A stretch of DNA of 52,629 nucleotides, from IMG/VR virus record IMGVR_UViG_3300009494_000004, positions 1 through 52,629 of that record; one strand, 5' to 3'. Under the pieces are notes generated by a model. That model had not been told where the DNA came from, did no database searches, and worked only from the letters and a program-made list of their open reading frames with translations. Origin of the DNA: a virus. A program made the translations under genes and the position numbers. How positions within the stretch are numbered: the stretch's first letter is position 1; each line of letters opens with the position of its first letter. This document shows, piece by piece, positions 1-52,629 of the stretch.

Positions 1-342
1 AATTACTTTGCGCAATAGATGACTTGTATTTCAAGTACCAAATACACCACCGCCTGCCCGAATACCCTGCTGACCGACTGAAGACCCGTGAAGGTCGTCC
101 CCTGGACCTCTAAGATCGTTCTTGCGCAGTAACGCCAAGAATAACCTTAAAGCGAGCAGGGAAGCCCGCTACAGCACGCTGGTTGCCGCTCCCCCTGAAC
201 ACCCCGCTGACCGGCTGGAGGCCTTCAGCGACCGGGGCGTCGCCTCATACTTTTCTCACACGCGTGCCGGGCGGGTGTTTAACAGTTGAACATGTTTGCC
301 CTCGTGTTTGCCTCATACTTTTCGCCCGATTTCGGTTAAAAG
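1..342. repeat. 342-bp unit X, terminal copy. Exact duplicate of 52288..52629, so either the assembly overlap of a circular/concatemeric genome or a true direct terminal repeat.
   Basis: The first 342 nt and last 342 nt of the window read identically. The same unit occurs again at 502..843. Confidence 0.9.
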
Positions 343-361
343 TACGAGAAAAGTATGAGGC
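310..361 (+). other. Hairpin with a perfect 14-bp stem (gcctcatacttttc / gaaaagtatgaggc) and a 24-nt loop that holds a mini-hairpin ccg-attt-cgg
   Basis: 310..323 is the exact reverse complement of 348..361. The 3' arm (346..361) is also a 16/16 complement of the motif copy at 242..257. Confidence 0.7.
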
Positions 362-390
362 AGAAATGCGCAATTGTTGAACAACGGCCA

Positions 391-498
391 GGGCGTCGCC
401 TCATACTTTTCTCACACGCGTGCCGGGCGGGTGTTTAACAGTTGAACATGTTTGCCCTCGTGTTTGCCTCATACTTTTCGCCCGATTTCGGTTAAAAG
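391..498. repeat. Extra copy of the 108-bp 3' sub-unit Xb (identical to 235..342 and 736..843)
   Basis: The verbatim string gggcgtcgcctcatactttt...cgcccgatttcggttaaaag appears three times inside 1..843 and once more in the terminal copy. Confidence 0.9.
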
Positions 499-501
499 AT
501 A

Positions 502-843
502 AATTACTTTGCGCAATAGATGACTTGTATTTCAAGTACCAAATACACCACCGCCTGCCCGAATACCCTGCTGACCGACTGAAGACCCGTGAAGGTCGTC
601 CCCTGGACCTCTAAGATCGTTCTTGCGCAGTAACGCCAAGAATAACCTTAAAGCGAGCAGGGAAGCCCGCTACAGCACGCTGGTTGCCGCTCCCCCTGAA
701 CACCCCGCTGACCGGCTGGAGGCCTTCAGCGACCGGGGCGTCGCCTCATACTTTTCTCACACGCGTGCCGGGCGGGTGTTTAACAGTTGAACATGTTTGC
801 CCTCGTGTTTGCCTCATACTTTTCGCCCGATTTCGGTTAAAAG
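502..843. repeat. Second full internal copy of the 342-bp unit X
   Basis: Reads identically to 1..342. It is separated from its neighbours by the trinucleotide ata (499..501 and 844..846). Confidence 0.9.
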
Positions 844-846
844 ATA

Positions 847-965
847 AATTACTTTGCGCAATAGATGACCTGTATTTCAAGTACCGTATACGCTGCCGCT
901 CACCGCTGGTTACCGAATACCCTGTCGACCGGCTGGAGGCCCGTGGAGGTCGTCCCCCGGCCCCC
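847..965. repeat. Degenerate partial copy of unit X
   Basis: The first 39 nt (aattactttgcgcaatagatgacctgtatttcaagtacc) differ from unit X at one base. Beyond that the copy diverges, mostly by transitions, but keeps the ccctg.cgaccggctggagg.c..gg.ggtcgtcccc sub-repeat. Confidence 0.7.
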
Positions 966-1022
966 CAGCGACGTTTTACGGCTAAGCAGCGGGCGGCATA
1001 TCGGCTCGCCGATTGTAACCAG

Positions 1023-1060
1023 ATATAGGCTGTCGCCTTCATTATATAGGCGTTCGCCTA
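1023..1060 (+). promoter_or_regulatory. Two direct repeats ATATAGGCnnTCGCCT spaced 22 bp apart, 65-100 bp upstream of promoter-like motif P1
   Basis: atataggctgtcgcct (1023..1038) and atataggcgttcgcct (1045..1060). Confidence 0.3.
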
Positions 1061-1124
1061 TTGTTTTTGCGATTTTTTCAGAAGGCTTTTTCGTTAAGTC
1101 GCTATCGATAGGGCGGTTGCGTTG

Positions 1125-1144
1125 TTGGCACAGTATTCGCTTAC
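1125..1144 (+). promoter_or_regulatory. P1: sigma-54-type -24/-12 promoter-like motif TTGGCAC-N5-TCGCTTAC
   Basis: ttggcacagtattcgcttac matches the TGGCAC-N5-TTGC spacing (GG..N10..GC). The sequence is nearly identical to the minus-strand motif at 46517..46536 and related to the one at 51891..51910. It lies upstream of the plus-strand gene cluster. Confidence 0.5.
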
Positions 1145-1183
1145 TATATAGTTATGAGCAACCACACTGACAAGGAGAACGTT

Positions 1184-1372
1184 ATGTTAAACCAACTGAA
1201 AGCAGAAGGCCTTATTTGGCATTTCGGCGACTCGCTCGTTACGCGCACGACCGACGGCATTAAGTTTGGTCTCGGCGACGAGAACGATACGGTAGATATT
1301 GAGCAGTTTCTGCGCACGTATTGGGACGTTGACCTCAACGGCATTAACGTGACCGCCCCGAACGTTTGGTAG
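1184..1372 (+). CDS. Hypothetical small protein
   Basis: The track ORF is 1154..1372. The internal ATG at 1184 is preceded by AAGGAGA, and it shares the 14-nt initiation region aggagaacgttatg with the gene at 2352. The ATG at 1154 remains possible as a near-leaderless start. Confidence 0.5.
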   Translation: MLNQLKAEGLIWHFGDSLVTRTTDGIKFGLGDENDTVDIEQFLRTYWDVDLNGINVTAPNVW

Positions 1373-1381
1373 GATATCATT

Positions 1382-1627
1382 ATGTCGCAAGCAAATCATA
1401 CTGGAACAGTTGATAACGTCCTGACCGCCCTCAAAACGCCGGGGAAAGAGGTAGTGAAAGGTAAGGGTGGCTTTCATGTTAAGGGTGAGGGGTTCCTGTC
1501 GCTGCGTGAAGCTCGCCGGTTGGTTGGAATAAAAGCGCCTGCTCGGCAATTCAGAAGCAGGCAGTCAGCGTTTGGGGATTGGACTACCGTCAAAATGATT
1601 AACAGGCCGCGAAAGCAGAAAAGGTAA
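1382..1627 (+). CDS. Hypothetical small basic protein
   Basis: 81-aa ORF tightly packed after the previous gene, with AGGA 8 nt upstream of the ATG. Confidence 0.5.
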   Translation: MSQANHTGTVDNVLTALKTPGKEVVKGKGGFHVKGEGFLSLREARRLVGIKAPARQFRSRQSAFGDWTTVKMINRPRKQKR

Positions 1628-1630
1628 GCT

Positions 1631-2059
1631 ATGAAAAATATAGTCCTCATTTTCTTTGTCGCGCTCTATGTTGCTCTGCCGGACGCTGCCGAAGGCGGCG
1701 AGTCGGATAGGTTCTTCGTCGGCGTATCGTTCGACCTGTCAACAGGGGGGCGGCCCGATTTCGGCTCTATGCGCCCTTGGGTTGAGTTCCGGCTGACCGG
1801 GTCATCTCCAAACGACGTGAATCTTTTTCGGCCCGGCGAGATGCACCACGCCTACGTTGGCGCGGCGTTGTATGGCCTTGGTAAGCTGGCAGATATCAAG
1901 GCGCTTCGCGTCGCGGGTATCGTGCTCGTCGCCGACGACGCGGTTCAGCATATACTAAGGGTGGACAGCCCGGTCCATATGCTAAATGACGAACTGTATC
2001 AATACGGTTGGTATCGGTGGCTGACGCAGACAGGTAATCAGATAATAGGTAAAAATTGA
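1631..2059 (+). CDS. Hypothetical secreted or membrane-anchored protein
   Basis: N-terminus MKNIVLIFFVALYVALPDAAEG looks like a signal peptide. AAGG lies upstream of the ATG. Confidence 0.55.
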   Translation: MKNIVLIFFVALYVALPDAAEGGESDRFFVGVSFDLSTGGRPDFGSMRPWVEFRLTGSSPNDVNLFRPGEMHHAYVGAALYGLGKLADIKALRVAGIVLVADDAVQHILRVDSPVHMLNDELYQYGWYRWLTQTGNQIIGKN

Positions 2060-2069
2060 AAGGCATATA

Positions 2070-2282
2070 ATGGGTGAACAAACGTCGAAACCACGTAAGT
2101 CCTATACCGATGGATTAAATGTAAGTTGTTATAAGCATCGGCAATATTTGAATCAGCCGTACCGAATTGCTTTATGGTCAAATTGGGTTCAACCAATTGA
2201 TCTCGATAAAGTAGGTATTATATGCGATTATTGCGGAGACATTCTTGAGGAAAAACAAGTTACCTATATATTTACGGGTTGA
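2070..2282 (+). CDS. Hypothetical protein in an AT-rich island
   Basis: 70-aa ORF with an AAAGG ribosome-binding site and a CDYCGD motif. Local GC is about 37% against about 50% elsewhere. Confidence 0.45.
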   Translation: MGEQTSKPRKSYTDGLNVSCYKHRQYLNQPYRIALWSNWVQPIDLDKVGIICDYCGDILEEKQVTYIFTG

Positions 2283-2351
2283 AATCAATCAAACAACTTT
2301 GGCTTGTCGATCCGGATACTCGGCAGTAATTGGTAAGACGAGGAGAACGTT

Positions 2352-2657
2352 ATGGACAAACAACCTTGGGAAATGACAAAAAAAGAGTTTCAGCAAAGTC
2401 TTCAGGCAAGGCGCGAAAAGGCCATTGAGGAGTGGAACGCTGTTGGATCGAAGGGATTTCCGCCGGGGGTAAGAATAGGGACTGTAGGTGATCGAATAAG
2501 GCTGGCCGAAAGCGCCGGATACAAACTGCCTCGTGACGATGATTTGATAATGCGAATGGACATTCACAGACTTTATGTAGAAGCCGCTTACGCTACGGGC
2601 AAACTTATTCCGATCAACGTTCTGAAAGATTACCCTAAACTGACGTTAAATAAATAA
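2352..2657 (+). CDS. Hypothetical protein
   Basis: 101-aa ORF with the strong Shine-Dalgarno GAGGAGA. Its 3' end overlaps the convergent GT2 gene by 12 bp. Confidence 0.5.
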   Translation: MDKQPWEMTKKEFQQSLQARREKAIEEWNAVGSKGFPPGVRIGTVGDRIRLAESAGYKLPRDDDLIMRMDIHRLYVEAAYATGKLIPINVLKDYPKLTLNK

Positions 2658-3338
2658 CTTCGGTTCGCCGGTTCGCCCGTCCCAAGACCGTTGCCTGCCG
2701 CCCGTATGTTCAATTACCGAATCGGGGTGAACCGAAGCGTTCCGGTAGCCGCGTCGCAGCGCGTTCCTAAAGTAGCTTGTATCAACCGTTCGTATAAGCC
2801 GCCGTGTATCCCAATTCCCGTTTGCCTTAAATGCCGCTGCGGATATGAACACGCAACAGCCGGGCGGAAACCTGTAGACATTAATAGAAGTTGTTGGTCC
2901 AGTTTTAACGTCAAGTTGATGTTTCGGCCACGAAAGGCCGCTCAATCCACATAGCGGCTTCTTGTCCAGATGTTCGTGTTCTTTATAGGTAGTCAATAGT
3001 GTGTGCAACCAACCTGGTAGAAATCTGAGGTCACTATCGCAGAATAAGAAATAATCCGGTTTTCTAACGTCAAATTTGGCGCAACGTTCGGCAGCTATTC
3101 GCGCACCGAGATTCCAAGCGTACGGCTTCCCCATATTTTCGTTCAACAGGACAAGTCCAGCTATTACATTTTCGCGGTATTGCATCAAGACGTCTATAGT
3201 CTTTTGTCCGCTCCCGTTGTCGACGACTGTGACGTCAACGAGGTTGCGGTCTGTCGTCTCGGTTAGCGTTTTGAGCGTGCCTGCCAGTAGAGCGCTTCGC
3301 CCAAATGACGTCATAACGAGAGCTATTCGCTCACTCAT
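2646..3338 (-). CDS. Family-2 glycosyltransferase (GT-A fold)
   Basis: N-terminal VMTSFGR...VTVVDNGSGQKT, NENMGKPYAWNLG and a DxD-type FCDSDL motif are typical of GT2. Start is coupled to the endolysin stop (ATGAGTGA). Confidence 0.7.
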   Translation of the reverse strand: MSERIALVMTSFGRSALLAGTLKTLTETTDRNLVDVTVVDNGSGQKTIDVLMQYRENVIAGLVLLNENMGKPYAWNLGARIAAERCAKFDVRKPDYFLFCDSDLRFLPGWLHTLLTTYKEHEHLDKKPLCGLSGLSWPKHQLDVKTGPTTSINVYRFPPGCCVFISAAAFKANGNWDTRRLIRTVDTSYFRNALRRGYRNASVHPDSVIEHTGGRQRSWDGRTGEPKLFI

Positions 3339-3777
3339 TTGTTACACGTTCGAAATGTGGCCCGTCGAAAATGCTCTTGAAGTGTCCGCCCCAACGTAGC
3401 CTGATGCCCTCAGCTATAGCACACGCGAGCACGACACCCGCCAATAGGTAGAACCGTCCGAGACGGCGTGCGTATTCGACCGTCGTTTGATCCCGTATAC
3501 CCGGCCATAATACTGGATACGGAGCGAGATCAACAGCGTCGCTCGTCTCCGAGTCCCACGACCCGTCGTCTTTGAGCGAGCGGTTATGCTTGCTTTCCGG
3601 GTATTTCGCGAAGCTGCGCCTCCGCTCTACGGCGCGTCGCTGATCCGCTTCGCCACGCAGACCGCATAGTACGGAGAAGTTCGTCACCTTAATCGCGCGT
3701 TGCAGCACCTTTTGCAAGTCGGGATGTAGGGTCGCAATTCTTTCCTTGCTTTTTTTTCCGAATGAAGCCATTGTCAT
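3331..3777 (-). CDS. Endolysin, peptidase M15 (VanY / L-alanyl-D-glutamate peptidase type)
   Basis: SKHNR...SDAVDLAP and WGGHF...DGPHFE resemble the Zn-ligand motifs of M15 peptidases. It sits next to a holin-like gene. The ATG at 3771 has better Shine-Dalgarno spacing than the one at 3777. Confidence 0.7.
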   Translation of the reverse strand: MTMASFGKKSKERIATLHPDLQKVLQRAIKVTNFSVLCGLRGEADQRRAVERRRSFAKYPESKHNRSLKDDGSWDSETSDAVDLAPYPVLWPGIRDQTTVEYARRLGRFYLLAGVVLACAIAEGIRLRWGGHFKSIFDGPHFERVTNE

Positions 3778-3780
3778 CTC

Positions 3781-3999
3781 CTATCGTTGTGGAATTTTTT
3801 TCCATTTCTCCATAAAATTCACTACGAAGGCCCAACGTTTTTTGCAGTTGTCGCACCACCATCCGGGCGGCAACGAACCCGGCGCGAGTACAAGGCGTAC
3901 GTGCCCGGATCCGGTATCCTCGACCGTTCCGCCTTCGCAGTCAGCTATCTTTTTGAGTACGTGACGGACAAGGTCGCTTGCGGTTTCACTTAGAACCAA
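3781..3999 (-). CDS. Hypothetical lysis-cassette protein
   Basis: The track ORF is 3781..4050. A TTG at 3999 is preceded by GAGGG at 7 nt and overlaps the upstream stop by 10 nt. Function unknown (WWCDNCKK motif). Confidence 0.35.
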   Translation of the reverse strand: MVLSETASDLVRHVLKKIADCEGGTVEDTGSGHVRLVLAPGSLPPGWWCDNCKKRWAFVVNFMEKWKKIPQR

Positions 4000-4268
4000 C
4001 CGAACGCCCTCGCCACAGCCGCGAACGTACCAGTCGGCGCAAGCGCCCATAAACCGACCTTGATGACGGTACGGCGGAACCTGGTGTTCCTGTGGACTTT
4101 TACGTTAAGTTCCGTATGCATTACCCTATGCGCTTCGAGAAATACGTTAAGGTTTTCGGTCATCAAGTCTACCTTGTCGTGAAGTTCGCCATGCCGTATT
4201 TCAATGTTAACGATACGTTCGGCATCGCCACGTGTAAACTGAATAGATTCGGTATCTCCGTTACCCAT
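3990..4268 (-). CDS. Hypothetical lysis-cassette protein with a C-terminal transmembrane helix
   Basis: C-terminus VIKVGLWALAPTGTFAAVARAFGWF is hydrophobic. Start is coupled to the holin stop (ATGGGTAA). Confidence 0.45.
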   Translation of the reverse strand: MGNGDTESIQFTRGDAERIVNIEIRHGELHDKVDLMTENLNVFLEAHRVMHTELNVKVHRNTRFRRTVIKVGLWALAPTGTFAAVARAFGWF

Positions 4269-4674
4269 TATTTCCGCCTTTCATTGCTTTTACAACGGCA
4301 GGCACGATTTTTTCCGCACCTCTGCTGCCGATGTATCCGCCGACACCAATTTTTAGCAGCGCCCACGTTTCCGGTGACAACTCAAACACGAGAAGTCCGA
4401 GGTAGTGCGCGACGACGAGCGCGAGAAACGTCAACATGGTAATCGGTCGCCAGGTGCGCTGCAACCATGATTCGCCTTTTGTTTCGGCTATGATAACATC
4501 GGCTTTCATCTGCGCGATCTTTCCTTCGTACTCGAGGATTTTACCTGCGAACATATTTTCGATCTTCGTCAACTGGTTCTTCAACCGCCCTTTCTCTTCG
4601 TCGGTTGTCGATAGTTCGTCGATCAGTTCCGTGGCGGGCTTGATGAGGCCGCCTATGAAAGAAAGTATTCCCAT
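4261..4674 (-). CDS. Holin-like membrane protein (resembles GTA-type 3-TM holins)
   Basis: The N-terminal MGILSFIGGLIKP..ELIDEL coiled segment followed by hydrophobic helices (ITMLTFLALVVAHYLGLLVF, LLKIGVGGYIG) resembles that family. It lies upstream of the endolysin. Confidence 0.55.
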   Translation of the reverse strand: MGILSFIGGLIKPATELIDELSTTDEEKGRLKNQLTKIENMFAGKILEYEGKIAQMKADVIIAETKGESWLQRTWRPITMLTFLALVVAHYLGLLVFELSPETWALLKIGVGGYIGSRGAEKIVPAVVKAMKGGNNG

Positions 4675-4686
4675 TTTTTCGCTCCG

Positions 4687-7600
4687 TTATATCGTTTGAG
4701 CACCGAGTTCGGTCATACCGATAGTACCGTCTCCGTCGCGTATTGTTTCGATTATTATAATTTTCCAGAACTTATGCGATTCCGTCCCGTCACCGTCTCC
4801 GCGAATTACTATTGTGTCGACGGATGTCGAGTCTATTCCCCCGTTAAGAACTGTTCGTGTCGTACCCCATTGAGTCCAGCCTAATACAGAATTATCGTCG
4901 CTATAATAGATGCGGCACATACCGTCTATTAAACCGGGATACGCTATTTCGCGATCGAGATTTATAAGAAATGACGCGGCCAAAGCCAACTGAACCGCGC
5001 TGCTCCATTCGAGACAATAGTGATCCTTGATTGCTATATAACCGTCATCGCTGCCGATTTCCACGGCAAGGTTTTCGTCTGTCATTTTTTCGTACCACGG
5101 AATAGTGACGTTTTCGTCCCACGAAATTGTGGGCGTATGCTGGATGTATCTTCCGCGTGGAAATTCATCTGGAACAACTGTTGCGGTCAGTTCGGTCAAA
5201 CCGAAATCAGGGGATGGCGCACTGTCGCCCGTCCAGATATTAACCCAAAATTTCCAATATCTATGTGATTCGTCCGCACTGCCATTTCCGTTAATGACAA
5301 CCGTGTTTCCGTCTATTATTATCCCTCCGGTGCTTCCGCGTACTTCTATTCCCCACCGCGTCCAACTTGAATTATTGTCACTCCAGGAGATATAGACTCT
5401 GGGATCTCCGGCAAGCGGTCCAGTTAGTGCTCGATCCGCGTTTGCGATAAACGTCTTAAATATACTTAACTCGACTGCATTTTCAAATTCAAGGCAGTAG
5501 TGGTCACCAACCTCTATAAATCCGTTATCGCTGCCGATCTCCGTATCCGTATCGCCGTCGGTCATCAGCGTGTTCCACGGAATAGTGACCGGCGTCTCGG
5601 ATACGTCAAAGATGTATCGGCCCCAGGGTTCCGGTTCCGGTGACGGACTCGGTGAAGGCGACGGAGACGGAGACGGAGACGGAGACGGAGACGGAGAAGG
5701 TGAGGGTGACGGGCTTGGACTTGGTGATGGACTTGGCAGAGCTGCTTCGTACAACTCTACCGCCGTAATCGTTACACTATCCGTTCCCTTTTCGGTGTTG
5801 GTCACGAGAAGTCGTTTATCTCCCCAACTCGCGCCATAGGCCTTCTTCAGGTCATCGATGTCCTCGTGGAACTCCACCCAATCGCCGGTTTGCAAATGCG
5901 AATGCGAGAATCCCGGCGTCACGAATTCCACCTCAATATGTTCCTTCGACCAAATGCCGTCTACGCTGTTGACGTAATGCTGCGCGACATGTTGTGCGCT
6001 GGTTCCAAGTACGTTCTTCCAGTCGAACGATGCGTGCCTTTTCATAACGAGGCTGATTGAATCATTGTCCGTGTAGTTGTCGTTGTTGAGGAACCGTCCG
6101 TATTCTCCCTGCCAGCGCGAACGTACGTCCATGTCGTTTATGATGAACGTCGTTTTTTTCATCTTAAAGTCATCACCGACAAGTTCCCCCCGCCTGATGA
6201 CCGCGTTTGTTGTCGGCGCTTTGTCGTTGAGTGGAATACATCGGAGCTTGCCTGCACCGGACATAGAAACGACGAACGTGCTTTGTTCGGATAGCTTCTG
6301 CGTTATCGCGCTAATTTTCGTTTTTTGAGTGACGTTTAGTCTTGCATCCACGTTCGGGTTTTTGGCGGCGGTAAAACTCGCCAGATCGATGTCGTCTCCG
6401 GTAAGAGAGAAGAACTCTTGGTAAAGCATTTTTATTATGGTTGCCGGGTCTATTGTATATCCACCTTCCGTATAACCCCGCGCGCTTACCCATACTTCAT
6501 GTTGGAACGGCATGGTGAGTATGTAACGGAGTTTTACGCCCGATATAGATGCTACTGTCTGGTTTCCGACGACACTGTCCGCGACTCCTGTTCCACCGAT
6601 TGTTCCTGAATGAATAGCTACGCCGAGCGCCCATTTTCCACCTATCGCTTCGGTTCCTACATTCGACGCGACGAACGGAGGATTTTCGTCGTTCGGGTAT
6701 TTCCAGGATAGACTATCGAGCGCGATAAGGTCATTGCCCGTCCCTCCAGCGGCAGCGTTTTTTGCATATCCTATAAGCAATCGTTCGTCCCCTCCGTCAA
6801 GGCCGTAGTAGAGCCAAAGCTTCAATTTTGCCAACTCGGCGTCCGGCCAATCCACTGATTCAAGTAGCCTATACCCCACTTTCACGGTTCCACCCATGAG
6901 TAGATGCTTTTTGAGTGTCGCTTCATGTTGTACACCGAATAACGCCAGCCCTTCGCCTGTTGTTCCGTTGTCCGCAAAGCGGTCTTTGAAGTTGCACGGT
7001 AGCCAGTACATAAAGCTTTCCAGCTTTTCACGCTCGGACTCCGGCTCTTTGTAACTTTCGTCATCGTATACGCCGGGCAGGTCCTTGTCCGTATAGAAGT
7101 CAGCGACGACGTTTTCGCCCACCCATATCCATGAAACGTCGCCGTCATAATCATTGGATTCGAACGCACGGCACGGCAATATCGTAAACGCGCCAGTTTT
7201 TCGATACGGTATACCGCAGGATGTTACAGGATAATCTGATACCACGAAATACCCGTTAAGTGCGCCCGTGTACGCAATCGCCTTCGCCAGTCCCGTCGCT
7301 ACGGCCGAATTGTCCACGTCCTCGTAGATGTCCGCGACGTCGAAATTCCCGTACAGCAACGGTATCGGCTTTGTCAAGTTTGCTTCCGGCGCGTTCGGCC
7401 ACTTGTCGCCGACGACTCGTTCCGGCACGGACAAATCCCAAAGTTTGCTTCGATCCTTCGCCGTAAATCTTGCCGTACGTCGATCGGTCTCCAGTGATTG
7501 AAGCACGAAGCCGTCGAACACGAGCAAGCAGTCGTCGATGTCCGTTATGCCGTCTACCCACTGGTACGACTTGCACGTCGCGCCGTTCAAGTCTTCAAGC

Positions 7601-7890
7601 AGTTCGGAGGCGCGGATGGGGCGTCCGCCAGATTGTGGATAAAATTTCTCGTCCGACAACGTGAATGACATATTCGACGTCTGCCAGCGCTTCGATGTAA
7701 TGTCGATTCCTTCTTTTATAGCGCTCTGCTTGAGGAGTATCGGGTACACCGGCGCGGTGTTCAGTCCGCGCGGCATTGGGCGCATGGAGAAGTAGTACGT
7801 GGATCCGCTGATAGTCACGGCAAGCACGACGTCCCGCTGATGGCCTGCGACGGCGGCGTAGGTTTCAAAAAGGTCGCTACGATCAAGCAT
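4687..7890 (-). CDS. Tail tip / host-specificity fibre protein with a (PS)n linker and two duplicated C-terminal lectin-like modules
   Basis: About 1070 aa and the last large tail gene. A 37-aa PSPS...PEPEP linker is followed by two paralogous ~155-aa modules (GRYI..IPW..MTD..EIGSD.G.I...DHYCLE...ESH.(Y/F)WK). The ATG at 7890 has a GGGGGA Shine-Dalgarno; the track start is 7905. Confidence 0.75.
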   Translation of the reverse strand: MLDRSDLFETYAAVAGHQRDVVLAVTISGSTYYFSMRPMPRGLNTAPVYPILLKQSAIKEGIDITSKRWQTSNMSFTLSDEKFYPQSGGRPIRASELLEDLNGATCKSYQWVDGITDIDDCLLVFDGFVLQSLETDRRTARFTAKDRSKLWDLSVPERVVGDKWPNAPEANLTKPIPLLYGNFDVADIYEDVDNSAVATGLAKAIAYTGALNGYFVVSDYPVTSCGIPYRKTGAFTILPCRAFESNDYDGDVSWIWVGENVVADFYTDKDLPGVYDDESYKEPESEREKLESFMYWLPCNFKDRFADNGTTGEGLALFGVQHEATLKKHLLMGGTVKVGYRLLESVDWPDAELAKLKLWLYYGLDGGDERLLIGYAKNAAAGGTGNDLIALDSLSWKYPNDENPPFVASNVGTEAIGGKWALGVAIHSGTIGGTGVADSVVGNQTVASISGVKLRYILTMPFQHEVWVSARGYTEGGYTIDPATIIKMLYQEFFSLTGDDIDLASFTAAKNPNVDARLNVTQKTKISAITQKLSEQSTFVVSMSGAGKLRCIPLNDKAPTTNAVIRRGELVGDDFKMKKTTFIINDMDVRSRWQGEYGRFLNNDNYTDNDSISLVMKRHASFDWKNVLGTSAQHVAQHYVNSVDGIWSKEHIEVEFVTPGFSHSHLQTGDWVEFHEDIDDLKKAYGASWGDKRLLVTNTEKGTDSVTITAVELYEAALPSPSPSPSPSPSPSPSPSPSPSPSPSPSPSPSPEPEPWGRYIFDVSETPVTIPWNTLMTDGDTDTEIGSDNGFIEVGDHYCLEFENAVELSIFKTFIANADRALTGPLAGDPRVYISWSDNNSSWTRWGIEVRGSTGGIIIDGNTVVINGNGSADESHRYWKFWVNIWTGDSAPSPDFGLTELTATVVPDEFPRGRYIQHTPTISWDENVTIPWYEKMTDENLAVEIGSDDGYIAIKDHYCLEWSSAVQLALAASFLINLDREIAYPGLIDGMCRIYYSDDNSVLGWTQWGTTRTVLNGGIDSTSVDTIVIRGDGDGTESHKFWKIIIIETIRDGDGTIGMTELGAQTI
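5626..5736 (-). repeat. Low-complexity (Pro-Ser)n/(Pro-Glu)n linker coding repeat, including six tandem GGAGAC hexamers on the plus strand
   Basis: gacggagacggagacggagacggagacggagacgga is read directly. It translates on the minus strand to PSPSPSPS...PEPEP. Confidence 0.85.
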
Positions 7891-7892
7891 GT

Positions 7893-9920
7893 CTACATCC
7901 CCCATGTTCCGTAGTTGGTTTTCGTGGCCGCGTATCGTGTTGACACATCGGCGTCGGTGAGGGCTGTTCCCTTAATAACGTGTATTTCGTCTATTTTGCT
8001 GGTACCATCCTGGTACGTACCTACGAACATATAAACGCCGGTCGTCTCGTGTATATCGCCGGTTACCGTGGAAATATCACTTTCGTGTACAAACGTGCCA
8101 TCTACGTAGGTGCGCATCGTATTATTAGTGCGACTTACAGACATCGTCAACAGGTGGTATTTTCCGTCGTTTACAGCGGGTCCGTGTCCTTGATCTAAAA
8201 TTTGGGCAACATTGTCCCCGACGACGACGATTATCTTGGTTCCGTTAACGGCTAAGACAAACCCACCAGTGGAGCAATTGAAGTGATTGACTGATCGACG
8301 AAACACGCCCAGATGCGCGCCGGTCATGGCTACCCACGCCTCGATAGAAAAATTGTCGGTTTCCATGTTGAATTCGATTCGATCCGTACTGGTCATTCTC
8401 AGGTATTTTCCGCCCGTCAAGTCTACCACGGACGTGCCTCGTTCGAGGACACCGTGCTCATATACGACTGAACCGCCTATTATGTCGTTCCAATCGTAAC
8501 CGTTCATGCTGGAATCCATCCAATCATTACGAAACCGCCACAGAGCGAATGTATCCGCCATCGACGTCAGACTTCCCTCCGAATACGGCACACGCTCGAA
8601 TCCCATCTCTCTCAGCAGCAGTCGGGGTTTGCGGTATTCGCCCATGAATCTGTTCTCCGCGAGCGGTGAGTCGAACGTCACCGCGTAAAATGCGTCTGAA
8701 CCAAGTTCCGTCTTCATAATGACAGGCAAGTTACCGCCGCGCGACGCCTTGTACGCGCTAAACAGGTTTGTCCATTGCCCGGTATCGCCCGTCAGATCGA
8801 ATCTCCGCTCAATCATCCGCTGTCCGCCGACGCCCGCTGACGACGAAAATCTGTGACCGGACCTCGTGACGGATACGTTATTGCGATACAGACGCTTGTT
8901 GTTTTCTGGATGTTGATGCGACCAGGGGAGCGAATAGTCGTTAAGTGTCCATACGGCGGACACTTCCGGGTACAGGCCTACAGGCGCGACATCGAAATTA
9001 TTGAACGTTACTCTCCAATACCGGGCGGCGGTCGGCTCGAACGCGGATAGCACGACGGCGCGGTATTCGTGGTCGAACTCCACGGCGTCCAACGGGATGT
9101 AGGTTACGTCGTCCACGCTGAAGGCGATCTGCCACGTCTTTCCTCCAAAGTCATACATTTCATTGTAGTTGTGTAGCCACAGCGCCAGCGCGTCGACCGT
9201 TTTTTCGGCACCGAGGTCTATATATAGCGAATTAGTTCCCCGGTCGTCTGGCATCCACCACGTGTCGGGGTTGTTGTCGAGCGCGTATTTCGCGTCATGA
9301 CCGAACTCATGCCCGGTTACGTTCCGTCCGTTCGTTATTACGGGTACGGCGTCTACAGGGGCGTAGAGGTTGCCCGGCGTTACATGCGACGGCGCGTACA
9401 GGTATTCCGCGTATAGGCACCAGTTATAGTGGTTGGCTGCGCCGAGGTCGCCCAGCGGGTCGTTGAACGCGGTCTCCGCGTCCGCAACCGCTTTGCCGTC
9501 GTTTGAGGTGGGATCAACGACATAAAAGACCCTCAACCCATAGCCCGCGTCCGACGTATCGTATGATATAAGCGCCAACGCCTTCTTGCCCGCTGTGAGC
9601 GAAAGGTTGCATCCCACACTGCACCACTCCCCGTTGTGGTGTCCTTGGTCTGAGATTGTAATTTCTGGCGATATGGCCTCCACAGTCCAGTTTTCCTCGT
9701 CAGGGTTGGATGCGTCGTAGACGGCTATTTTCACGTGAGCGAAAGTAGCATTTTCCCACCGAAGGCGCGCCCATACTTTTGTCACGACGCACGCGGGGAC
9801 ATCTGCGTCCCACGCGCTCACGATTGAGTCAACGTCGAAGTGACCGAATTCCATCAACGCAGTTATTTCGTTCTGCTGGCTCCAGATTTCATACGAGGTG
9901 TTGCCGAACGTCGCTTCCAT
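7893..9920 (-). CDS. Tail protein with a discoidin (F5/8 type C)-like domain and a C-terminal LamG/concanavalin-like lectin domain
   Basis: ALDNNPDTWW...SLYIDLG...ARYWRVTF resembles discoidin domains. FSIEAWV...GGFVLAVNG...DGKYHLLTMSV...YVDG resembles LamG. The ATG at 9920 overlaps the upstream TGA by 1 nt (TGATG); the track start is 10031. Confidence 0.65.
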   Translation of the reverse strand: MEATFGNTSYEIWSQQNEITALMEFGHFDVDSIVSAWDADVPACVVTKVWARLRWENATFAHVKIAVYDASNPDEENWTVEAISPEITISDQGHHNGEWCSVGCNLSLTAGKKALALISYDTSDAGYGLRVFYVVDPTSNDGKAVADAETAFNDPLGDLGAANHYNWCLYAEYLYAPSHVTPGNLYAPVDAVPVITNGRNVTGHEFGHDAKYALDNNPDTWWMPDDRGTNSLYIDLGAEKTVDALALWLHNYNEMYDFGGKTWQIAFSVDDVTYIPLDAVEFDHEYRAVVLSAFEPTAARYWRVTFNNFDVAPVGLYPEVSAVWTLNDYSLPWSHQHPENNKRLYRNNVSVTRSGHRFSSSAGVGGQRMIERRFDLTGDTGQWTNLFSAYKASRGGNLPVIMKTELGSDAFYAVTFDSPLAENRFMGEYRKPRLLLREMGFERVPYSEGSLTSMADTFALWRFRNDWMDSSMNGYDWNDIIGGSVVYEHGVLERGTSVVDLTGGKYLRMTSTDRIEFNMETDNFSIEAWVAMTGAHLGVFRRSVNHFNCSTGGFVLAVNGTKIIVVVGDNVAQILDQGHGPAVNDGKYHLLTMSVSRTNNTMRTYVDGTFVHESDISTVTGDIHETTGVYMFVGTYQDGTSKIDEIHVIKGTALTDADVSTRYAATKTNYGTWGM

Positions 9921-10768
9921 CAGTGGTATCCGTCCTTCCCTATCAACGGCAGTTCGACGAATTTCATCGTCATCTCGTATATATCCGTATTCACGAGCGT
10001 TTCTTCCGTCTGGTCGGAACCGAATACGCAAAGCCTGCGGACGTCGTCGACGTCTATCAACGTGAACGGTATCCGTGCACCGTTGCAGGCACGTACGAAA
10101 CTAAGTATTACGTCAAATTCATCGGCGTCAAACATGAACGTCGCCGTCATTTTCGTAGTCGGGTTTATGCTCCATCCGGTACGGAACTGCCGTCCGCCCA
10201 CCATCTTCAACGTGCTTTTCGGATACTCAAGCAAGTCGTTTGTCGGTATCGCACGCCCCCGATCAAACTCGTAAAACTTGAACAACCAGCACATACTGAC
10301 CCTTGCGTCGTTCGGCGCGTAGTAGCCCGGCGATTCGGTTCCTTCGATAGTGAATCTCCAGTATCTTGATGCTACGGACGCGGGGTCGTTTTCGGCGTCC
10401 ACGAAGTACCGCAGCTTAATCGCATGCGTATCGTCGCCAAGATCGTCCGGGCTGTCCGTGCCATCGCTGTTGAAAGCGAGATCGATTGGCGTCCAGCCGG
10501 TTCCGCTACACGACCGCTCGACGGTGATGTCGAGGCTGCCGGTTTCGTCGTCCGTTTCGTGGTGCACGAAACTGAAGCCGTCGCATTCGGTGACGGAACC
10601 GAGGTCAACAGTGAGCGTATGCTGTGCGGATGCCTCGTTTGCCTGCCAGGCAAAGTTCGCCTCAAGGGGCGATACGGCGTGTCCCGCTGGATGTCCGGTT
10701 GCCTCACTTGACGCCGCCGTTACTATAGCAGCAACCATCGGATCGTATGTATGCAGCTTAGTCAACAT
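9920..10768 (-). CDS. Distal-tail-like protein (position after the tape measure) with an SRYWRFTIEG lectin-like motif
   Basis: 282-aa ORF immediately downstream of the tape measure gene, with an 11-nt overlap. The functional assignment rests on synteny only. Confidence 0.5.
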   Translation of the reverse strand: MLTKLHTYDPMVAAIVTAASSEATGHPAGHAVSPLEANFAWQANEASAQHTLTVDLGSVTECDGFSFVHHETDDETGSLDITVERSCSGTGWTPIDLAFNSDGTDSPDDLGDDTHAIKLRYFVDAENDPASVASRYWRFTIEGTESPGYYAPNDARVSMCWLFKFYEFDRGRAIPTNDLLEYPKSTLKMVGGRQFRTGWSINPTTKMTATFMFDADEFDVILSFVRACNGARIPFTLIDVDDVRRLCVFGSDQTEETLVNTDIYEMTMKFVELPLIGKDGYH

Positions 10769-13031
10769 CTACGTCAAGGCCTCCGGTTACGTTTCTTTCG
10801 CTCACGGTAAGAAGCGACCGTCCGTCGTTCACGAGTTTTTGCAACGTAGGGGCAAGCTCTTTTTCAACGTAATCCGTGGACATAACGTTACCCGATATAT
10901 CCACGTTAAGCACAACCATACTACCGCTTCCGTTACCACTACTGTTGCCCGCTGCCGGGATATTCATTTGCCCTACGCCAACCGCAAGCTCCCCGCCTCC
11001 GGCGGCCTCTTCGGTCACTCCGCGCGTGAAATGACGCATGAAGTCACGCCCCTGATCCGCGGCCATTCTGTCGTTCGCGGTCGTATCGAATAGGCTACCG
11101 AGCATACCAAGTATACCGCTGCCAGTCTTAAAACTGCCGACAAGTTCAAGCGCTACGGACTTCAATACCGCGTTGACAAACAGGTTAATAAAGTCAGCCG
11201 CCATATTTTTGAATATGCCGCGCGACTTTGTTTCCATGACGGTGAGCGTCCCTATCGCGTTAGTGACCGCGCCTTGTACGGAAGTCTCCAAACTGGTGAC
11301 AAACGTTTGCACCGGCCATATCATACGTTCGTACGTTTCGGCCCATATTTGCTCTTTTGTCGCCGCGTACCCCTTGTCGAGACTTTCCAGTTCGGCAAGG
11401 TGGACCGCATGCAGGTTCTCTGACGCAATTTTGCGTTCTTCGTCCGTCAGTTGAAGAGTATCATCCAGCGCGATAACGGATTCCCGATATTCTTGGTTGA
11501 GTTGGCGTCGTTCGCGCTGATACTGCTGTTCACGATCCGTCAAATTAAGAATGTTCGCCTCAAAGGCTACCAGTTCCACATCGGCGAGTTCTTTTGCACG
11601 TGTTTTCGCGGACTCGATACGCTGTTTTTCAAGTGATTTGTCAAACGCGGCCCAATGGTCAAAAGTCTTCTGCTGCGCCTCGTTGGCTTTACCGATAATG
11701 TCAGCAATATCGCGACCGGCGTCACTATCGCCTCCCCCGCTATCGACATCATCGGGCTTCTGACCGATATTTGCATAAGCGGCTGCGATATTCTGCGCGT
11801 GCTGGAGGACGGCAGCGTCGATATCCGCAAGGTCTTTTTCTGTGTCTTCCCAACTGGCTTTGAATCCGTCGAATACGTGGTCCATCTCGTAACCCGCTTG
11901 CGCCCATGCGGTCAAATCGGTCGGATTCTTCAGAGCGGTGAACAACGCCTCCGCTGCGGTGACTACGGAGTTTATCGGATCGACAAACGAAACTTTCCAC
12001 ATTCGCGTTGATATTTGGCCGAGGTTATGCGTAACTTTCGCGCCAAGTATAAGGCCGGATGTAAGTATAGCGATGTCCGCAGCGAGGGTCTGTACGTCCT
12101 CGACGCTATCGCCCTTGAACGCCGCCGTCAGTTCTTTAGTAACGTTTTTGGCTTCGGTTACCAATATGCCAAGCGTCGGCGTGAGGTACGAACCGACCGC
12201 GACCTGCAAATCCTGAATGTAGCGGGGAAACGAACGCAGCTGCTTGGAGACGTGTTGCATGGCCGTCTCGTACGCGCCCGCTATGAGATCGCCCTTTTCA
12301 AATATCGCGTTAAGCATCGCTTGCTTCTTCTGCGTTTCAGTTAAGCTTGTGGCCGTAACGCCGAGTTCGCTCGAATACGCTTTATATACTTGGCGGAGGT
12401 TGAGGACAATACCAAGCTGCTTTAGCTGGCGCGGCATCAACTTGGCCGTAGAATCGATGAGCATCTGGAACGCCTCGGACGAGTTTGTCTGGCCTATCGT
12501 CGCGGCGTCCTGGGCAATTTTGCCGAGTTTCACGGCGTCCGTAAAGCTGATCTGCGCCTGCGCCGACCGCAGAAGCGCCTGATTCGCCTCTTTCTGCGCG
12601 ATGCCGCTTTTCCGCAGCGATGTGACGTAACCGTCGATCTGCTCAGTGGAATAGCCCGCTTTCTGCCCGACGAAATTAAGTACCGCGCCGAGTTCTTCGA
12701 CGTTTGCCGCGACCATTGTTGCTTCGCCGATTTCGCTGACAAGCCACTTGAAACCGCTGGCGAGTTTAGATATCGTCTTCTCGAATACAGACGCCGCGAG
12801 GTTGCCTATCGCGATGCCGTTCGTGAACTTCGTGAATACCTTTGCGCTCTTCTCCCCCACCGTAGATAGCTGCTTGACCTGGCGTGTCAGCTTCTTGATC
12901 TCGTTCTGCGACTTGACCATTTGCGGACCACCGAGGGCATTTAGCTCCTTACGGAGACGCTTGATTTTTGCGGACGCCCGTTCTTTCGCTTCGAATACGA
13001 GGGCGAATTTCTGTTCGCTGGTCGCTGCCAT
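10758..13031 (-). CDS. Tail tape measure protein
   Basis: 757 aa, Ala/Gln/Lys-rich helical sequence with a glycine-rich C-terminal region. It occupies the canonical position after the chaperone pair. Confidence 0.8.
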   Translation of the reverse strand: MAATSEQKFALVFEAKERASAKIKRLRKELNALGGPQMVKSQNEIKKLTRQVKQLSTVGEKSAKVFTKFTNGIAIGNLAASVFEKTISKLASGFKWLVSEIGEATMVAANVEELGAVLNFVGQKAGYSTEQIDGYVTSLRKSGIAQKEANQALLRSAQAQISFTDAVKLGKIAQDAATIGQTNSSEAFQMLIDSTAKLMPRQLKQLGIVLNLRQVYKAYSSELGVTATSLTETQKKQAMLNAIFEKGDLIAGAYETAMQHVSKQLRSFPRYIQDLQVAVGSYLTPTLGILVTEAKNVTKELTAAFKGDSVEDVQTLAADIAILTSGLILGAKVTHNLGQISTRMWKVSFVDPINSVVTAAEALFTALKNPTDLTAWAQAGYEMDHVFDGFKASWEDTEKDLADIDAAVLQHAQNIAAAYANIGQKPDDVDSGGGDSDAGRDIADIIGKANEAQQKTFDHWAAFDKSLEKQRIESAKTRAKELADVELVAFEANILNLTDREQQYQRERRQLNQEYRESVIALDDTLQLTDEERKIASENLHAVHLAELESLDKGYAATKEQIWAETYERMIWPVQTFVTSLETSVQGAVTNAIGTLTVMETKSRGIFKNMAADFINLFVNAVLKSVALELVGSFKTGSGILGMLGSLFDTTANDRMAADQGRDFMRHFTRGVTEEAAGGGELAVGVGQMNIPAAGNSSGNGSGSMVVLNVDISGNVMSTDYVEKELAPTLQKLVNDGRSLLTVSERNVTGGLDVDVD

Positions 13032-13033
13032 TA

Positions 13034-13537
13034 TTATCTTTTGCTTCTATTTATATTGGCTATCAATTGTTGCTGTTTTCGCTCGTCGCGGTTTGCATGT
13101 TCGCGTTTAATCCGCGTTATCTCGCCGTCAATAATGTCGCACGCATCAACCCAGAACGCCGGAAGGTTCTGGTAGGATTCGAATGTCTCATTCTGCGTTC
13201 CGTTTATTCGTGAGTAAAGATACCACAGCTTGCGCGACAGCGGCGTCGCTATAGAAGATATGCATACGCTGTAGTAGTTGACAAGGCAACTCCAAATTGG
13301 TGTTTGCTTGCCGGTCTCCCTGCGGACGGCTTCGACAATCTTCCACCATTCGTCAGAGGTAACACGTACGTCGGGCATATTCTGCCCGCGCGCCGTTATT
13401 TTTCCGTCTCTGTCTGGATAGAAGAAGCAAGCGCGTTGTCCGGTCCGGCATTTTTCTCCGCATTCCCCGCCGACCCCGGAGTAGGCTGCTCCGGCGAGGA
13501 GTTTGAGTTTCCCCGTTCGTCCGTTGTCATGCCACAA
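13034..13537 (-). CDS. gpT-like reading frame: either a -1 frameshift extension of the tail assembly chaperone, or an independent gene starting at the ATG at 13378
   Basis: This ORF overlaps the 3' 142 nt of 13396..13812 in the -1 frame. A-rich tracts (GGAAAAATAA at 13405..13396, GAGAAAAAT at about 13457..13449) lie in the overlap. Confidence 0.45.
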   Translation of the reverse strand: MWHDNGRTGKLKLLAGAAYSGVGGECGEKCRTGQRACFFYPDRDGKITARGQNMPDVRVTSDEWWKIVEAVRRETGKQTPIWSCLVNYYSVCISSIATPLSRKLWYLYSRINGTQNETFESYQNLPAFWVDACDIIDGEITRIKREHANRDERKQQQLIANINRSKR

Positions 13538-13812
13538 TGGTCCACGACAGCATCGATGATTTCTTTAAGCTGCCCGTAGTCGAGCGTCCCAAGCAAATCC
13601 ATCGGCGGTTCATCAAACCCTTCAATTTTGGTGATAACGCTCGCTATAAGTTCCGAAAGGTTTCTCCAGCTTCCGGGTTTCTGCTCTTTGCCCATAATGT
13701 CGACAAGCAAATCTTCTTTTTGAAGGGCCGATAGGCCCATAATGTGGATTTTCACGTCGCCGCATACGGTTACGACGCGCGTTCTCTCCTTATTGATGAA
13801 ATTCAGCGGCAT
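13396..13812 (-). CDS. Tail assembly chaperone (gpG-like)
   Basis: 138-aa acidic protein between the tail tube gene and the tape measure, with ACGGAG 7 nt upstream of the ATG. Confidence 0.55.
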   Translation of the reverse strand: MPLNFINKERTRVVTVCGDVKIHIMGLSALQKEDLLVDIMGKEQKPGSWRNLSELIASVITKIEGFDEPPMDLLGTLDYGQLKEIIDAVVDHCGMTTDERGNSNSSPEQPTPGSAGNAEKNAGPDNALASSIQTETEK

Positions 13813-13840
13813 GTCATTACTCCGTAGAGTTAAAAGTTAA

Positions 13841-13864
13841 CGTCCGTGACCGTAGCCACGGACG
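13841..13864 (-). terminator. Stem-loop downstream of the tail tube gene (candidate attenuating terminator)
   Basis: The minus-strand RNA reads CGUCCGUG-GCUACGGU-CACGGACG followed by UUAACUUUUAAC. The 8-bp stem is GC-rich. Confidence 0.45.
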
Positions 13865-13879
13865 CATATTACAAATATC

Positions 13880-14893
13880 TTACGCGGCGGGCCAAGAACG
13901 GTCAACGGCATTTCCGACTACTATCGTTAACATTTCACCGACTGCACCAACCGTATATGTTGACAGCATTTTGCAGTTAAGCGATTCGGCGAGCAGTCCG
14001 TCATCGTCGTACTCAATAGATTCGATTTTGCCCGTTGCTGTCAGGGTGATAGAACCGAAGTCCACGTCGAATTGCACCATTTCGCCCGCTTTATAACTGA
14101 TTATTGCTTCGTCCGCAGTCTCGTCGCGTAACAAGTTTACCTTAAACGAACCGCTGCGCCCCTTTAGGCCAAAACCTTCAAAACTATTTGTCGGGTTGTG
14201 TCCCAACTTCTCTACTTCGTGCGCAACTTCCATTTCGAACGAACGGAGTGTAACCGCTACCGGCGACGCGAGCGCAGCGCCTTTCGTGAGCGTTGCGCTT
14301 GTGATATCGTTGAAGTAAACCAGCCCCGTACCGTCTCTCGGCGTCCAAGTCCCCGACGGGTTGGCATCGCTGTCGTCCGTCCCCAGCGAATGCCAGTCCG
14401 TCTCGAACTTAAGCAGGCCGTCGCGTTCGGCTGAAAACTTGAGCCTTGACGCTATACACCCGCCCATTAACTGCGACGTCGACGCCGCCGGAAGGCGTTT
14501 GACGAACGTCAGGAAATGACCGCCGTCGGCGTCAAAGTCCGGATGTGTTGCGAAGAGCGTGAACGTTTTCGTGAAATCCGTGTCCCCCTGCTCGACGACC
14601 TTTTGAGTCATTGCGTAGATGAATTGATCGATGTCATTCAGATCGACCGGGCCGTTTATCGGAAACTTCGCGGACGAACCGACGACGCTGTGTGCCGTCG
14701 TTTGGTCAACGGGATTCTGTGACCCGTGTTGCGCGGGTAGCTCGTGAATCATCACGTCGGGGTCGACATCGAACGGATCGCACGTAATTTCCTCGAATGC
14801 TTCGCCCACCGCTATTGGCGTAATGAAGGTTGCCTGCTCCGCGTAGCCGACCCTTACCTGTCTGCTTTCGTATACCGTTCCCACGTCACTCAA
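13880..14893 (-). CDS. Major tail (tube) protein candidate
   Basis: Its position before the chaperones, and the stem-loop that follows, support this call. The TTG at 14893 has GAGGAG 7 nt upstream, and a GTG at 14884 is an alternative. The track start at 14968 would overlap the upstream gene by 83 nt. Confidence 0.5.
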   Translation of the reverse strand: MSDVGTVYESRQVRVGYAEQATFITPIAVGEAFEEITCDPFDVDPDVMIHELPAQHGSQNPVDQTTAHSVVGSSAKFPINGPVDLNDIDQFIYAMTQKVVEQGDTDFTKTFTLFATHPDFDADGGHFLTFVKRLPAASTSQLMGGCIASRLKFSAERDGLLKFETDWHSLGTDDSDANPSGTWTPRDGTGLVYFNDITSATLTKGAALASPVAVTLRSFEMEVAHEVEKLGHNPTNSFEGFGLKGRSGSFKVNLLRDETADEAIISYKAGEMVQFDVDFGSITLTATGKIESIEYDDDGLLAESLNCKMLSTYTVGAVGEMLTIVVGNAVDRSWPAA

Positions 14894-15293
14894 TGAAATT
14901 CTCCTCGCCTCGGTCGGCTTCGTTATCGACCGGATCGTCGTCGTCCGCGTCGTCGGTTTCGTCGTCAATTCGATCAGCGGTTTGGATACCGATCGGTTCG
15001 TTTTCAGCGGTTACGGTGTCGTCCGGGTCGTCGACTGTTACCGTGTCCTCAGCCAGGACGATTCTACTGGCGACTTTATCCTGCATACTTCGCGGACCGT
15101 CGTCTTTCTTTTTCGCCTTCTGCACAAGTCCGGCCTGAATCATCTTCAGGGCCACGTGCTCCTCCAGTTCCTCGGTGTAGCCAAGTTGAAGTTCGCGGAT
15201 CACTATGGGCGCGAGGTGATATCTCCGCGCGATACGTTGCAACTTTTTCTGGTTCAGGCGGTCGGTTTTGACGACCTTAATCGTTTTGGTCAT
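14886..15293 (-). CDS. Hypothetical protein with a strongly acidic C-terminal half
   Basis: 135-aa ORF ending in a DDETDDADDDDPVDNEADRGEE tail. Confidence 0.5.
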   Translation of the reverse strand: MTKTIKVVKTDRLNQKKLQRIARRYHLAPIVIRELQLGYTEELEEHVALKMIQAGLVQKAKKKDDGPRSMQDKVASRIVLAEDTVTVDDPDDTVTAENEPIGIQTADRIDDETDDADDDDPVDNEADRGEENFIE

Positions 15294-15717
15294 AAAATTC
15301 TACCTTATGTATGTTTACGTTTATTTGCGCTCCAGTCGTCCCACTGGACGAATGCTCGATATTGTAGGCGACGCCGGGTACGTCGAACACGCGGTATCCG
15401 CCGCCGAGATCAATGTTCTCCCTTATCTTCCGTATCACCGCGTCGGTCAGTGTCATGTTCAGCGCCGTATCGACCGGGCCGAGTCTGTAAGCGGTATGGA
15501 CGCGCACCGACAGAACGACGTTTCTGTTATCGATAAGCTCCTGCGAGTTGATTGCGGCGTCGCCATCAAGCGGCGCGTCGGCTTCCGCTTCAACGCTAAG
15601 AGACGGCGTAACAAGTGCGGCCTTCTCGTGCGTAACGTATACGGTAGACGCTGTAAATTCGTCCATTGTTATAAGCAGCGCCACTATTTTCGCATGTGCC
15701 GTATTCGATGCGCTCAT
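15277..15717 (-). CDS. Neck / tail-terminator-region structural protein (function from position only)
   Basis: 146-aa ORF whose ATG overlaps the upstream TAA by 1 nt (TAATG). Confidence 0.45.
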   Translation of the reverse strand: MSASNTAHAKIVALLITMDEFTASTVYVTHEKAALVTPSLSVEAEADAPLDGDAAINSQELIDNRNVVLSVRVHTAYRLGPVDTALNMTLTDAVIRKIRENIDLGGGYRVFDVPGVAYNIEHSSSGTTGAQINVNIHKVEFYDQND

Positions 15718-16124
15718 TAGAACGCCCCTTTCGTCGCTACGTACGTTACTGTCGCGGCGATTCTCGTTGAACTGTACTTGTCGGCGTCGATAAGCGCAAC
15801 CTCCTCTTGCCCGATTATCCGTATTTGTAACGCGCCTATCGCGGCGGCGAGTGCGCCGCCGTATAGCAGGTCTTTCACGGCATCGAGCATTTTCTCGATA
15901 TCGCGTCCCTTCTTCAGCAGGATGACATTGACGTCAAGCTCGTACCGCACATCCGTGGCGTCCTCGACGACTGCCTCTTCCGTTCCCGATATGAGACCCG
16001 CGTACGGCGAGTTTTTCCGCGCTTCGCCCGGCGTCAACAGTGCGCGCGTCGCCTTAGTGACGGCGGATAGTGACTGCAACTGCGCAACCAGCGCGTCGAG
16101 CACCGATGTCTTCTTATTCGCCAA
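15717..16124 (-). CDS. Head-tail joining region protein (function from position only)
   Basis: 135-aa ORF with a TTG start preceded by GGAGG at 4 nt. Confidence 0.45.
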   Translation of the reverse strand: MANKKTSVLDALVAQLQSLSAVTKATRALLTPGEARKNSPYAGLISGTEEAVVEDATDVRYELDVNVILLKKGRDIEKMLDAVKDLLYGGALAAAIGALQIRIIGQEEVALIDADKYSSTRIAATVTYVATKGAF

Positions 16125-16125
16125 G

Positions 16126-16530
16126 CTACCTCCAGAATATCTTCGTCATGTAATTTTGCATCAGCTTCCTGACAGCCATTTTCGTACTGATGACTGCTTT
16201 GGAGACGTAACGTTTTTTCGGTATTTTCGTCGCATGGTTCCGTCCGGTCCAGCCGCCAAATTCGTGGATCGCGGCGTAAACGCAATCACTGCCAGCCGAC
16301 ATAACCCATCCCTGGTTCGCGGCGGCTATCTGCCATGACCACGAGTCGTGGAGTCTTCCTGTACGTTTCATCAGCACGCGATTAGACAGGTTGCGCCGAA
16401 TCGCCTTGGTAAGTTTGTCGCCTACTTTAGCAAGCTGTAGCGGTAAATCGCCGAGGTTACGTAGCGCATTCTCCAGCGCGGGGCACTTGAACCGCTTTGG
16501 CTCGGTTTTCATGTAAAAGGTAAGGCTCAT
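16126..16530 (-). CDS. HK97 gp10-like head-tail joining protein
   Basis: CVYAAIHEFGGWTGRN resembles the conserved YA..(H/Q)EFG motif of the HK97-gp10 family. Start is ATGA-coupled. Confidence 0.55.
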   Translation of the reverse strand: MSLTFYMKTEPKRFKCPALENALRNLGDLPLQLAKVGDKLTKAIRRNLSNRVLMKRTGRLHDSWSWQIAAANQGWVMSAGSDCVYAAIHEFGGWTGRNHATKIPKKRYVSKAVISTKMAVRKLMQNYMTKIFWR

Positions 16531-18074
16531 GCCATGAATCCCCTTTGCGCGTCTTTGTCGTCTTTTCTTCGTTTTTTCTCCATTTCAAATAGGAGTTTTT
16601 TTAGCCGCTCGAAAAGCGCGACGTCAAATAGAAAAAGTTTGCGTTTCACGTCTCCAGCGATATGTCCGGTCGCCGACATCGTATCCAAGCGCCTTTGCGT
16701 AGTATGGCCAGTCGCGTCTACGGCGTCCGAACGTTTTTGCAGCGTATGGCCTGTCACGTCAATGCTGTCTTCTCGCGTTTCTGGTGATGGAGGCGGCGAA
16801 GGACTTGGCGATGGACTTGGCGAAGGCGCTGATTCGACGTGGCCTGTCGCGTCCATAATGTCCGACCGCCCCTGTAGAATGTGGCCTATCGCGTCTATGG
16901 CGTCCGAGCGTTCCTGCAACACGTGGCCTGTCGCGTCCATAATGTCCGACCGCCCCTGTAGAATGTGGCCTATCGCGTCTATGGCGTCCGAGCGTTCCTG
17001 CAACACGTGGCCTGTCGCGTCCATAATGTCCGACCGCCCCTGATGCACCGTCGTACTTATGAACGATGAGTCGTCATTAACGCGAATACCGAATATTCCA
17101 AGCCCGACTCCTGTGTGGGAATACTGAAAGTCGAGCCTTAATCTATTACTACGCATTCCCGCCGTCCAGTCCTTTCCAGCGATTTCCAATATAAATGGCG
17201 TCATGTCGTACCAAGGAGCGTCTTTCCATTCACTCCAGTCCGAATACTCAAGCGGCGTACCGTCATTTGATATCCGTGTTATACGAACACGAAGATGCAA
17301 ACCGCTGGCCGCGTCGCCATACGGTTTTATGGTGACGATCCAGGGACCGGTCTCCCAATCATCGTTATACGGATCGTTCGCTTCCGTATAGAAATACGAC
17401 GTTTCGGTCTCACCAGGATTGACAGTAGACATCAACTCCGTCATCCCGTCGGTGACGCGCAACAACTTCTTGTCGAAATCGTCGCCGGGTTCCTCTAAAT
17501 CCGAATTTGAGTCGGTGAGTATGAGTTTCGGTTCCGTGAATAGCGGAGCTACATGACCTATCGCGTTTATTTCGGCGAAGTACGGACTATATGTCACCTT
17601 AACGTATATTTGTGTACATTTTATATTATTTCCCATTTTAGAGCCACCCCCTGATGACGACTCTACGCCGATCTGTAGAGTGCCGAGGTCCGTCCAGTGC
17701 CAATTGCCGCCGTTCGGCCTGGAGAGTTCTTGTGTATATTCCGCCCAGCTTCCGGTCAACGTCTCCGTGGAGCCGTGCGTCATAGCGCCGTTGAGGTATA
17801 CCAATGGCGCTATTTTTCCGCTTCCCTCGTTTAACCTGCCCCAGAATACGACCTCAATTTTTTCGACGTGCTGCGTTCCGTGCGTCCAACTATCTAACGT
17901 AAATATGTCACATTCATTTGAACCGTTTGGTATCGTCACTCCGTCATCGTCAATACATGTTGTATTGCCGTCCTGTGTTATCTCGTCTACCTGTTCCCAG
18001 TGTGCAGCAAATAGCGGAAAGTCCCATCCGGTAGCCGCGCCGACTCCGTTTGGCCTCAATATCTGGATTGACAC
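16527..18074 (-). CDS. Virion-associated protein with an N-terminal beta-rich domain and a C-terminal array of eight 14-aa repeats split by a PS linker
   Basis: GTG start with GGGAG upstream. The C-terminus reads (G/E/K/R)RSD.(M/I/V)DA.GH.LQ eight times, with APSPSPSPSPSPPPSPE in the middle. Confidence 0.6.
   Translation of the reverse strand: MSIQILRPNGVGAATGWDFPLFAAHWEQVDEITQDGNTTCIDDDGVTIPNGSNECDIFTLDSWTHGTQHVEKIEVVFWGRLNEGSGKIAPLVYLNGAMTHGSTETLTGSWAEYTQELSRPNGGNWHWTDLGTLQIGVESSSGGGSKMGNNIKCTQIYVKVTYSPYFAEINAIGHVAPLFTEPKLILTDSNSDLEEPGDDFDKKLLRVTDGMTELMSTVNPGETETSYFYTEANDPYNDDWETGPWIVTIKPYGDAASGLHLRVRITRISNDGTPLEYSDWSEWKDAPWYDMTPFILEIAGKDWTAGMRSNRLRLDFQYSHTGVGLGIFGIRVNDDSSFISTTVHQGRSDIMDATGHVLQERSDAIDAIGHILQGRSDIMDATGHVLQERSDAIDAIGHILQGRSDIMDATGHVESAPSPSPSPSPSPPPSPETREDSIDVTGHTLQKRSDAVDATGHTTQRRLDTMSATGHIAGDVKRKLFLFDVALFERLKKLLFEMEKKRRKDDKDAQRGFMA
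16837..17042 (-). repeat. Perfect 84-bp tandem repeat, 2.45 copies, inside CDS 16527..18074
   Basis: 16837..16920 equals 16921..17004, which equals 17005..17042 (partial copy), read base by base. Confidence 0.9.
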
Positions 18075-18080
18075 GAGACG

Positions 18081-18866
18081 TCACTCCCATTCCGGCGACG
18101 GATTTTCGTAATCATGCACGACATAATCTCGTTTTGAAGTCAATTTGATCCATTTCCATTCAACATCGCTGACGAACGACCCAGTCTTAACGGTTCCGCG
18201 CGTATACGCCGAGTTGGTATGCGAGAACCCAAATAGGTCACCGTCTTTCCAATAGTAGTCGTGTGTCACTAACCGTGCTCGCGGATATCCAGGGTGCCCC
18301 CTTTTGAAGAACAGTAGAACAACCTGGACGTCTTCGTCTGGCATGTCTTCCCACGTTCCCTGCCGCGCTGTTCTTATGATAGCGTCCTTATAGTATATTT
18401 TCCAATAGGCCACGCCGCGTACGGCGTTGACAAGCGCTTGGTCTTGCGCGTAATCGGTGACCCACTTCCAGGTGCCATCCGGTTTCACGGCCATAAACAT
18501 TTTTACTCGCTGTCCGCCAACTATTTGCACGTCGACGCCGATTCCGGTAAACAGAAGAACCGGCGAAAGACCCGGCGACGGGTCAGGAGACGTATTCAGA
18601 TCCGTCGACCACCGCTTGAACGCTACAAAATCTGCGTCTTCGTAATTCAGCCGCAGCGGCCAAGGCGCTATGATTCCGTTTACGGACATGAATCCGTTCA
18701 CGAAATTTAGCTTGCAGCGCATCTGTCCGTCCTGCACCCACGTCAGTGTCAACAGGTGCGCGGGGTGGTTTATGATAACCTGACGTATGTAGTCCCTGCG
18801 TGTGATTATGGTGCCGTCGTCCATCACAGCGAGCCAAAACTCCGTCTCTTTCGTCTTGAACTGCAT
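18081..18866 (-). CDS. Hypothetical protein (structural module)
   Basis: 261-aa ORF with no motif I recognise. Confidence 0.5.
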   Translation of the reverse strand: MQFKTKETEFWLAVMDDGTIITRRDYIRQVIINHPAHLLTLTWVQDGQMRCKLNFVNGFMSVNGIIAPWPLRLNYEDADFVAFKRWSTDLNTSPDPSPGLSPVLLFTGIGVDVQIVGGQRVKMFMAVKPDGTWKWVTDYAQDQALVNAVRGVAYWKIYYKDAIIRTARQGTWEDMPDEDVQVVLLFFKRGHPGYPRARLVTHDYYWKDGDLFGFSHTNSAYTRGTVKTGSFVSDVEWKWIKLTSKRDYVVHDYENPSPEWE

Positions 18867-18872
18867 AATCTT

Positions 18873-19364
18873 TTACGATACGTCGTACAACAGGGTTATC
18901 GTCAGCGTGTTCAGCGCGCCGGGCGGTGTGGTCGCGCCGGTCTGCCTTTGCATTCTCATGTAGTCACTTTCACCATCCGCCCCAAGGACACCTGTTCCAG
19001 ATCCGTTAAGACCAAGATTTTGGCTACCTGGCTCGGATACCGGAATATCGCTATCGCCGGAATCGCTTTCTGATGGCGTACTGTACGACACGGCGATACC
19101 GAGACACTTTAACGCTTCGGCGGTTTTGTAATTGCCTGCACTTTTGTATACTTTTGTATTCGCTATTTCCGTTATGCCTTCGGACGCCATGCCGGTGAAC
19201 TCCGCCTTAAGGAACTTCTCGAAGCTGTTGTCGCCCGCCGTTATCTTATTGTTGGCGGGCGTGAGGTCCGCCTCGTCCGCGCTGCCGAAAGCAATATCAG
19301 TAATATCCGCTGATTTTGTCTCAAGCGCGCTATTATATTCGTTCCACGTAATTACCAGTGCCAT
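18873..19364 (-). CDS. Hypothetical structural protein
   Basis: 163-aa ORF with an AAGAGG Shine-Dalgarno. Confidence 0.5.
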   Translation of the reverse strand: MALVITWNEYNSALETKSADITDIAFGSADEADLTPANNKITAGDNSFEKFLKAEFTGMASEGITEIANTKVYKSAGNYKTAEALKCLGIAVSYSTPSESDSGDSDIPVSEPGSQNLGLNGSGTGVLGADGESDYMRMQRQTGATTPPGALNTLTITLLYDVS

Positions 19365-19379
19365 CTTATTACCTCTTTA

Positions 19380-19961
19380 CTACCACACCGTTTTGTACCG
19401 ACGCGCCGTTTTTACGGCCATTTCCGGCAGTTTGTCTCTATAATGGAATTTTTGCTCTCCGTCACTTTGAATTAACACACCTTGACGGTCGGCTTCGTTG
19501 ACGATATGCTTCGCGAGTTGGTAGCACGCAAGCTTGAGGTCATCAGGGTAATCGGTGTCGAAACCGTACTCGAACGTAACGCGAATATTCCGCCATCCCT
19601 TGCGAAATTTATGTCCGTTCGTGAAGTATACGCAATTCGAGCCAGGGATAAACGAATACGGATAAGACGTGGAGTCGTATTCCTCCCACGCCGATCCATT
19701 CCAGTATTCTATTTTCGACACGTCTAAAATTGGCGCGTCTTTCGTCCAGATACGGCATGTTTCCTTACCGTTCAGAATTTCCACGTTGTCTAACGGACTC
19801 GGTAGCGGAGATACTCCGTAAATCGCAAACGTTCGCCCTCCGGCTTCCTTCTCGATCACTCCTATCGCAAGGTCTATGGCCGCCTCTATCTGCTCCTCGT
19901 TTTCTGTCGGACTCGGCAGGCCGTCGTATATTTCATAATCGTCAATTGTGATAATTGCCAT
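19380..19961 (-). CDS. Head-tail connector (gp6-like) candidate
   Basis: N-terminus MAIITIDDYEIY...ENEEQIEAAIDLAIGVIE resembles gp6-type connector/adaptor proteins. It lies downstream of the capsid gene. Confidence 0.5.
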   Translation of the reverse strand: MAIITIDDYEIYDGLPSPTENEEQIEAAIDLAIGVIEKEAGGRTFAIYGVSPLPSPLDNVEILNGKETCRIWTKDAPILDVSKIEYWNGSAWEEYDSTSYPYSFIPGSNCVYFTNGHKFRKGWRNIRVTFEYGFDTDYPDDLKLACYQLAKHIVNEADRQGVLIQSDGEQKFHYRDKLPEMAVKTARRYKTVW

Positions 19962-20053
19962 TTCGGTTCTCTTTCTATATGACGCGACGGGACGGAAGCT
20001 TTACTTTCGGCGCGCCGATTTCGGCTTCCGTGTTTCCGTCGGTCATCGCGTCA

Positions 20054-20878
20054 TTAAGCGTCCAAGTCATTCGACTTCTGATAAAACACGAGAAGTTCCG
20101 CGCCTGCCATATCTACAGGTGACGGATCGGTAAGAGCCGAGTCGTCTATCGCAAGTGTAGCATCAGAATCTACAGTCGTATAGTACGCTATTTCGCCAAG
20201 CAGGTCGCCATCGGTTTCGTCGAACACGGCCACAACAAGCGGCACGTCCTCAGCGAGGATGTCAGCCAACGTTGCGTACGACGGATGCACGTCTCCCGAA
20301 GCGTCAATGTTCGAAAGGCCGAACTGTAGGTTCATCGCGGAAAAACCGCGCGGACCTGATAGGTCCATCCACACGACAAATATCCGCTGGCCGGAGGTAT
20401 CATTTGTCGCGATCTTAATCTCATCGGCGTCCGTAATGGTTGTTTTGTCCGTCTGATCGGTCCATGCGCCGGTTGTGGTATGCACGGACACGCTACAAAT
20501 CAGAACATCGGTCATTGATATGCCGGTGACCGCAATTGCCGTCGCGGCTGTAGTACCATCACCGTCACCAGCGAGCACCATCGGCGAAGCAACCTGTTGA
20601 CCCGCGTCACGCGCCATCCACCATACGGCAATAACGTCATTAGCCGACGCGGGCACCGTGATTTTGCCGCCCGCAATAATCGCGGATGCGGCGGTTCGGT
20701 CGGTTTTATCGTTGGTTGTTTCGGCAAGTTCAATACAACCGATGATAACGTCGTTTTCCGTGATGGCGGTTCCGTCTTTGGCTGCGGTAGCAATACCAGC
20801 CGTAGCCGAATCAGCCGCGCCAGCAAGGATAGCGAATTTAATCAGGCCTGCTCTTGTGGCCCTTGTCATTCCACCCAA
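20054..20878 (-). CDS. Hypothetical Ala/Thr/Asp-rich protein directly after the capsid gene (possible decoration protein)
   Basis: TTG start with AAGGAG at 6 nt. The assignment is positional only. Confidence 0.4.
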   Translation of the reverse strand: MGGMTRATRAGLIKFAILAGAADSATAGIATAAKDGTAITENDVIIGCIELAETTNDKTDRTAASAIIAGGKITVPASANDVIAVWWMARDAGQQVASPMVLAGDGDGTTAATAIAVTGISMTDVLICSVSVHTTTGAWTDQTDKTTITDADEIKIATNDTSGQRIFVVWMDLSGPRGFSAMNLQFGLSNIDASGDVHPSYATLADILAEDVPLVVAVFDETDGDLLGEIAYYTTVDSDATLAIDDSALTDPSPVDMAGAELLVFYQKSNDLDA

Positions 20879-20904
20879 TTCAGGCTCCTTTTATCATTTA
20901 CAAA

Positions 20905-20929
20905 CGGACGGCGCTTTCGACACCGTCCG
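20905..20929 (-). terminator. Stem-loop after the capsid gene (candidate partial terminator)
   Basis: The minus-strand RNA reads CGGACGG-UGUCGAAAGCG-CCGUCCG followed by UUUGUAAAUGAUAAAAGG. Confidence 0.4.
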
Positions 20930-20960
20930 CTGTTTGTTTGCAAGTTCAATAGCGGTCCGC

Positions 20961-23078
20961 TTAGGCGGTATGCTGCATGTTGTACATGTAGACAACCGGC
21001 ACGATCGCGTCGGCGCAAATTTTACCGAAGTCCCAACGTGCGGTCGCGACAAACTGCTGCTGCTGAGTCAAGATATTCTTGTTGTACTCAAGTGTAACAC
21101 CACGCCGCGCGGCAACACGGAAAGATGGCTTATGAGCACAGACCATAGCGGTATGCTTGGTATCCGTGGCGTTATGACGGATGCCGGTACTCTGAAGCTG
21201 CTCGTCGAACTGACCGGAGATGTAAATCTCAGAACCGTCGATGTTCGGTAGCACACCAGACAGCATATAGGCAAGAACACCAAGAGCGTCTTCTTTATAC
21301 AGCGCCTGCTGTACCTGAGTACGGCCTTTGATACCAGTGATATAAATGCAGTCTGCCGGTTTGAGACCGGCGACTCCCATATCACCCTTTGCGTCGGTGA
21401 AGTTGACCAACTCAAGCGCGTTTACGCCGGTAGTTGCGGACGAAGTTTCAATGTCACGACCTTTGGCAGTCGCCAGCTTGCGCAAACCCTTGAAAGACGT
21501 CTCCACGTTGTACGTTTCGTACACGGTGGTATCGGTATTATCAAAGTGAGCGCCAACAGTGTCATCACCGTTGATGATTGCGGATTCGAGACCTTCAAGC
21601 AGAGCCGTCGCCAATTCGCCACGGATGAATGAAATCATGTCAAGAATAGTATCTTCGGTCAACTCTTCGGAAGCGACAAGCGCGCCGATGAACAAGTCGG
21701 GAGTGAAAGTCTTCGCTCCAGTGGCGATATTGGTCTTGCGCGCCTCTTCGGCGTTGTCGACCAGAGCCTCGCCGCCCTTGTAGACGACGGCTTTGCCGTT
21801 CTGGAACGGATAGTTCGCCGACCCGCCTTTGGGCATATTCCACAACGGGAACTTATTCGCCAACGCAGGCTGTGTACGCAAATACTCGCTGAATTCGGAC
21901 GACATATCCGACGGCAGCCATTCGGCCCCGTAGCCGGTATTCCCGCCCGCCATAGCAAGGGCGACGTCGGCGTCGAATTCCCCGACAGCGGAAACCAGCT
22001 GCTTGAACAGCTTGTTCTTCTGGATATTGTAGACAGAGCGGTTGCGATAGCGCATCATCGCGTCGGAGATCAGCACGGCGTCATGCAGGTCGCGAAGGTT
22101 CTTCAGCTCGTACCCGGCCTCCATCTTGTCGTAGTCGACGGGCATCTGGAAAAGACAGTAAGCCTTCTGCGCAATATTGCCGAGCTTATTGCCGTCATCG
22201 TCGGTCAGCCAGACGAACTCCTTAATCAGGGAACGGTAGTCCTTGAAGGCGAGCTTGCTGTCGGTGACGGACTTGGCGGCCTTCGCGGCGACTAATTCCG
22301 TACGGACAGATTCGAGTTCGGTTGCCATAGCCTCAAGACGCTCGGCAAACTCGGTTTTCGTGATCGAATCAGTTGACAGCTTGGTCTGCGTTTCGCGAAT
22401 TTCATTGTAAAGGTTCTGGAGGCCGCTGACCTCACCGGTCAGGCGCTCCTGCTCGCCGAGGAATTTTTCGGCGTCGAACTGGTTTTTGTTTTCGTTTGTG
22501 TCTGCCAACTTTTTGCTCCTTATAGCTAAGTCGGTTATTTTGTTTTCGTCTTTGTTTTCGTCAGTATTCCGTACTTCGTATACGGCGCGTGAGTCCGCGC
22601 CAATATTGACGAGGGACACTTCTTTTAGCCGTCCCATCGTAACTGTGACGACGTCCGTCTCCTTGTTGTAGACGTACTCGTCGATGGTGAACCCTATCGA
22701 GAACATTCCAAGAGTACCTTCGCGGATAGACCGTTTAAGTGTCTCGCTGTTTTCTTTCCAAATAAGGCACGTTCCGTACAAACCTTTTTCAGGCACTATT
22801 TTGAACTTTGTCGTTTTGCCGACAGGTTCACTGTACATGTCGTGGAATGCCATCACACGTCCGTTAAATAGTTTTAGACCTTCAGGATGCTTAAATGCAT
22901 TTGCTTTGACGACAAGTCCATGCGACTCAATGAGGCTTTCCGTGACAAACCATCCCTCGATGATAATATCGCCGCTATCCGTTTCGGAAAGCTCGACGGT
23001 TTCGTCGCATACCAGCTTCACGAGTCCAGAATCGCCCTGCAAACGCTCTAACGCCTCCTTGGCCTCGATATTATTCAT
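20961..23078 (-). CDS. Fused prohead protease (HK97/S78-like), coiled-coil scaffold and HK97-fold major capsid protein
   Basis: The N-terminal ~170 aa (IEGWF...AFHD...FSIGF...LKEVSLVNIGADSRA) look like a prohead serine protease. Residues ~190-270 form a heptad-like coiled coil. The C-terminal ~400 aa look like an HK97-type capsid protein. Strong Shine-Dalgarno GAGGAG. Confidence 0.8.
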   Translation of the reverse strand: MNNIEAKEALERLQGDSGLVKLVCDETVELSETDSGDIIIEGWFVTESLIESHGLVVKANAFKHPEGLKLFNGRVMAFHDMYSEPVGKTTKFKIVPEKGLYGTCLIWKENSETLKRSIREGTLGMFSIGFTIDEYVYNKETDVVTVTMGRLKEVSLVNIGADSRAVYEVRNTDENKDENKITDLAIRSKKLADTNENKNQFDAEKFLGEQERLTGEVSGLQNLYNEIRETQTKLSTDSITKTEFAERLEAMATELESVRTELVAAKAAKSVTDSKLAFKDYRSLIKEFVWLTDDDGNKLGNIAQKAYCLFQMPVDYDKMEAGYELKNLRDLHDAVLISDAMMRYRNRSVYNIQKNKLFKQLVSAVGEFDADVALAMAGGNTGYGAEWLPSDMSSEFSEYLRTQPALANKFPLWNMPKGGSANYPFQNGKAVVYKGGEALVDNAEEARKTNIATGAKTFTPDLFIGALVASEELTEDTILDMISFIRGELATALLEGLESAIINGDDTVGAHFDNTDTTVYETYNVETSFKGLRKLATAKGRDIETSSATTGVNALELVNFTDAKGDMGVAGLKPADCIYITGIKGRTQVQQALYKEDALGVLAYMLSGVLPNIDGSEIYISGQFDEQLQSTGIRHNATDTKHTAMVCAHKPSFRVAARRGVTLEYNKNILTQQQQFVATARWDFGKICADAIVPVVYMYNMQHTA

Positions 23079-23124
23079 TTAGTCTCCTCATTTTGACAAA
23101 AGTTTATTATATATTTTTTGCTTA

Positions 23125-24915
23125 TTAATTTTCGCTATGCGTAAATATCAGGTCACGCGCTATCGTTCGAATCCACTGTTGTGTTCGTAATGCGTGGCCA
23201 CGCATTAATGTTGCTGCAAATTCATTCGCGCGTTGCACGGAAAATAAACCACGCACGCGCCGCTCCATTTGGCGGAAGTTAGTGCCGAATCTGTCGGCGT
23301 CGGCTATGATGCCGACCAGCGACTGATTCGTTTGCTTCGCCATCGCGTCGATGTCTATTATGGCGAGCCGCAGCAGGGAGTCTATTTCGTCCGCGTGTTG
23401 TCGGGAGTCAAATGTGAACGGCGACCCGGAAAATGCCTCCATGCCGTCCGCATCGGCCGTTTCCTTGAGTGTCGGTAGTAGTGCGTTTCGCACGCTGCGA
23501 GCAAAGTCGAATTCCGGGAGCGCTCTTTTTCCCTGCCCCTCCGGGTCGATGAGCGCGCGCATAAACGTCCCGTTGGCGGTCATTTTTCCAAGCAACGCGA
23601 TTACGGCGGCGCGCTGCATTTTGAAGACCGTATATAGCGCGTTAGCCGCCTCTTTGCGCTTGCCTTCGTCCTCTTTGCCAGTGTCGTCGCTGTCTCCGTT
23701 GTCATTTGGGTCATCAGGGGCGGCGTCTTCTGATATATCAAGCTGTTCGCGCACGTACTTTGCGGACACGACACCACTTTTTTTCAACTTGATGAGTTTC
23801 TCAACCCGTTCACTGTCGTCGCCTCGAATCGCTGGCACAGAGTCGAGGTTAAATCTGATATAAACGTCCGGGCCGTATAGCGGCCAAATAAACTGTTTAT
23901 TAATACTGTCCTCGATGACCTTTATAATTGGTTTGATCGTATTCAGCCAAAAGTCGAGGTCCTGGGCGAGTGCGTTAGCATAGTTCGAATACTCCAACAC
24001 ACCACCACGGAATGGCGGAAGGCCGTATACACCGAATGTCTTTTCCCGGTTCATCCTAAGCAGCTTATCGAACGCAAGATCCTTATGCCGCTGCTCCGGC
24101 CACTCAAACTTGCCCGCGTATTTGTTGATGAATAATTTGAACGCGCGCTCCGCGCTGCTAATGTCACCTGATATGGCGTCAAGTATCTGCTCGTGCTGGT
24201 CGTCGGAAAGATCGTGGTCAGGCGTAAACATAAGGTTAATTGTCGCACCGTTCTCGAAGAACCGCGAGTTGAACCTGTTGATAAAATGGTCCATCATAAT
24301 TTCTTCGCGAATCGTTGTCACCCTGCCAATACCCCAGAACGGATCGTCCACCTGCATATCGCGGATGTGAATCACGTCGGAGCGCTTGTAGGTTTTCGCG
24401 TGAATTGTATGTTTGCCGAACTTGTAGTATTTTTTGTCTTTCGAGATATCGATGTTTCGCGGGTCGCGCGGCCATATCTCAATTTTTCCGTTTGGTCCGG
24501 TCTGCCGCTCGATTGACAATAATGCGTTGCCGTCGTTAAGGTACGACTTTACGATGTGGTCAACGACGTCACTCCACGAATGCTCCGGGTTCGGATTCTG
24601 TAGAACCTGGTTCGCCTCGTGGTCGTTGTCGCCCACCTCACGTCTTACGCCGCCCGATACCTCGGCTGTCATCACATCAACGGGAAGTCCCTTGATCGCG
24701 TCGGAAATAGCGCGCGTCGCGATATATATGTTGGCGTTGACCTTCGGCGCTTCAATGTCGTGTTCGGTCTTCGGGTGCCGCTGTATCCAGTCGCGCGTCC
24801 CGTACTTGCGGTAGACGTCGACATTCCGCAGCCTGTCCTTAAACTCATAGTAGCCTCCGCGTACAGCCTGCACGGCTCGCGCAAGTCTATAGATTATTCC
24901 GCGTTTCATCGCCAA
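23125..24915 (-). CDS. Portal protein (HK97-family) with an extended C-terminal domain
   Basis: 596 aa, located between the terminase region and the capsid gene, with the conserved-looking portal core (NPNPEHSW, LNDGNALL, FENGA). An alternative ATG at 24909 is ATGA-coupled. Confidence 0.75.
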   Translation of the reverse strand: MAMKRGIIYRLARAVQAVRGGYYEFKDRLRNVDVYRKYGTRDWIQRHPKTEHDIEAPKVNANIYIATRAISDAIKGLPVDVMTAEVSGGVRREVGDNDHEANQVLQNPNPEHSWSDVVDHIVKSYLNDGNALLSIERQTGPNGKIEIWPRDPRNIDISKDKKYYKFGKHTIHAKTYKRSDVIHIRDMQVDDPFWGIGRVTTIREEIMMDHFINRFNSRFFENGATINLMFTPDHDLSDDQHEQILDAISGDISSAERAFKLFINKYAGKFEWPEQRHKDLAFDKLLRMNREKTFGVYGLPPFRGGVLEYSNYANALAQDLDFWLNTIKPIIKVIEDSINKQFIWPLYGPDVYIRFNLDSVPAIRGDDSERVEKLIKLKKSGVVSAKYVREQLDISEDAAPDDPNDNGDSDDTGKEDEGKRKEAANALYTVFKMQRAAVIALLGKMTANGTFMRALIDPEGQGKRALPEFDFARSVRNALLPTLKETADADGMEAFSGSPFTFDSRQHADEIDSLLRLAIIDIDAMAKQTNQSLVGIIADADRFGTNFRQMERRVRGLFSVQRANEFAATLMRGHALRTQQWIRTIARDLIFTHSEN

Positions 24916-25688
24916 GGGGAATCTCCCTTCGTAAAGAATATCTTCGCAATGCCACCTTGCGCAGTGACCTTATTGACATTGATTTCGTCAACAGGGCGCG
25001 CGAACTGCAATCCGTTTGTTGTCATAAATGTAGTCATTTCTTTTATACCATAACCGTATCGTCCGAAATGTTCCCGGTAGTATTCGATAAGCACGAGCAA
25101 CCGATCGTTTGCCTTTATAGTATTTGCCATGCCGTTCATCGCGTTCAGCTCTGCGCCCTCTACGTCTACCTTTACGAAGTCGAGTGTCTTTGGTCCGTTG
25201 TCGGTAGTCGGAATATTGTCTATGGCGATACCGTTACAGGAAGGCGCAGCCGAAAGCTTTTCACCGTTTTTCAACTGAAGGTCGATTTGATTTGTTACGT
25301 AGTGCCTCGCTGGACCGCTGTCCGTATGCAACGCCAATTTTGCGTTTACGTTCCACGCTGCGGCGCATACTGGTACGACGCCGTTTATTCCACGGCTTCT
25401 AAGTAATTCCGCATTCTCACAAAGCGCCTTATAACTGACTGTGTTCGGTTCAAACGCATAAATCACTCCAACGCCATAATGGGTGTACTCGTTGGCGAGA
25501 AATACGGACCAAAGACCAACATGCGCGCCGAGATCGAGTGATACGTGCGCCAGTGTCCCCTTTCCAAACCGCCAGTGGAGGTATTCAGCGACGATGGCCC
25601 TTTCCTTACCTTCATAGTTGGGCAATTCACAAGGTCCGCAACCTTTATAACCGCAAGTCGATAGGCCTGTGTCTTTTAAACATGCCAT
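24906..25688 (-). CDS. FkbM-family SAM-dependent methyltransferase
   Basis: LDLGAHVGLWS...YAFEPN...LDFVKVDVEGAELNAM is the FkbM (Methyltransf_21) pattern. The gene is inserted between terminase and portal. Confidence 0.7.
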   Translation of the reverse strand: MACLKDTGLSTCGYKGCGPCELPNYEGKERAIVAEYLHWRFGKGTLAHVSLDLGAHVGLWSVFLANEYTHYGVGVIYAFEPNTVSYKALCENAELLRSRGINGVVPVCAAAWNVNAKLALHTDSGPARHYVTNQIDLQLKNGEKLSAAPSCNGIAIDNIPTTDNGPKTLDFVKVDVEGAELNAMNGMANTIKANDRLLVLIEYYREHFGRYGYGIKEMTTFMTTNGLQFARPVDEINVNKVTAQGGIAKIFFTKGDSPWR

Positions 25689-27424
25689 TTTCGTTTTCTC
25701 TCCTTCGTGTTCTCTTCCGTTCCGATAACGGCATGCGTATCACCGCCAATTATTCGCGCCTTCGATTCGGGTTTCCGCACCTTCGCGCTGTTAGCGAACC
25801 ACACTCTGTCGGACGCAACACTGTTCGTCATTCCGCTTACGAACCACGCGAGCCATCTATACGCCGCTGAATGGAAAAAGTGGTCACACCCTTTCGTCCA
25901 TACCGGCCTTCCGCCCGCGTCGGTTACGCGACTCGGCACGGTCATCTGCCTTACGTACTCGCCGTTTGCCCTCGTGCGCCAGTCCGGCGGTATCCTCGTG
26001 TTGCCGTCCTTATATGACTTCACCATAAGGTCAAGTAGTTCCGTGCGGTTCGTCTCCAGTATCTGCTTTTCGTACTCCCTGTTGCATACCGGCGTCTTGA
26101 TCTGATCTTTCGCCCGGTAATAGCACATCCAGCGGAAGCCCTTCTTTTTCACGAAGTCGCGCGTCTCCATGTAGCCGCCGCCCTGAGCATCGATGACGTG
26201 GCTCACTACGTTGAAGGTCTCCTCAAGCGTCTCAACCTCCGCCCACCTGTCGACTTCCGTATGGATTATATCGTAAAGGACGCTATTCAGCACTATAGAT
26301 ATCGTGCATGTAAATTTCTTCCCCTGATCCGTGCCCATTACCGTACGGTACGCCTCCGCGTCAAATACGGTCGGCAGCTTGGTCGCGGCCTTCCGCAATA
26401 GCGCCTCGTCCATTTTGAACTCGACATCCTCGTATTCGACGGCGAGGTAATTGTTATGAAAGTTCTGCATCGCCGTTGGGTTGTTCTCGGCCTTCACGAA
26501 TTTTTTGAACAGCTTTATGATGTCCGCAGCGACGCCGCGCTTGTCGACGAACAGCCTCGATACGCGGTATCCGCTCGCAAGCCCTCGTCCGGGGTTCATT
26601 GCTATCCAACGACCCGGTCCCGTGCGATCCATAGGCGCGCCGCATTTCGCGCACGCCGCCATACCGGACGGGTGACGGAGCCGCCAGCCCGCGTCGCAGC
26701 GCTCAACGAAGTTAATGTACCAGTCAAGAACCTGCTCGTGACCACATTCCGAACAATCTACGTGCCATTCCTTCTGGTCGCTCTCCGCGTACTCGGCGAG
26801 AATACCGAAGCCCTCGCGTGTCGGGTTTCCATACTTCCACACGTGCGGACGTTTCGAGTTTTCTAAACGGTCGTATGCGTATAGAATGTTTTCCTGGTTC
26901 AGCAGATCGAACTCGTCGAAGAACAGAACGTCGCACGGAAACTCGAAGAAGTCAGCGAGCACGTTCGACCCGACGAACTTCCAGCCCGCGCCAAAGAACG
27001 ACTTGTACACATTAGAGTCGAACTTCTTTTCGTCGAGGTTTTGCACAGCCTCCGTGTATAGCGGCGAGCGCGCCTTCATTTTATCGATACGGTCATATAC
27101 AAACGTTTTGCGTGCCGTGCCCGACGGCATGACGTACATTCCGCGCAGCCCCTGCCTCGCGTATGTATACATCGCGCAGAGCGCATGCTCCGTGAGGTGT
27201 ACCTGCGAGCTTTTCACGACAACCAGGTCGCGGCTGTCGTCTTTATATATGGCTGCAAGCCAAGGTTTATCAGAAAACGTCATCCGCGACCCGTTCGTCG
27301 TCCGGTGGTGAACGATGCCCATGAACAGACGAGGGTATTTGTCGGCCATCTCGGACATCCCCGCGCCTATCAACTTTTTCGCTTCTCTATTCGCACTTGG
27401 CATTGTTGGTTTCTTTTTTAGCAT
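25676..27424 (-). CDS. terL: Terminase large subunit, GpA (lambda)-like
   Basis: 582 aa with a Walker-B-like VLFFDEFD and a CSECGH...CAKCG zinc ribbon typical of GpA-type terminases. Canonical position. Confidence 0.8.
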   Translation of the reverse strand: MLKKKPTMPSANREAKKLIGAGMSEMADKYPRLFMGIVHHRTTNGSRMTFSDKPWLAAIYKDDSRDLVVVKSSQVHLTEHALCAMYTYARQGLRGMYVMPSGTARKTFVYDRIDKMKARSPLYTEAVQNLDEKKFDSNVYKSFFGAGWKFVGSNVLADFFEFPCDVLFFDEFDLLNQENILYAYDRLENSKRPHVWKYGNPTREGFGILAEYAESDQKEWHVDCSECGHEQVLDWYINFVERCDAGWRLRHPSGMAACAKCGAPMDRTGPGRWIAMNPGRGLASGYRVSRLFVDKRGVAADIIKLFKKFVKAENNPTAMQNFHNNYLAVEYEDVEFKMDEALLRKAATKLPTVFDAEAYRTVMGTDQGKKFTCTISIVLNSVLYDIIHTEVDRWAEVETLEETFNVVSHVIDAQGGGYMETRDFVKKKGFRWMCYYRAKDQIKTPVCNREYEKQILETNRTELLDLMVKSYKDGNTRIPPDWRTRANGEYVRQMTVPSRVTDAGGRPVWTKGCDHFFHSAAYRWLAWFVSGMTNSVASDRVWFANSAKVRKPESKARIIGGDTHAVIGTEENTKERKRKWHV

Positions 27425-27537
27425 AGTAAAACCCGAAACGGCGTTAACCGCTCCGGGCCGGAGAGAACCGCACCACGATTCAGCGGTGATGAACCACCAC
27501 GAACCGAAGCGAAGTAAATTCTTTCGCTATTCCGTTA

Positions 27538-28131
27538 TTATCCGCACCTTACGCCGTCGCATACGAAGATTGTTTTCTTTTCCTGCATGTCAAGCCGCTG
27601 GATATCGTGTATTTTAAGCACGTCCTTATAGTAAACTTTAATACTCTTTCTATCAGGGTAGATCCTCAGGTGCGATCTGCTGTCGAAGTTCGGCACTGAG
27701 AAAACGACGTGGACGCCGGGCGGCACGAAATCCAGGATGCGGAGGTCATCGAGGTGCTCGAACGTTTCCACTGCCACGATGGTATCGAACGGTAGGTGGA
27801 GCCACGTATTAGGGTCGTAAGCATCGCCGCACCATACGTCGTATAGCGTGAATAGACTATGTTTCTTTAACGCTACGGCGCTAAAATCGAACCCCTTGTA
27901 CCTATGGCCAGCTATCACCAGACGGCGTCCCAGCTCGCCGACGCCGCAGCCTACTTCGAGAATATCGGCCGGTTCAGGCAAAAACGCCAGTACAGCGTCG
28001 TATACGGGGTCGAAGCGCGCCGTATTGTAGATGCCGGTGCGGTAGGCGGTTTTATAGATGTCGTCGTAATACGCGGCTGTCTCCTCCTCGCGCTTTGTCG
28101 CGGTCACCTTTATTAATCCGTTATACTCCAT
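27538..28131 (-). CDS. Class I SAM-dependent methyltransferase
   Basis: Motif I ILEVGCGVGELG, followed by a motif-II-like GFDFS and VAVETFEHL. Confidence 0.7.
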   Translation of the reverse strand: MEYNGLIKVTATKREEETAAYYDDIYKTAYRTGIYNTARFDPVYDAVLAFLPEPADILEVGCGVGELGRRLVIAGHRYKGFDFSAVALKKHSLFTLYDVWCGDAYDPNTWLHLPFDTIVAVETFEHLDDLRILDFVPPGVHVVFSVPNFDSRSHLRIYPDRKSIKVYYKDVLKIHDIQRLDMQEKKTIFVCDGVRCG

Positions 28132-28318
28132 GATAGGTTTTCTTCGTATCGCCCCACTTGGCAGAGGTGCGCTGAACGCCAGTTACGACAAGCGGCGTGA
28201 ACCGACATCCGCATACCGGGCAGGGTGGTCTACAGTCGCGTTCGGCGACCGCGTTTATCTCCTCAAACTCGGTGCAATCGCATTCGCTGTTTTCGCACTT
28301 GTAAACGTAAGTCGGCAT
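28121..28318 (-). CDS. FmdB-type CxxC-CxxC zinc-ribbon protein
   Basis: MPTYVYKCE..C...F.........CPVCG is the FmdB/CxxC_CxxC_SSSS signature. Confidence 0.6.
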   Translation of the reverse strand: MPTYVYKCENSECDCTEFEEINAVAERDCRPPCPVCGCRFTPLVVTGVQRTSAKWGDTKKTYHGV

Positions 28319-28325
28319 TGGTCCA

Positions 28326-28451
28326 TTACCAGGGCAGGTCGCAGATTTGCCGCGCCTTCGTAATTACGTAGCCATACAGCCGTAAAGCGTACGGATAGCC
28401 AACGACACCAAGAGCGACACCGGCTGCAAACACTATAATGTAACTAATCAT
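28326..28451 (-). CDS. 41-aa single-pass membrane peptide (below the ORF-track cutoff)
   Basis: My own translation is MISYIIVFAAGVALGVVGYPYALRLYGYVITKARQICDLPW. AAGGAA lies 5 nt upstream of the ATG, and the ORF fills the gap between two genes. Confidence 0.35.
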   Translation of the reverse strand: MISYIIVFAAGVALGVVGYPYALRLYGYVITKARQICDLPW

Positions 28452-28481
28452 TTTGTTTCCTTTTCTTTTTCGTCTTCACAT

Positions 28482-28973
28482 CTATTGGCTTGCTTGTTTG
28501 CTGCCGCTCTTTTCCGTCTTCCAAAACACGGCCTTAATCTTGGCCCTGACCTGAGCCGGAATTACGAACCTCATCGCGTAACGCACACCGCGAACGACCA
28601 TAACGGCTTTACCCTTAGCGTTTATCCACCGACGAAGAACACCGCCGTGTACCGGCGAAACAAACTGCTCAGCGTAACATATCGAATCACTGTCCATTGG
28701 CCGCGAAAGTGATCGCCCGCCGAGCTTCGCAAAAACCGTGTCGTCCAGTCTGAGCGTAACGCCTCGAATATCGAACGGCACCGAATCACATGTAAATAGC
28801 ATACCTGTTAGCGCGTAGCTACCGTCAACACATTCAACGTTCAAGATATGGGCGTAGTTACCTGTGATCCGCACGCCTACGCCCACGTTCGCATTCGCAA
28901 CCAAAAAACCGGCGATAACCGCGAACGCAATCGCCAATAGCAACGCAATAAGTATTCTCCGTAAAGTTCTCAT
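28482..28973 (-). CDS. Hypothetical membrane-anchored protein
   Basis: The internal ATG at 28973 (MRTLRRILIALLLAIAFAVIAGFLV) follows the upstream stop by 13 nt. The longer track ORF would overlap that gene by about 200 nt. Confidence 0.5.
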   Translation of the reverse strand: MRTLRRILIALLLAIAFAVIAGFLVANANVGVGVRITGNYAHILNVECVDGSYALTGMLFTCDSVPFDIRGVTLRLDDTVFAKLGGRSLSRPMDSDSICYAEQFVSPVHGGVLRRWINAKGKAVMVVRGVRYAMRFVIPAQVRAKIKAVFWKTEKSGSKQASQ

Positions 28974-28986
28974 TCTCTCACCCCTA

Positions 28987-29355
28987 TCAGGATTTTTCTC
29001 TTCTCGCACGAACCCCGGCAAAGTGCTTTGACAAATAGTAATCCGCTTTCCTTTGAAGCGTGCGCCGGGCCGTGCGATTAAGTTTCTTATCCTGCGACGC
29101 GCGCCATAGCCGGGCGTACTCATGATGCTCCGCGTTTGGACATACACCCTGAAACTCGTCGTCGGTACGACCCTCGTTGCGTATCTCAAACAACCTTCCG
29201 CATTCTGGGCAGCGCTCGGTCGGCGTCGTCAGCAGGTAGCGGGGAACCGTGACGAACTCGCCGTCCGTGCGCCGAATCAGCGTGCCGCCGGTCACTTCGT
29301 CTACCGCGAGGGCGGCGAACCGCCCATAGCCTTGTATCGAATCGACCGTCAACAT
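28987..29355 (-). CDS. Hypothetical zinc-ribbon protein
   Basis: CPECG...CPNAEHHE. The ATG at 29355 overlaps the upstream TGA (ATGTTGA). Confidence 0.5.
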   Translation of the reverse strand: MLTVDSIQGYGRFAALAVDEVTGGTLIRRTDGEFVTVPRYLLTTPTERCPECGRLFEIRNEGRTDDEFQGVCPNAEHHEYARLWRASQDKKLNRTARRTLQRKADYYLSKHFAGVRARREKS

Positions 29356-29777
29356 CCAGTGTCGCAATCGCAATTATCTTTGTTTTTGGCGTCGCGTTTA
29401 GCCTTGTCGTTCCAAGCGCAGCGGCAACAATATGTCGGACGACGGCATACAACGCAAAGTCCGTTGTTCATGCAAGGTGGTCGGTCCGCCAACGGTTTTT
29501 TACTACTTACATTATCAATAGAAGGCAAAGGCGGAATAACGCTGGGAATACGCGACTTCTTATTTCGCACGACTTGTTTGTCCCATTTGTTCAGCAACTC
29601 CGCGCTAATCGTAACCGCCCATTCGTCTTTTGCTACGTTAAAGACACCCAGCGACTTTACGGACTTCGCAAAATCAGCAAGAAACGATTTGCGGACCCGC
29701 TTTTTTGCCACAAACTCCCAAATAGTACCCGCAATAAAACCTATTACAACGCCGACAGCGAGTATAGTCAACATCAT
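29349..29777 (-). CDS. Membrane-anchored Cys-rich protein
   Basis: N-terminal transmembrane helix MMLTILAVGVVIGFIAGTIW and C-terminus PPCMNNGLCVVCRRPTYCCRCAW...NCDCDTGC. Start is ATGA-coupled. Confidence 0.55.
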   Translation of the reverse strand: MMLTILAVGVVIGFIAGTIWEFVAKKRVRKSFLADFAKSVKSLGVFNVAKDEWAVTISAELLNKWDKQVVRNKKSRIPSVIPPLPSIDNVSSKKPLADRPPCMNNGLCVVCRRPTYCCRCAWNDKAKRDAKNKDNCDCDTGC

Positions 29778-30307
29778 GACATCCCCCCGTCTTTACTGTC
29801 TTCGCCACCGCCGTCGCTGTCCTGATCGTCTTCGTCGCTGTTTGCTTCATTCAACAACTGCGCCTCTTCGACAAACGTATTACGCGAGCAATCGCAGTCC
29901 GCACCGCAACAAGCGTCGTATGTTGTTTTGCCTGATACAGTTTCACCAAACGATCGCAGTGATCCGCAATCGCTTTTTTTAATTTCATCATCCAAGGTCG
30001 GGTACGACGGTTTAATATCAATAACCGCAACAATATCGCATTCGCGCATAAGCAGCAGCGACTCGCCATTTATAGTAATTTCGCCGCCCGTGAAACGTCC
30101 GTATAGTACGGTGTCGCCTACCTTCACAATCATGTACTGAAGCTCGTTGCGCGGGGCGACACGCTTGCCGGGTCCACAGGTAACAACCATTCCCCGGCCC
30201 TTACCCTGCGGGTTAGGTAAAATGATTCCGTTGCCGGTCTCCGTTTCCGGCGCGTCCGGGCGAACGGCGATTCTGTCTTCAAGCAGTCGCGTAGTTTCGT
30301 TTTTCAT
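29774..30307 (-). CDS. GroES/Cpn10-like co-chaperonin with an ~80-aa Cys-rich, acidic C-terminal extension
   Basis: LEDRIAVRP...GIILP...GMVVTCGPGK...VKVGDTVLY...LLLMRECDIVAVI aligns along the whole of E. coli GroES. The ATG at 30307 has GGAGAGAG upstream. Confidence 0.75.
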   Translation of the reverse strand: MKNETTRLLEDRIAVRPDAPETETGNGIILPNPQGKGRGMVVTCGPGKRVAPRNELQYMIVKVGDTVLYGRFTGGEITINGESLLLMRECDIVAVIDIKPSYPTLDDEIKKSDCGSLRSFGETVSGKTTYDACCGADCDCSRNTFVEEAQLLNEANSDEDDQDSDGGGEDSKDGGMS

Positions 30308-30320
30308 TAATCTCTCTCCG

Positions 30321-30584
30321 TTAAAAGTTAAGCAACCTTGGTTGTTCGTCACGCTCCCAGGCGTCCACAAGGTGCTTCGTGACCGCTTTGCGCAACTGCG
30401 GACCGTTTAACCGGGTCAGCTTTTTGGCGGTCGCGCTTATATTAAGCTTCTGCGTCCAGTCCGCGTAGTTAATAATGCTTTGCCATACTGAGCCGGGGTA
30501 GTTGTCTGCCATTTGTCTAATCGAGGGCGCGTTCACTTTTTCTCCTTGCGTGCTGTCTAATACTATAACCCAGTTTTTGGTCAA
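30321..30584 (-). CDS. Hypothetical protein, first gene of the late operon
   Basis: 87-aa ORF with a TTG start preceded by AAGGAA at 5 nt. Confidence 0.5.
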   Translation of the reverse strand: MTKNWVIVLDSTQGEKVNAPSIRQMADNYPGSVWQSIINYADWTQKLNISATAKKLTRLNGPQLRKAVTKHLVDAWERDEQPRLLNF

Positions 30585-30606
30585 AGGTTTCCTTTTTTAT
30601 TCACTG

Positions 30607-30629
30607 AATTACTATAAGCAGTAGTAGTT
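30607..30629. promoter_or_regulatory. Operator-like imperfect palindrome AATTACTA-N7-TAGTAGTT
   Basis: aattactataagcagtagtagtt, 23-45 bp upstream of the first late gene. Confidence 0.35.
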
Positions 30630-30656
30630 TGCCGCCTGACATCATTTTGTTTTTGA

Positions 30657-30679
30657 AATTACTACCCGTTGTAGTAATT
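30657..30679. promoter_or_regulatory. Operator-like perfect palindrome AATTACTAC-N5-GTAGTAATT
   Basis: aattactac ccgtt gtagtaatt, with perfect 9-bp arms. Confidence 0.4.
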
Positions 30680-30770
30680 AGCGTTACTGCTCATTTGTGC
30701 AATATAGGTCAAAATGCGTCATAGCCTATCAGCGCAAAGACGATTTCACTCATAGGTATATAGACCTACC

Positions 30771-30999
30771 AGTAGTACCCCTATTTCTTGGAGTTCTTGT
30801 AACTCTTGCAATGGGTTACGGAAGTTGAAATTTCAGTCAAATTGACGAAAAACCGAGTCCTTGTAACTCTTGTAACGACTTACGCGGATTTGAAATATAT
30901 TAAAATAGCTAACTCGTTGCAGGAGTTGCAAGAACTAAGGTTTTCGTTATTACCGTCAGTACGGACCAGTAGCTAACTCGTTGCGGGAGTTGCAAGGAC
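30771..30999 (+). repeat. Element A: 229-bp internally palindromic element with four 23-bp boxes (two forward, two reverse) around an AT-rich centre. Inverted homologue of 51983..52212.
   Basis: Boxes GTYCTTGYAACTCYYGYAAYGRS at 30793..30815 and 30857..30879 (forward), and at 30913..30935 and 30977..30999 (reverse). Box spacing is 64/56/64 bp and the centre is atttgaaatatattaaaata. Flanks also align with the reverse complement of element B. Confidence 0.8.
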
Positions 31000-31089
31000 A
31001 CGAGAACTGAGGGTACTATGCCGGTACTAAGGGGTGCACCGACGTGGGGCACTGCGCCGAAAACGGTGTATATGCAAACTTTTTCACAC

Positions 31090-31638
31090 TCAGCGCCTTT
31101 GTTCCATTTCGTTTATGTCGCGGCGCACCCAGTCGCGAATTTTCCATATTTTCGCCCTGACCGTCGACGCCCCACGCCCAAGGCCGAGTATTTCGGCAAT
31201 CTCTTTGCAGGGTATTTCGTCCGCTCGGAGGGCCATAACTTCGATGGCACGGCCTATCGGGCATCGCATTAGCGACCGTATAATGTCTTCGGCTTTCTCT
31301 TTCGTTAACCTGGCGTTTTCGGTATGCGTCCAGACATTGGTCGCGCTTTGAATTTCAGCGTTCTTTATCTCGGCTATCGTCGGCGAACCGCCCCTCGCCC
31401 GGCGCTGCTGGTGATGACGCCGCGACATAAGCAAGCACGCACCTCTTAACAGGTCAGCAGCGCGGGCCGGGTCGTTCGGCTTACCTATAACGTATGTTAC
31501 GGCGTTTTGCAGAGCGTCTTCGCCGTTCTCGCCCCGCACGCCGAGCTTCCACAGGTAGCCGAGCAGGGCGGGTCGCCTCTTCGCGTACGCCCGACCGACG
31601 GCGTCTGCCCACGTATCGCTATCGCATAATAACGTCAT
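31090..31638 (-). CDS. ECF-like sigma-70 family sigma factor
   Basis: Region-2-like LLGYLWKLGVRGENGEDALQNAVTYVI and region-4 HTH RAIEVMALRADEIPCKEIAEILGLGRGASTVRAKIWKIRDWV. 182 aa, the last gene of the early operon, ATGA-coupled. Confidence 0.65.
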   Translation of the reverse strand: MTLLCDSDTWADAVGRAYAKRRPALLGYLWKLGVRGENGEDALQNAVTYVIGKPNDPARAADLLRGACLLMSRRHHQQRRARGGSPTIAEIKNAEIQSATNVWTHTENARLTKEKAEDIIRSLMRCPIGRAIEVMALRADEIPCKEIAEILGLGRGASTVRAKIWKIRDWVRRDINEMEQRR

Positions 31639-32267
31639 TGCCCTCTTTTCCTTTCGTTTCTCTTTTCCGTCGCTCCGTCCTTGGCAAACTTTTGTTTATG
31701 CGCTTCAACCGCAAACACCTCGTTAGCGTCGTCGACTATATCAAGCGACCTGCCCGTAATGGCTGCCCTCGCGTCCCTTTCCGTCCAATATACGGATTCA
31801 ACCGCGCGCCAGCGGCCTTTGCAGCCGGATTTAAGCCACACTTGCGGTACCGGCATCGCGCCGTTATACAACGGGCGAAAATTGAACTTGATGTTTCTAA
31901 CGGTTCCGGCACGGATTTCGTTGCGCTCAATCATGAACGCCGTTTTATCCATTAGTTCGGCAAGTGCATTCTTTACTTCGCGGCTCGCCCGTACCACGCG
32001 TTTGTGCGGAGCGTCGTCGGGTACATCCGACGTAGATTTCATTGATTCAATTGTCTTTCGAACGCCGATGAAAGACAACTGATCCACCTTCGAATAAAGT
32101 CTTTTAACTTCCCGAATCTGTATCCTTAACGCGGCGGTCAAATACTTTATCGCTTTAGCGTCCTCTTTGCGTTTGAGCAGCAAGTACGCCAAAGCAGCGC
32201 CAAACGTGAAGATGGCGGCGGCATACAGAATGTCGACAACTATAGGTAAAATGTTTATTGGTTCCAT
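31635..32267 (-). CDS. Hypothetical single-pass membrane protein
   Basis: N-terminal transmembrane helix ILPIVVDILYAAAIFTFGAALAYLLL. 210 aa. Confidence 0.5.
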   Translation of the reverse strand: MEPINILPIVVDILYAAAIFTFGAALAYLLLKRKEDAKAIKYLTAALRIQIREVKRLYSKVDQLSFIGVRKTIESMKSTSDVPDDAPHKRVVRASREVKNALAELMDKTAFMIERNEIRAGTVRNIKFNFRPLYNGAMPVPQVWLKSGCKGRWRAVESVYWTERDARAAITGRSLDIVDDANEVFAVEAHKQKFAKDGATEKRNERKRGQ

Positions 32268-32443
32268 TTTCGCCTTTCTTTTTTGTTATGGCTTTTAAGT
32301 CCGAAACGTTTTCTTGTTACGTTAGCCCTGTTTCTCGTTTTCTCCAGATATTCGTGCCTGTTTATTGCACGACCTATCACAACGATACCTGCAACAAAAC
32401 AAACGATGCATGTAAGCGCGAACCACTGTATCCAAATAGTCAT
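32255..32443 (-). CDS. Small membrane protein with a basic tail
   Basis: MTIWIQWFALTCIVCFVAGIVVIG followed by a Lys/Arg-rich tail. Start overlaps the upstream stop (TGATG). Confidence 0.45.
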   Translation of the reverse strand: MTIWIQWFALTCIVCFVAGIVVIGRAINRHEYLEKTRNRANVTRKRFGLKSHNKKERRKWNQ

Positions 32444-33222
32444 CAGATGCTATCCTTGTCTTCGTTGTCTTCGTTGTTTTCGTCATACAAATACGGATCA
32501 ACATGCGTTTCGTCAATTGACGCCAGTCTGTCCCGTATTGCCGTCTGCACGGCTTCAAGCAGATTGTTTAGCTCCGCGAGCGACAGCGCAGACAGGTTAA
32601 GGTTATGCAGGCCGCCAAGTTCCTCTCGCCAAACGAGAAGCATCTCGCCAACCGTCTCGGCGGTTATTTCCACGGCTTTTGGATTCGCGATAAGTACCCG
32701 ACCACCGGACGCGGACAGAGCGGCGCGGTCGGCATCAGCGGATACCTCTTTACGGACCTGTTCCATCAGCATACGAATCTGCGCGACATCGTCATGGATC
32801 GTCTGTACGGTAATGTACCCCTTGCTGCTTTCATGTACCGTATCTTCGCCGCCGCTCTTTTCGATACGTTCCATCACCGTGTCTATTAAATCCGATAACG
32901 CTTGCGCGCGGGCCTTCATTCCAGCCCAATGAACATCCTCAAGTGTGGCCGCCCAAATATCATGTGCTTCGACAAGCTCAGCCTTTGGTATGGCGGAGCA
33001 CCGTTTGAGAAACGTATTGCAGCCGTGCGCCTCTGGATCGAGACCGGAAAACCCGTTTGTTGTCCCGAATGTCGGATCGGTTAGCTCCCTGTAAAGTTCC
33101 GTCGGTTTAGCCCAAGTCGCCAGCGCGTTGACGATGTAATGTCGCACTTTTGCAGGCCAACGCGGCGTCTGTATCCGTGCGTTCTTTTTTGGTCGTCCGC
33201 GTTTCCGTTTTTTGTCAATCAT
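32443..33222 (-). CDS. AT-hook / DUF2280-like DNA-binding protein (possible small terminase; low confidence)
   Basis: KRKRGRPKK AT-hook, then VRHYIVNALATWAKPTELYRELTDPTFG, which resembles the N-terminus of DUF2280-type putative small terminases. Acidic C-terminus. Confidence 0.35.
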   Translation of the reverse strand: MIDKKRKRGRPKKNARIQTPRWPAKVRHYIVNALATWAKPTELYRELTDPTFGTTNGFSGLDPEAHGCNTFLKRCSAIPKAELVEAHDIWAATLEDVHWAGMKARAQALSDLIDTVMERIEKSGGEDTVHESSKGYITVQTIHDDVAQIRMLMEQVRKEVSADADRAALSASGGRVLIANPKAVEITAETVGEMLLVWREELGGLHNLNLSALSLAELNNLLEAVQTAIRDRLASIDETHVDPYLYDENNEDNEDKDSI

Positions 33223-35257
33223 CTGCTTCCGTTTCTTCTGTAAACTGTTTCGGGTCTACACTTAACGGCGCACGCCATACTGTTTTCGTACCGAATGCAC
33301 CCTCTGACTTTCCTATAGTTATACCGAGATTTTCCTGTGCAATCAGCCGTATCCGACGCCAAACAGCACTTTGCGCTTTGCCTCCGTAGACGTTCTTAAT
33401 TCTTGTATTCATGTCGACGGACGCGATCTCGTCTATGCCGTCAAACTGCGAAAGCAGCCAGTCTTCCGTCTTTTTATCGTGTCTATTTTTACCGTTATCG
33501 TCATCGCTGTCCTTTAAGTCAATCTCCCGATAGCCGTCCGTCTCGTTCACATATTGCAGAATTTTATCATTCGACGGCCCTACAAACCTACCAAGGAACG
33601 AAAGTGCCCTTGTGTTTGGGCTACGCTTACCGCCGCCGGACGGACGAAGGTGCGCTATCACGTCAACAGCGGCCTCGATACCGACCGAACCCGCCGACGC
33701 GCCGGACTTGTTCTCGTGATGTATCCACACGACGGCAGCGTCCGCGGCAAGCGCCGCGCTACGCAGTCGCGCGGTCTCCGCCTGCCAAAGCGCGGTTTCG
33801 TGCGACTCAGGAACTTCATGGCTTTCCGAAAAAAGCGGAAAGAGCGTATGGATCGAGTCAAGCACAACTATATCCGGCGCGATTTCCACTATGATGTCAT
33901 ACAGCCCTTTCCACGTTTCCGGCATGATGCCCGGAATCTCGCCGTGCAAAATGCGAACGCGCGCAGCGTCGATATCCGATACGTTTGCCTCTTTGAACCT
34001 GCGGACAACGTCGCCAAGCGGTTCGTCGTTCGACACCCAAAGAACCGTTCCTCCGTTATCAAGAACAGCAAGCGACTCGTACGTGCACAGCGTGGACTTG
34101 CCGGACCTTTTTGCAGACCCGACAAGCAGCGTTATCCGCTGCCTCCAGCTCACCCACCTGCCGACTGTTTTTGGCCGCTCGGTGAGTTGCGGATCGGTCA
34201 TCAGCTCGGCGAGGCTCGGCGGCGGTTTGCGGCCTTTCTTCTCGCCATCATCATCGTCGACGTCGTCCGTATCTCGGAGACCGTTTTTTTTGATATCTAC
34301 GCGCGCTTTTTCCCTCGCCTTCTTTACGGCGTCGTCACTTTCGCCGAAGTCGTAACCCTCGCCCGCGTATGCGCTCCGCACAATCCGTTCCAAGTCATCA
34401 AGTGTAAGTGGTGGATTATTTAATCCATTCCATTCAGACAGAAGCCGTCCGGTCTCGCCGATGTCAATACCGCACTTGCGGCACTCGCTCGCCAGCACAA
34501 TCGCACGGTTGTCCCGACCACCATCTCTGCTTTCTTTGACGCCCTTCGCGAGCAACAAGTTCAACGACTTGCGGTACAGCTCTCTACGGTACTTCGACAG
34601 ACGTGAATCGAGTTCCGGCCAGGTACCTTCATTTTCGTCAACAGGGGGGGAAGTCTCCTCTGCGAACGTTTCGTCCGGCAGCACGAAATAGCCGCCGTTC
34701 GTGCCAACCCGAAAATACTCATCAAAATTTTCATGCGCCCAAGACTTCGTTCTCTTATTATCGTCAAGATAGTATTTCGCGCACGGAAACGCTGGTTGGG
34801 ATATTGTTAGCATCTTTGAATCGCTATCGGGAAACCGCCCAATTAGCCATTTACGCACGATGGCGAATTTTGCTGGGTCGTCAATAGACGGAGACAACGG
34901 AAGCAGCACACGAAACCTCGGTTTATCCGCCGTATGTCGTGCGGTTGGTGCTATAACGTAAATATATTCGGCGAACTCTTTTTCCAGTCCGTCAACAGTT
35001 TTTCCCTCGTCGTAATCAAGTGCAATTGCAGCCATAGACTTTGCATTCGCACGGCTGCGAACACCATCCTTGAATTCCCATACTGTATAGCCACGAGTTT
35101 TCAATACAAGCGCAAGGGACTTGCATCCTTCATCTGTTGATAGATTAAATGTCGTTTCGACATCCATCATACCGCCTGGTTTTCGACGATAGCCAGCTTC
35201 TTCTTTTGACTGAACAGATTCACGGGCGACAAATAATGTTAATTTCATTGATTTCAT
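33215..35257 (-). CDS. Primase-polymerase / RecA-fold (AAA_25, RepA/DnaB-like) replicative helicase fusion
   Basis: Walker A GSAKRSGKST, Walker B-like IVVLDSIH and VWIHHENK. The central RDNRAIVLASECRKCG resembles a PriCT domain. Confidence 0.7.
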   Translation of the reverse strand: MKSMKLTLFVARESVQSKEEAGYRRKPGGMMDVETTFNLSTDEGCKSLALVLKTRGYTVWEFKDGVRSRANAKSMAAIALDYDEGKTVDGLEKEFAEYIYVIAPTARHTADKPRFRVLLPLSPSIDDPAKFAIVRKWLIGRFPDSDSKMLTISQPAFPCAKYYLDDNKRTKSWAHENFDEYFRVGTNGGYFVLPDETFAEETSPPVDENEGTWPELDSRLSKYRRELYRKSLNLLLAKGVKESRDGGRDNRAIVLASECRKCGIDIGETGRLLSEWNGLNNPPLTLDDLERIVRSAYAGEGYDFGESDDAVKKAREKARVDIKKNGLRDTDDVDDDDGEKKGRKPPPSLAELMTDPQLTERPKTVGRWVSWRQRITLLVGSAKRSGKSTLCTYESLAVLDNGGTVLWVSNDEPLGDVVRRFKEANVSDIDAARVRILHGEIPGIMPETWKGLYDIIVEIAPDIVVLDSIHTLFPLFSESHEVPESHETALWQAETARLRSAALAADAAVVWIHHENKSGASAGSVGIEAAVDVIAHLRPSGGGKRSPNTRALSFLGRFVGPSNDKILQYVNETDGYREIDLKDSDDDNGKNRHDKKTEDWLLSQFDGIDEIASVDMNTRIKNVYGGKAQSAVWRRIRLIAQENLGITIGKSEGAFGTKTVWRAPLSVDPKQFTEETEADD

Positions 35258-35288
35258 TATTCTTTTTCAATGATTTTGAAATGTTGCG

Positions 35289-35510
35289 TCATTTGTTTTG
35301 CTGCCCGCATTGCGACATTATTTTTCCCGGCACTCTCTTCAAAGCGGCATTAGGTATAGGCGTCCACGCAAAGTTGTCCTTTGGCGTGTTCTTTTCGGCG
35401 GACAGCTCCGCTATGGAGGCCATAATTTCAGCGTATTCTGCGGCGGTCAACTTGAAGCCGAAACCAAGGCATTTTTGACATACGACTATTCTGTATCTTT
35501 TATTTGTCAA
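35289..35510 (-). CDS. Hypothetical small protein
   Basis: TTG start in a TTGA overlap with the upstream stop, with GGAGA 5 nt upstream. Confidence 0.45.
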   Translation of the reverse strand: MTNKRYRIVVCQKCLGFGFKLTAAEYAEIMASIAELSAEKNTPKDNFAWTPIPNAALKRVPGKIMSQCGQQNK

Positions 35511-35809
35511 TGTCGTCTCCGTTTAATACGCCGCAACCCCGGCCACAATTTTACAAACGTGTAGTAAAGCAAAAGCGCCAGCCAAACCGCGTTTGCCACA
35601 ACAACGGCTACGCCGCCAATAAATGACAACCACTGTCCGAGATGCGGATAGTAAAACAGGTTCCAGCCGCCCCACGCGGTAAAGAACGCTACCGCAATCC
35701 AACTGACACCCTTAACCTGCCTGTCGATAAGCAATCGACGCACGTTCAGCATAACAAACAACGCGCCGCACGCCTCAAGTATTCCATTGATCGTATCAGG
35801 CCACGTCAT
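35507..35809 (-). CDS. 3-TM membrane protein with a SemiSWEET/PQ-loop-like layout (tentative)
   Basis: 100 aa with three hydrophobic helices. The pattern LN-VRRLL..R.VKGVS, W..NLFYY and VANAV parallels the PQ-..VLKTRS...IS, LW..YG and SNAV of bacterial SemiSWEETs as I recall them. Confidence 0.35.
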   Translation of the reverse strand: MTWPDTINGILEACGALFVMLNVRRLLIDRQVKGVSWIAVAFFTAWGGWNLFYYPHLGQWLSFIGGVAVVVANAVWLALLLYYTFVKLWPGLRRIKRRRH

Positions 35810-36669
35810 TTCGTTTGACTCTCCATCCGTATTCCGAATCCGAGTAGAAGCGCGACAAGTGTATCCTTAATAGTATTGTCTGGTTCGGAAAGGAACCGCG
35901 TCCCAGCGACAGCTTGTACATAGTTCCTTATTACCGATTCAGTTTCATCAATGAGATCCGCCGCCGCGCGCCTGACGAGATGCTCGTCCGCGGCGGCGAT
36001 ACATAAATCCCTCACGTCAGCACGCGGAATGGTAGCCTTTCGCAGTTTTTGCGCGGATTTAACAATCTCCGGATCAAGCGTCAATTCGACAAATCTGTCA
36101 TAAAATAGGTCGGCGGCTTCGTTATAGTCAAGTTTACGGAACGTAAATTCGTCTATAGCACCGTCATACGACATCGCCATGTTGAACTTCAGGTCATCTG
36201 ATGGATTTGCAGACATCAAATGCTTATATTCCGTGACATTCATTATCTGATCTGCCTTTGTAACATAAGGACTTCTTTTAATTGGCAGACCGAATGCCTC
36301 GGCGACAACCGGCTCCCATATCCGTTCCAGCGCTTTATAGGAATTGAGCAACGATTTTAACGGACGCGATACGTCGCCAAGGTACGCTTCCGCCGCGTCG
36401 TGCATAAGCGCTTCAAACTGCAACATCCTCTTCTGCTTGTCTGTCATAGCGGCCAACTCCTCCGGGGGGACCAGAGAAAGCACCAGGTTCGCGCACTCGA
36501 CGGAATGCTCGGCAACACTGTAAAAACCGTTCGTATAGCCGGTAAACCGGCACTGTGCACCCAGCGACTGCGCAATATCCCTTATGTCGATGATACCAAC
36601 ATGCGGCCTTAAAAGGTTAACGGATATCCCACTTCCCGTCGCAATAATCGGTTCGGTTGTTTGTTTCAT
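35806..36669 (-). CDS. HD-domain phosphohydrolase, YfbR-type 5'-deoxynucleotidase / dNTPase-like
   Basis: FYSVAEHS...LMHDAAEAYLGDVSRPLK reproduces the H...HD...D metal-ligand pattern of YfbR-like enzymes. The ATG at 36669 has AAGGAGAG upstream. Confidence 0.65.
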   Translation of the reverse strand: MKQTTEPIIATGSGISVNLLRPHVGIIDIRDIAQSLGAQCRFTGYTNGFYSVAEHSVECANLVLSLVPPEELAAMTDKQKRMLQFEALMHDAAEAYLGDVSRPLKSLLNSYKALERIWEPVVAEAFGLPIKRSPYVTKADQIMNVTEYKHLMSANPSDDLKFNMAMSYDGAIDEFTFRKLDYNEAADLFYDRFVELTLDPEIVKSAQKLRKATIPRADVRDLCIAAADEHLVRRAAADLIDETESVIRNYVQAVAGTRFLSEPDNTIKDTLVALLLGFGIRMESQTK

Positions 36670-36686
36670 GTTTCTCTCCTTAATAT

Positions 36687-37220
36687 TTACGGTATCCAAC
36701 CATGTTTTTTGTCGTATTTTTCCGCACCGCCACGTTTAAACGGAGCGTCCGCAGGGCGGTTATCAAACTCCGGTTTGATGTCTACGAAGTCGAGGAGGAA
36801 AAGCAGGCAGCAAATAGCGTGCGCGAGGTGGTGCAGTCCCGATTCCGGATCGTATTCTTCGCCACCGTACCAGGCCCAAATATGACGTAACGCCGCGCCA
36901 ACGTATCGAGACCATTTAAGGCCACACCGGTACGAATTTGCCTCATACTTTTTTGCACCGTACGTGAGGACAGCGACGACCTGCCGTAGTGGGCCGGGCA
37001 TTAGTAACTCGAACATCAGCTTTCCGTCGTCGTACTTCGGTGCCTCAAATTTAGATGTTGCCGTTTCCCCCGCCACTGTTGACGACATAACCCGTTTTAG
37101 TGGCGGTTGCCGTAAACTATTTTTAGGTTTGTCAAACAATGCTATAAGTTGCGCAACCGGACCGAGTTTGATTTTTCCAGGTTTGATTTTTTCAATTTTC
37201 TTTTTCTTCAACGGATTCAA
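36687..37220 (-). CDS. MazG-like all-alpha NTP pyrophosphohydrolase (DUF5664 / dATP-dGTP diphosphohydrolase-type domain)
   Basis: KYDDGKLMFELL...VLTYGAKKYE.NSY......SRYVGAALRHIWAWYGGEEYDPESGLHHLAHAICCLLFLLDF matches that phage domain. The start is uncertain (TTG at 37220 or 37211). Confidence 0.6.
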   Translation of the reverse strand: MNPLKKKKIEKIKPGKIKLGPVAQLIALFDKPKNSLRQPPLKRVMSSTVAGETATSKFEAPKYDDGKLMFELLMPGPLRQVVAVLTYGAKKYEANSYRCGLKWSRYVGAALRHIWAWYGGEEYDPESGLHHLAHAICCLLFLLDFVDIKPEFDNRPADAPFKRGGAEKYDKKHGWIP

Positions 37221-39264
37221 CTCCTTTTTCTACGGACGTGCAGCTGCTCCACGAGTCGCCCGCCTCGATATCGACCGCAAAGGGGACAAACCCTTCGACA
37301 TCAATTTCCATAGCGTCGCGTATCATCGGCACAAGTCTGTCGCGATACTTTTTCGGTGTATGAAATAACAGTTCGTCGTGGACCGTTAATAGCATTTCGA
37401 CCGGGAACTTCGCAGGGACAATGATTCTATCATAACATCGTTTTATTGCGATCTTCATAATATCGGCGGCGGTGCCCTGCACTTCCTGGCTGATGGCGCG
37501 GCGTTCCCATTTCGCGCGCTCACCGGGAACGTCCGACCAGATTCCAGTCATCCCGCCGTCGTTTTCGTTGCCAGTCAACGGACGAATGCGACCAAAGTAA
37601 GTCTTCGCCCATCCACGCTGAAACGCAAGGCGCTTCCTACGACCAAGCCACGCAGTAAGTGCGGGCACAGTTTCGAACCATTTATCGATAAATTTCTGCG
37701 CTTTGCTTTCACTAATGTTGTATAGAAGAGCAAACGCATACGCGGTTTGTCCAAAAAGTGCTCCAAAATTTTGGCCTTTCGCTTTTTTATACTCTTCTTC
37801 AGTATAGTCCGCGCCGAACATTTTGATAGCGGTCGCAACGTGCGGCGATTCACCTTTCGCAAATGCATCAATCCATACTTTTTCTTTCGCAAAACTCGCC
37901 GGTATTCTAAGTTCAATCTGCGAATAATCTGCATCGACAAATGTCCAATCCTCATCCGATATAAACGTTGCACGGATATTAACTGGTACGTAGTCACCAG
38001 CGCACTTTGGAATGTTTTGTAAATTCGGTCCCGAACATGAAAATCTACCTGTTGCCGGACCGACTGACCAAAACGACGCGCGTAGTTTTCCGTCGTCATC
38101 CATTGCCTTTGGTATCTTCGATGTGAAACTGGATCGCAGCGTGCCAAGGCTTGATCCGTTCAATAACATTTCAACTACTGAATGCTTATTTTTCAATGAA
38201 TTGATAAACTTCTTTCCAGTAGCGCCGTAACCTGACGCCGTGTACGCTACCGGCTCCAATAACCGCCCGTCGACATCAATAAGTGCTGTTTTCTTATCGT
38301 GCGAAAGCGTTTTTTTGTTCCAGTTACCGAAAAGCAAAACGGATTTCTGCATCCAGCTTTTGAGGTTAATTTCCGTCGGTTTGCCGTACCGCTCCTCGGA
38401 CGCTATCTCATTCACCCGTCCGTTGATGACTTCGTACGCCTGCCCAAGCACCTTGTCCTGATCGGCAAGCAAGTCCAAGTTTATCCGTACGCCCGCCTGC
38501 TCCATATGGATGACTGGACGCACGACCTCATGCTCAAGGTTCCATGTTCCGCGCTGTTTTTCTTTCGTCTCAGCCAGTTCGGGAAGAAGCCATAATCTCC
38601 AGGTGAAATCAGCGTCCTGACAGCCGTAAATACGTTGCATCTTATTGTTAAGTTTGAGGAAGTCGCCGGGCATAAACTTTGACTTCGGGACACCGATTAT
38701 CTTGCTCATCGACAGCGTCGACCCGACGCCGGTGAGGTGCTTTTCGGCGAAACCTTTTAACCCTCCCGTCATTTTGTTATTCGGCCACGTAAGGTGGACG
38801 CCGATGAACACATCCTGGAAATCGTGGACTTCAACTCCGTGGTTCTCCAAAATGGGGATATCGTATTTCGCGTTTGCCATGACGAGCGTACTTTTCTTTG
38901 CCTTTACGGCGAGCGCCCTTAAACATGCCTTTGAGGGCATTGGAACCCAATAGGCCTGTGCGGGTTCGCAGCATACCGAAAAGCCGTACAGCTCCGTCTT
39001 GCCGGGCCGTATATCGAGACCGCTTGTTTCCGTATCTACCGCAAACTCGTTACCAAATCCGTTAAGTACCTTCCGTAATTCGGTAGCCGTTTTAATTTCA
39101 ACGTACCGGCAACCTTTATCCATTGCTTCGGCGTATTGAACCTGAAGCCCGGCTTCTTTCTCCAGCTTCAGTTGCGTCTTGGTTGGCGGCTTGATCTTTT
39201 TTTCTTTTTTCCTTTTAATTTCAGGCACTGTACGCCTCCAATGCGGCTTCCGCAGCCTCGACAT
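37192..39264 (-). CDS. Family-A DNA polymerase with a 3'-5' exonuclease domain
   Basis: Exo I FAVDTETSGL, motif A DADYSQIELRI, motif B KGQNFGALFG and motif C TVHDELLFH. Confidence 0.85.
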   Translation of the reverse strand: MSRLRKPHWRRTVPEIKRKKEKKIKPPTKTQLKLEKEAGLQVQYAEAMDKGCRYVEIKTATELRKVLNGFGNEFAVDTETSGLDIRPGKTELYGFSVCCEPAQAYWVPMPSKACLRALAVKAKKSTLVMANAKYDIPILENHGVEVHDFQDVFIGVHLTWPNNKMTGGLKGFAEKHLTGVGSTLSMSKIIGVPKSKFMPGDFLKLNNKMQRIYGCQDADFTWRLWLLPELAETKEKQRGTWNLEHEVVRPVIHMEQAGVRINLDLLADQDKVLGQAYEVINGRVNEIASEERYGKPTEINLKSWMQKSVLLFGNWNKKTLSHDKKTALIDVDGRLLEPVAYTASGYGATGKKFINSLKNKHSVVEMLLNGSSLGTLRSSFTSKIPKAMDDDGKLRASFWSVGPATGRFSCSGPNLQNIPKCAGDYVPVNIRATFISDEDWTFVDADYSQIELRIPASFAKEKVWIDAFAKGESPHVATAIKMFGADYTEEEYKKAKGQNFGALFGQTAYAFALLYNISESKAQKFIDKWFETVPALTAWLGRRKRLAFQRGWAKTYFGRIRPLTGNENDGGMTGIWSDVPGERAKWERRAISQEVQGTAADIMKIAIKRCYDRIIVPAKFPVEMLLTVHDELLFHTPKKYRDRLVPMIRDAMEIDVEGFVPFAVDIEAGDSWSSCTSVEKGVESVEEKEN

Positions 39265-39988
39265 CGCGCTCGTATAGATGCAGATTAAGCGCGATATTCG
39301 TGAACCGTCCGCAGGGTCGGCTAAGCTCGTCGGCCATCGCCATCTGGAGTCCGTGCATCGTGAACACGTCGTTGCGAAGACCTGTATTTACATCCTGCGA
39401 GCGGAATACAACTGTCGCACATAAACCGCCATTCCTTATCGTAAACTGAAGGCAGATACAGCACGGAAAATCTTTCGTCGGAACCGCCTTGTGCTTGACC
39501 TGATTTACGTTCAACACGACCTGCCTGCTGTCCGAGTCTTTTCGTAGCTTGTCAACCGCCCATATCCATTGGTTTATATCTGTAACGTAGTAGCCCGTGT
39601 CGCCCTCGTGCTTCGACGGCACCGTCATATCGAATCGCTGACTGAATAAATACTGTCCGTACGCACTATTGACACGTATACCGTCGTCGGAAAATTGCTC
39701 CCAAAGCTTTGTAAAACTTTTTCTCGTCACCGGATGTACAAGGTCGGCAATTCTGTCAGATCCGCTCAAGTACCAAGCAAGTTCGGCCTCAGCGTACGGC
39801 ACCCTCGTGTGAAACGGCTTTAACGTTGACACAAAATGCTTGTCCTGATAACCGTTTATATAATCAAGCGTAAGAATGTAATTGTTTACCTCACGCACGG
39901 CCAAACTACGCGGCGCGGACTTCTGCCCAGCCAATGTCGCCCTAATGGCATCATAATACTCTTTATTGAAATCTGTAAATAGCGACAT
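39221..39988 (-). CDS. Thymidylate-synthase-fold enzyme with the dCMP-hydroxymethylase-type active-site signature (deoxycytidylate C5-modifying enzyme)
   Basis: It aligns with E. coli ThyA across ELAWYLSG, NSAYGQ, DSDSRQVV, FPCCICLQF and FRSQDVNTGLRND. The residue 31 positions after the nucleophilic Cys is Asp (RND, as in T4 gp42 D179), not the Asn of dUMP-specific enzymes. The ATG at 39988 has AGGAGAG upstream. Confidence 0.65.
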   Translation of the reverse strand: MSLFTDFNKEYYDAIRATLAGQKSAPRSLAVREVNNYILTLDYINGYQDKHFVSTLKPFHTRVPYAEAELAWYLSGSDRIADLVHPVTRKSFTKLWEQFSDDGIRVNSAYGQYLFSQRFDMTVPSKHEGDTGYYVTDINQWIWAVDKLRKDSDSRQVVLNVNQVKHKAVPTKDFPCCICLQFTIRNGGLCATVVFRSQDVNTGLRNDVFTMHGLQMAMADELSRPCGRFTNIALNLHLYERDVEAAEAALEAYSA

Positions 39989-40454
39989 CGACTCTCTCCT
40001 GTATCTTTTCAGTTTCCCAGTTAAGCAAACCCCCGTTCCATTTCTGTTCGAATCTGCAATCCTCAAACTTATTTAACGGTACGGAACTACGCCCGGCGTT
40101 TTTTGCGACTTTCGCAGCGGCCCGCCACCTGTCAACGGGAACAGCATACGCGCACTTGTTGCGCGGACCTTTGTAATGCACGATAATGAGAAATCCCACA
40201 CCGCCCGCGCGCTCAATATCTTCCAGTTCGTCAAGCTGACTTTCACGAACTCCACGTAACGGCTGAGAAATACCGTGTTTTACAATTTTGAATTCAAACC
40301 CGACCGCTATTCCGTCCCAACAGGCAATAACGTCAACAGCGCGTGTCCCCGTATCAAGTCCATACCGGGGATCTGCGATCTTATGACACCAAAGCTCCGA
40401 CTTGACACGTCGCCAGCTTTTCGTTATTTGGTTTGTTATCTCGGTTTCTCTCAC
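39963..40454 (-). CDS. PD-(D/E)xK nuclease, Holliday-junction-resolvase-like
   Basis: VDVIACWDG..VGFEFK gives a D...E.K catalytic motif. GTG start with GGAGA upstream. Confidence 0.5.
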   Translation of the reverse strand: MRETEITNQITKSWRRVKSELWCHKIADPRYGLDTGTRAVDVIACWDGIAVGFEFKIVKHGISQPLRGVRESQLDELEDIERAGGVGFLIIVHYKGPRNKCAYAVPVDRWRAAAKVAKNAGRSSVPLNKFEDCRFEQKWNGGLLNWETEKIQERVDVAIYRFQ

Positions 40455-40466
40455 GGTTTTCTCCGG

Positions 40467-40814
40467 CTACAAATTAAACGATTCCGACGCCCTGATAAGT
40501 GCTATTATATTCGACACGTAACATAGACTTATTCCGTATTCGCCTGACTTTGACGGCTGGCAGATGCCAAGTTCTATCGCAATAGCGCGCTGCAACGTTT
40601 GTAATCGTGCGACCTCAACGACAAGTTCATTTTTGTTTTTTGCGTGAAGTGAAATTTCAGTCGATACCCTAAATTCGCAGAATATGGGCTGGGGTGGCGT
40701 TTTCGGCCCTTTGTGGCTTTTCGGTCCGTCGATTCTCTTTGCAACTTTTTTTGCGGACTTGCGACTTTCGCCGGGATCATACCAGTCTTGTTCGTTTTTT
40801 GATTCTGGTTTCAA
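40467..40814 (-). CDS. Hypothetical protein
   Basis: TTG start in a TTGA overlap, with GAGGG upstream. The N-terminal DWYDP motif is shared with the product of 43262..43921. Confidence 0.45.
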   Translation of the reverse strand: MKPESKNEQDWYDPGESRKSAKKVAKRIDGPKSHKGPKTPPQPIFCEFRVSTEISLHAKNKNELVVEVARLQTLQRAIAIELGICQPSKSGEYGISLCYVSNIIALIRASESFNL

Positions 40815-41107
40815 ATCTTAACCCTCATTACTTTGACTTTTTTCTGGACGTACGACAGCGCCTCTACGGTATTCCGTATTGTGTAGAAACCCGTACGCCA
40901 CGCGATTACGATAGGCTTACCGTACCGGGTGCGGTCCGACGCTGCCCATGCGTCAAAATGGTCTTTGAATTTTTTCGTCGTTTCGTCTTCAGTGGGGGCA
41001 TTGACCATAACCGCATTCAACTGCGCAACCATCATCCTCTTAAACGAGGTAAGGTCCATAAAATCCCCAAGCGAAAATCTGTATTTTGTTTTTTGTTTCT
41101 TACTCAT
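40811..41107 (-). CDS. Hypothetical protein
   Basis: The ATG at 41107 overlaps the upstream stop (ATGAGTAA). The track start is 41137. Confidence 0.45.
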   Translation of the reverse strand: MSKKQKTKYRFSLGDFMDLTSFKRMMVAQLNAVMVNAPTEDETTKKFKDHFDAWAASDRTRYGKPIVIAWRTGFYTIRNTVEALSYVQKKVKVMRVKI

Positions 41108-42098
41108 TGTTTTGTGTCCACATTCCGTAGCCTGCATGGTTCGGACTGATTATCCTCGGCAACGTGCCGGATTCCTGTATGGCCCGCATAACCTGCCAAT
41201 ACTCTATGACGCGCTGCTCCAGCGTATGGTAGCGTAGCACATTCTGCTGTCCGCACGCCGCCATCTCCTCGCGAATATCATCATGCTCTAAGTAGAAATC
41301 TATTTTACGCACCAGGTCGTCAAACGTGTCATCGTGCGTAACACAATGCGTGCCCTTCTCCCACATATAGTCGAAATTCTGCACCTTGTGGTTGATAAAC
41401 GCCACGCCGGAACCCATCGCGTTATACGTACGATTACTGACGACAAACGGACCGGGATTCAGAAATAGGCTGCGCTGTATATTGAACGCCACTTTGCTTT
41501 GAGCATAGGCCTCGGCCATATTCCATTCACGAATCTCGCCGGGTCGCCCTATTTTGTCGAGGACGAATTTGCATTTGTACCGACGGCTAAGTTCATTAAG
41601 CCATTTTCTTCTAATCTTATCGGTCGATCCTATGAAGCACAAGTCGTAGATTTCCTTCGACAAATCAAGCCGCGTCGGCAGCGCGCCGTCTTTCATGCAG
41701 GAACGGTGATCGAAGTATTGAGGCATCCACAGCACGGTCGGCGCGAGGTCGCAGTACCGGCGAGCCGTCTCAAGTATGGAGAACACGAGCACGTCGGCCC
41801 GGTTCGCAAGCTGACGACGCCACATCCTGTCGCGCGTCCGCTCCGTCATGTCGGGATACCAGAACAGAAGCTTCGCACCGCTTTTTCGTATTTGGCGGTA
41901 GTAGCGCCGGAAGTCCGGACGTAGCGCAAAGCAGAACACCCAATCGGGCTTATACGACTCAAGCACGGGTAGCATCTCCTCTGGATGCGCGCGCGACCCG
42001 GTCAACATAACGTCGAATCCCTGACGTTTCGCTTCCTTGTACAAATACGGACCGGCGAACCGCTTCTGAAATCCGCACGCCCAAACGAGAACCTTCAT
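41100..42098 (-). CDS. Glycosyltransferase, CgeB/GT1-like (GT-B fold)
   Basis: [10 protein letters not shown]..., LCFIGS..., VAFNIQR....[16 protein letters not shown] resemble the DUF3880/Glyco_trans_1_2 (CgeB) family. ATGA-coupled start at 42098. Confidence 0.55.
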
Positions 42099-42343
42099 AC
42101 GGATACTCCATGACATTTTTTGTACTTAAGACCGGAATCGCACGGACACGAATCGTTCCTGCCAATCTTATAATAGGGACGCCGATAGGTTCCACGTACG
42201 GATGAATCCCAGAACGTCATACACTTACGCCCGTATTTGTCCCTCTTGTCCGGTTTCCGCTTTTTGGGTTGCGCGGTTACGCTTTCACGCTTACGCAGAA
42301 AACTAAATAGCCACGCAATTATTTTCGCAAAAATCTTCATCAT
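42095..42343 (-). CDS. Small protein with an N-terminal hydrophobic helix and a C-terminal SEC-C zinc motif
   Basis: [17 protein letters not shown] is a SEC-C motif. ATGATGA coupling to the upstream gene. Confidence 0.55.
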
Positions 42344-43179
42344 AGACTGTCCTTTAGCATGCGTTTCGCCTCGTTGACTATGACCGACGAATCCGGCAAC
42401 CACATTTTCTTTTGTCTCCAGTGCGCATCGCCTGGACTTTGCATTGTCTTGACGCGCGTATTAAACGGATTCCAATGACTTTGAACCCGTAGACTGTGGT
42501 CGCGGCACGTTTGCCAACACAACTGTGGAAGCCCGCACAGTGTCGCCAGGTGTGCTGGTCCCGACTGCGGACTAATGATGAGTTTCGACGACGCCATTAA
42601 ATCCGTTAATGCGGTAAGGTTAATATCTCGGCAATCCGTGCCCCCTACGTGCAAAGACGACTCAGATTTTCCAATACATACGACGCTGTATCCGGCGCGC
42701 ATAAGCGATTCTGAAACTATCTTTGCATGCTTTTTCGGCCAATTCCTAAATCCGGTGCTGCATTTGTCGGTATCGCGAACATGGAGCAAAACATCCGGTA
42801 CAAGGCAACCGTCGACCTTTTTGCCCAACCGAATAAGCGACTGCCGCGTAGACCAATACTGTGAATCCCACCACCGCTGCGGATACGCATCCGGTTTTAT
42901 CCATTCCGCGTTTGGCGCAAAATCCTCAATGTAAAAGCGAAAATTCGTGATTTTCTGTCTATCGACAGATCGGTCGTAACACATATCAGTTTGGTTGTCG
43001 CCTTCGCCGAAATGTAATATGTCGTCGGCAAAGTCCGTATATAGTGCATCGTGTCCAGCCCGACACGCGACGACGACTCGGTCGTACTTCGGCGCAATTT
43101 TCCTGAGAAACCCCTGCCAACAAAACAGTTCCCAACCGAGCTCGCCTATGAATGGTCCGGCAAAAAGTGTCTTCATCAT
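42340..43179 (-). CDS. Glycosyltransferase, GT9 (heptosyltransferase)-like GT-B fold
   Basis: N-terminal [12 protein letters not shown] and C-terminal [19 protein letters not shown] resemble GT9 enzymes. AAGGAAA Shine-Dalgarno. Confidence 0.5.
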
Positions 43180-43194
43180 TTTCCTTATTTAGAG

Positions 43195-43219
43195 CAGGCC
43201 GGGTTTTATGCCCGGCCTG
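43195..43219 (-). other. 9-bp GC-rich stem-loop between genes (weak terminator candidate; no U-tract)
   Basis: caggccggg-ttttatg-cccggcctg. Confidence 0.3.
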
Positions 43220-43261
43220 ATTCAGCGGCCTACCGATCCGTGTAACAGCTACGCCGATTCG

Positions 43262-43921
43262 TCAGTCACTTTTCTTGCCGGACGTGGCATCCTTCAGCTC
43301 TTTTGTAGTCATCACCTTGCCGACTTTGTCCTTAAATGACTCGCGGAACTTGTAGCTCTCCCAGTCGCTTTCGACTTTTTCCGAAAGATCGTCGTCCAAA
43401 GCGAAGGCTTCCGGCGCGACAGAAATGTCGTCGAAGAACGTGAATTCGCCCTTTTTAACGCCAGTCAACAGCAGGTCGTGCTCGAAGATTTTCTCTCCCC
43501 ACTGCTTGAACTGCTTAAACAGCCGCTCGTATATGGGTTTCGACATCGCCCAAAGCACGAATTTGTATTCGATGTCCTCAATTTCCATTTTCTTGCCAAG
43601 CGTGCCGTCGCTCTTTACATCATACACAGCAACCGGCACAATATAGCGTGGATCGGGCGGCTTGCCGGTAAGCTCCTGGTCAAATCCCGGTTTCACTTCG
43701 CGATAACGTCCGTCGACAATTTCGTACTCCGTCAGAGTTTGCACTGAACCAACTTTGTTCTGGTCGATATAGGAGCAGTATTCGCGATGTGGCGGACACA
43801 TAAGCATAACGCGCGTCACCTTGCCCGGCTCGGCCTTCAGCCAATCGAGGCTATTCTGTCCCGCCTCTGCCGGATCGTACCAATCGGCGTTGACCTTTTT
43901 CTTCTTGCTTTTTTTCGACAT
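43262..43921 (-). CDS. Hypothetical protein (possible ssDNA-binding/annealing role from position only)
   Basis: 219-aa ORF with a Lys-rich N-terminus, a DWYDP motif and an AGGA Shine-Dalgarno. Confidence 0.45.
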   Translation of the reverse strand: MSKKSKKKKVNADWYDPAEAGQNSLDWLKAEPGKVTRVMLMCPPHREYCSYIDQNKVGSVQTLTEYEIVDGRYREVKPGFDQELTGKPPDPRYIVPVAVYDVKSDGTLGKKMEIEDIEYKFVLWAMSKPIYERLFKQFKQWGEKIFEHDLLLTGVKKGEFTFFDDISVAPEAFALDDDLSEKVESDWESYKFRESFKDKVGKVMTTKELKDATSGKKSD

Positions 43922-43976
43922 TTCACCATCCTTTTTTCCGGTTATAGTTTTTTCTTCAGTTCATGTAAATTCGCGA

Positions 43977-44039
43977 AAACGCCGCGACAACGGGGCTTCT
44001 GTGTCTTTCCAGTGTCCGCCCCGGAATAGCGCGGCGTTT
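43977..44039 (-). other. Nested inverted repeat (10-bp outer stem aaacgccgcg/cgcggcgttt, 6-bp inner stem cggggc/gccccg); candidate terminator or attenuator
   Basis: Read directly. On the minus-strand RNA the outer stem is followed by UUUUCGCGAAUUU. Confidence 0.35.
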
Positions 44040-44047
44040 GCAAACGG

Positions 44048-44269
44048 TTAGAAGTCATCGTCATTGTTCAACCTGAACAGCGTCCACAGTTCGTCAGCCG
44101 GGACCGAGAACGGCCAGTCGGGGTTAGTGTCCTGTACGACGTACACAGTACCGTTCCGCAGGATATCGTCGTGCCGATACCCCCTGACGACTGTATACGG
44201 GTCGCCGTACCTTTTACAGACCAGCTTCGTCCCCTTTGGCAGGTCGCGGTCAAGCGTAAACGTGCTCAC
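44048..44269 (-). CDS. Small protein ending in an acidic tail plus Phe (…NNDDDF)
   Basis: The GTG at 44269 overlaps the upstream TGA (GTGA). The longer track ORF (to 44410) would overlap the upstream gene out of frame. Confidence 0.45.
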   Translation of the reverse strand: MSTFTLDRDLPKGTKLVCKRYGDPYTVVRGYRHDDILRNGTVYVVQDTNPDWPFSVPADELWTLFRLNNDDDF

Positions 44270-44505
44270 AGCAACCCCCCCGCAGCGAGCTTGCGTCGCA
44301 TAGCAAGAACCTCCAGTTCGCGGTCGGCGAACGTTTTTGTTTGCGCAGCCGCCTCGGATTGTGTCACGGCGACCTCGCTTCGCTTGCCGCGCGCAATAGC
44401 GCGTTGACATGTCTTGCAGTACGATTGCCGCCCGTCAAACTTAGCCCGGTCCGCCCAAAATTCGCAAAGCGGCTTTACTTTCAGACAATATGGGCATTTC
44501 TTCAT
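44266..44505 (-). CDS. Stand-alone CxxC...CxxC zinc-ribbon protein
   Basis: CPYCLKVKPLCEF......DGRQSYCKTC. Paralogous to residues ~185-225 of the product of 44814..45704. ATGA-coupled. Confidence 0.5.
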   Translation of the reverse strand: MKKCPYCLKVKPLCEFWADRAKFDGRQSYCKTCQRAIARGKRSEVAVTQSEAAAQTKTFADRELEVLAMRRKLAAGGLL

Positions 44506-44795
44506 CGGACCTCCACAAGGTCGCGCTTCGAGATTTTCGTATACAGCGACTTAATCTCCAGGACTTCGTGTTCGGTCGCGACCGCGTACGCTATCGTCTT
44601 CCAGTCCGCGACCGAAACCGGCGTCCGCTTGACGTGGATAACGTCGAAGCCGACGCGAACTTCGCAGTCCGCGCCGATCTCCTCGATAACACGGTCAATC
44701 TTCGGACGGAGCCTGGCCTCAATATCCCTCAGCTCGGCCTTCAGTGCGGCCTTCAGCTTCAGCAATCTAACGTCTTCCCGATTGAGTATTGACAC
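44502..44795 (-). CDS. Hypothetical protein
   Basis: GTG start with AAGGA 8 nt upstream. 97 aa. Confidence 0.45.
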   Translation of the reverse strand: MSILNREDVRLLKLKAALKAELRDIEARLRPKIDRVIEEIGADCEVRVGFDVIHVKRTPVSVADWKTIAYAVATEHEVLEIKSLYTKISKRDLVEVR

Positions 44796-44813
44796 GGCTT
44801 TTTCCTTACCCCC

Positions 44814-45704
44814 CTATTGCGTAGTTTTCTTAGTGGCCTTTTTGACGGCTTTTTTCGCGGTCTTTTTCACGGCTTTAATCTTTTTGATCTCCGAAGCCTT
44901 CGGTGCCAGAGCGGCGGGGTCGTTATTGTTGCGCAACTTCGCGGTTTTTTTTGGTTTGGCCGATCTGGTCCGCTTTGTCTCAACAGCCTTCGATATGGCC
45001 TTAGCAGACTTTTCGGGTATATTCGGCCCGGCTTCACGTCGCTTCTTCTGATAGGCACACTCACACACCTTGCAGTGGCTAAGCTTACCATCCGGTGACT
45101 TCGTTTTTTTGTGAAAATCAGTCAGCGGTAAAATTTTTTTGCAACGCGCGCACCGCTTCTCGCCTTTCGGCGCGTGCTTCACTGTCGACGTTCGTTTGGC
45201 GATCTGCTTAGCCGCCTTTTCGCTGAGCGTCTTCAGGTGTTCCGTTGGCTTCGAACTTGTAACAGTCTTCCTCGACGTGGCTTTCTTCGACTTTGCAACT
45301 CCAGTCGAGTCATCGAATTTGTCGTCCGTTTTTGTCAATTTCATGTCCTTCTCCTTATTGAAGGTTTCGGTTATTGGTTCTCTTTTGTCAGCGAGCAGAT
45401 CGCCAAATTTTTTCAGCATCTTATTGAAATCGCGTCTTACGATTTTACGTCCCTTATCGGCAAGATATCCAGCGATACCTTCGGCCGCTTCGCGCCTTGT
45501 GTGGTAAATCGGCGACATGCCGCACCCGGTATGAAGATCCGACACGTTCCACGCCTCGTTGTCGTACTGCATCGAACCGTCAACAATAGAAAGTAGCTTT
45601 CGGTGCACAAACGGCACGAGGAAACCGAATCCCTTCATCGGCGGCAGATGGTAGCCTTCTACCTCGAAAATCCCCGCCCTTATTCGCAGCTTCGCCGTTG
45701 ACAT
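44814..45704 (-). CDS. DNA-binding-like protein: N-terminal globular domain, zinc ribbon and a histone-H1-like Lys/Ala-rich tail
   Basis: CARCKKILPLTDF.......DGKLSHCKVC followed by KPKKTAKL...KKIKAVKKTAKKAVKKATKKTTQ. Confidence 0.5.
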   Translation of the reverse strand: MSTAKLRIRAGIFEVEGYHLPPMKGFGFLVPFVHRKLLSIVDGSMQYDNEAWNVSDLHTGCGMSPIYHTRREAAEGIAGYLADKGRKIVRRDFNKMLKKFGDLLADKREPITETFNKEKDMKLTKTDDKFDDSTGVAKSKKATSRKTVTSSKPTEHLKTLSEKAAKQIAKRTSTVKHAPKGEKRCARCKKILPLTDFHKKTKSPDGKLSHCKVCECAYQKKRREAGPNIPEKSAKAISKAVETKRTRSAKPKKTAKLRNNNDPAALAPKASEIKKIKAVKKTAKKAVKKATKKTTQ

Positions 45705-45711
45705 TTTTACC

Positions 45712-46485
45712 TTATTTCTTCTCCATATTTTTCAATTTAGCCTTTGCCTCATCAACCTCAAACTTGGATTCTAAGATAGTGACTTTTTCGGCCTTTATGT
45801 CCCGTATCGCGGCGATCTGGCCATCCTTACACTGTTTACAGATACCATGCGACTCGCCGGTTTTCCGGGTCTTCTCGAACTCGTCGTCCTTAAGGGCGAT
45901 AAGGATGAACTCGGACCCGTCGTACCCGCGTACGACATACGACCGGCACCACGCGCAGAGATGAACGGCGTCCAGCTTACAGCATGACGCTATAAAAGTC
46001 TCGCGCCGAGTCTTTTCGACGCCGACGGTTTCGCAGCTAAGAGCTATTTCGTAAAGGTCAACACCAAATTTTTTGCAGACCGCAAACGCCTGACCCATCA
46101 TCCAGTCGTATTCATCAGCAATGATGTCGTCTATGGCCTGTTCATCGTCGTCACTATTGATTTTCGTATAGTCGGCGAACAACATATCGGGGTTAAAGCA
46201 AACGCCAATCCATTCTCGGCAATGAACCAAAAACTGTTTGACATCCTTAAGATTTTCAATTTTCACAGGCAGCTTTGGAATATCGCGAACCACGTCAGTC
46301 TCAACATTATGCTCAGCAAGTTCGTACTCAAGCTCCTCGGCCTTAATAGCCGCCCATTGAACATCAGTTACGCAATATAATGTAGCGGTTTTGCCATCAC
46401 GATATACAACCTCAACAGTATAAAGGTCATTAGCTTTCCAACTTACGATTTGAGCAACCTTTTTACGATCTGTCTGGTTTTCCAT
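45712..46485 (-). CDS. Hypothetical protein
   Basis: The ATG at 46485 is preceded by AAGGAGA. The track start (GTG at 46509) coincides with the predicted +1 of promoter-like motif P3. Confidence 0.5.
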   Translation of the reverse strand: MENQTDRKKVAQIVSWKANDLYTVEVVYRDGKTATLYCVTDVQWAAIKAEELEYELAEHNVETDVVRDIPKLPVKIENLKDVKQFLVHCREWIGVCFNPDMLFADYTKINSDDDEQAIDDIIADEYDWMMGQAFAVCKKFGVDLYEIALSCETVGVEKTRRETFIASCCKLDAVHLCAWCRSYVVRGYDGSEFILIALKDDEFEKTRKTGESHGICKQCKDGQIAAIRDIKAEKVTILESKFEVDEAKAKLKNMEKK

Positions 46486-46516
46486 TACAATCTCCTTGTT
46501 AAGGGTCACTTATATA

Positions 46517-46536
46517 GTAAGCGAATCCCGTGCCAA
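46517..46536 (-). promoter_or_regulatory. P3: sigma-54-type -24/-12 promoter-like motif TTGGCAC-N5-TCGCTTAC (minus strand)
   Basis: The reverse complement reads ttggcacgggattcgcttactatata. It shares 16 identical nt (attcgcttactatata) with P1 at 1125..1150. It lies in the only sizeable intergenic gap inside the early operon. Confidence 0.5.
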
Positions 46537-46654
46537 GATCCAGAAAAAACCGTAACACGTTGAAACACAATACAATAGCGTAATCGACGAAAGGTCAACC
46601 GCAGAAAAAATGCAAAAAAGTGTGGGTTTTTAGCCATATTATGTAGATCGCTAC

Positions 46655-47926
46655 CTATACTTCCTCACGTAGCCATTCAAGACGAGAAAAATCTTGTATA
46701 ATCATGTTATCGTTGTCATAAATAACGCGAGATATTTTCGCATCAAAGGGACACGCAGCCCGTGTAAGCGCCGCCGCGACGGCCCGGATAAGATCCTCTG
46801 ACGTGTTTACTGGAACGTTCTGCGTAACGTGCGCGGGTTTCGCACCTTTGTCGTAACTGAGTTTGAAATCGTCCGGCAGACCCATAAAATCCATACACTC
46901 CCGCACGGACATAAATCTCGACTTGGTCGGATGCTTCCACCACCTCATCCCGTGGATCATCAGGGTTGGCGTGAGATCGCGCACAAGCACCGGAGTCTCC
47001 CGGCGAAAACCAAGACCCTGGTCCGTCTTTGCCTTGACCTTAATTACGATGTCGTTCCACTGTTTCGCGTTCGCCCGGTACTCGTCACCGCCCCTGACAC
47101 GCGGACGGACCGACTCGGCGGCAAGCCACGCAATCAGCTCCGAAAGTAAACCCTGCTTGACGGCTAACGAAATAACGTAACTTTTGGCGTTTGGCTCTCC
47201 CCCAATACTAACATTTTTCGAATCTATCCAGCCCTTGCGACGCGCATAACGAATCAAGGAGTCATTGGCGTAATTACTATTAAGAAACTCCTCGTCGTGC
47301 GGTCGCGTACCGAATACTTTACCGCATCTTTCGAGAAACTCCGAAACTGCCAACGGCCTTCCCCTTGTCTCCAGGGCGATAATCCTGGGCGTACCCTTCC
47401 ACAAAAGGCCGTACGTACGCCTTCGCTTCTGCGGTATCCCGTGGTTCGCCGTATTGACCTTTACCATAGTGAGTGAGTAGCCCAGGCTTTTTGCAAGCTC
47501 GGCAACACGCTTCGCCATCGGACGCCCCTTGTCCGTCGCCAGCAGGGGCGCGTTTTCAAATACGTGTACACCCGGACTGAAAGCCGTTATGGCGTAGCGA
47601 ATTGTCCGCGTAATCCAGTCGTTCGTTGGACAGTCGCAGCCTTTCGTTGGTGAATTATTCCCCATCGACAGACCGCCACACGGCGGAACGGAATGCGTGA
47701 TATCTATACGAGAGAATTTATCCGTGTTCGTTACGAAATACGGAACCTTTGGCCAGTAGCTCCTGAGACTTGACGAGTGCGCGCCGCCGAATACATTTCC
47801 GGCCCCGTCAAGCATATCAACAATGACCTCCGGCAGTCGGCCGATTGCGCGCGCCGCGCCAATGGCGAGTCCACCCGTGAGCGGCATGATGGCTGCATGC
47901 GTTAAATTTGTTTTCCGTCTCAGCAT
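46655..47926 (-). CDS. Divergent DNA cytosine-C5 methyltransferase-fold protein
   Basis: Motif IV-like PPCGGLS (canonical PCQ), motif VI FENAPLL (ENV), motif VIII QKRRRTYGL, and C-terminal RECMDFMGLPDDF and QNVPV (canonical GNAVP). Confidence 0.6.
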   Translation of the reverse strand: MLRRKTNLTHAAIMPLTGGLAIGAARAIGRLPEVIVDMLDGAGNVFGGAHSSSLRSYWPKVPYFVTNTDKFSRIDITHSVPPCGGLSMGNNSPTKGCDCPTNDWITRTIRYAITAFSPGVHVFENAPLLATDKGRPMAKRVAELAKSLGYSLTMVKVNTANHGIPQKRRRTYGLLWKGTPRIIALETRGRPLAVSEFLERCGKVFGTRPHDEEFLNSNYANDSLIRYARRKGWIDSKNVSIGGEPNAKSYVISLAVKQGLLSELIAWLAAESVRPRVRGGDEYRANAKQWNDIVIKVKAKTDQGLGFRRETPVLVRDLTPTLMIHGMRWWKHPTKSRFMSVRECMDFMGLPDDFKLSYDKGAKPAHVTQNVPVNTSEDLIRAVAAALTRAACPFDAKISRVIYDNDNMIIQDFSRLEWLREEV

Positions 47927-48993
47927 AATTTTCTCCTTCGTAAAATTGTTCTGACTATTTTTGGTATTTGAACGGACATATCGTTTTCCGCAAAGTAATT
48001 CGACATTGCTTTTTGGTATGCGATCACAGTAGAGACCCTCGAAACCGTTCTCCGTATCCTATCGATATCGCCTAAGCCGGTTATTAATAGGGACTTGAAC
48101 TCGTCCGGAACAAGATATTCGAGTCGGTTATCAATCAGAGGAAGCACGCCGGATGACACAGTTTGAACGAGCTTGTTGCAAGTAGCTCGGCAATTAACCA
48201 CCTTCTTATTCATTGTGCAAAGCTGCCCCCAGCGGTTCGGCAACATATCCAGCAGAGTTTTTTGCGGTACTTGTCCGTGAAAATGGACGTCCGGTAACCC
48301 GGCCTTTTGCTTATTCGTCCATCTGCCGTACACGTCTATATCCCCGAACCGTGACAGGAACTCGGTCTTCTCCCCTTTCCTGGAGTTCCCAAAATACACC
48401 GCACGCTTACCCGGTAACGGTCTCCTTATCGGAACGGAGGCGCCACTCCAGTAAACCGCGTCAATGTCAGCGTAGAAAAAATTGTCCACAGGAAGGGGGA
48501 TATTGCGGCATCCGTTCCATTCGGTCGCGAGTCTGTCGGCGTCTCTCCCGAAGTGGAGAACAAACACCCTGTTCGGGTCCAGCCTTTCTATCCCCCACTT
48601 TCTGTAGACGTCCGTTCGATTCGGGCGGTATAGAAACAGGTCACGCAGCGAAGCTGTGAAATCCGTGAAGTAGTAAATAACCGGAAGATTGGATTTCTGG
48701 ATTGTCAGATATTTTACAAGTTCTCTACGGGTAAGCGAATTACTTTCCCAAACGAGATTCGGGTTGTCGTAAAATTTCATATTCCATTCGAAATCGAACG
48801 GTATAGACTGAAACAGCAGTATTGCGTCCGCCTCGTCGATATCGTCGACGAAGTCACATCCGCTTTTGTCGCGTATCCCGCGCCAGGTCAACCATACGCC
48901 GGTTCCGCACCGTTCGAATCTTTTTTTGGTCGCCGTCGAGCTATCGACGGCGCGGTTGAAATTCATCGGGTACAACTTCGGACGTCTTCTCAC
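47920..48993 (-). CDS. T4 DNA beta-glucosyltransferase-like protein (tentative)
   Basis: VIYYFTDF (T4 bGT IYYLFTD, holding the catalytic Asp), AVYFGNSRKGEKTEFLSRF (T4 VIYGGSFRSGQRESKMVEFL) and FHGQVPQKT (T4 FTGKIPMNM) occur in the same order and at similar spacing in a protein of similar length (357 vs 351 aa). The T4 sequence is recalled from memory. Confidence 0.45.
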   Translation of the reverse strand: MRRRPKLYPMNFNRAVDSSTATKKRFERCGTGVWLTWRGIRDKSGCDFVDDIDEADAILLFQSIPFDFEWNMKFYDNPNLVWESNSLTRRELVKYLTIQKSNLPVIYYFTDFTASLRDLFLYRPNRTDVYRKWGIERLDPNRVFVLHFGRDADRLATEWNGCRNIPLPVDNFFYADIDAVYWSGASVPIRRPLPGKRAVYFGNSRKGEKTEFLSRFGDIDVYGRWTNKQKAGLPDVHFHGQVPQKTLLDMLPNRWGQLCTMNKKVVNCRATCNKLVQTVSSGVLPLIDNRLEYLVPDEFKSLLITGLGDIDRIRRTVSRVSTVIAYQKAMSNYFAENDMSVQIPKIVRTILRRRKLC

Positions 48994-49000
48994 TTCACGC

Positions 49001-50305
49001 CTATCTTCCCATAAGCTTATTCAAATAACGGTCCACGTTTACCTGAAGCCGCGCAAGCGGGCCGCGCGTGGCGTTCCAAACGAACGCCATCGTCCCGCGC
49101 TTCTGCCAATTAAAGGACTTCAGCCGATGCCATTCGTTCGGCGCAGTTATTCCCGGCAGATACTCGACAGACACGCCTTGCTCTTCCATTGTGGACGGCT
49201 TGCTGGAGCCTTTACGGTGCTGGTCACCGAGGTGCCATTCGCGGTATCCGTTCTTCGTCCGCGCCCACGCCTCCGGCATTTCGTTCGCCATAAGCGCCGC
49301 GAGCCGTATTGGCGCGACGCTGTGCCCGTGCTCGTACCCTATGAGATTGCATCCGTATTCATGAAATTTGTACGGCGACGACGTTGCGTCCACCGTCACC
49401 TCCGGGTCGTTCTTGTAGTACGCCTGAAGCACACGGCCAAGCATGAACGACGTCGTCCGGTCGTGGTTTCCAGGAATGAAATAAAGACGAACCGGCGCAA
49501 TCTCGCGCACTCTGTCGACAATCTGTATAGCGAGCGCTTCGCCGGTCACGAACGTGTTGTAGTATGCGTCCGCCTCCGGCTGCCCGGTGTGCTGCGTAGT
49601 TTCCTGCCATATCGTGTCGGAGTGGAAGAAATCGTTTCCCATTGGCATCACAATTTCTTCAAATGGCCCGAACGAAGCGGCGAGGCTGATTATTTCCTCC
49701 AACGACTCCATGACCATCTGCGCACAAAACTCCGGCGACCATTCAGCGTCGGACGCGGGCTTGAACGTTCGCATCCCATAGTGCGGATCCATAAGCGCGA
49801 TCTCGAGCGCGTTACGTTCATTCTTCTGCCCTAACTTCAGCCGTCTGATTTTCGGTTTCGGCGACTTACTCTCCAGTTGCATAAGCAGCTTACCGACGGC
49901 GTCCTCGACGACCTCCGGCACGGCGCGCTCAAACACTACTTTAAGTCGAACATTCTGAACTGTAAACGGCTTGTCCTTTTTTTCCGGTTCGCGAATCTTC
50001 ATCGTCACGTCGTAACTGGAATGCTCAAAACTTTTAACGCGCCACACCGCCATATCGACATTCAGTTCACATATAATATCGTCAATAGTTGCGAACCTGC
50101 ATCCGTCGGCTTCGACAACCCACTGACCACTTTTCTTTTGCTGCTTAAAGACGTTTTTCTGAATTTCGGTTTTGTCGTCCAAACGGTCAAACCTCCTCTT
50201 ATAAACATTTTCAGATATACCGAGGCTCCGCGACGCGGCGGCTTTATTACCAAATTTTACGTACGCTTCACGTATTTGTTTGTCGGTAGCTTTTAGTTTT
50301 GCCAT
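49001..50305 (-). CDS. Calcineurin-like metallophosphoesterase with an N-terminal HTH-like region
   Basis: LMDPHYG (DxH), MGNDFFHSD, IPGNHDR (GNHD/E) and GYEHGH. N-terminal AASRSLGISENVYKRRFDRL. Confidence 0.6.
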   Translation of the reverse strand: MAKLKATDKQIREAYVKFGNKAAASRSLGISENVYKRRFDRLDDKTEIQKNVFKQQKKSGQWVVEADGCRFATIDDIICELNVDMAVWRVKSFEHSSYDVTMKIREPEKKDKPFTVQNVRLKVVFERAVPEVVEDAVGKLLMQLESKSPKPKIRRLKLGQKNERNALEIALMDPHYGMRTFKPASDAEWSPEFCAQMVMESLEEIISLAASFGPFEEIVMPMGNDFFHSDTIWQETTQHTGQPEADAYYNTFVTGEALAIQIVDRVREIAPVRLYFIPGNHDRTTSFMLGRVLQAYYKNDPEVTVDATSSPYKFHEYGCNLIGYEHGHSVAPIRLAALMANEMPEAWARTKNGYREWHLGDQHRKGSSKPSTMEEQGVSVEYLPGITAPNEWHRLKSFNWQKRGTMAFVWNATRGPLARLQVNVDRYLNKLMGR

Positions 50306-50652
50306 TAGCGTTTCCTAATTCCAAATGTTTTGTTGAATTGTTTTTTCATCCTAATAAGTTTTGATGAACTCTGCGCGGATATGAACCGTCCGCGAAGAAA
50401 TACATTTAACTTCCGTGCGATAGTAACAGGATTCAAAGTTTCATATTTCCAAATAACGCAAACGCGCCAACCCGTGTTTTCTAATTTTTCAACTGTATTA
50501 TTACGTATACGCAAAAAACAGCTATACATAAATATAACTGCTTTCCATTTTCGCAATACGATATTTGGTTTACCCGGTAGTCCACAGCCACCAAGACGGA
50601 AACGAAAACCCATGCGATGAAGAAGTGAACGGACAATAACTTCTGACTTCAT
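50305..50652 (-). CDS. Degenerate Vsr/DUF559-like protein (catalytic and zinc residues missing)
   Basis: E.IVRSLLHRMGFRFRL....LPGKPNIVL...KAVIF parallels Vsr E..L.SLL...G..FR....LPG.PDFV.....VIF, but the catalytic Asp is Asn and the GCFWH.H.C segment is replaced or shortened. The gene is AT-rich (~36% GC). Confidence 0.4.
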   Translation of the reverse strand: MKSEVIVRSLLHRMGFRFRLGGCGLPGKPNIVLRKWKAVIFMYSCFLRIRNNTVEKLENTGWRVCVIWKYETLNPVTIARKLNVFLRGRFISAQSSSKLIRMKKQFNKTFGIRKR

Positions 50653-50653
50653 A

Positions 50654-51322
50654 TTAACTTCTGACTTCGATGGCGTAGACGTCCACCTCGATATCACCAT
50701 GCAGGCCAATATGGTCAAAGAACCGCCTAATGACGCCTGTTACGGACTTCTTAAGTTTCGCGTTCCCATACACGGTCGTCATGGGCATTGTCCCCTGCAA
50801 CGTCATCCCTTGCAACGTTACGACGTATTTGGCGCTGATGCGCCGTCGTTCCTTGTAATCAATAGCGTTCGATTTACCGAATTTTTGGCAGGCAACCGCC
50901 GAATATTTCTCCTCTTTGTCGAGAACGGCCAAACGTCCAGCGTCCGTCACAGGCGCGACGTCCGTCACGGTCATCTTGCTACCAGCAGCGTCGACGGACG
51001 CGCGACATACGGCTGCGACGTATTTGTTGATCTGTAAAAACACGCTCTTCGATATCTGCGTAGGTCCGCCCCTTACCTCAATAACCGCCTCCCGAACGGC
51101 GGACTCGCGCACCAGCCCTGTCGGGACATTTGTGCTTTTGACCTTCAGGTGGAACTTCGTCACCCTCTTCTCGTTGCCGTCCGTCAAGCACATTGTTTCA
51201 ATCGTTTCGTAAAGATGTCGCCGCAGGGCGTCGAGGAACTTTGCCGATACGCGGACGTCGTTCGTTTTCCGCAGCACGCGCATGAAGGATTTCACGGGCC
51301 GTTCGAACAAAAGGTTCTTCAC
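50654..51322 (-). CDS. Hypothetical protein
   Basis: The GTG at 51322 overlaps the HNH gene's TGA (GTGA), with AGGA 5 nt upstream. The track start is the TTG at 51352. Confidence 0.45.
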   Translation of the reverse strand: MKNLLFERPVKSFMRVLRKTNDVRVSAKFLDALRRHLYETIETMCLTDGNEKRVTKFHLKVKSTNVPTGLVRESAVREAVIEVRGGPTQISKSVFLQINKYVAAVCRASVDAAGSKMTVTDVAPVTDAGRLAVLDKEEKYSAVACQKFGKSNAIDYKERRRISAKYVVTLQGMTLQGTMPMTTVYGNAKLKKSVTGVIRRFFDHIGLHGDIEVDVYAIEVRS

Positions 51323-51882
51323 AGTAATCCTAACTCTTTGTTTGTAACGCAAAAAGATTTGTTAAGTTTAATTGCAGTGTCAACAGCGCACGCCGCTTCG
51401 ATAGCGGTAGAAAAATGACTGATAGAAACCCGCCGCTTATTTTGTTGAGTGTAAGCCCGGTAACGACCGTTTGATCGTTGTTGAACACCGCGAAATCCAC
51501 TTATTCCAATCTTTGCGCCACGACTATTGCGTATTAAAGCTTTGGGGCGATTGTGGTTTTCTTTCGCTGTTTCATAACAGAGATTATCGGCTCTGTTATT
51601 AGTACAACACTCATCAATATGTGAAGTCTGTAATCCTAAAGGGCAGGGACCGAGCCAAGCGCACGCTACAAGTTGGTGAATAAAATGAATATGTGGTTTT
51701 CCGTCACGGTATAGGCTTACTACCACCCGACCATTCATTTTTCCACCTGTTTGCTGCCTTAAAATACGCGGACATTTGTAATCCAATAATCTTTTCCATA
51801 AACGTACCCGACCTAATGATGAAACTTCATAATCCGGGTATCCTTCAATTTGTCGCCATTCTTCGTTTGACTGATTTTCCAT
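51319..51882 (-). CDS. HNH homing endonuclease with NUMOD4 and AP2 DNA-binding modules
   Basis: EEWRQIEGYPDYEVSSLGRVR (NUMOD4), HIDECCTNNRADNLCYETAKENHNR (HNH) and GFRGVQQRSNGRYRAY...FSTAIEAACAVDTA (AP2). AT-richer than the genome. Confidence 0.7.
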   Translation of the reverse strand: MENQSNEEWRQIEGYPDYEVSSLGRVRLWKRLLDYKCPRILRQQTGGKMNGRVVVSLYRDGKPHIHFIHQLVACAWLGPCPLGLQTSHIDECCTNNRADNLCYETAKENHNRPKALIRNSRGAKIGISGFRGVQQRSNGRYRAYTQQNKRRVSISHFSTAIEAACAVDTAIKLNKSFCVTNKELGLL

Positions 51883-51890
51883 ACGCTAAG

Positions 51891-51910
51891 GTAAGCTAAT
51901 TCCGTGCCAA
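51891..51910 (-). promoter_or_regulatory. P2: sigma-54-type -24/-12 promoter-like motif TTGGCACG-N4-TAGCTTAC (minus strand)
   Basis: The reverse complement reads ttggcacggaattagcttac. The GC of the -12 element lies 13 nt before the ATG at 51882. The motif sits 73 bp downstream of element B. Confidence 0.45.
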
Positions 51911-51982
51911 CCCGATAAAAAATTTGCCTATAATGTATCGCGCCCGCGCGCGTAAAGCACCCATAGCACCCCCCACCCCCCA

Positions 51983-52212
51983 GTCCTTGTAACTCCCGCA
52001 ACGACTTAGCTACTCGTCCGTACTGGGGGCAGTAACAAAAACTCAAGTCCTTGTAACTCCCGCAACGACTTACGCGGTTTAATATATCTCAAATTCCCGT
52101 AACTTATTGCAGGAGTTACAAGGACTTGGTTTTTCCCTTTTTTACGGCTACTTCCGTACAGCCGTAACCCGTTGCGGGAGTTGCAAGAACTCCAAGAAAT
52201 AGGGGTACTACT
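51983..52212 (-). repeat. Element B: inverted homologue of element A (30771..30999), with four 23-bp boxes around an AT-rich centre
   Basis: Boxes at 51983..52005 and 52047..52069 (gtccttgtaactcccgcaacgac, twice), and at 52103..52125 and 52168..52190 (reverse orientation). The centre tttaatatatctcaaat is the reverse complement of the element A centre apart from one base. The flank aggggtactact is the reverse complement of agtagtacccct at 30771. Confidence 0.8.
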
Positions 52213-52287
52213 ATCGGGCTATATAAGCCCTTAAGAAACGCTATCGTCTATTCATCAGTGGAATCCCGCGCCCGACACCAAAAGATG

Positions 52288-52629
52288 AATTACTTTGCGC
52301 AATAGATGACTTGTATTTCAAGTACCAAATACACCACCGCCTGCCCGAATACCCTGCTGACCGACTGAAGACCCGTGAAGGTCGTCCCCTGGACCTCTAA
52401 GATCGTTCTTGCGCAGTAACGCCAAGAATAACCTTAAAGCGAGCAGGGAAGCCCGCTACAGCACGCTGGTTGCCGCTCCCCCTGAACACCCCGCTGACCG
52501 GCTGGAGGCCTTCAGCGACCGGGGCGTCGCCTCATACTTTTCTCACACGCGTGCCGGGCGGGTGTTTAACAGTTGAACATGTTTGCCCTCGTGTTTGCCT
52601 CATACTTTTCGCCCGATTTCGGTTAAAAG
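52288..52629. repeat. 342-bp unit X, terminal copy (identical to 1..342)
   Basis: See the feature at 1..342. Confidence 0.9.

Follow-up and report, generated by a model that had tools for sequence, protein, structure and literature searches.

A nested tandem repeat array in the control region of an uncultivated tailed phage, consistent with a young, lineage-specific duplication of noncoding DNA

Spontaneous tandem duplications are known in the genomes of lambda, T4 (rII), and T7. Iteron-type origins with a second, distant copy are represented by lambda ori, SPP1 oriL/oriR, and P4 ori/crr; lambda cosB contains the small-terminase sites R3-I1-R2-R1; and Correia and RUP are MITE-like elements. 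Here, we compare with these systems a repeat array in a 52,629-nt stretch of viral DNA (the window). The window comes from an uncultivated tailed phage, a lytic-type siphovirus that encodes its own primase-helicase (33215–35257) and PolA.

The repeat array and its surroundings

The array lies in a gene-free region of ~1.59 kb (51883–52287 plus 1–1183) flanked by a minus-strand HNH gene on the left (51319–51882) and by small plus-strand genes starting at 1184 on the right. The region sits at the boundary where late/lysis genes end and early genes start. A preliminary description of this DNA saw a nested, noncoding tandem array in a gene-free region between divergent transcription units, and both the exact repeats and the gene map bear this out. 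The only open reading frames in the array are, as had been stated, translations of the repeats: none exceeds 65 amino acids inside one repeat unit (X), and longer ones are read-through of the repeats.

The stretches 1–342, 502–843, and 52288–52629 are 100% identical, an exact repeat far above chance expectation. The one at the right end, seemingly a third X, is the same DNA as copy 1, as the two form an exact 342-bp terminal overlap of the contig. The circular map of 52,287 bp thus contains two full X (1–342 and 502–843), one extra copy of sub-unit Xb on the plus strand (391–498), a 48-bp spacer (343–390), and one diverged head that follows the second X. ATA linkers are found at 499–501 and 844–846, and the period of the array is 345 nt. 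Elsewhere on the contig there is another perfect recent tandem repeat, an intragenic one of 84 nt × 2.5.

We scanned X against an nhmmer profile of the orthologous region. Positions 1–122 (plus strand) match profile positions 18–158 (E = 1.5e-17) and constitute a paralogue of the head of the noncoding unit A described below. Segment U1 (123–192) lies outside the nhmmer matches and has no detectable homologue, with no match in relatives, GenBank phages, plasmids, or Escherichia coli. In positions 193–234 (plus strand), part of the GC-rich middle block of A is present a second time (profile positions 93–134, E = 4.5e-5), with a 15-nt exact match between 209–223 and 927–941. The remainder, 235–342 (plus strand), is Xb, whose 108 nt are 100% identical to 391–498 and whose last ~20 nt resemble, by reading, the flank upstream of the first X (GCCCGA..AAAAGAT). 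The GC-rich sub-repeat of ~35 nt noted earlier, which corresponds to 193–234, is genuine but modest, as X 58–108 and 196–246 agree in 36 of 56 aligned columns. The GC content of X is 46–70% in 100-nt windows, and no AT-rich block is present.

Each Xb contains two direct copies, 68 nt apart, of the 14-mer GCCTCATACTTTTC. The motif occurs seven times in the array, in three unrelated sequence contexts and in both orientations (242–255, 310–323, 348–361 inverted, 398–411, 466–479, 743–756, and 811–824), at irregular spacings of 68, 38, 50, 68, 277, and 68 nt. All 14 positions are identical across the three contexts, while the 40 flanking bases match at only 9–12 positions. The inverted copy belongs to the 48-nt spacer, which is indeed unique, as the preliminary description had it, but not featureless. 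Together, 310–323 and 348–361 can form a long hairpin or cruciform, with a perfect 15-nt inverted repeat and a 24-nt loop; the DNA fold of 300–372 has an energy of −16.7 kcal/mol (z = −4.6). The only other occurrence of the motif, TTTGCCTCATACTTTT, is located at 36937–36952 (plus strand) inside a MazZ-like gene and matches the b-site at 16 of 16 positions; ~0.017 matches with at most one mismatch are expected per genome.

Two predicted promoters of one family flank the region. The leftward promoter PL (51894–51920, minus strand) reads GGCAC-N5-TAGCT, and the rightward promoter P1 (1125–1152, plus strand) can be read either as TTGGCA-16-TATAGT (sigma-70) or as GGCAC-N5-TCGCT (sigma-54–like −24/−12). 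A further predicted promoter is located at 46.5 kb. Between PL and the array lies element B (51982–52230), composed of four 27-mers, two direct and two inverted, which are 64–65 nt apart and contain nested palindromes, followed by the conserved CAAGAAATAGGGGTACT and then by a GGGC-TATATAA-GCCC palindrome. Element B is duplicated at 30771–30999 (B2). A likeness of the A-head to the sequence that follows B2 was considered and found not significant.

The orthologous region in related phages

Four relatives (L122, L129, L132, and L133) are informative at this region. Contigs of four others (L123, L124, L130, and L131) end before it and were left out; L121 and L126 (by gene maps) as well as L165/L166 are not syntenic here, and L125, although it has a B-like array, has diverged too far for A to be compared. 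The neighboring proteins of the relatives are 60–84% identical to those of the window, and no relative is closer than 84% protein identity.

All four informative relatives share one layout: PL, palindromic B, a single A with a terminator-like hairpin, and P1. The A unit is ~330 nt of noncoding DNA with a conserved 45-nt head, a GC-rich block, and an intrinsic terminator–like hairpin, and its head is located at a fixed distance of ~50 nt from B in all relatives. In the window, the original A is 847–1183 (plus strand; alignments with relatives, blast to L122 and L129), which consists of the A-head, the GC-rich block, the hairpin with a T-run (1046–1078), P1, and a leader. It aligns with the single A of the relatives from end to end, whereas X aligns only over 1–122 and 193–234. 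What had been described as a degenerate copy is therefore not a decayed duplicate but the orthologue of the relatives’ single copy. The GC-rich block points the same way: the diverged copy retains the states of the relatives (CCGG, GGCC, and GTATAC), while X carries G>A changes, as expected of a redundant copy. The first 39 nt of X and 847–885 are identical at 38 positions. Over X 1–125 and 847–975, there are 102 matches, 12 transitions, 4 transversions, and 18 gap columns, i.e., ~86% identity (102 of 118 ungapped aligned positions), in line with the earlier remark that the last copy differs mostly by transitions.

None of the four relatives contains Xb or, when all four were scanned, the 14-mer, and X 111–342 has no blast match in the relatives tested (L122 and L129 among others). 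Broader searches agree. Blastn of 1–1200 or 1–500 gave no match in GenBank phages, plasmids, and E. coli genomes. The 14-mer alone has at least 120 single chance matches in IMG/VR; as a pair, it was found neither in IMG/VR nor in GTDB genomes, and in JGI metagenomes it retrieved two unrelated tandem repeats (L127 and L128). Patterns for the A-head, the A GC-block, the end of B, and P1 gave no or only chance matches in IMG/VR or GTDB. Overall, the comparison reveals what a little-known phage group has conserved as the core of this region, namely PL, B, the A-head, the terminator, and P1, to which the X array is an add-on. Of the repeated elements here, B rather than X is the conserved one.

Origin of the array

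On balance, we favor a young, nested tandem duplication of noncoding DNA in the control region, specific to this lineage, as the explanation of the array. Its copies are arranged head to tail, sister lineages have a single copy, and the junctions contain short homologies, with AAAAGAT[A/G]AATTAC common to the array and the ancestral flank. The preliminary description offered recent duplication or ongoing homogenization as the source of the 100% identity. The former is the best reading, as the four closest relatives lack the array but have retained the remainder of the region. The latter cannot be separated from assembly collapse: any collapsed repeat would be printed by an assembler as identical copies, so 100% identity is weak evidence for homogenization. 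The practical lesson is that perfect identity of copies says little in a short-read assembly.

The ancestral order would have been PL, palindromic B, one A of ~330 nt, and P1. In the lineage of the window, the first ~122 nt of A and ~20 nt of its upstream flank may have been copied ahead of the original and joined to a second fragment of the GC-rich block and to ~160 nt that have no homologue, giving the 345-bp period. This unit would have been duplicated again very recently into two identical X, with a partial copy (Xb) and the 48-nt segment with the inverted site between them. These steps could be explained by recombination, either illegitimate or unequal, or else by template switching in replication, with AAAAGAT[R]AATTAC and GCCCGA as the short homologies involved, and may have taken place while the phage replicated as concatemers. 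The duplication would be tolerated because the region is the one large noncoding stretch of the genome, and the array is probably dispensable. Its effect is probably modulatory: it would triple the A-head, add seven 14-bp sites, and shift P1 ~0.85 kb farther from B.

The age of the array is to be read with some caution. One copy at ~86% identity means that the first duplication event was not recent, and, with four informative relatives, the array could predate “very recent” and have since been lost or never sampled. The ~160 nt of X match no known source. An origin of X 111–342 from a decayed downstream tail of A plus genes g1 to g3 was rejected, as Smith-Waterman scores were at the level of shuffled sequences, and a 12-nt match of X 324–335 to 1753–1764 in g3 (E = 0.85) was taken as chance. 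A duplication in L133 is independent and begins at the same A flank; its two copies (1002–1100 and 1758–1856) are 97% identical with a period of 756 nt, and its junction lies in a CCTGTYGACC microhomology.

Alternative explanations

How many copies an exact repeat of 342 nt shows, and in what order, is a matter of how the assembler resolved it. The array could be an assembly product in which a mis-resolved repeat or a threaded strain mixture yielded a wrong order or copy number; the real genome would then have one X or some other number, with the 342-bp “terminal repeat” arising as a by-product. The contig begins and finishes in the repeat, as happens when extension stops in repeats, its copies are 100% identical, as expected from collapse, the related L133 scaffold is interrupted by Ns exactly at its duplication junction, in the corresponding place, and no second assembly of the phage was found for comparison in the indexed collections, exact look-ups of window proteins included. 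We nevertheless consider this explanation unlikely. The contig contains three distinguishable junctions (B-ATG-X, Xb-ATA-X, and Xb-ATA followed by the diverged copy) as well as the X-spacer and spacer-Xb junctions. The junction Xb-ATA-AATTAC...GACT is unlike both the B-X junction (ATG) and the junction with the diverged copy (C at 870), and thus the tandem order rests on its own junction sequence. Junctions are not something that a k-mer assembler makes up, and the sample must therefore include at least one genome in which a full X head comes immediately after Xb. Circular contiguity across the region is confirmed by single contigs of relatives that span the lysis genes, the gene-free region, and the early genes. 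The 342-bp overlap of the contig ends is itself a property of the assembly: this “direct terminal repeat” belongs to a tandem repeat in the interior of the genome and is not to be mistaken for a physical terminal repeat, and the overlap alone is no proof of completeness. A real array could, alternatively, be a functional protein-binding array of seven GCCTCATACTTTTC sites, six direct in 68-nt pairs and one inverted, that resembles iterons or operators and whose amplification was selected for site number. The binder would be a lineage-specific phage protein (g2, 1382–1627; g4, 2070–2282; or the HNH protein) or a host protein, and the role of the array would be to adjust divergent early transcription or the start of replication at B. 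The motif suggests a putative protein-binding site and argues against pure junk: its constancy amid random-level flanks, in both orientations, and the near-copy at 36937, which is improbable by chance, hint at selection and sit uneasily with neutral filler. Moreover, g2, g4, and the HNH gene are, like the motif, found only in the window among the relatives, the position between two divergent promoters and beside B fits regulation, and multiplicity could have been selected, as a conserved 40-nt core is intact in all three A-heads. On the other hand, g2 has no homologue among 5.8 billion proteins and an unusable AlphaFold model (pLDDT 58), so it was set aside as a DNA-binding candidate; g1 to g5 have no Pfam match, and g1 to g3 and g5 no PHROGs match; the sites are irregularly spaced; and four of the seven are owed solely to the latest 100%-identical duplications. 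Any function would also be new and nonessential, because the 14-mer is missing in relatives. Derivation of the 14-mer from a diverged tail of the conserved terminator is plausible by eye but gave no nhmmer match. We regard a protein-binding array as possible but doubtful. The further proposal of a newborn nucleoprotein platform, in which nested duplication produced a seven-site array and three A-heads that control early transcription, replication at B, or packaging, and in which the binder might be the orphan g2, g4, or the HNH protein peculiar to this lineage, is distinctly unlikely; if true, an iteron or operator array would have been caught arising de novo. Should the 14-mer prove to bind a protein, this locus would illustrate, cleanly and on a small scale, how duplication gives rise to repeated cis-sites.

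The remaining readings, proposed in the preliminary description, assign the array a role as an iteron origin or partition site, a packaging region, or a repeated structured RNA. A role as an iteron origin is contradicted by the relatives, in which X and Xb, the novel segment, and the 14-mer are all missing although neighboring proteins are 60–84% identical: a conserved essential cis site should occur in such relatives, and the array is thereby ruled out as a conserved origin or packaging site of the phage group. Element B fits such a role better. GC skew, tried as an origin indicator, is monotone, tracks transcription, and is uninformative. A partition site finds no partner genes, as no ParA/ParB, integrase, repressor, or other lysogeny or plasmid genes were detected among 40 window ORFs (Pfam and/or PHROGs). 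A packaging or terminus function would imply that X or the conserved A-head marks a genome end or terminase recognition region, either a short direct terminal repeat or a cos/pac site with cosB-like small-terminase sites, with the extra copies being duplicated termini. This suits the location at the late/lysis-to-early boundary, the gpA-type TerL (PF05876/PF20454), and the A-head kept at a fixed distance from B, and the short sites in direct and inverted orientation recall cosB. The nearest GenBank TerL matches (~25% identity, too low for inferring packaging type) include that of Acinetobacter phage EAb13, whose direct terminal repeats are 2,177 bp long (PMC10508131). However, only the 45-nt A-head is conserved, and Xb and the 14-mer, being absent from relatives, cannot be terminase sites of the group; the terminase genes are 25 kb away, and the two scanned ORFs upstream of TerL include no small terminase (one matches a methyltransferase, and the other has no match). 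We judge this function very unlikely. Lastly, the region could encode a structured or regulatory RNA, with a rightward transcript that ends at the conserved terminator and to which X adds repeated modules; for example, six GCCUCAUACUUUUC seeds are complementary to the MazZ-like mRNA at 36937–36952. The terminator-like hairpin with its T-run, shortly before P1 on the plus strand in an aligned stretch that relatives conserve, implies some rightward transcript through A, and complementarity to the MazZ-like mRNA is perfect over 16 nt. Yet, Rfam gave no match at E ≤ 1 over 1–1300, nor did any reach gathering score in the window as a whole; the RNA folds of both strands have z-scores of only −0.85 to −1.5; and no tRNA or tmRNA was found. 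Furthermore, the A-head was rejected as a sigma-70 promoter, having no consistent −35/−10 across relatives, the target site is mid-gene and away from the ribosome-binding site, and X is missing in relatives and hence offers no homologues for covariation. An RNA of this kind appears extremely improbable.

Comparison with known systems

The array shares several traits with functional repeat loci. As in the iteron origins of lambda, SPP1, and P4, its short repeats lie in noncoding DNA between divergent early promoters. Unlike them, X is lineage specific, with no conserved site array in relatives, its 14-mers are irregularly spaced and have no AT-rich element beside them, and no link to an initiator is known. 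The description of an iteron origin suits B, with its four 27-mers, 64-nt phasing, conservation, and paralogue at 30771–30999. As in lambda cosB, asymmetric sites of ~14–16 bp occur in direct and inverted orientation in noncoding DNA of a phage with a gpA-type large terminase; unlike those of cosB, they are far from the terminase genes and not conserved in relatives. Similarly to Correia and RUP, the 120 nt from 242 to 361 are bounded by perfect 16-nt inverted repeats, but the segment has no target-site duplication and no other copies in this genome, in relatives, or in the phage, plasmid, and E. coli collections searched.

The closest counterparts are the tandem duplications of lambda, T4 rII, and T7. 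The array differs from them in being nested (at least three rounds), in its ~160 unexplained nucleotides and inverted segment, and in having one copy that diverged to ~86%. Like them, it is head to tail with short-homology joints, its newest copies are identical, it would lie in dispensable DNA, and, as the duplication in L133 illustrates, such events are recurrent.

Genome layout and anatomy of the repeat array

The first 342 bases of the contig are the same as its last 342, and the map is thus circular at 52,287 bp. A siphovirus-like gene set occupies the minus strand from ~51.9 kb down to 2.6 kb and encodes an HNH endonuclease (51319–51882, 187 amino acids), a Vsr-like nuclease, an Mre11/SbcD-like exonuclease (49001–50305), several methyltransferases, PolA (37192–39264), a primase-helicase (33215–35257), Cpn10, a gpA-type large terminase (25676–27424), portal, capsid/protease, tape measure, and tail proteins, and a family-2 glycosyltransferase (2646–3338). 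The same unit carries a MazZ-like dATP/dGTP diphosphohydrolase domain (PF18909), an HD-domain protein, a thymidylate-synthase homologue, and three glycosyltransferases (35806–37220, 39221–40066, 41100–43179, and 2646–3338), a combination that suggests modified-base DNA that is possibly glycosylated. Five small plus-strand genes (g1 to g5, 1184–2657) are convergent with the end of the minus-strand unit. Pfam and/or PHROGs scans of 40 window ORFs detected no integrase, repressor, or partition genes, and no close phage was found in GenBank, the best large terminase (TerL) matches being ~25% identical.

Two repeats lie within minus-strand genes. An 84-nt perfect tandem repeat of 2.5 copies (16837–17042, with a 42-nt half-period at 72%) encodes a 28–amino acid repeated unit (…GRSDIMDATGHVLQERSDAIDAIGHILQ…) of a 515–amino acid protein without a family match (gene 16527–18074). 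A hexanucleotide repeat at 5638–5712 encodes a (Ser-Pro)n linker of ~17 dipeptides in a 1072–amino acid protein (gene 4687–7905).

The gene-free region covers 51883–52287 and 1–1183, about 1.59 kb, and its ORFs are short or represent repeat read-through. The repeats reported there in the preliminary description are present, with corrections. The full copies of the 342-bp unit X (1–342 and 502–843) are indeed 100% identical, as are the 108-bp sub-unit Xb within X (235–342) and its second copy (391–498); the spacer at 343–390 is unique. ATA linkers occupy 499–501 and 844–846, and a diverged A-head, the conserved start of a non-coding unit A, begins at 847. This last copy differs from X 1–125 mainly by transitions, as had been claimed (102 matches, 12 transitions, 4 transversions, and two indels). 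The apparent third X at 52288–52629 is the contig overlap, and the circularized map holds two full X, not three. The overlap should not be taken as a physical terminal repeat. Packaging by terminal repeats is hinted at solely by phage EAb13, a 25% TerL match with terminal repeats of 2,177 bp (PMC10508131).

Comparison with relatives and origin of the array

Relatives were traced via homologues of the exonuclease and g3, and four contigs span the gene-free region: L122 and L129 from JGI sample 3300042089, and L132 and L133 from ENA metagenome assemblies. The exonuclease is 84% identical to that of the window in L122 and about 84% in L129. All four relatives share a layout of leftward promoter PL, palindromic element B, A-head, GC-rich block, terminator-like hairpin, rightward promoter P1, and conserved leader. 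The A-head (AAAAGATGAATTRYTTTGCACAATAGATGACYTGTATTTCAG) is a conserved ~45-nt block about 50 nt past B; the hairpin with its T-run was scored in the window, and the aligned stretch is kept in relatives.

The "degenerate copy", window 847–1183, aligns along its entire length to the A unit of relatives; it is therefore the original unit, to which the perfect X copies were added. With a profile of the orthologous region, X 1–122 matched A positions 18–158 (E = 1.5e-17) and X 193–234 gave a second match to the GC-rich block (E = 4.5e-5), while X 123–192 and X 235–323 gave no match. The proposal that the duplication is recent is supported: the A unit is single-copy in four of four relatives, X 111–342 has no match in them (L122 and L129 tested, among other loci), and a 14-mer motif of the array is absent from all four (L122, L129, L132, and L133 all tested).

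Several smaller features were observed in this region. The A-head starts with a possible 6-codon mini-ORF (52285–52305; ATG AAT TAC TTT GCG CAA TAG, MNYFAQ*), which may be chance. Among the A-heads of L129, L132, and L133, the peptides MNYFSY*, MNHFAQ*, and MNCFAQ* occur, and some differences are synonymous. The stop is missing in L122, and in the two internal copies of the window ATA replaces ATG. The conserved leader (ATGAGCAAYCAYRCTRACAAGGAGAAC…ATG; window 1154–1186) is repeated in relatives before successive small plus-strand genes (L122 7656–7690 and 7836–7872; L133 1360–1401 and 1624–1665). What these genes share is either a 5′ UTR that includes a ribosome-binding site or an N-terminal peptide, MSNH(T/A)(D/N)KEN. 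The HNH gene adjoining the gene-free region is found in the window only; the corresponding position in relatives is taken by a small Cys-rich ORF, about 70 to 80 amino acids long (compare L122 ~8600–8830, L129, L130, and L133), and this segment appears to be a hot spot of gene replacement.

A 342-nt exact repeat is longer than usual k-mer sizes, so the order and copy number of the array depend on the assembler's resolution, and a collapsed assembly would likewise show X copies that are 100% identical. A pure artefact is countered by the junctions present in the contig: three that lead into an A-head and can be told apart (B-...GATG-AATTAC...GACT, Xb-...GATA-AATTAC...GACT, and Xb-...GATA-AATTAC...GACC), along with X-spacer and spacer-Xb junctions. 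These require real molecules in which a full X head comes after Xb. Single contigs of relatives run from lysis genes through the gene-free region to early genes, which confirms that the map continues across the contig ends; in the relatives, holin- and peptidase-like genes lie immediately upstream of the glycosyltransferase orthologous to 2646–3338.

Illegitimate or unequal recombination, or template switching, would have built the array in three or more rounds. An old duplication would have copied the flank and the first ~122 nt of A. Over ungapped aligned positions, this copy and the original A now share ~86% identity, and in the GC-rich block the copy carries derived states, the original having those common to relatives. 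A second round would have added a second GC-block fragment and the Xb sequence internally, and a very recent re-duplication would have yielded the two identical X, separated by a partial Xb and a diverged inverted segment. The final ~20 nt of Xb (GCCCGAtttcggTTAAAAGATA) are similar to the upstream flank of the first X (GCCCGAcaCCAAAAGATG), so the 345-nt period starts within ancestral flank sequence. An independent duplication in L133 (~756-nt period; 1002–1100 and 1758–1856, differing at 3 of 99 positions) starts in the same flank upstream of the A-head, and its junction, inside g3, has a 10-nt microhomology, CCTGTYGACC. The L133 scaffold is broken exactly at the duplication (N-run at 1857–1956; 1714–1757 equals 1957–2000). 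Together with the 84-nt repeat of the window, this case speaks for a general process here and not for a designed structure. The description that fits the array best is a young, lineage-specific, nested non-coding tandem duplication, another case of an already known kind of event.

Functions considered for X and the 14-mer

The functions put forward for X in the preliminary description found no support. That the array is missing in relatives whose flanking proteins are 60 to 84% identical rules it out as an essential origin or packaging site of the group; with no partition or lysogeny genes, a partition site is likewise without support. Nor was there evidence for a structured RNA: Rfam gave no match at E ≤ 1 in 1–1300 and none at gathering score in the whole window, tRNA and tmRNA were absent from the window, and folding z-scores were −0.85 to −1.5 (X on both strands; A unit of the window and L122). 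X-like DNA was not found in GenBank phages, PLSDB plasmids, or E. coli genomes. Local alignments of X 111–342 as decayed downstream genes scored at shuffle level, and no consistent sigma-70 promoter was found in the A-head across relatives.

The circular map has seven occurrences of the 14-mer (GCCTCATACTTTTC): six on the plus strand (242, 310, 398, 466, 743, and 811) and one on the minus strand (348). These represent three independent contexts (site a, site b, and the inverted spacer site), whose 40 flanking bases agree at only 9 to 12 positions, a random level, with the core identical at 14/14. A further match in the MazZ-like gene (36937–36952) is 16/16 to the b-site and 13/14 to the core, with a chance expectation of ~0.017. 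Together with the inverted site, site b makes a long hairpin or cruciform (DNA fold −16.7 kcal/mol, z = −4.6) whose basis is a perfect 15-nt inverted repeat enclosing a 24-nt loop. These features of the 14-mer speak for some function; they are the pattern of a putative sequence-specific protein-binding site, and the duplication may have created a small array of such sites. The window has three genes that relatives lack, namely g2, g4, and the HNH gene. A search of 5.8 billion proteins gave no homologue of g2, whose structure model was unusable (pLDDT 58).

Promoter family and element B

A promoter family with an invariant core, GGCA(C)-N5-T(N)GCT, lies directly upstream of gene blocks in the correct orientation, at 1127–1141 (plus), 46520–46534 (minus), and 51894–51908 (minus) in the window and in relatives at L122 7890, 8554, and 14078, L129 8683, L123 2304, and, by alignment, the P1 sites of L129 and L133. 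The core fits sigma-70 (TTGGCA-16-TATAGT) no better than it fits the sigma-54 −24/−12 consensus (TGGCAC-N5-TTGCW). Of the sigma-70 elements, the −10 hexamer and the first two bases of the −35 differ among copies, whereas GG and GC are constant. Sigma-54–dependent promoters would be unusual for phages, and we found no report of them in the literature.

Element B (51982–52230) is kept in all close relatives (L122 8233–8510, L129 8368–8640, L133 708–975, and L132 1314–1587), the L132 version having a different sequence with 132-nt palindrome arms. It contains four ~27-nt sites (AGTCCTTGTAACTCCCGCAACGACTTA), two direct and two inverted, at 64-nt spacing in nested palindromes. After the sites come a conserved GAGAAA[T/G]AGGGGTACT (also given as GAGAAATAGGGGTACT) and a GGGY-TATATA-RCCC palindrome, the latter co-varying between genomes. 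Of 73 predicted pairs, 9 show compensatory changes, which would fit either a hairpin or protein sites. A paralogue at 30771–30999, 21 kb away on the opposite strand, is 80% identical. Because it is conserved, regularly phased at 64 nt, and has this oppositely oriented paralogue, B would be a better candidate than X for an iteron-type origin, and B with its distant paralogue can be likened to oriL/oriR of SPP1 or ori/crr of P4.

Follow-up and report, generated by a model that had tools for sequence, protein, structure and literature searches.

Late transcription in several phages depends on promoters read by a phage sigma factor, as with the ECF-like sigma of phiEco32/7-11-type phages, gp28 and gp33/34 of SPO1, and gp55 of T4. 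In phi29, phased sites for p4 and p6 lie between divergent early and late promoters, and the nucleoprotein complex formed there represses early and activates late transcription. Symmetric site arrangements are also known from replication origins and packaging sites. In SV40 and in HSV oriS, inverted initiator sites flank an AT-rich centre, and HSV has multiple origin copies; in phage P4, the primase-helicase binds two iteron clusters, ori and crr, that lie apart. The pac sites of P1 (with hexamer sets) and of SPP1 have symmetric repeat sets around a centre. Regarding SPP1 replication, gp38 binds both oriL and oriR, which are about 13 kb from each other, and one of the two is situated in a late-gene intergenic region (PMC6316719). 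It has been proposed that oriR blocks the replication fork, that a Holliday-junction resolvase and an exonuclease process this barrier, and that the stalled fork triggers the switch to concatemer synthesis (PMC6316719).

We compared these systems with a pair of inverted elements, A and B, that bracket the early module of an uncultured phage. The stretch analysed, referred to as the window, covers positions 1 to 52,629 of IMG/VR record IMGVR_UViG_3300009494_000004, and its features are collected in Table 1. As in the late regions of phages with their own sigma factor, the sigma gene belongs to the early/middle operon and the late genes have no early-class promoters. A possible resemblance to ECF promoters lies in an AAC-containing −35-like element and a CG(T/C)A −10-like motif, 16 nt apart. 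Unlike in those late regions, the putative promoter is placed inside a symmetric array of four boxes with 64/35/64 spacing, and a second, inverted copy of the array stands at the opposite end of the early module; we know of no described sigma-dependent late promoter with such an array. On the strength of motifs and gene order, we read each element as a duplicated, polar cis-regulatory module of about 310–330 bp that would control late transcription, and we give this reading a little less than an even chance. All promoter assignments are motif-based.

Table 1. Positions of the elements, their borders and the neighbouring features in the window.
Feature	Position	Strand	Remark
Element A box I	30972..30999	-	
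Element A box II	30908..30935	-	
Element A centre	30885..30907	none	83% A+T
Element A box III	30857..30884	+	
Element A box IV	30793..30820	+	
Element B box I	51983..52010	+	
Element B box II	52047..52074	+	
Element B centre	52075..52097	none	70% A+T
Element B box III	52098..52125	-	
Element B box IV	52163..52190	-	
ECF-type sigma factor gene (182 aa)	31090..31638	-	last gene of early/middle operon, directly upstream of A
Upstream border motif GTGAAAAAGTTTGCATATAC	31068..31087	-	aligned in A, B, L006, L007 and L008; B counterpart 51915-51935 (+)
Upstream flank TTAGTACC-N4-TAGTACCC (GTACC-type motifs)	31011..31030	-	
ECF-like promoter motif GCAAC-N16-CGTAC in A (putative)	30959..30984	-	overlaps box I, directed toward late operon
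Downstream border of A, AATAGGGGTAC-N11-CTATATACC	30755..30785	-	faces late operon
Late leader	30537..30754	-	five-genome alignment
Conserved ATTACTAC-N5-GTAGTAAT in late leader	30658-30678		
GTTATAGTATTAG in late leader	30557-30569		immediately 5' of ribosome-binding site
First late gene (71 aa)	30321..30536	-	conserved across clade
Element B upstream border ATAAAAAATTTGCCTATAATG and AAAGCACCCATAGCACCCC	51915..51972	+	
ECF-like promoter motif GCAAC-N16-CGTAC in B (putative)	51998-52023	+	at box I
Element B downstream border AATAGGGGTAC-N10-CTATATAAGCC	52198..52229	+	faces 501-bp repeats and small + strand operon
Early promoter-like site P3, TTGGCAC-N5-TAGCTTAC	51891..51910	-	about 75 bp from B box I, divergent
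Ninth, single core box CAACGTGTTACG	46551..46562	-	starts exactly 28 nt upstream of GG of P2
Promoter-like site P2	46511-46536		promoter of replication genes

The original prediction held that A aligns with the reverse complement of B over its full length, and the alignment bears this out. Global alignment of A (30771–30999) with reverse-complemented B (51983–52212) gives 80% identity, compared with 58% in direct orientation and a mean of 47% (maximum 52%) when B is shuffled. A repeat search of the window recovered the pair as inverted arms of 174 nt (78%) and 51 nt (92%), much longer than those of every other inverted pair of distant sites within the window. The copies are thus real, but the unit is longer than the 230 bp first proposed: homology extends over about 310–330 bp, from about 30755 to 31087 in A and from about 51915 to 52229 in B. 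The further claim that each element is itself a large palindrome fails over the whole length, where identity to its own reverse complement is only 54–58% (about 47% at random) and each element has a definite polarity. Since A aligns with the reverse complement of B, the CTATATA end of each copy is presented to the genes that are transcribed away from that copy. The polarity of A faces the late operon; B lies upstream of the early operon and is directed away from it. A position upstream of each long operon had been correctly proposed, with the direction of B missed. The window overlaps itself at its ends (1–342 equals 52288–52629), so B is located where the early operon meets a small rightward operon. 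Element A overlaps small open reading frames of 56, 47 and 32 aa and element B one of 77 aa; these were rejected as coding, since the frames of one copy do not match those of the other and the spacers carry indels among relatives.

Each element is composed of four 28-bp boxes, arranged as two and two in inverted orientation around a 23-bp AT-rich centre, with the box consensus GTcCTTGyAAsTCynsCAACrrsTTAss. Inside every box, TTGYAAC and sCAAC are phased 9 bp apart. This phasing had been described earlier for a box of 23 bp; the box is 28 bp because conservation runs on through rrsTTAss. Similarly, an inner pair with arms of about 30 nt around a 20-nt AT-rich centre had been described; the layout holds, with measured boxes of 28 nt and a centre of 23 nt, and in B the complementary arms are up to 37 nt long. 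The half-site motif TTGYAACTCYYGYAA has exactly eight zero-mismatch occurrences in the window, four in A and four in B with none elsewhere, and only about one match would be expected in the window even with two mismatches permitted. A and B are the sole sites of these boxes save one promoter-proximal site. Comparative alignment with related phages, which had been suggested as a check, shows the boxes conserved and the spacing of 64/35/64(65) bp unchanged in six elements from four related phages. In the aligned elements the I–II spacer and the centre are conserved and the III–IV spacer is not. The centre of A joins a palindromic AATATATT core to an asymmetric conserved TTCAAATCC (− strand). Across elements the centre has the consensus ATATAT(C/T)TCAAAT(C/T)C, 16–17 nt separate its TATAT core from GYAAC in either inner box, and the centre is also kept in the distant relative L022.

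The identity of the direct pair (I–II) is as high as that of the inverted pair (II–III), and in L007 the II–III pairing is lost (identity 0.64), yet every box retains the consensus. On these two grounds, a hairpin or cruciform as the primary selected feature was rejected. The boxes behave in sequence as separate protein-binding sites and not as hairpin partners, and each element would provide four spaced sites for a sequence-specific protein. The same observations weigh against a terminator or insulator, in which the inner pair, flanked by GAAAACC and GGTTTTTCG, would form a long bidirectional hairpin, or the bound array a roadblock, stopping early read-through into the late genes at A and, on circular or concatemeric DNA, late read-through into the early genes at B. 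We consider this improbable. The elements do stand exactly at both ends of the early module, also in L017, where B occurs without a divergent operon. The RNA of the inner pair folds strongly from either strand (−34 to −56 kcal/mol, z from −5 to −11), with an A-run pairing with a T-run at its base, and these flanking runs are kept in four of the five aligned elements. However, the fifth, L008, is without the T-run, one consensus for all four boxes is needless for a hairpin, and II–III complementarity is no better conserved than I–II similarity. A 28-bp stem with a 23-nt loop is also unlike known intrinsic terminators, the single box at P2 is left unexplained, and the hairpin could be a by-product of an array whose main function is to bind protein. 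In the vicinity of A and B, neither a simple sigma-70 promoter scan nor a terminator scan exceeded shuffled expectation; in the whole window, Rfam covariance models at gathering thresholds gave no match and a tRNA gene scan found none. IHF was rejected as the only box-binder: the core fits CAANNNNTTR, but conservation exceeds the IHF consensus (TTACGG and the 16-nt left half), and the left half differs between phage lineages.

Regarding the surroundings of A, the neighbouring gene points to a phage sigma factor. A profile of eight sequences (the 182-aa protein and seven homologues) matches CnrH, SigH, sigma-E and SigL with E values of 8e-8 to 1e-5 over nearly its full length, including regions 2 and 4, as expected of an ECF-type (group 4) factor. 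The gene itself has weak NCBIfam and PHROG sigma matches, and its homologues have Pfam Sigma70_r2, r4_2 and ECF matches; one homologue is labelled 'sigma24 family' by JGI. An AlphaFold2 model built from three sequences had a mean pLDDT of 50 and was unusable. On the other side of A, the first late gene is followed by a Cpn10-like gene and by the GpA-type terminase, portal, capsid and tail genes of a 28-kb late operon of packaging, structural and lysis genes. Within the borders of A, CCCTTAGTACCC of the upstream flank is kept in L006, L010 and L022, and AATAGGGGTA(C/T) of the downstream border also occurs in B of L016, in L017 and in the distant L027. The late-leader motif GTTATAGTATTAG has a single occurrence in the window and was discarded as a repeated late promoter motif.

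The putative ECF promoter motif GCAAC-N16-CG(T/C)A is found at box I of A, B, L006, L007, L008 and B of L016, with its −10-like part in the I–II spacer; it is unrecognisable in L010 and L022. The promoter-like features of an element are co-directional: the box I motif, the TATAT core and AATAGGGGTAC-N10/11-CTATATA at the exit. A wider form, GYAAC-N15-17-CG(T/C)A(C/A), was rejected as a genome-wide promoter class, since its five matches in the window compare with 2.4 expected. An activator or late-sigma control region was among the roles first proposed, and it is the best supported of them, by the adjacent ECF sigma gene, the synteny, the box I motif and the box at P2. Under late-transcription control, the early module would be transcribed by host RNA polymerase from P3 and P2, with the sigma gene last. 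The new sigma would then redirect polymerase to one or more promoters embedded in A and turn the late operon on; likewise, at B it would drive rightward transcription, with possible interference with P3. The four phased boxes may be filled cooperatively, their occupancy setting the timing or strength of the switch, and the candidate occupant is the sigma (region 4 of the holoenzyme) or another phage protein, for example the early HTH-phosphoesterase encoded at 49001–50305. Several observations count against this reading, including the empty sigma-70 scan at both elements, the unrecognisable motif in L010 and L022 and the arrangement in L017 described below. The CG(T/C)A −10-like motif is present at box I only, leaving the other three boxes without explanation. 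The boxes of each pair, I/II and III/IV, are directed at the centre from both sides, an unusual layout for promoters. The lone site upstream of P2 would equally fit autoregulation by a replication initiator.

The gene order around A is maintained among relatives. The ECF sigma gene is directly upstream of A in the window and in L006, L008, L010 and L022, and in L007 one methyltransferase gene lies between the two. The polarity is the same in L006 for A and in L016 for B, and B with this polarity is kept in the one relative whose contig covers both sites. The distant, PurZ-carrying L024 and L027 encode a homologous sigma (hhalign 88–93%), followed by inverted 9-bp-phased repeat arrays and then by the conserved first late gene and Cpn10; the repeats, GATCACAA and GTACCCACG, are unrelated in sequence to the boxes of the window. 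In the distant L026 and L027, 9-bp units of the GTACC type make up the entire array. L010 has a GC-rich palindromic centre, CCGTACGG, in place of the AT-rich one. That the array and the neighbouring sigma both evolve fast is in keeping with a factor and its target. In a fuller form of the control reading, which we think distinctly unlikely as a whole, the phage ECF-type sigma, as holoenzyme or through region 4, would read the arrays as a multiplied AAC-type −35 element, and the inverted copies would cooperate or loop as a genome-scale switch that turns late transcription on at both boundaries and closes or insulates the early module, with the array co-evolving rapidly with the sigma. If the elements are the late switch of this clade, they would be a kind of promoter not previously described for an ECF sigma encoded by a phage, and the fast turnover of the array under a kept geometry and gene order would offer a natural system for the co-evolution of a sigma, or another factor, with its sites. 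They would also be a practical marker of the early/late boundary in uncultured phages of the group, including the PurZ-carrying L024 and L025.

The relatives also bear on two forms of mobility. A MITE-like mobile element was ruled out, both copies being syntenic in relatives. The original prediction also saw in the elements possible recombination substrates that invert the 21-kb early segment, and the inverted copies of about 300 bp, 80% identical, do bracket that segment. However, no integrase, invertase, resolvase or transposase was found by Pfam, PHROGs or NCBIfam in the approximately 68 open reading frames. The order of early-module end, array and late operon is seen in L006, L007, L008, L010 and L024, L022 has sigma and then the array, L016 has the small operon, B and the early operon, and the alternative isomer is never seen. 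Within a genome, the similarity of A to B (0.65–0.72) does not exceed that between A elements from different genomes; ongoing exchange is thus not indicated, and the copies have diverged independently. Inversion is in our judgement hardly credible. Database searches gave the following: blastn of 8 kb around A had no match in 50,697 phage records; a box-pair pattern scan of IMG/VR yielded five hits, all false positives since they are unrelated 9-bp coding tandem repeats (Cys/Asn-rich); the primase-helicase had no match in IMG/VR as a single sequence or in GTDB genomes as a single sequence or profile; and an exonuclease-profile scan of IMG/VR gave 38 loci, none with box clusters of the window type and none on the L027 or L028 contigs.

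B can also be compared with sigma-54 and phi29 systems. The early promoter class TTGGCAC-N5-T(C/T)GCT matches the −24/−12 consensus, and B lies about 75–290 bp upstream of P3, as sigma-54 enhancers do; the distance from P3 to box I is the same in L016. CAAC-N3-TTA, the core box, conforms to the IHF core CAANNNNTTR, and the copy at P2 occupies the usual IHF position of sigma-54 promoters. In contrast to such enhancers, A has no −24/−12 promoter nearby: a PWM scan found only three early-class promoters in the window, with none near A or for the late operon. No sigma-54 activator domain or enhancer-binding ATPase was present in the scanned phage proteins, and in L026 the −24/−12-like motif forms face-to-face inverted pairs, which suit an operator better than a promoter. 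Similarly, the back-to-back arrangement of B and P3 recalls the p4/p6 region of phi29; phi29, however, has one region, another site structure and no phage sigma, and no p4 or p6 homologue was detected in the window. L017 has a B-like cluster that retains the border motif with no gene on the side it faces, so promoting a divergent operon cannot be the whole role of B.

The ends of the window are close to B, which lies 75 bp from a 501-bp repeat and from the window-end overlap, and A heads the packaging and structural operon. These positions, together with symmetric repeat sets resembling P1 pac and SPP1 pac, would suit a pac- or cos-like packaging site, with a central cleavage region between sites for the terminase small subunit, on the model of P1 pac or SPP1 pacL-pacC-pacR. 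We regard this as very unlikely: from two opposed sites 21 kb apart, packaging would run in opposite directions and take in sub-genomic DNA, the terminase belongs to the GpA (lambda-type) family and its small subunit was not identified, and the link to the sigma gene and the promoters is unexplained.

A pair of replication origins, also among the roles first proposed, is the main alternative to late-transcription control, and we judge it less likely than that reading. A phage initiator, perhaps the primase-helicase or a P2-operon product, would bind the boxes as iteron-like sites on either side of an unwinding centre, and the two copies would form an origin pair, or an origin and a fork barrier like those of SPP1; the embedded promoters would give transcriptional activation or a primer. 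The claimed symmetry of sites around an AT-rich centre holds: they are two-fold symmetric around 23 bp of 70–83% A+T, in strict helical phase, and the four 28-bp boxes of an element share one consensus, as multiple initiator-type repeats would. Two similarly organised copies per genome recall oriL and oriR, and P4 sets the precedent of two separated iteron clusters bound by a primase-helicase. The phage encodes primase-helicase, PolA, exonuclease-like and endonuclease VII-like proteins, and the counterpart, by position, of a RecU-like gene annotated in relatives is also present. However, what is conserved in the centre is a particular asymmetric sequence and not AT-richness alone, and in L010 the centre is GC-rich. 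Neither element adjoins the primase-helicase gene at 33215–35257, from which A is 2.2 kb away, four genes downstream, and B 17 kb away; it is the sigma gene that is conserved as a neighbour. No inflection of the cumulative GC skew occurs at A or B, which is weak evidence given that the skew is dominated by co-oriented genes. An origin has no need of promoter-like features that share one polarity, and this polarity and promoter-like content, with the absence of the AT-rich centre in L010, set the elements apart from the origins of SV40, HSV and P4. SPP1 differs in having direct repeats, and an oriL within the initiator gene, where the elements here have inverted sets, a sequence-conserved centre and a sigma-gene neighbour; no gp38 homologue was identified in this phage. 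If the elements are an origin and a barrier, the idea put forward for oriL and oriR would extend to an unrelated phage group with a primase-helicase.

The ninth box bears on both late-transcription control and the origin alternative. The core motif has eight matches compared with 0.8 expected, seven in A and B and one at P2, and a single core box occupies the same −28 position in L016 and L020, three genomes in all. This placement suggests that the box-binder acts at promoters, and, P2 being the promoter of the replication operon, it would fit initiator autoregulation as well. In L016, the central triplet of the single box matches the B boxes of that genome.

Element A aligns with the reverse complement of element B at 80% identity, against 58% in direct orientation and at most 52% for shuffled sequence, and the inverted pair is detected as arms of 174 and 51 nt. 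Each element contains exactly four copies of the half-site motif TTGYAACTCYYGYAA, eight in all, and the rest of the window has none. As originally predicted, the inner boxes flank an AT-rich centre and the half-sites are phased by 9 bp; the centre spans 23 nt, with an A+T content of 83% in A and 70% in B. The four boxes per element were also recovered, but the conserved box is 28 bp rather than 23 bp, and the homology of A and B, itself upheld, covers a longer unit of about 310–330 bp. The description of each element as a large palindrome applies to the boxes and flanks and not to the whole (self-reverse-complement identity 54–58%); thus, the element has polarity.

The inner pair of boxes (II–III) folds strongly as RNA or DNA. 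Hairpin partnership is nevertheless unlikely to be the main function of the boxes, since direct pairs (I–II, III–IV) equal inverted pairs (II–III, I–IV) in identity, and in the related phage L007 the inner-pair complementarity is mostly gone (0.64) while every box still fits the consensus. The single consensus in all four boxes and their fixed helical phasing indicate, at the sequence level, cooperative binding by a sequence-specific protein. Tandem 9-bp repeats (TGCAACTCT and variants) in the unrelated IMG/VR phage contigs L001–L005 form short ORFs; they mimic the half-site, encode Cys/Asn/Ser-rich peptides and were rejected as false positives.

Coordinates of features in the window
Feature	Position	Strand	Remarks
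Element A, aligned core	30771–30999		
Element A, full unit	30755–31087		
Element B, aligned core	51983–52212		
Element B, full unit	51915–52229		
P1	1125–1150	+	early promoter-like class
P2	46511–46536	-	early promoter-like class
P3	51891–51910	-	early promoter-like class
Sigma gene	31090–31638		182 aa
210-aa protein gene	31635–32267	-	
Late-leader motif GTTATAGTATTAG	30557–30569	-	
Late-leader hairpin-like motif	30658–30678	-	
Phosphoesterase gene	49001–50305	-	434 aa
Vsr gene	50305–50718		
Homing-endonuclease gene	51319–51882	-	HNH/NUMOD4/AP2
Early/middle module	51882 to 31090	-	HNH endonuclease, Vsr, exonuclease-like phosphoesterase, C5 methyltransferase, glycosyltransferases, thymidylate-synthase-like protein, PolA, MazZ-like protein, HD protein, primase-helicase
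Modification/nucleotide gene set	35806–48993	-	
Late module	30536 to 2646	-	conserved 71-aa protein, Cpn10-like protein, GpA-type terminase, portal, protease-capsid, tail tube, tail fibres, holin, endolysin
Small operon	1154–2657	+	
Identical ends	1–342, 52288–52629		
501-bp tandem repeats	1–1000		
Non-coding end regions	1–1002, 52288–52629		
84-bp tandem repeat	16837–17042	-	within ORF 16527–18074

Metagenomic contigs of relatives were reached via homologues of the primase-helicase and exonuclease. The element persists in all four relatives with a 59–77% identical primase, at the same junction of early-module end and late operon. The sigma gene directly adjoins the array in three of these four; in L007 one methyltransferase gene intervenes. 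The sole contig covering both boundaries, Ga0466255_067590 (L006 and L016 are its parts), also holds a B copy, located in L016 between a small divergent operon and an early promoter; its polarity matches that of the window copy. In six elements the core boxes begin at x, x+64, x+99 and x+163/164, and the 24 boxes yield the consensus GTcCTTGyAAsTCynsCAACrrsTTAss, with ten invariant positions. Sequence conservation across elements covers the I–II spacer, the outer flanks and the centre [ATATAT(C/T)TCAAAT(C/T)C], whereas the III–IV spacer is conserved in length and not in sequence. A and B inside one genome (0.65–0.72 identity) are no closer than A elements between genomes (0.66–0.75), so the two copies are old and separately maintained. 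Inversion of the intervening segment, an original suggestion, is extremely improbable: we found no recombinase among about 68 ORFs scanned, a single isomer in all contigs and no sign of exchange between A and B. A packaging site is hardly more credible, given two opposed copies.

The ORF directly upstream of A encodes an ECF-type sigma factor; a profile built from this protein plus seven homologues matches CnrH, SigH, sigma-E and SigL over nearly full length (E = 8e-8 to 1e-5). In distant PurZ-carrying relatives, a homologous sigma (hhalign 88–93%) is followed by inverted 9-bp-phased arrays, the conserved first late gene and Cpn10. Their repeat units are unrelated: GATCACAA (L024), GTACCCACG (L027), TTCCATACC (L025) and GTCAGTACC (L026). 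In the related phage L010 the boxes differ in sequence and number 3+3, with spacings of 63, 41 on one side of a GC-rich centre and 42, 64 on the other; L022 has a further box variant and retains the central GATATCTCGAAT. The window and relatives as far as L027 share the exit motif AATAGGGGTA(C/T). Because distant relatives keep the order and exit motif with unrelated repeats, the layout of sigma, symmetric 9-bp-phased arrays, conserved exit motif and late operon is, judged from these alignments, ancient, with rapid turnover of the array sequence and likewise of sigma. The gene directly upstream of sigma encodes a 210-aa protein whose N-terminal segment is hydrophobic; visual inspection also shows a C-terminal motif, YWT.(R/K)DAR, common to the gene preceding sigma in the phage L020. 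The protein had no family match and is placed where an anti-sigma factor would be.

We tentatively favour A and B as a duplicated late-transcription control module. What is observed is where the two copies lie, the polarity they have in common, the sigma neighbour, the geometry of the sites, the deep synteny and a ninth box near a promoter. The motif GCAAC-N16-CG(T/C)A(C/A) lies at box I in six of six close elements, facing the late operon in A and pointing rightward in B; in the centre, the palindromic TATAT core is separated by 16–17 nt from the GYAAC of each inner box, and the exit sequence is GGGGTAC-N10/11-CTATATA. Either the box I motif or the centre would be a sigma-dependent promoter, the boxes would be read by sigma, its holoenzyme or an early protein, and B may link late firing to control of P3. 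Early genes have a distinct, strongly conserved promoter-like class, TT(T/C)GGCAC-N5-T(C/T)GCTTA(C)TATATA, and none of its three window copies precedes the late operon, which therefore needs its own promoter in the 31089–30537 gap. The core motif CAAYRNSTTASS is matched eight times where 0.8 matches would be expected; A and B account for seven, and the remaining one is near P2. Measured from the GG of P2, this single box lies exactly 28 nt upstream; the −28 position recurs in L016 and L020, and the L016 box has the central triplet of that genome's B boxes. The fixed position in three genomes argues that the predicted box-binder acts at the promoter too. A candidate early box-binding protein is the phosphoesterase, homologues of which carry an N-terminal Fis-type HTH.

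The N-terminal stretch of this 434-aa protein reads like a Fis-type HTH (PF02954 is annotated in several homologues), fused to a metallophosphoesterase-like 'DNA repair exonuclease' (phrog_704). Its gene lies near the early-operon start in all relatives, and the product is a candidate sequence-specific DNA-binding protein.

The control-module reading has weak points. Only one of the four boxes has a −10-like partner, and the boxes point inward, toward the centre; in L010 and L022 no ECF-like motif was seen, and the B-like cluster of L017 faces no gene. A boundary terminator or insulator would account for the positions, L017 included, but leaves the four-fold box identity unexplained, and we regard it as improbable. 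Replication is a less remote yet doubtful alternative: the copies would be two origins, or one an origin and the other a fork barrier, the latter scheme having been proposed for SPP1 oriL/oriR (PMC6316719). Consistent with it are the two-fold symmetry of the sites about an AT-rich centre, the presence of two similar copies per genome, and a site at the replication-operon promoter that may be autoregulatory; however, the centre is sequence-specific and asymmetric, that of L010 is GC-rich, the primase-helicase gene is distant, and the linkage is to the sigma gene. The elements resemble an origin in their repeats but not in their location, and the centre, AT-rich in the window yet GC-rich in L010, is an equivocal match to an unwinding element. 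As putative control modules they come closest to the late-promoter regions that phage sigma factors serve, combined with a phi29 p4-type multi-site switch. To our knowledge, no element of this architecture has been described.

Regarding the early promoter class, it fits the sigma-54 −24/−12 consensus nearly perfectly and also occurs in L012, L016, L017, L018, L020 and L026; no enhancer-binding ATPase was found in the phage. At least eight copies occur in L026, some of them as inverted pairs facing each other; the motif may therefore be an operator instead of a sigma-54 promoter. The late leader has GTTATAGTATTAG immediately 5' of the ribosome-binding site, as well as one or two hairpin-like ATTACTAC-N5-GTAGTAAT motifs. 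Both are conserved in close relatives, with GTTATAG-TAT kept in L010 too, and could represent a proximal promoter, processing site or attenuator.

At about 52.3 kb, the phage genome in the window is complete or nearly so, with nearly all genes on the minus strand; no close cultured relative was found. The window ends overlap at 100% identity. The 501-bp repeat region begins 75 bp from element B, and the 13-mer CCTCATACTTTTC occurs nine times in the end-repeat region (seven distinct after removing the end overlap); L016 has no repetition there. This region may represent an iteron-type origin, a packaging region, or a direct terminal repeat that the assembly collapsed or expanded. The modification set comprises a C5 methyltransferase, two glycosyltransferase-like genes, a thymidylate-synthase-like protein, a MazZ-like dGTP/dATP diphosphohydrolase and an HD phosphohydrolase, with Vsr just outside. 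PurZ (adenylosuccinate-synthetase-like), known from phages with 2-aminoadenine (Z) genomes, is extra in distant relatives (L024, 8663–9736; L025, 2605–3672); the window has no PurZ match, which suggests a different modification. The homing-endonuclease gene separates P3 from the first conserved early gene and has its ATG nearly at the predicted transcript start; it is probably a recent insertion, since L016 and L017 lack it. Finally, a perfect 84-bp (2 × 42-bp) tandem repeat of 2.5 copies lies within a 515-aa structural ORF.

Follow-up and report, generated by a model that had tools for sequence, protein, structure and literature searches.

A putative minimal route to sugar-modified 5-hydroxymethylcytosine in the replication module of an uncultured phage unrelated to T4

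Can a phage that is unrelated to T4 make its DNA with sugar-modified 5-hydroxymethylcytosine (hmC)? T-even phages produce glucosyl-hmC with the gp56 dCTPase, the gp42 dCMP hydroxymethylase, the gp1 dNMP kinase, and alpha- and beta-glucosyltransferases. The question is raised by the DNA of an uncultured phage (IMG/VR record IMGVR_UViG_3300009494_000004, positions 1 to 52,629; this whole stretch of 52,629 nucleotides is termed the window), for which a large glycosyl-hmC toolkit had been predicted. The core of that toolkit, a hydroxymethylase and a protein resembling T4 beta-glucosyltransferase (BGT), is credible; the other glycosyltransferases and methyltransferases belong to a separate, widespread module without a link to DNA modification. 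Judged from its genes, the phage probably has a minimal pathway of the T4 kind that leads to sugar-modified hmC, set in a non-T4 replication module.

The toolkit genes all lie on the minus strand, spaced by short gaps or overlaps (Table 1). The genes of the originally predicted operon were recovered in place, and the late region holds an HK97-type protease-capsid fusion. Family, profile and structure matches and an alignment also bore out the dCMP-hydroxymethylase signature, the resemblance to BGT, the MazG/DUF5664-type pyrophosphohydrolase, the YfbR-type HD hydrolase, the metallophosphoesterase, the divergent C5-methyltransferase fold, the two further GT-B-like enzymes, and the late family-2 glycosyltransferase and two methyltransferases. 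Unlike that of T4, the polymerase belongs to family A and not to family B. The small membrane protein, a candidate SemiSWEET relative in the original prediction, matched no family in Pfam or PHROG.

Table 1. Features of the window considered in the analysis
Feature	Coordinates	Strand	Basis
Family-2 (GT-A) glycosyltransferase, beside lysis genes	2646..3338	-	PF00535, E = 2.9e-12
FkbM-family methyltransferase, between terminase and portal genes	24906..25688	-	PF05050, E = 5.5e-15
Methyltransf_23 protein, late gene	27538..28131		
Small membrane protein, three hydrophobic segments	35507..35809	-	Segments read from sequence
HD-domain YfbR-like (deoxy)nucleotide phosphohydrolase, backbone gene	35806..36699	-	phrog_318, E = 4e-55
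MazZ-type dNTP pyrophosphohydrolase (PF18909, formerly DUF5664), backbone gene	36687..37220	-	PF18909, E = 5e-33; phrog_801
Family-A DNA polymerase with 3'-5' exonuclease	37192..39264	-	PF00476, E = 1.8e-73; PF01612
Thymidylate-synthase-fold 5-hydroxymethyl-dCMP synthase (dCMP hydroxymethylase type), putative, 255 aa	39221..39988	-	PF00303, E = 7e-20
RecU-type Holliday junction resolvase	39963..40454	-	PF03838, E = 3e-9
GT1, GT-B glycosyltransferase (Glyco_trans_1_2), backbone glycan module	41100..42116	-	PF13524, E = 7e-21
GT2, GT9-like GT-B glycosyltransferase, backbone glycan module	42340..43179	-	Marginal GT9 Pfam match
Divergent protein of the C5 DNA cytosine methyltransferase fold, coupled in translation to the BGT-like gene	46655..47926	-	PF00145, E = 4.6e-17
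Remote T4 BGT-family (GT63-like) protein of 357 aa, putative hexosyltransferase for hmC-DNA	47920..48993	-	
Metallophosphoesterase-type DNA repair exonuclease	49001..50305	-	phrog_704, E = 4e-55
Vsr-like mismatch endonuclease	50305..50718	-	PF03852, E = 6e-11

The best PDB relative of the putative hydroxymethylase, whose homologues agree with the originally predicted start codon, is MilA, the CMP 5-hydroxymethylase of the mildiomycin pathway (PDB 5b6d, E = 3.7e-15). Unlike MilA, the window enzyme is phage-encoded, adjoins a DNA polymerase gene, and has an Arg at the K133 position and an RS pair, with Ser, at that of A176, which presumably fits a deoxy substrate, as in deoxynucleotide-specific enzymes. 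The enzyme was aligned with its phage homologues, T4 gp42 and E. coli ThyA (alignment A3). The motif TKDFPC has an Asp in place of ThyA L143 and keeps the catalytic Cys146, and the segment RSQDVNTGLRND keeps D169 and has an Asp in place of N177. The Asp/Asp/Asp pattern at ThyA positions 143, 169 and 177 is identical in T4 gp42 and MilA. Asp occupies the equivalents of L143 and N177 in every phage homologue of the alignment, only ThyA being different. In thymidylate-synthase homologues, N177D has been linked to the use of dCMP, L143D/E to hydroxymethyl instead of methyl products, and D169N to 5-hydroxy-dCMP (PMC13326640). The residues of the window enzyme match the published 5-hydroxymethyl-dCMP signature, which derives from experiments, and not the dTMP, 5-methyl-dCMP or 5-hydroxy-dCMP types. 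Phages RB69, DLP3 and RL38JI combine 5-hydroxy-dCMP synthases with DNA arabinosyl- or hexosyl-transferases; the succession of a thymidylate-synthase homologue acting on dCMP and of DNA glycosyltransferases, which the window resembles, extends well beyond T4 (PMC13326640). Unlike these phages, the window lacks the diagnostic D169N, NDP-arabinose genes and a cognate dNMP kinase. On contig L004, a clade member that is 47% identical to the window enzyme has a dNMP-kinase-like gene and the gene of a gp56-like dCTPase (E = 4e-11 with T4 gp56) on its flanks, and a canonical BGT of the T4 type (E = 6e-38 with T4 BGT) is encoded some 6 kb away.

The BGT-like protein of the window is too diverged, unlike the T4 enzyme, for direct detection with Pfam, and has no direct match in PHROG or the PDB either. 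It has only five close homologues; intermediates were found by profile search. A profile of 15 family sequences (A2) matches T4 BGT (1BGT) over residues 1-288 with E = 8.6e-18. A bridging profile (A5), from which the window protein was left out, retrieves that protein at 9e-45 and T4 BGT at 1.5e-17. In the alignment, D111 corresponds to the catalytic D100 of T4 BGT and R205 to R191, both being invariant, and the UDP-binding residues R195, R269 and E272 are replaced by K, K and Q. The AlphaFold model is poor (pLDDT 45.6) and gives no direct view of the fold. Relatives adjoin hydroxymethylase-type genes in L005, L004 and L090, the neighboring thymidylate-synthase genes of L005 and L090 being of the Asp/Asp type, and the relative in L091 neighbors a dNMP kinase gene. 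BGT-like genes were seen only in contigs with the synthase (TS-type) or in those whose short length does not allow them to be assigned to a type; the TS-type relative L003 has none within the 21 kb examined. On these profiles and neighborhoods, the 357-residue protein truly belongs, as a remote member, to the T4 BGT family and co-occurs with hydroxymethylase-type synthases.

The comparison with sister phages singles out the synthase gene. Sister contigs L007/L013, L010 and L012 carry PurZ, of 2-aminoadenine synthesis, and no thymidylate-synthase homologue. They have a backbone in common with the window, namely the MazZ-type (PF18909) enzyme, HD hydrolase, family-A polymerase, RecU, primase-helicase, GT1 and GT2. 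The window thus has the replication backbone of the PurZ/MazZ/DatZ (Z-genome) phages, but lacks PurZ and has the hydroxymethylase gene between those of RecU and PolA, a location found only in TS-type relatives. From RecU to the primase, this is the only gene that differs between the two types. The polymerase is 47-52% identical to those of TS-type relatives and 31-34% to those of the PurZ type.

Together, the synthase signature, the L004 neighborhood, the BGT-family profiles, the co-occurrence of both genes and the contrast between TS and PurZ types make a glycosyl-hmC route, taken as a whole, the probable reading. The synthase would convert dCMP and methylene-tetrahydrofolate to 5-hydroxymethyl-dCMP, as its signature residues suggest. 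The product would be phosphorylated presumably by host kinases, no phage enzyme having been identified for this step, and then incorporated by the phage polymerase. The BGT-family enzyme would transfer one hexose from a UDP-sugar to hmC in DNA, as its homology, its conserved catalytic Asp and its neighboring genes suggest. Beside the polymerase gene lie those of the MazZ-like pyrophosphatase and of the HD hydrolase; both enzymes probably adjust the dNTP/dNMP pool, and might provide dCMP or remove dCTP. Replacement of C may be only partial, in which case the adjacent C5-methyltransferase would still have a substrate and restriction sites could still be selected against. Arguing against the route are the missing nucleotide enzymes, the K, K and Q at UDP-binding positions, the poor model of the BGT-like protein, the C5-methyltransferase, the avoidance of palindromes, and contig L003.

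Like T-even phages, the window has a gp42-signature enzyme and a BGT homologue with its catalytic Asp, but it contains no homologue of gp56, gp1 or the alpha-glucosyltransferase. Family and profile searches found no dNMP kinase, gp56-type dCTPase or dCMP-supplying deaminase anywhere in the window. The MazZ-type enzyme and the HD hydrolase stand in their place with putative roles. The former, without similarity to T4 gp56 and conserved in PurZ-type relatives too, might supply dNMP and keep a canonical dNTP out of the pool; for the latter, Pfam YfbR-like and HD_3 matches fell just under the cut-offs, and PDB 2gz4 was matched with E = 1.6e-9.

Unlike T4, the window combines a C5-methyltransferase with strong restriction-site avoidance. 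CTAG and GCCGGC are absent where 54 and 24 occurrences are expected, and hexamer palindromes overall are at 0.68 of expectation, compared with 0.97 in a 36-kb T4 segment. Full replacement of C is doubtful, because the searches revealed neither a dNMP kinase nor a gp56-type dCTPase and C-containing sites are strongly avoided; the C5-methyltransferase, which is catalytically intact, would lack a substrate in fully hmC DNA, which also speaks against it. Alternatively, the synthase product might not serve for wholesale base replacement, and the DNA could be mostly canonical or sparsely modified, protected by site avoidance and methylation, with the BGT-like protein acting on a minor hmC fraction or on another acceptor. 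Besides the missing kinase and dCTPase, this is consistent with the extreme palindrome avoidance, shared with the close relative L001, with the different C5-methyltransferase (32% identical) in the same slot of L001, as expected of an active anti-restriction gene, and with the trace of modified base obtained when a thymidylate-synthase homologue was expressed without its kinase (PMC13326640). We nevertheless consider it unlikely, since distant lineages have conserved the synthase and BGT-like genes and carry them together, which argues for functional coupling and selection, and since part of the avoidance is present in PurZ-type sisters and may be a lineage or host legacy.

The original prediction went further, with three GT-B enzymes, the family-2 glycosyltransferase and two late methyltransferases modifying hmC in DNA one after another until the base carries several sugars or a methylated sugar. 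GT1 and GT2 do share the co-directional module of the hydroxymethylase, an arrangement kept in the TS-type L003 and L005, and poly-glycosylated cytosines are known in other phages (PMC13326640). Against this, PurZ sisters without thymidylate-synthase homologue have kept GT1, GT2 and the family-2 glycosyltransferase as well as the MazZ-like and HD enzymes, and GT1 is conserved equally within and across types (55-61% identity). The model of GT2 (AlphaFold pLDDT 95.8) best matches GT9 heptosyltransferases with Foldseek (probability 1.0), led by 3tov, TibC, WaaC and WaaF. GT2 has 188 relatives in IMG/VR; in 80 other viral loci that contain such a relative, no thymidylate-synthase homologue lies within 10 kb. 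What these loci hold instead are genes for NDP-sugars and glycans (epimerase/dehydratase, DegT aminotransferase, PfkB kinase, UDP-glucose dehydrogenase), with a GT1-type partner in about 46 of the 80 and an FkbM relative nearby in 21. The family-2 gene, conserved in L001, L003, L007, L010 and L012 and found in L008 by profile search, travels with GT1 and GT2 and not with the hydroxymethylase. The enlarged toolkit is thus improbable, and a multi-sugar or methyl-sugar hmC finds no support, as the glycosyltransferases are shared with PurZ sisters and the 80 loci lack the synthase. GT1 and GT2 are probably not DNA-directed; they form a separate glycan module, to which the family-2 glycosyltransferase and the FkbM methyltransferase also belong and whose acceptor is most likely not DNA but, e.g., protein or polysaccharide.

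Phage TET/JBP pathways, in which a C5-methyltransferase, a dioxygenase and a glycosyltransferase act in turn, offer another comparison, as the methyltransferase gene of the window overlaps the BGT-like gene. Genes of the two kinds are also adjacent in L001, and separated by one small ORF in L002. The catalytic motifs of the window methyltransferase are intact; motifs IV, VI, VIII and X are present, with PPC, ENA, QKRRR and QNVPV conserved, motif I being a variant (MPLTGGL). C5 might be modified site-specifically at the level of DNA, with glycosylation to follow and no part played by the nucleotide-level synthase. This is highly improbable: family searches of the window genes found no TET/JBP dioxygenase or other oxidase, the window having a nucleotide-level hydroxymethylase instead; the BGT-type genes of L005, L004 and L090 accompany a thymidylate-synthase gene without adjacent C5-methyltransferase; and the divergence of the L001 methyltransferase suggests ordinary specificity swapping.

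That the synthase is an ordinary dUMP-specific enzyme in a region unrelated to DNA modification, as the label 'thymidylate synthase' of its homologues in source databases would have it, is barely credible, being already disfavored by the Asp residues at positions 143 and 177 of the window enzyme and all aligned phage homologues, and by a best solved relative that is a cytidylate hydroxymethylase.

The best-supported reading of the genome is a minimal T4-like route, in which 5-hydroxymethylcytosine (hmC) would be made and then receive a hexose, as judged from residue signatures, homology and gene neighbourhood. The original prediction had proposed a hypermodification toolkit larger than that of T4; its core, a hydroxymethylase with a relative of the T4 beta-glucosyltransferase (BGT), is retained, and the enlarged multi-sugar or methyl-sugar set is not. 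The listed components were all recovered where they had been placed, apart from the SemiSWEET label of the protein at 35507-35809. The genes concerned are compiled in the table, and the late genes include a family-2 glycosyltransferase, an FkbM methyltransferase and a Methyltransf_23 protein.

Genes of the proposed modification and replication region of the window, and PurZ genes of sister contigs
Contig	Feature	Position	Strand
window	small membrane protein	35507-35809	-
window	HD/YfbR-like hydrolase	35806-36699	-
window	PF18909 MazZ-type pyrophosphatase	36687-37220	-
window	family-A polymerase (PolA)	37192-39264	-
window	thymidylate-synthase homologue	39221-39988	-
window	RecU resolvase	39963-40454	-
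window	GT1, Glyco_trans_1_2 enzyme	41100-42116	-
window	GT2, GT9-like enzyme	42340-43179	-
window	C5-methyltransferase-fold protein	46655-47926	-
window	orphan 357-aa protein (BGT-like)	47920-48993	-
window	metallophosphoesterase-type exonuclease	49001-50305	-
L007/L013	PurZ (adenylosuccinate-synthetase-like)	18144-19205	
L010	PurZ (adenylosuccinate-synthetase-like)	17244-18314	
L012	PurZ (adenylosuccinate-synthetase-like)	16393-17505	

The thymidylate synthase (TS) homologue matches PF00303 (E = 7e-20) and has the TS fold; its nearest solved structure is not a thymidylate synthase but MilA, a CMP 5-hydroxymethylase. An alignment was made of it and 14 homologues, together with T4 gp42 and E. 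coli ThyA. The catalytic cysteine (ThyA C146) is kept, the FPC of the window enzyme aligning with APC in ThyA and FMC in T4. ThyA Leu143 is replaced by Asp (TKDFPC, compared with MSDFMC in gp42 and MALAPC in ThyA), as is Asn177 (GLRND, compared with GFRND in gp42 and GLPFN in ThyA), and ThyA Asp169 is retained (RSQD). Experimentally, the use of dCMP as substrate, with cytosine and not uracil, accompanies N177D, a hydroxymethyl instead of a methyl product accompanies L143D/E, and flavin-dependent synthesis of 5-hydroxy-dCMP accompanies D169N (PMC13326640, 2026). In view of this chemistry and of the residues at positions 143, 169 and 177, the window enzyme fits a 5-hydroxymethyl-dCMP (5hm-dCMP) synthase, and the dCMP-hydroxymethylase signature first read from the sequence is borne out by the cysteine, L143D, D169 and N177D. 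A 5-hydroxy-dCMP synthase of the RB69 gp48 type was rejected, Asp169 being kept and not changed to Asn. A dCMP methylase generating 5-methyl-dCMP was rejected on account of L143D, and an ordinary thymidylate synthase generating dTMP on account of N177D. A TET-type pathway was discarded, as no family match to a 2OG/Fe(II) 5-methylpyrimidine dioxygenase (TET/JBP) was found among the ORFs searched. On inspection by eye, a dioxygenase was suspected in the 265-aa protein encoded downstream of the methyltransferase, and rejected; the protein is Cys-rich with zinc-binding-like motifs and has no family match.

The IMG/VR related-locus search with the hydroxymethylase returned no relatives. On contig L004, a clade member 47% identical to the window enzyme is flanked by genes for a dNMP-kinase-like protein and a gp56-like dCTPase, and a canonical T4-type BGT is encoded on that contig at a distance of about 6 kb. 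The function assigned to the hydroxymethylase clade as a whole is supported by this neighbourhood. Contig L004 is unrelated to the window and carries, at 3138-11390, a near-complete T4-like set around its hydroxymethylase. The set consists of the canonical PF09198 BGT, an 825-aa CofD/NTP_transf_3 protein, the dNMP-kinase-like gene and the gp56-like dCTPase, together with a family-A polymerase that has a UDG-like domain.

Searched directly, the second component, the 357-aa protein, has no match in Pfam, PHROG or, at sequence level, the PDB. Only five close homologues were found among 5.8 billion proteins, and the AlphaFold model obtained with the five-sequence alignment (pLDDT only 45.6) was too poor for structure searching. 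A full HMMER profile search yielded more distant relatives, some of them weakly matching PF09198. The narrow profile matched T4 BGT marginally (E = 0.03-0.06), and its hhalign comparison with the single T4 BGT sequence was insignificant, yet in the same register. The profile of a 15-member family (A2) matches T4 BGT (1BGT) with E = 8.6e-18 over residues 1-288. A bridging profile (A5), built from the intermediate clade only and leaving out the window protein, matches both the window protein (9e-45) and T4 BGT (1.5e-17), and does not match T4 alpha-glucosyltransferase (alpha-GT), GT1 or GT2.

The putative catalytic aspartate of the window protein, D111, aligns with T4 D100 and is invariant in the 15 family members; PDB entry 1nzd has Ala at the Asp100 position of T4 BGT. 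The UDP-binding residues of T4 BGT are R191, R195, R269 and E272. The first aligns with the invariant R205 of the window protein, and the other three are conservatively changed to K209, K274 and Q277. No relatives were returned by the IMG/VR related-locus searches with the BGT-like family. TS homologues with Asp at both the 143 and 177 equivalents (D/D type) are neighbours of BGT-like relatives in L005 and L090, as a dNMP kinase is in L091. The resemblance to T4 BGT is real but remote, the A2 and A5 matches and the neighbourhoods being in agreement. Transfer of glucose from UDP-glucose to hmC in duplex DNA is supported as the predicted activity by the genomic association with hmC-type synthases. 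At 389-3667 of L090, the remote BGT-family gene is surrounded by genes for a trimeric dUTPase/DCD-like protein, a UDG-like protein and the D/D-signature TS homologue, which makes this locus another candidate hmC cluster outside T4.

In the proposed route, the TS-fold synthase would make 5hm-dCMP from dCMP and methylene-THF, hmC would enter DNA after phosphorylation by kinases, presumably those of the host, and the diverged BGT-family enzyme would then add one hexose to hmC. For a gp1-type dNMP kinase, no kinase family match was found in any ORF searched, the kinases of L004 and L091 had no match in the six-frame translation of the window, and a Walker-A scan of the window gave chance matches only, one of them inside a GroES-like gene. 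A gp56-type dCTPase/dUTPase was sought by phmmer and BLASTP with T4 gp56, with no match in the window; the PF18909 enzyme may be its analogue. Even at E = 10, no dNMP kinase, gp56, alpha-GT, 5-HMUDK, PurZ or trimeric dUTPase was found in the six-frame translation. If the route is correct, the T4-type strategy of hmC plus sugar exists in a small phage lineage outside T4, which uses a very diverged BGT subfamily and different nucleotide-pool enzymes, and a wider choice of enzymes would be available for tagging and sequencing hmC.

The replication backbone is shared with the sister contigs L007/L013, L010 and L012. In these, RecU abuts PolA with no TS homologue in between, and a PurZ gene follows MazZ; they are predicted to be 2-aminoadenine-type phages. 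The L007 PurZ had no match in the six-frame translation of the window. Since the sisters have PurZ and no TS homologue, the lineage appears to alternate between a 2-aminoadenine and an hmC cassette, so that one replication backbone is seen to carry either PurZ or a putative hmC-synthase cassette. The MazZ-like and HD enzymes are likewise backbone genes. The MazG/YfbR-type enzymes of the original prediction are indeed present beside the family-A polymerase, but not as specific companions of the hydroxymethylase. The backbone shared with 2-aminoadenine phages offers a natural system for following how a polymerase and pool enzymes co-adapt when the base is swapped.

A more inclusive reading, which we regard as improbable, combines interchangeable base-replacement cassettes with re-specified MazZ and HD enzymes and a second, DNA-level route. 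The backbone would consist of the family-A polymerase, MazZ-type pyrophosphatase, HD hydrolase, RecU and primase-helicase, and the cassette would be either PurZ (A to 2-aminoadenine) or the hmC synthase with the BGT-family transferase (C to glycosyl-hmC). The hmC-type MazZ and HD enzymes would have been re-specified to dCTP/dCMP, thereby standing in for T4 gp56 and making a dedicated kinase unnecessary, and the methyltransferase-fold enzyme with its altered SAM motif would provide the DNA-level route for sites that escape modification. The minimal hmC-plus-hexose route remains the preferred reading. Another TS-type contig, L003, encodes at 16732-19353 a C5-methyltransferase, a sigma-70 region-2 protein and a PF18723 protein (5-hmdU DNA kinase helical domain); no BGT-like gene is present in the 21 kb examined, and with this gene content the hydroxymethyl group may be hypermodified downstream in another way.

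The two further glycosyltransferases of the replication region are true GT-B enzymes, as had been proposed, but their place in an hmC toolkit is not upheld, for want of co-occurrence with an enzyme generating hmC or hmU. GT1 is a solid member of the Glyco_trans_1_2 family. GT2 matches Pfam PF01075 just above the cut-off (22.5 bits against 22), and Foldseek with its AlphaFold model (pLDDT 95.8) retrieved 3tov, TibC, WaaC and WaaF with a probability of 1.0 and TM scores of about 0.6, the nearest structures being GT9 heptosyltransferases. One of these, TibC, is a protein heptosyltransferase. Nothing informative came from PDB sequence searches with GT1, GT2 and the MazZ-like protein. In the PurZ-type sisters L007/L013, L010 and L012, the genes again follow the order p219, GT2, GT1, RecU, PolA, MazZ. 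GT1 is 55-61% identical across both TS-type and PurZ-type phages, whereas for the polymerase identity is 47-52% among TS-type phages and only 31-34% across types.

The GT9-like family counts 188 IMG/VR relatives, and 80 loci were fetched for a survey of the neighbourhood. No TS homologue occurs within 10 kb of the GT9-like gene in any of the 80. A GT1-like partner is present in about 46 of them, NAD-dependent epimerase/dehydratases in 36, DegT aminotransferases in 33 and an FkbM methyltransferase in 21; a PfkB sugar kinase, UDP-glucose dehydrogenase and a radical-SAM enzyme are also recurrent. The pair of GT9-like and Glyco_trans_1_2 enzymes is a widespread phage module, often accompanied by FkbM and NDP-sugar genes, and a literature search found no description of a GT9-like/Glyco_trans_1_2/FkbM phage module. 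Its presence in PurZ-type sisters devoid of TS homologue, and the absence of TS homologue from the 80 loci, separate GT1 and GT2 from the cytosine pathway. They most likely form a glycan-building module with an acceptor other than DNA. The multi-sugar or methyl-sugar hmC toolkit is not supported, as GT1 and GT2 are backbone genes also found in the sisters. A glycosyltransferase encoded inside a replication module cannot be presumed to be DNA-directed.

The C5-methyltransferase-fold gene overlaps the end of the BGT-like gene, and its catalytic motifs are intact. Motifs were defined as IV (PC), VI (ENV), VIII (QxRxR), X (GNxVP) and, for SAM binding, I (FxGxG). Motifs IV, VI, VIII and X are present as PPC, ENA, QKRRR and QNVPV, which align with M.HaeIII; the M.HaeIII sequence used agrees with fragments from a separate comparison. 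Motif I reads MPLTGGL in place of LFSGAGGL, with the loss of one glycine, and the Pfam match begins at model position 55. A C5-methyltransferase gene also adjoins the BGT-like gene in the close relative L001, and in L002 a single small ORF separates the two. The L001 enzyme (11068-11772) is only 32% identical to that of the window despite flanking genes about 80% identical, which suggests that one allele or specificity has replaced another in a constant position. If all C were replaced, an enzyme of this kind would be difficult to account for.

C-containing palindromes are avoided to an extreme degree across the whole window. CTAG (54 expected), GCCGGC (24), CCCGGG (10), CTGCAG (8) and CCCGAG/CTCGGG (14) are all absent, GGCGCC occurs once instead of 17.5 times, and CCGCGG three times instead of 22. 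Taken together, 59 hexamer palindromes reach 0.68 of their expected count, compared with 1.01 for non-palindromes; the corresponding hexamer palindrome value in T4 (36 kb) is 0.97. The avoidance extends evenly over the genome and is common to L001, and partly to the PurZ-type sisters. A legacy of the host or lineage may account for it, or else the modification may be partial or not fully protective. Such avoidance alongside a modification pathway raises the question of how complete or protective the modification is. A Vsr-like mismatch endonuclease is encoded at 50305-50718 (minus strand) in this genome lacking any CTAG. In E. coli, very-short-patch repair is linked to CTAG depletion.

The 52.6-kb genome is transcribed nearly entirely from the minus strand. 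Its structural and lysis genes encode a gpA-type terminase, a portal, an HK97-type protease-capsid fusion, a tail tube and holin/endolysin. No overlap between its ends was found; the window is probably a near-complete, circularly permuted genome, since the close relative L001 joins genes from the two ends. Megablast with a 15-kb region against isolated phages gave no match and no nucleotide-level relative, tblastn with GT1 gave no match, and a literature search found no description of this phage lineage. A GroES-like co-chaperonin gene (phrog_3188, E = 6e-13) is located at 29774-30370 on the minus strand, a region where mechanical ORF picking wrongly preferred plus-strand ORFs. An HNH/NUMOD4/AP2-domain homing-endonuclease-like gene at 51319-51882 (minus strand) is without homologue in L001. 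When the HD protein (35806-36699, minus strand) is compared with 13204-13999 of L003 and 13197-14019 of L005, both TS-type relatives, its C-terminal ~85 residues correspond to a separate small ORF there, an arrangement that is either a fusion in the window or a split in these relatives.

Follow-up and report, generated by a model that had tools for sequence, protein, structure and literature searches.

A thymidylate synthase-fold gene in a phage replication module is predicted to encode a deoxycytidylate 5-hydroxymethyltransferase

Which pyrimidine nucleotide, and which one-carbon chemistry, is served by a thymidylate synthase (TS)-like gene of a lytic tailed phage that carries an aspartate where TS reads uracil with an asparagine? 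The question is raised by an open reading frame in the IMG/VR virus record IMGVR_UViG_3300009494_000004, analysed here over its whole length of 52,629 nucleotides (the window), which represents a complete phage genome of ~52.3 kb. Both the source database and PHROG label the reading frame as thymidylate synthase; a first-pass annotation had read it as a dCMP-modifying enzyme. The underlying principle, Asn177 to Asp and Leu143 to Asp in the numbering of E. coli ThyA, is textbook knowledge. We assign a probability of about 0.78 to the reading that the gene, located in the replication module, encodes a folate-dependent deoxycytidylate 5-hydroxymethyltransferase (5hmdCMP synthase), a TS-fold protein predicted to catalyse dCMP + CH2-THF + H2O -> 5hm-dCMP + THF.

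39221..39988, minus strand: TS-fold enzyme gene (255 aa), predicted dCMP hydroxymethylase (5hmdCMP synthase), from PF00303, PHROG 160/5131, AF2 model and signature residues

The reading frame begins with an ATG that has AGGAGAGAG just before it. In the Pfam profile search its translation matched PF00303 with E = 5e-20 and 72 bits (cut-off 24.3), and its AF2 model reached a pLDDT of 94.2. Foldseek comparison of this model with the PDB placed MilA first (1e-19, TMq 0.80), followed by ThyA and T4 dCMP hydroxymethylase (dCH, gp42), with E values ranging from 1e-19 to 1e-14. The TS fold predicted by the model is confirmed by the profile match together with these structural matches. T4 dCH ranks only 33rd in the Foldseek list, and MilA is also the top PDB match by sequence (2e-15), with ThyA and T4 dCH next. 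That a ribonucleotide enzyme rather than T4 gp42 is the best overall match in sequence and fold counts against the proposed assignment. Identity to the nearest characterised enzymes amounts to 22-34% in an L-INS-i alignment of 7 sequences.

The active site was compared in HMMER pairwise alignments, MAFFT alignments of 36 and of 9 sequences and L-INS-i alignments of 48 and of 7 sequences, with the E. coli ThyA and T4 gp42 references verified residue by residue against the PDB chains 1aob and 1b49. In all alignments C176 of the motif FPCCICLQF falls on ThyA C146/T4 C148, and D207, located 31 residues further on within FRSQDVNTGLRND, falls on ThyA N177/T4 D179. The intervening stretch is gap-free in the query, ThyA and T4 gp42; only SPO1 gp29 among the references has a one-residue insertion there. 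The spacing and register claimed by the first-pass annotation therefore hold: the codons were checked in the 255-aa translation, and the comparison with ThyA, T4 gp42, SPO1 and Xp12 gave no indel between the cysteine and the RND motif relative to ThyA or T4. Its remark on a local likeness to T4 is likewise borne out, 8/13 positions being identical between MRSNDVVFGFRND of T4 and FRSQDVNTGLRND of the query.

39461..39463, minus strand: codon of C176, catalytic nucleophile (= ThyA C146, T4 C148), invariant in all alignments
39368..39370, minus strand: codon of D207, predicted cytosine-specificity residue (= ThyA N177, T4 D179), Asp in 45/46 and 151/151 aligned sequences
39470..39472, minus strand: codon of D173, hydroxymethylase marker three residues before the Cys (= ThyA L143, T4 D145), Asp in 46/46 relatives
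39392..39394, minus strand: codon of D199 (= ThyA D169), kept as Asp and so without the D169N signature; N186 of RB69 gp48 in the same column
39398..39400, minus strand: codon of S197, deoxyribose marker by alignment (= ThyA S167, T4 S169; Ala in MilA)
39524-39526, minus strand: codon of R155, second deoxyribose marker by alignment (= ThyA R126; Lys in MilA)
39665..39667, minus strand: codon of S108 (= T4 Ser94, ThyA Val93 in MAFFT alignments), pairing with the Asp145-equivalent in the water network of T4 dCH

The residues E69, W96, Y110, R155, C176, R196, S197, D199, H237 and Y239 align to their ThyA and T4 equivalents, and C176, E69, Y110, R155, R196, H237 and Y239 are invariant or nearly so in the family alignment, in which N107 and S108 also come close to invariance. 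At the ThyA positions 143/146/167/169/177 the query reads D-C-S-D-D as T4 gp42 does, compared with L-C-S-D-N in ThyA, N-C-S-D-D in the Xp12 homologue, E-C-S-N-D in RB69 gp48, D-C-S-D-N in SPO1 gp29 and D-C-A-D-D in MilA. The set S108/D173/S197/D199/D207 fits only the T4 dCMP hydroxymethylase pattern and departs from those of the five other characterised classes compared. Conservation among the relatives in the alignment of 48 sequences is 46/46 for D173, S197 and D199 and 45/46 for D207; in the query and its best 150 cluster representatives (50% identity) the five positions read DCSDD in 150/151 and DCADD in 1/151 cases, so that Asp occupies both 143 and 177 in 150/150 of these nearest representatives. 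Because Asp is found in 45/46 relatives and in 151/151 sequences of the larger set, D207 is, on the alignment evidence, no chance substitution.

The Asn-to-Asp rule has an experimental grounding in the ThyA mutants N177D and N229D, which act as dCMP methylases, and in the T4 mutant D179N (cited in PMC8670742, PMC6400193, PMC13326640). T4 dCH is characterised by an Asp three residues before the nucleophile together with Ser94, and its D145N and D179N variants are devoid of 5hm-dCMP activity (PMC6400193); the role of Asp145 is also described in PMC13326640. The marker at position 143 is in part correlative. Thousands of viral contigs and TS homologues from phages and metagenomes have already been mined with the rule (PMC8670742, PMC13326640, bioRxiv 2023.12.21.572611). 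The first-pass annotation overrated the surprise value of the Asp switch, which has been used on TS homologues for years.

An enzyme acting on uracil nucleotides, be it an ordinary thymidylate synthase or an SPO1 gp29-type dUMP hydroxymethylase, would agree with the database and PHROG labels and with the tblastn search of cultured phages, whose best matches include the SPO1, SP-10 and CP-51 type dUMP hydroxymethylases at ~27-30% identity. However, the Asn by which uracil O4/N3 is read, present in SPO1 gp29 and ThyA, has given way to D207, and Asp stands at this position in all 150 nearest cluster representatives. Moreover, no NCBIfam TS equivalog model comes near its cut-off, the best one scoring 57.7 versus 174.6 bits, and the TS tail is missing, as the stretch beyond the H-x-Y motif measures just 16 residues compared with 55 in ThyA, 61 in the Xp12 methylase and 28 in T4. 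We therefore consider a uracil-nucleotide enzyme very improbable, and the view of the first-pass annotation that the protein modifies dCMP and is not a thymidylate synthase gains support from D207, the absent tail and the model scores. Canonical ThyA membership was rejected on the same features and on D173.

The high rank of MilA might point to a CMP hydroxymethylase of the MilA/BcmA type, supplying a pathway to a nucleoside-type small molecule or one related to RNA, as MilA leads by both sequence and structure and shares ~34% identity over the aligned core. Its preference for CMP has been attributed to A176 and K133, Ser/Arg at these positions being deoxyribose markers (PMC5175136); the query has S197 and R155 there, as T4 dCH and ThyA do. 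In addition, the gene lies inside a phage DNA replication operon, and a MilB-like N-glycosidase was not found. A ribonucleotide substrate thus appears extremely unlikely.

39963..40454, minus strand: RecU-like Holliday-junction resolvase, directly upstream (PF03838 3e-9; position kept in relatives)
37192..39264, minus strand: family A DNA polymerase (PolA), directly downstream, reading frame with a 44-nt overlap with the TS gene
36687..37220, minus strand: MazG-like NTP pyrophosphohydrolase, candidate dCTPase (PF18909 5e-33; PHROG 801)
35806..36699, minus strand: HD-domain phosphohydrolase, dNMP phosphatase-like (PHROG 318 4e-55; weak YfbR-like/HD_3 matches)

The TS gene is translationally coupled to the RecU-like and PolA genes, and the order RecU-like, TS, PolA, MazG-like, HD is kept in the relatives L004, L012 and L013, whose PolA orthologues contain the DNA_pol_A_exo1 and DNA_pol_A domains. 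The MazG-like gene adjoins PolA in all relatives, including those devoid of TS, whereas the HD gene co-varies with TS: homologues occur in all four loci that carry TS (window, L004, L012, L013) and are absent or marginal in the TS-lacking L009-L011. These adjacent MazG-like (PF18909) and HD hydrolases are putative companion enzymes of the TS product pathway; two further family members have kinase-like and dUTPase_2-like genes. In the 47%-identical member L005 the TS gene is embedded between a dNMP-kinase-like and a dUTPase_2-like gene with a T4-type glucosyltransferase (PF09198) nearby, which is the classical T4 gene set, and the 40%-identical member L006 carries dUTPase_2, a kinase-like gene and an NDP-sugar epimerase. 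A P-loop dNMP kinase was found neither in the window nor in L004; T4, RB69, L005 and L006 each have one. The TS-lacking L009 harbours PurZ-like (adenylosuccinate-synthetase) and nucleoside-deoxyribosyltransferase-like genes instead, which suggests a genome with 2-aminoadenine.

41100..42116, minus strand: Glyco_trans_1_2-type glycosyltransferase, backbone gene (PF13524 7e-21; 65 homologues; also in TS-lacking L009-L011)
42340..43179, minus strand: GT9-like glycosyltransferase, weak match, backbone gene (PF01075 8e-5; orthologues in all relatives)

Glycosyltransferase genes near a TS-fold protein with Asp177 and an acidic residue 143 recall RB69 gp48 and DLP3 gp80, the paradigm (PMC13326640) of flavin-/O2-dependent 5-hydroxy-dCMP synthases, whose product 5-hydroxycytosine would serve as acceptor for glycosyltransferases. 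These enzymes are marked by D169N (NAR 2026, PMC13326640). The signature is absent from the query, since D199 is Asp there and in 46/46 relatives, whereas RB69 gp48 has N186 in this column and F226 where the H-x-Y motif has its tyrosine; a 5-hydroxy-dCMP synthase is accordingly judged to have very little probability. All three glycosyltransferases of the window also occur in relatives without a TS gene and, for this reason, are not assignable as hydroxymethylcytosine (hmC) glycosyltransferases; the link of the Glyco_trans_1_2-type enzyme to the TS product is uncertain, and an alpha- or beta-glucosyltransferase was not recognisable in the window.

46655..47926, minus strand: C5-cytosine DNA methyltransferase homologue (PF00145 5e-17; motifs PPCGG, ENA, QKRRR, QNVP; L012 orthologue)
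50305..50718, minus strand: protein with a Vsr-like (very-short-patch repair) endonuclease domain (PF03852 6e-11; PHROG 13076)
47920..48993, minus strand: 357-aa protein, candidate downstream modifier, overlapping the 5' end of the C5 methylase gene, limited to TS-bearing relatives

The C5 methylase and the Vsr-like nuclease are both 5mC-related and would be compatible with a dCMP methyltransferase (5mdCMP synthase) similar to those of Xp12 and PaMx74, which would perform the reductive TS reaction on dCMP and introduce 5-methylcytosine into DNA. Asp177 is indeed common to the query and the Xp12 enzyme, which makes 5mdC (bioRxiv 10.1101/2024.12.05.627091), and the ThyA N177D and N229D mutants acquired just this activity. 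However, D173 is acidic in the query but Asn in Xp12 and Leu in ThyA, and the T4 D145N variant loses hydroxymethylation; the conserved S108 belongs to the T4 dCH signature, and the C-terminal tail for hydride transfer is missing. Furthermore, the Xp12 gene adjoins DHFR and a dCMP-deaminase-like gene, neither of which was found among the scanned window ORFs. A dCMP methylase is therefore regarded as improbable. Of the two activities left side by side by the first-pass annotation, "hydroxymethylase or dCMP methylase", the latter is disfavoured and the former favoured because D173, S108 and D199 are kept, S197/R155 are present, the protein stops short of a TS tail and the window yielded no DHFR.

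Based on the observed fold, aligned residue identities, conservation and gene context and on homology with T4 gp42, we infer substrate, product and every downstream step in the following scenario. In a TS-type dimer the dCMP phosphate would be held by R27, R196 and, from the partner subunit, R155', and the 3'-OH by H237 and Y239, while S197 and R155 would exclude a 2'-OH and hence select a deoxynucleotide. D207 might hydrogen-bond to and protonate cytosine N3 and N4, thereby choosing dCMP over dUMP and activating the ring. The C176 thiolate would then attack C6, and C5 in turn 5,10-methylene-THF in its iminium form, reached by an E69-assisted opening of the cofactor ring. Removal of the C5 proton, presumably aided by Y110, and departure of THF would generate an exocyclic methylene intermediate. 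As no tail seals the site, a water molecule held by D173 and S108, rather than a hydride, is expected to add to the methylene, yielding 5-hydroxymethyl-dCMP and unoxidised THF, so that no DHFR would be needed. Phosphorylation of the product is tentatively ascribed to a host kinase, because no phage kinase was recognised, and incorporation to the co-transcribed PolA. Depletion of dCTP or supply of dCMP may fall to the MazG-like pyrophosphohydrolase together with the HD hydrolase that co-varies with TS.

The fate of the TS product further downstream is uncertain. The C5 methyltransferase and the Vsr-like nuclease weigh against the hydroxymethylase reading, since neither would serve any purpose in DNA whose cytosines all carried a substituent at C5. 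CTAG occurs 0 times in the genome compared with ~54 expected, and such strong restriction-site avoidance, not what full protection would predict, counts against the reading too, as do the dNMP kinase that was not found and the glycosyltransferases shared with TS-lacking relatives. The 357-aa protein gave no match in Pfam, PHROG, NCBIfam or the PDB and has just 5 homologues, occurring in L012 and L013 but not in L009-L011. Its AF2 model has a pLDDT of 46 with non-significant Foldseek matches, mostly to GT-B enzymes, and hhalign against a T4-BGT-family protein was not significant.

These gene distributions could mean that the DNA-modification genes beside PolA form an exchangeable cassette on a shared backbone of this phage lineage, an idea we consider doubtful. 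The backbone would comprise GT2, the GT9-like and GT1_2 genes, the RecU-like gene, PolA, the PF18909 MazG-like gene and primase; the cassette of the window, L004, L012 and L013 consists of the Asp-type TS and the HD hydrolase, mostly accompanied by the 357-aa protein. If so, the specificity of the common MazG-like enzyme would have shifted from dGTP/dATP (as in MazZ) to dCTP, and the HD and 357-aa proteins would be new parts of an hmC pathway (dCTP clearing, kinase substitute, hmC group transferase). Cytosine replacement might then be partial and coexist with 5mC at specific sites, which the C5 methylase would introduce and Vsr protect.

The gene is a distant but otherwise unremarkable member of a familiar enzyme family with which phages replace the cytosine of their DNA, and the finding opens no new question because the principle behind it is textbook and has already been mined. 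If the prediction holds, an uncultured ~52-kb phage swaps some or all of its cytosine for 5-hydroxymethylcytosine or a derivative, with effects on sequencing, restriction, CRISPR targeting and 5mC/5hmC read-out methods. The predicted enzyme would be a divergent dCMP hydroxymethylase with <=34% identity to any characterised one, from a PolA-type phage in which the usual dNMP kinase was not found, and might be useful as a reagent or for examining how far the T4 signature residues can be generalised.

Compared with known systems, the SPO1 gp29-type dUMP hydroxymethylases share the TS fold, Asp143 and the predicted hydroxymethylase type with the query but differ by the uracil-specific Asn177, which a one-residue insertion precedes, and by a long C-terminal extension of unrelated sequence. 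RB69 gp48 and DLP3 gp80 resemble it in the TS fold, acidic 143, Asp177, the short C-terminus and a phage context with glycosyltransferases, yet are flavin-binding and carry D169N, whereas the query keeps Asp199. The Xp12 TS homologue (MT664984 45326-46195) has the TS fold, Asp177 and, by prediction for the query, the dCMP substrate in common, but its Asn143, ~60-residue tail and DHFR and dCMP-deaminase-like flanks have no counterpart in the query. MilA of mildiomycin biosynthesis (PDB 5b6d, 5jnh) combines Asp at 143 and 177 with hydroxymethylating chemistry, as is predicted for the query; it belongs to Streptomyces secondary metabolism and has Ala176/Lys133 for CMP preference, in contrast to Ser/Arg and the phage replication operon of the query.

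T4 gp42 (PDB 1b49, 6a9a) differs in its ~23% identity, in the absence of the ~20-residue beta-hairpin insertion that follows Y110 in the query and in having a second Arg in the RR pair where the query has Gln; T4 is moreover a T4-like myovirus, whereas the query derives from a ~52-kb PolA-type phage in whose window no gp1-type dNMP kinase was found. Nevertheless, S94, R123, D145, C148, S169, D171, D179, H216 and Y218 of T4 gp42 recur as S108, R155, D173, C176, S197, D199, D207, H237 and Y239, both proteins combine the TS fold with a short C-terminus without TS tail and the motif RS-DV--G-RND, and the relative L005 extends the likeness to its neighbours with a kinase, a dCTPase-like gene and a T4-type glucosyltransferase.

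The TS-like ORF (39221–39988, minus strand) encodes 255 residues from an ATG start preceded by AGGAGAGAG; an alternative TTG start, which extends the frame to 40066, is possible, without a ribosome-binding site. In the encoded protein (the query), the motif FPCCICLQF holds C176 and the segment FRSQDVNTGLRND holds D207, exactly 31 residues further on (176 + 31 = 207). HMMER pairwise alignments with PDB sequences, MAFFT alignments (n = 36 and n = 9) and L-INS-i alignments (n = 48 and n = 7) were compared, using reference sequences of E. coli ThyA and T4 gp42 identical to the PDB chains 1aob and 1b49. All of them equate C176 with ThyA C146 and T4 C148, and D207 with ThyA N177 and T4 D179, with no gap in between. 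The first-pass annotation had placed an Asp at the N177-equivalent position by counting from the nucleophilic Cys, and had pointed out that an intervening indel might instead bring an Asn onto N177. Since the segment C176–D207 aligns gap-free throughout, such an indel is absent and the Asp observation is confirmed.

According to sequence and structure prediction, the query is a TS-fold enzyme. It matches PF00303 (E = 5e-20), is labelled ‘thymidylate synthase’ in PHROGs and yields an AlphaFold model (input 46 homologues) with a mean pLDDT of 94.2. In the PDB this model resembles MilA most (E 1e-19, TMq 0.80), followed by many ThyA structures, T4 dCMP hydroxymethylase ranking 33rd. All residues of the catalytic and nucleotide-binding set are present (E69, W96, Y110, R155, C176, R196, S197, D199, H237 and Y239), and the scores of the query against the NCBIfam thymidylate-synthase equivalog models are all far under the cut-offs. 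For assigning the reaction, the query was compared with one experimentally characterised enzyme per known product class.

Residues at positions 143, 146, 167, 169 and 177 (E. coli ThyA numbering) and product
ThyA: L-C-S-D-N; dTMP
T4 gp42: D-C-S-D-D; 5hmdCMP
MilA: D-C-A-D-D; 5hmCMP
Xp12 TS homologue: N-C-S-D-D; 5mdCMP (validated in bioRxiv 10.1101/2024.12.05.627091)
RB69 gp48: E-C-S-N-D; 5hodCMP (PMC13326640)
SPO1 gp29: D-C-S-D-N; 5hmdUMP
Query: D173-C176-S197-D199-D207; pattern equal to that of T4 gp42 alone

The exchange N177D turns a uracil-specific enzyme into a cytosine-specific one (Hardy & Nalivaika, Liu & Santi, and Graves et al., as cited in PMC8670742). ThyA and SPO1 gp29 share the Cys, Ser167 and Asp169 with the query and carry Asn at position 177, where the query has D207, and an enzyme acting on uracil nucleotides is therefore very improbable. 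In dCMP hydroxymethylases the substrate water is held by the Asp three residues before the Cys together with T4 Ser94, and the T4 variant D145N made zero 5hm-dCMP (PMC6400193); in the alignments the T4 Ser94 position is occupied by S108 of the query. The loss of the TS C-terminal tail is the structural hallmark of these enzymes (PMC6400193), and only 16 residues follow the H-x-Y motif in the query, compared with 55 in ThyA and 61 in the Xp12 methylase. In Xp12, a DHFR and a dCMP-deaminase-like gene adjoin the TS homologue; neither was found in the window. Based on the residue pattern shared only with T4 gp42, S108, the short C-terminus and the lack of these two genes in the window, we predict the query to be a dCMP hydroxymethylase, with a probability of about 0.78. 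The earlier proposal of a dCMP-type enzyme rather than a thymidylate synthase is thus supported by D207 and the gp42-like pattern.

A dCMP methylase would share D207 and the Ser and Asp at positions 167 and 169; given D173 in place of the Asn of Xp12 and the much shorter tail, we consider this function improbable. Flavin-dependent 5-hydroxy-dCMP synthases likewise carry the Asp at position 177 and are marked by D169N (PMC13326640); as the query retains D199, this activity is hardly credible. MilA, the best structural match, differs from the query in the table solely by Ala at position 167, and deoxyribonucleotide and ribonucleotide users are distinguished by Ser167 + Arg126 versus Ala + Lys (PMC5175136). 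With S197 and R155 in the query, a CMP-specific enzyme is the least probable assignment.

The predicted hydroxymethylase does not stand alone. Among 5.8 billion protein clusters 46 relatives were detected, all metagenomic, in which D173, S197 and D199 are invariant and D207 is an Asp in 45 of 46. When 1.84 billion representatives were searched exhaustively with HMMER, 5 reached E ≤ 1e-30 and 1012 reached E ≤ 1e-10; the pattern D-C-S-D-D is present in 150 of 151 sequences (query plus the best 150 representatives) and D-C-A-D-D in one. Because the tight clade with the ‘RND’ motif is small and embedded in a large cloud of Asp/Asp enzymes, the query is, as judged from its residues, an ordinary representative of an extensive family of predicted hydroxymethylases, most of them uncharacterised. 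Near-identical DNA was not found in cultured phages, and for GTDB genomes and IMG/VR a motif scan with the family alignment confirmed no close relative. One family member, P0011 (56% identical to the query), is encoded on a 2.5-kb contig and bears the NCBI title ‘MAG: thymidylate synthase [Nitrosopumilus sp.]’; the contig probably represents viral DNA that ended up in an archaeal MAG bin, and the product name is misleading.

The window spans an entire JGI contig of 52,629 bp, and its bases 1–342 are repeated exactly at 52288–52629. The repeat points to an essentially complete phage genome of ~52,287 bp, either assembled as a circle or terminally redundant. Nearly all genes lie on the minus strand. 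The window encodes a gpA-type terminase, portal, protease-capsid fusion, tail tube protein, holin, M15 peptidase, a GT2 glycosyltransferase and a protein that combines a Cpn10 (GroES-like) co-chaperonin domain with an acidic extension at the C-terminus (29774–30370). Two SAM-dependent methyltransferase-like genes, of FkbM-type (PF05050, 24906–25688) and Methyltransf_23-type (27538–28131), flank the terminase.

Genes in the neighbourhood of the TS-like gene
33215–35257: primase-helicase
35806–36699: HD-domain phosphohydrolase
36687–37220: PF18909 MazG-like protein
37192–39264: PolA
39221–39988, minus: TS-like gene, between PolA and RecU-like
39963–40454: RecU-like resolvase
between RecU-like and Glyco_trans_1_2: two small ORFs of unassigned function
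41100–42116: Glyco_trans_1_2 protein
between Glyco_trans_1_2 and GT9-like: SEC-C motif protein
42340–43179: GT9-like protein
further upstream, before the C5 DNA methylase: endonuclease VII-like protein
46655–47926: C5 DNA methylase
47920–48993: 357-aa protein, overlapping the C5 methylase start
between the 357-aa protein and Vsr-like nuclease: exonuclease
50305–50718: Vsr-like nuclease
after the Vsr-like nuclease: HNH nuclease

The TS-like gene overlaps both neighbours, and RecU-like, TS and PolA are therefore probably co-translated. The Glyco_trans_1_2 and MazG-like proteins gave no matches in a PDB sequence search. The order Glyco_trans_1_2, RecU, TS, PolA, MazG-like, HD is common to three relatives with a window-like backbone, L004, L012 and L013, whose TS proteins are 54%, 84% and 57% identical to the query. 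L004 in addition encodes (16732–19353) a C5 DNA methylase, a sigma70_r2 protein and an HMUDK_hel protein of 318 aa, whose only match is to the 5-hmdU DNA kinase helical domain (PF18723) and which has no P-loop. In L004 a hydroxymethylpyrimidine might thus be modified further; a homologue of the HMUDK_hel protein was not found in the window. More distant members of the TS family occur in other phages. In L005 (47%) the gene is flanked by thymidylate-kinase-like and dUTPase_2-like genes, with a T4-type glucosyltransferase (PF09198) and a CofD/NTP-transferase fusion nearby, a set following classical T4 logic; L006 (40%) encodes dUTPase_2, a kinase-like gene, PolB, dCMP deaminase and an NDP-sugar epimerase. 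By analogy, both settings favour a pre-replicative hmC pathway in the TS family.

Three glycosyltransferase-like genes of the window, GT2 beside the lysis genes (2646–3338), Glyco_trans_1_2 and GT9-like, were considered as hmC glycosyltransferases. Their substrates may be DNA, virion protein or the host envelope. Within the phage group their conservation is independent of the TS gene: together with the MazG-like gene, all three occur in the inspected TS-lacking relatives L009, L010 and L011. Many of the 65 Glyco_trans_1_2 homologues also reside on 45–59-kb contigs that are not among the TS matches. The three are thus backbone genes for which an action on hmC should not be assumed, and this candidate role was downgraded. 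The backbone further includes RecU-like and PolA in L009 and L010, and the primase in L009. The TS gene is absent from L009, L010 and L011, and the HD gene there is absent or at most marginal. L009 (JGI 3300041077 Ga0452210_002514) instead carries, at the TS/HD-equivalent place (14088–16489), a PurZ-like Adenylsucc_synt gene with the P-loop GGQLGSEGKG and a nucleoside-deoxyribosyltransferase-like gene, which suggests a 2-aminoadenine genome. Because TS and HD hydrolase co-vary, as does the 357-aa protein (window, L012, L013), and L009 has the PurZ-like set in place of TS and HD, the three genes look like an exchangeable modification cassette beside PolA. The reading that this cassette and a PurZ-type module replace one another, and that new accessory enzymes are involved, is rather unlikely. 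Homologues of PurZ, nucleoside-deoxyribosyltransferase, dUTPase_2 and T4 glucosyltransferase were not detected in the window.

For the 357-aa protein, 5.8 billion clusters yielded just 5 homologues; among the relatives it is confined to the TS-bearing L012 and L013. It matched no family or PDB entry and gave a poor AF2 model (pLDDT 46); Foldseek returned nothing significant, the matches being mostly GT-B enzymes including T4 beta-glucosyltransferase, and the comparison by hhalign with a T4-BGT-family protein was likewise not significant (E = 0.16).

The companion genes of a hydroxymethylase pathway are a dCTPase and a dNMP kinase; MazG-like and HD candidates lie next to PolA, and a kinase was not found in the window. 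Strict and relaxed P-loop motif searches revealed no dNMP kinase, nor did phmmer when all six-frame ORFs were searched with the kinases of L005, L006 and RB69, so that a host kinase is presumed. This is a real weakness of the hmC-pathway reading, because RB69 gp48 alone in E. coli gave trace incorporation only (PMC13326640). The C5 methylase, catalytically plausible by its motifs PPCGG (unusual), ENA, QKRRR and QNVP, and the Vsr-like nuclease imply some unsubstituted cytosine in DNA relevant to the phage. Restriction sites are also avoided: CTAG is observed 0 times in the whole window (~54 expected from a maximal-order Markov model, ~200 from base composition), and depletion (observed/expected) extends to GCCGGC (0/23.6), GGCGCC (1/16), CCGCGG (3/22), CCCGGG (0/10), CTGCAG (0/8), AGATCT (0/6) and AGTACT (0/6). 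CTAG is avoided in L010 and L012 as well. A link to TS presence was rejected, since depletion is seen in the TS-lacking L010 but not in the TS-bearing L013, where GATC is the avoided site (4 observed, 36 expected). This looks like host-specific restriction-site avoidance coexisting with a predicted base-modification pathway. Considering the missing kinase, the methylase and Vsr-like nuclease, and the site avoidance, cytosine replacement may be partial or its protection incomplete; these tensions have no bearing on the specificity of the query enzyme itself.

To our knowledge, no modified base has been reported for this type of phage. Both the chemistry and the recognition rule were known before, and large-scale mining by Asp177 has already been done (PMC8670742; bioRxiv 10.1101/2024.12.05.627091; bioRxiv 10.1101/2023.12.21.572611). 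The query, 34% identical to MilA over the core and 23% to T4 gp42, carries all features by which a dCMP hydroxymethylase can be recognised from sequence, and in analogy would operate in the same mode as T4 gp42.
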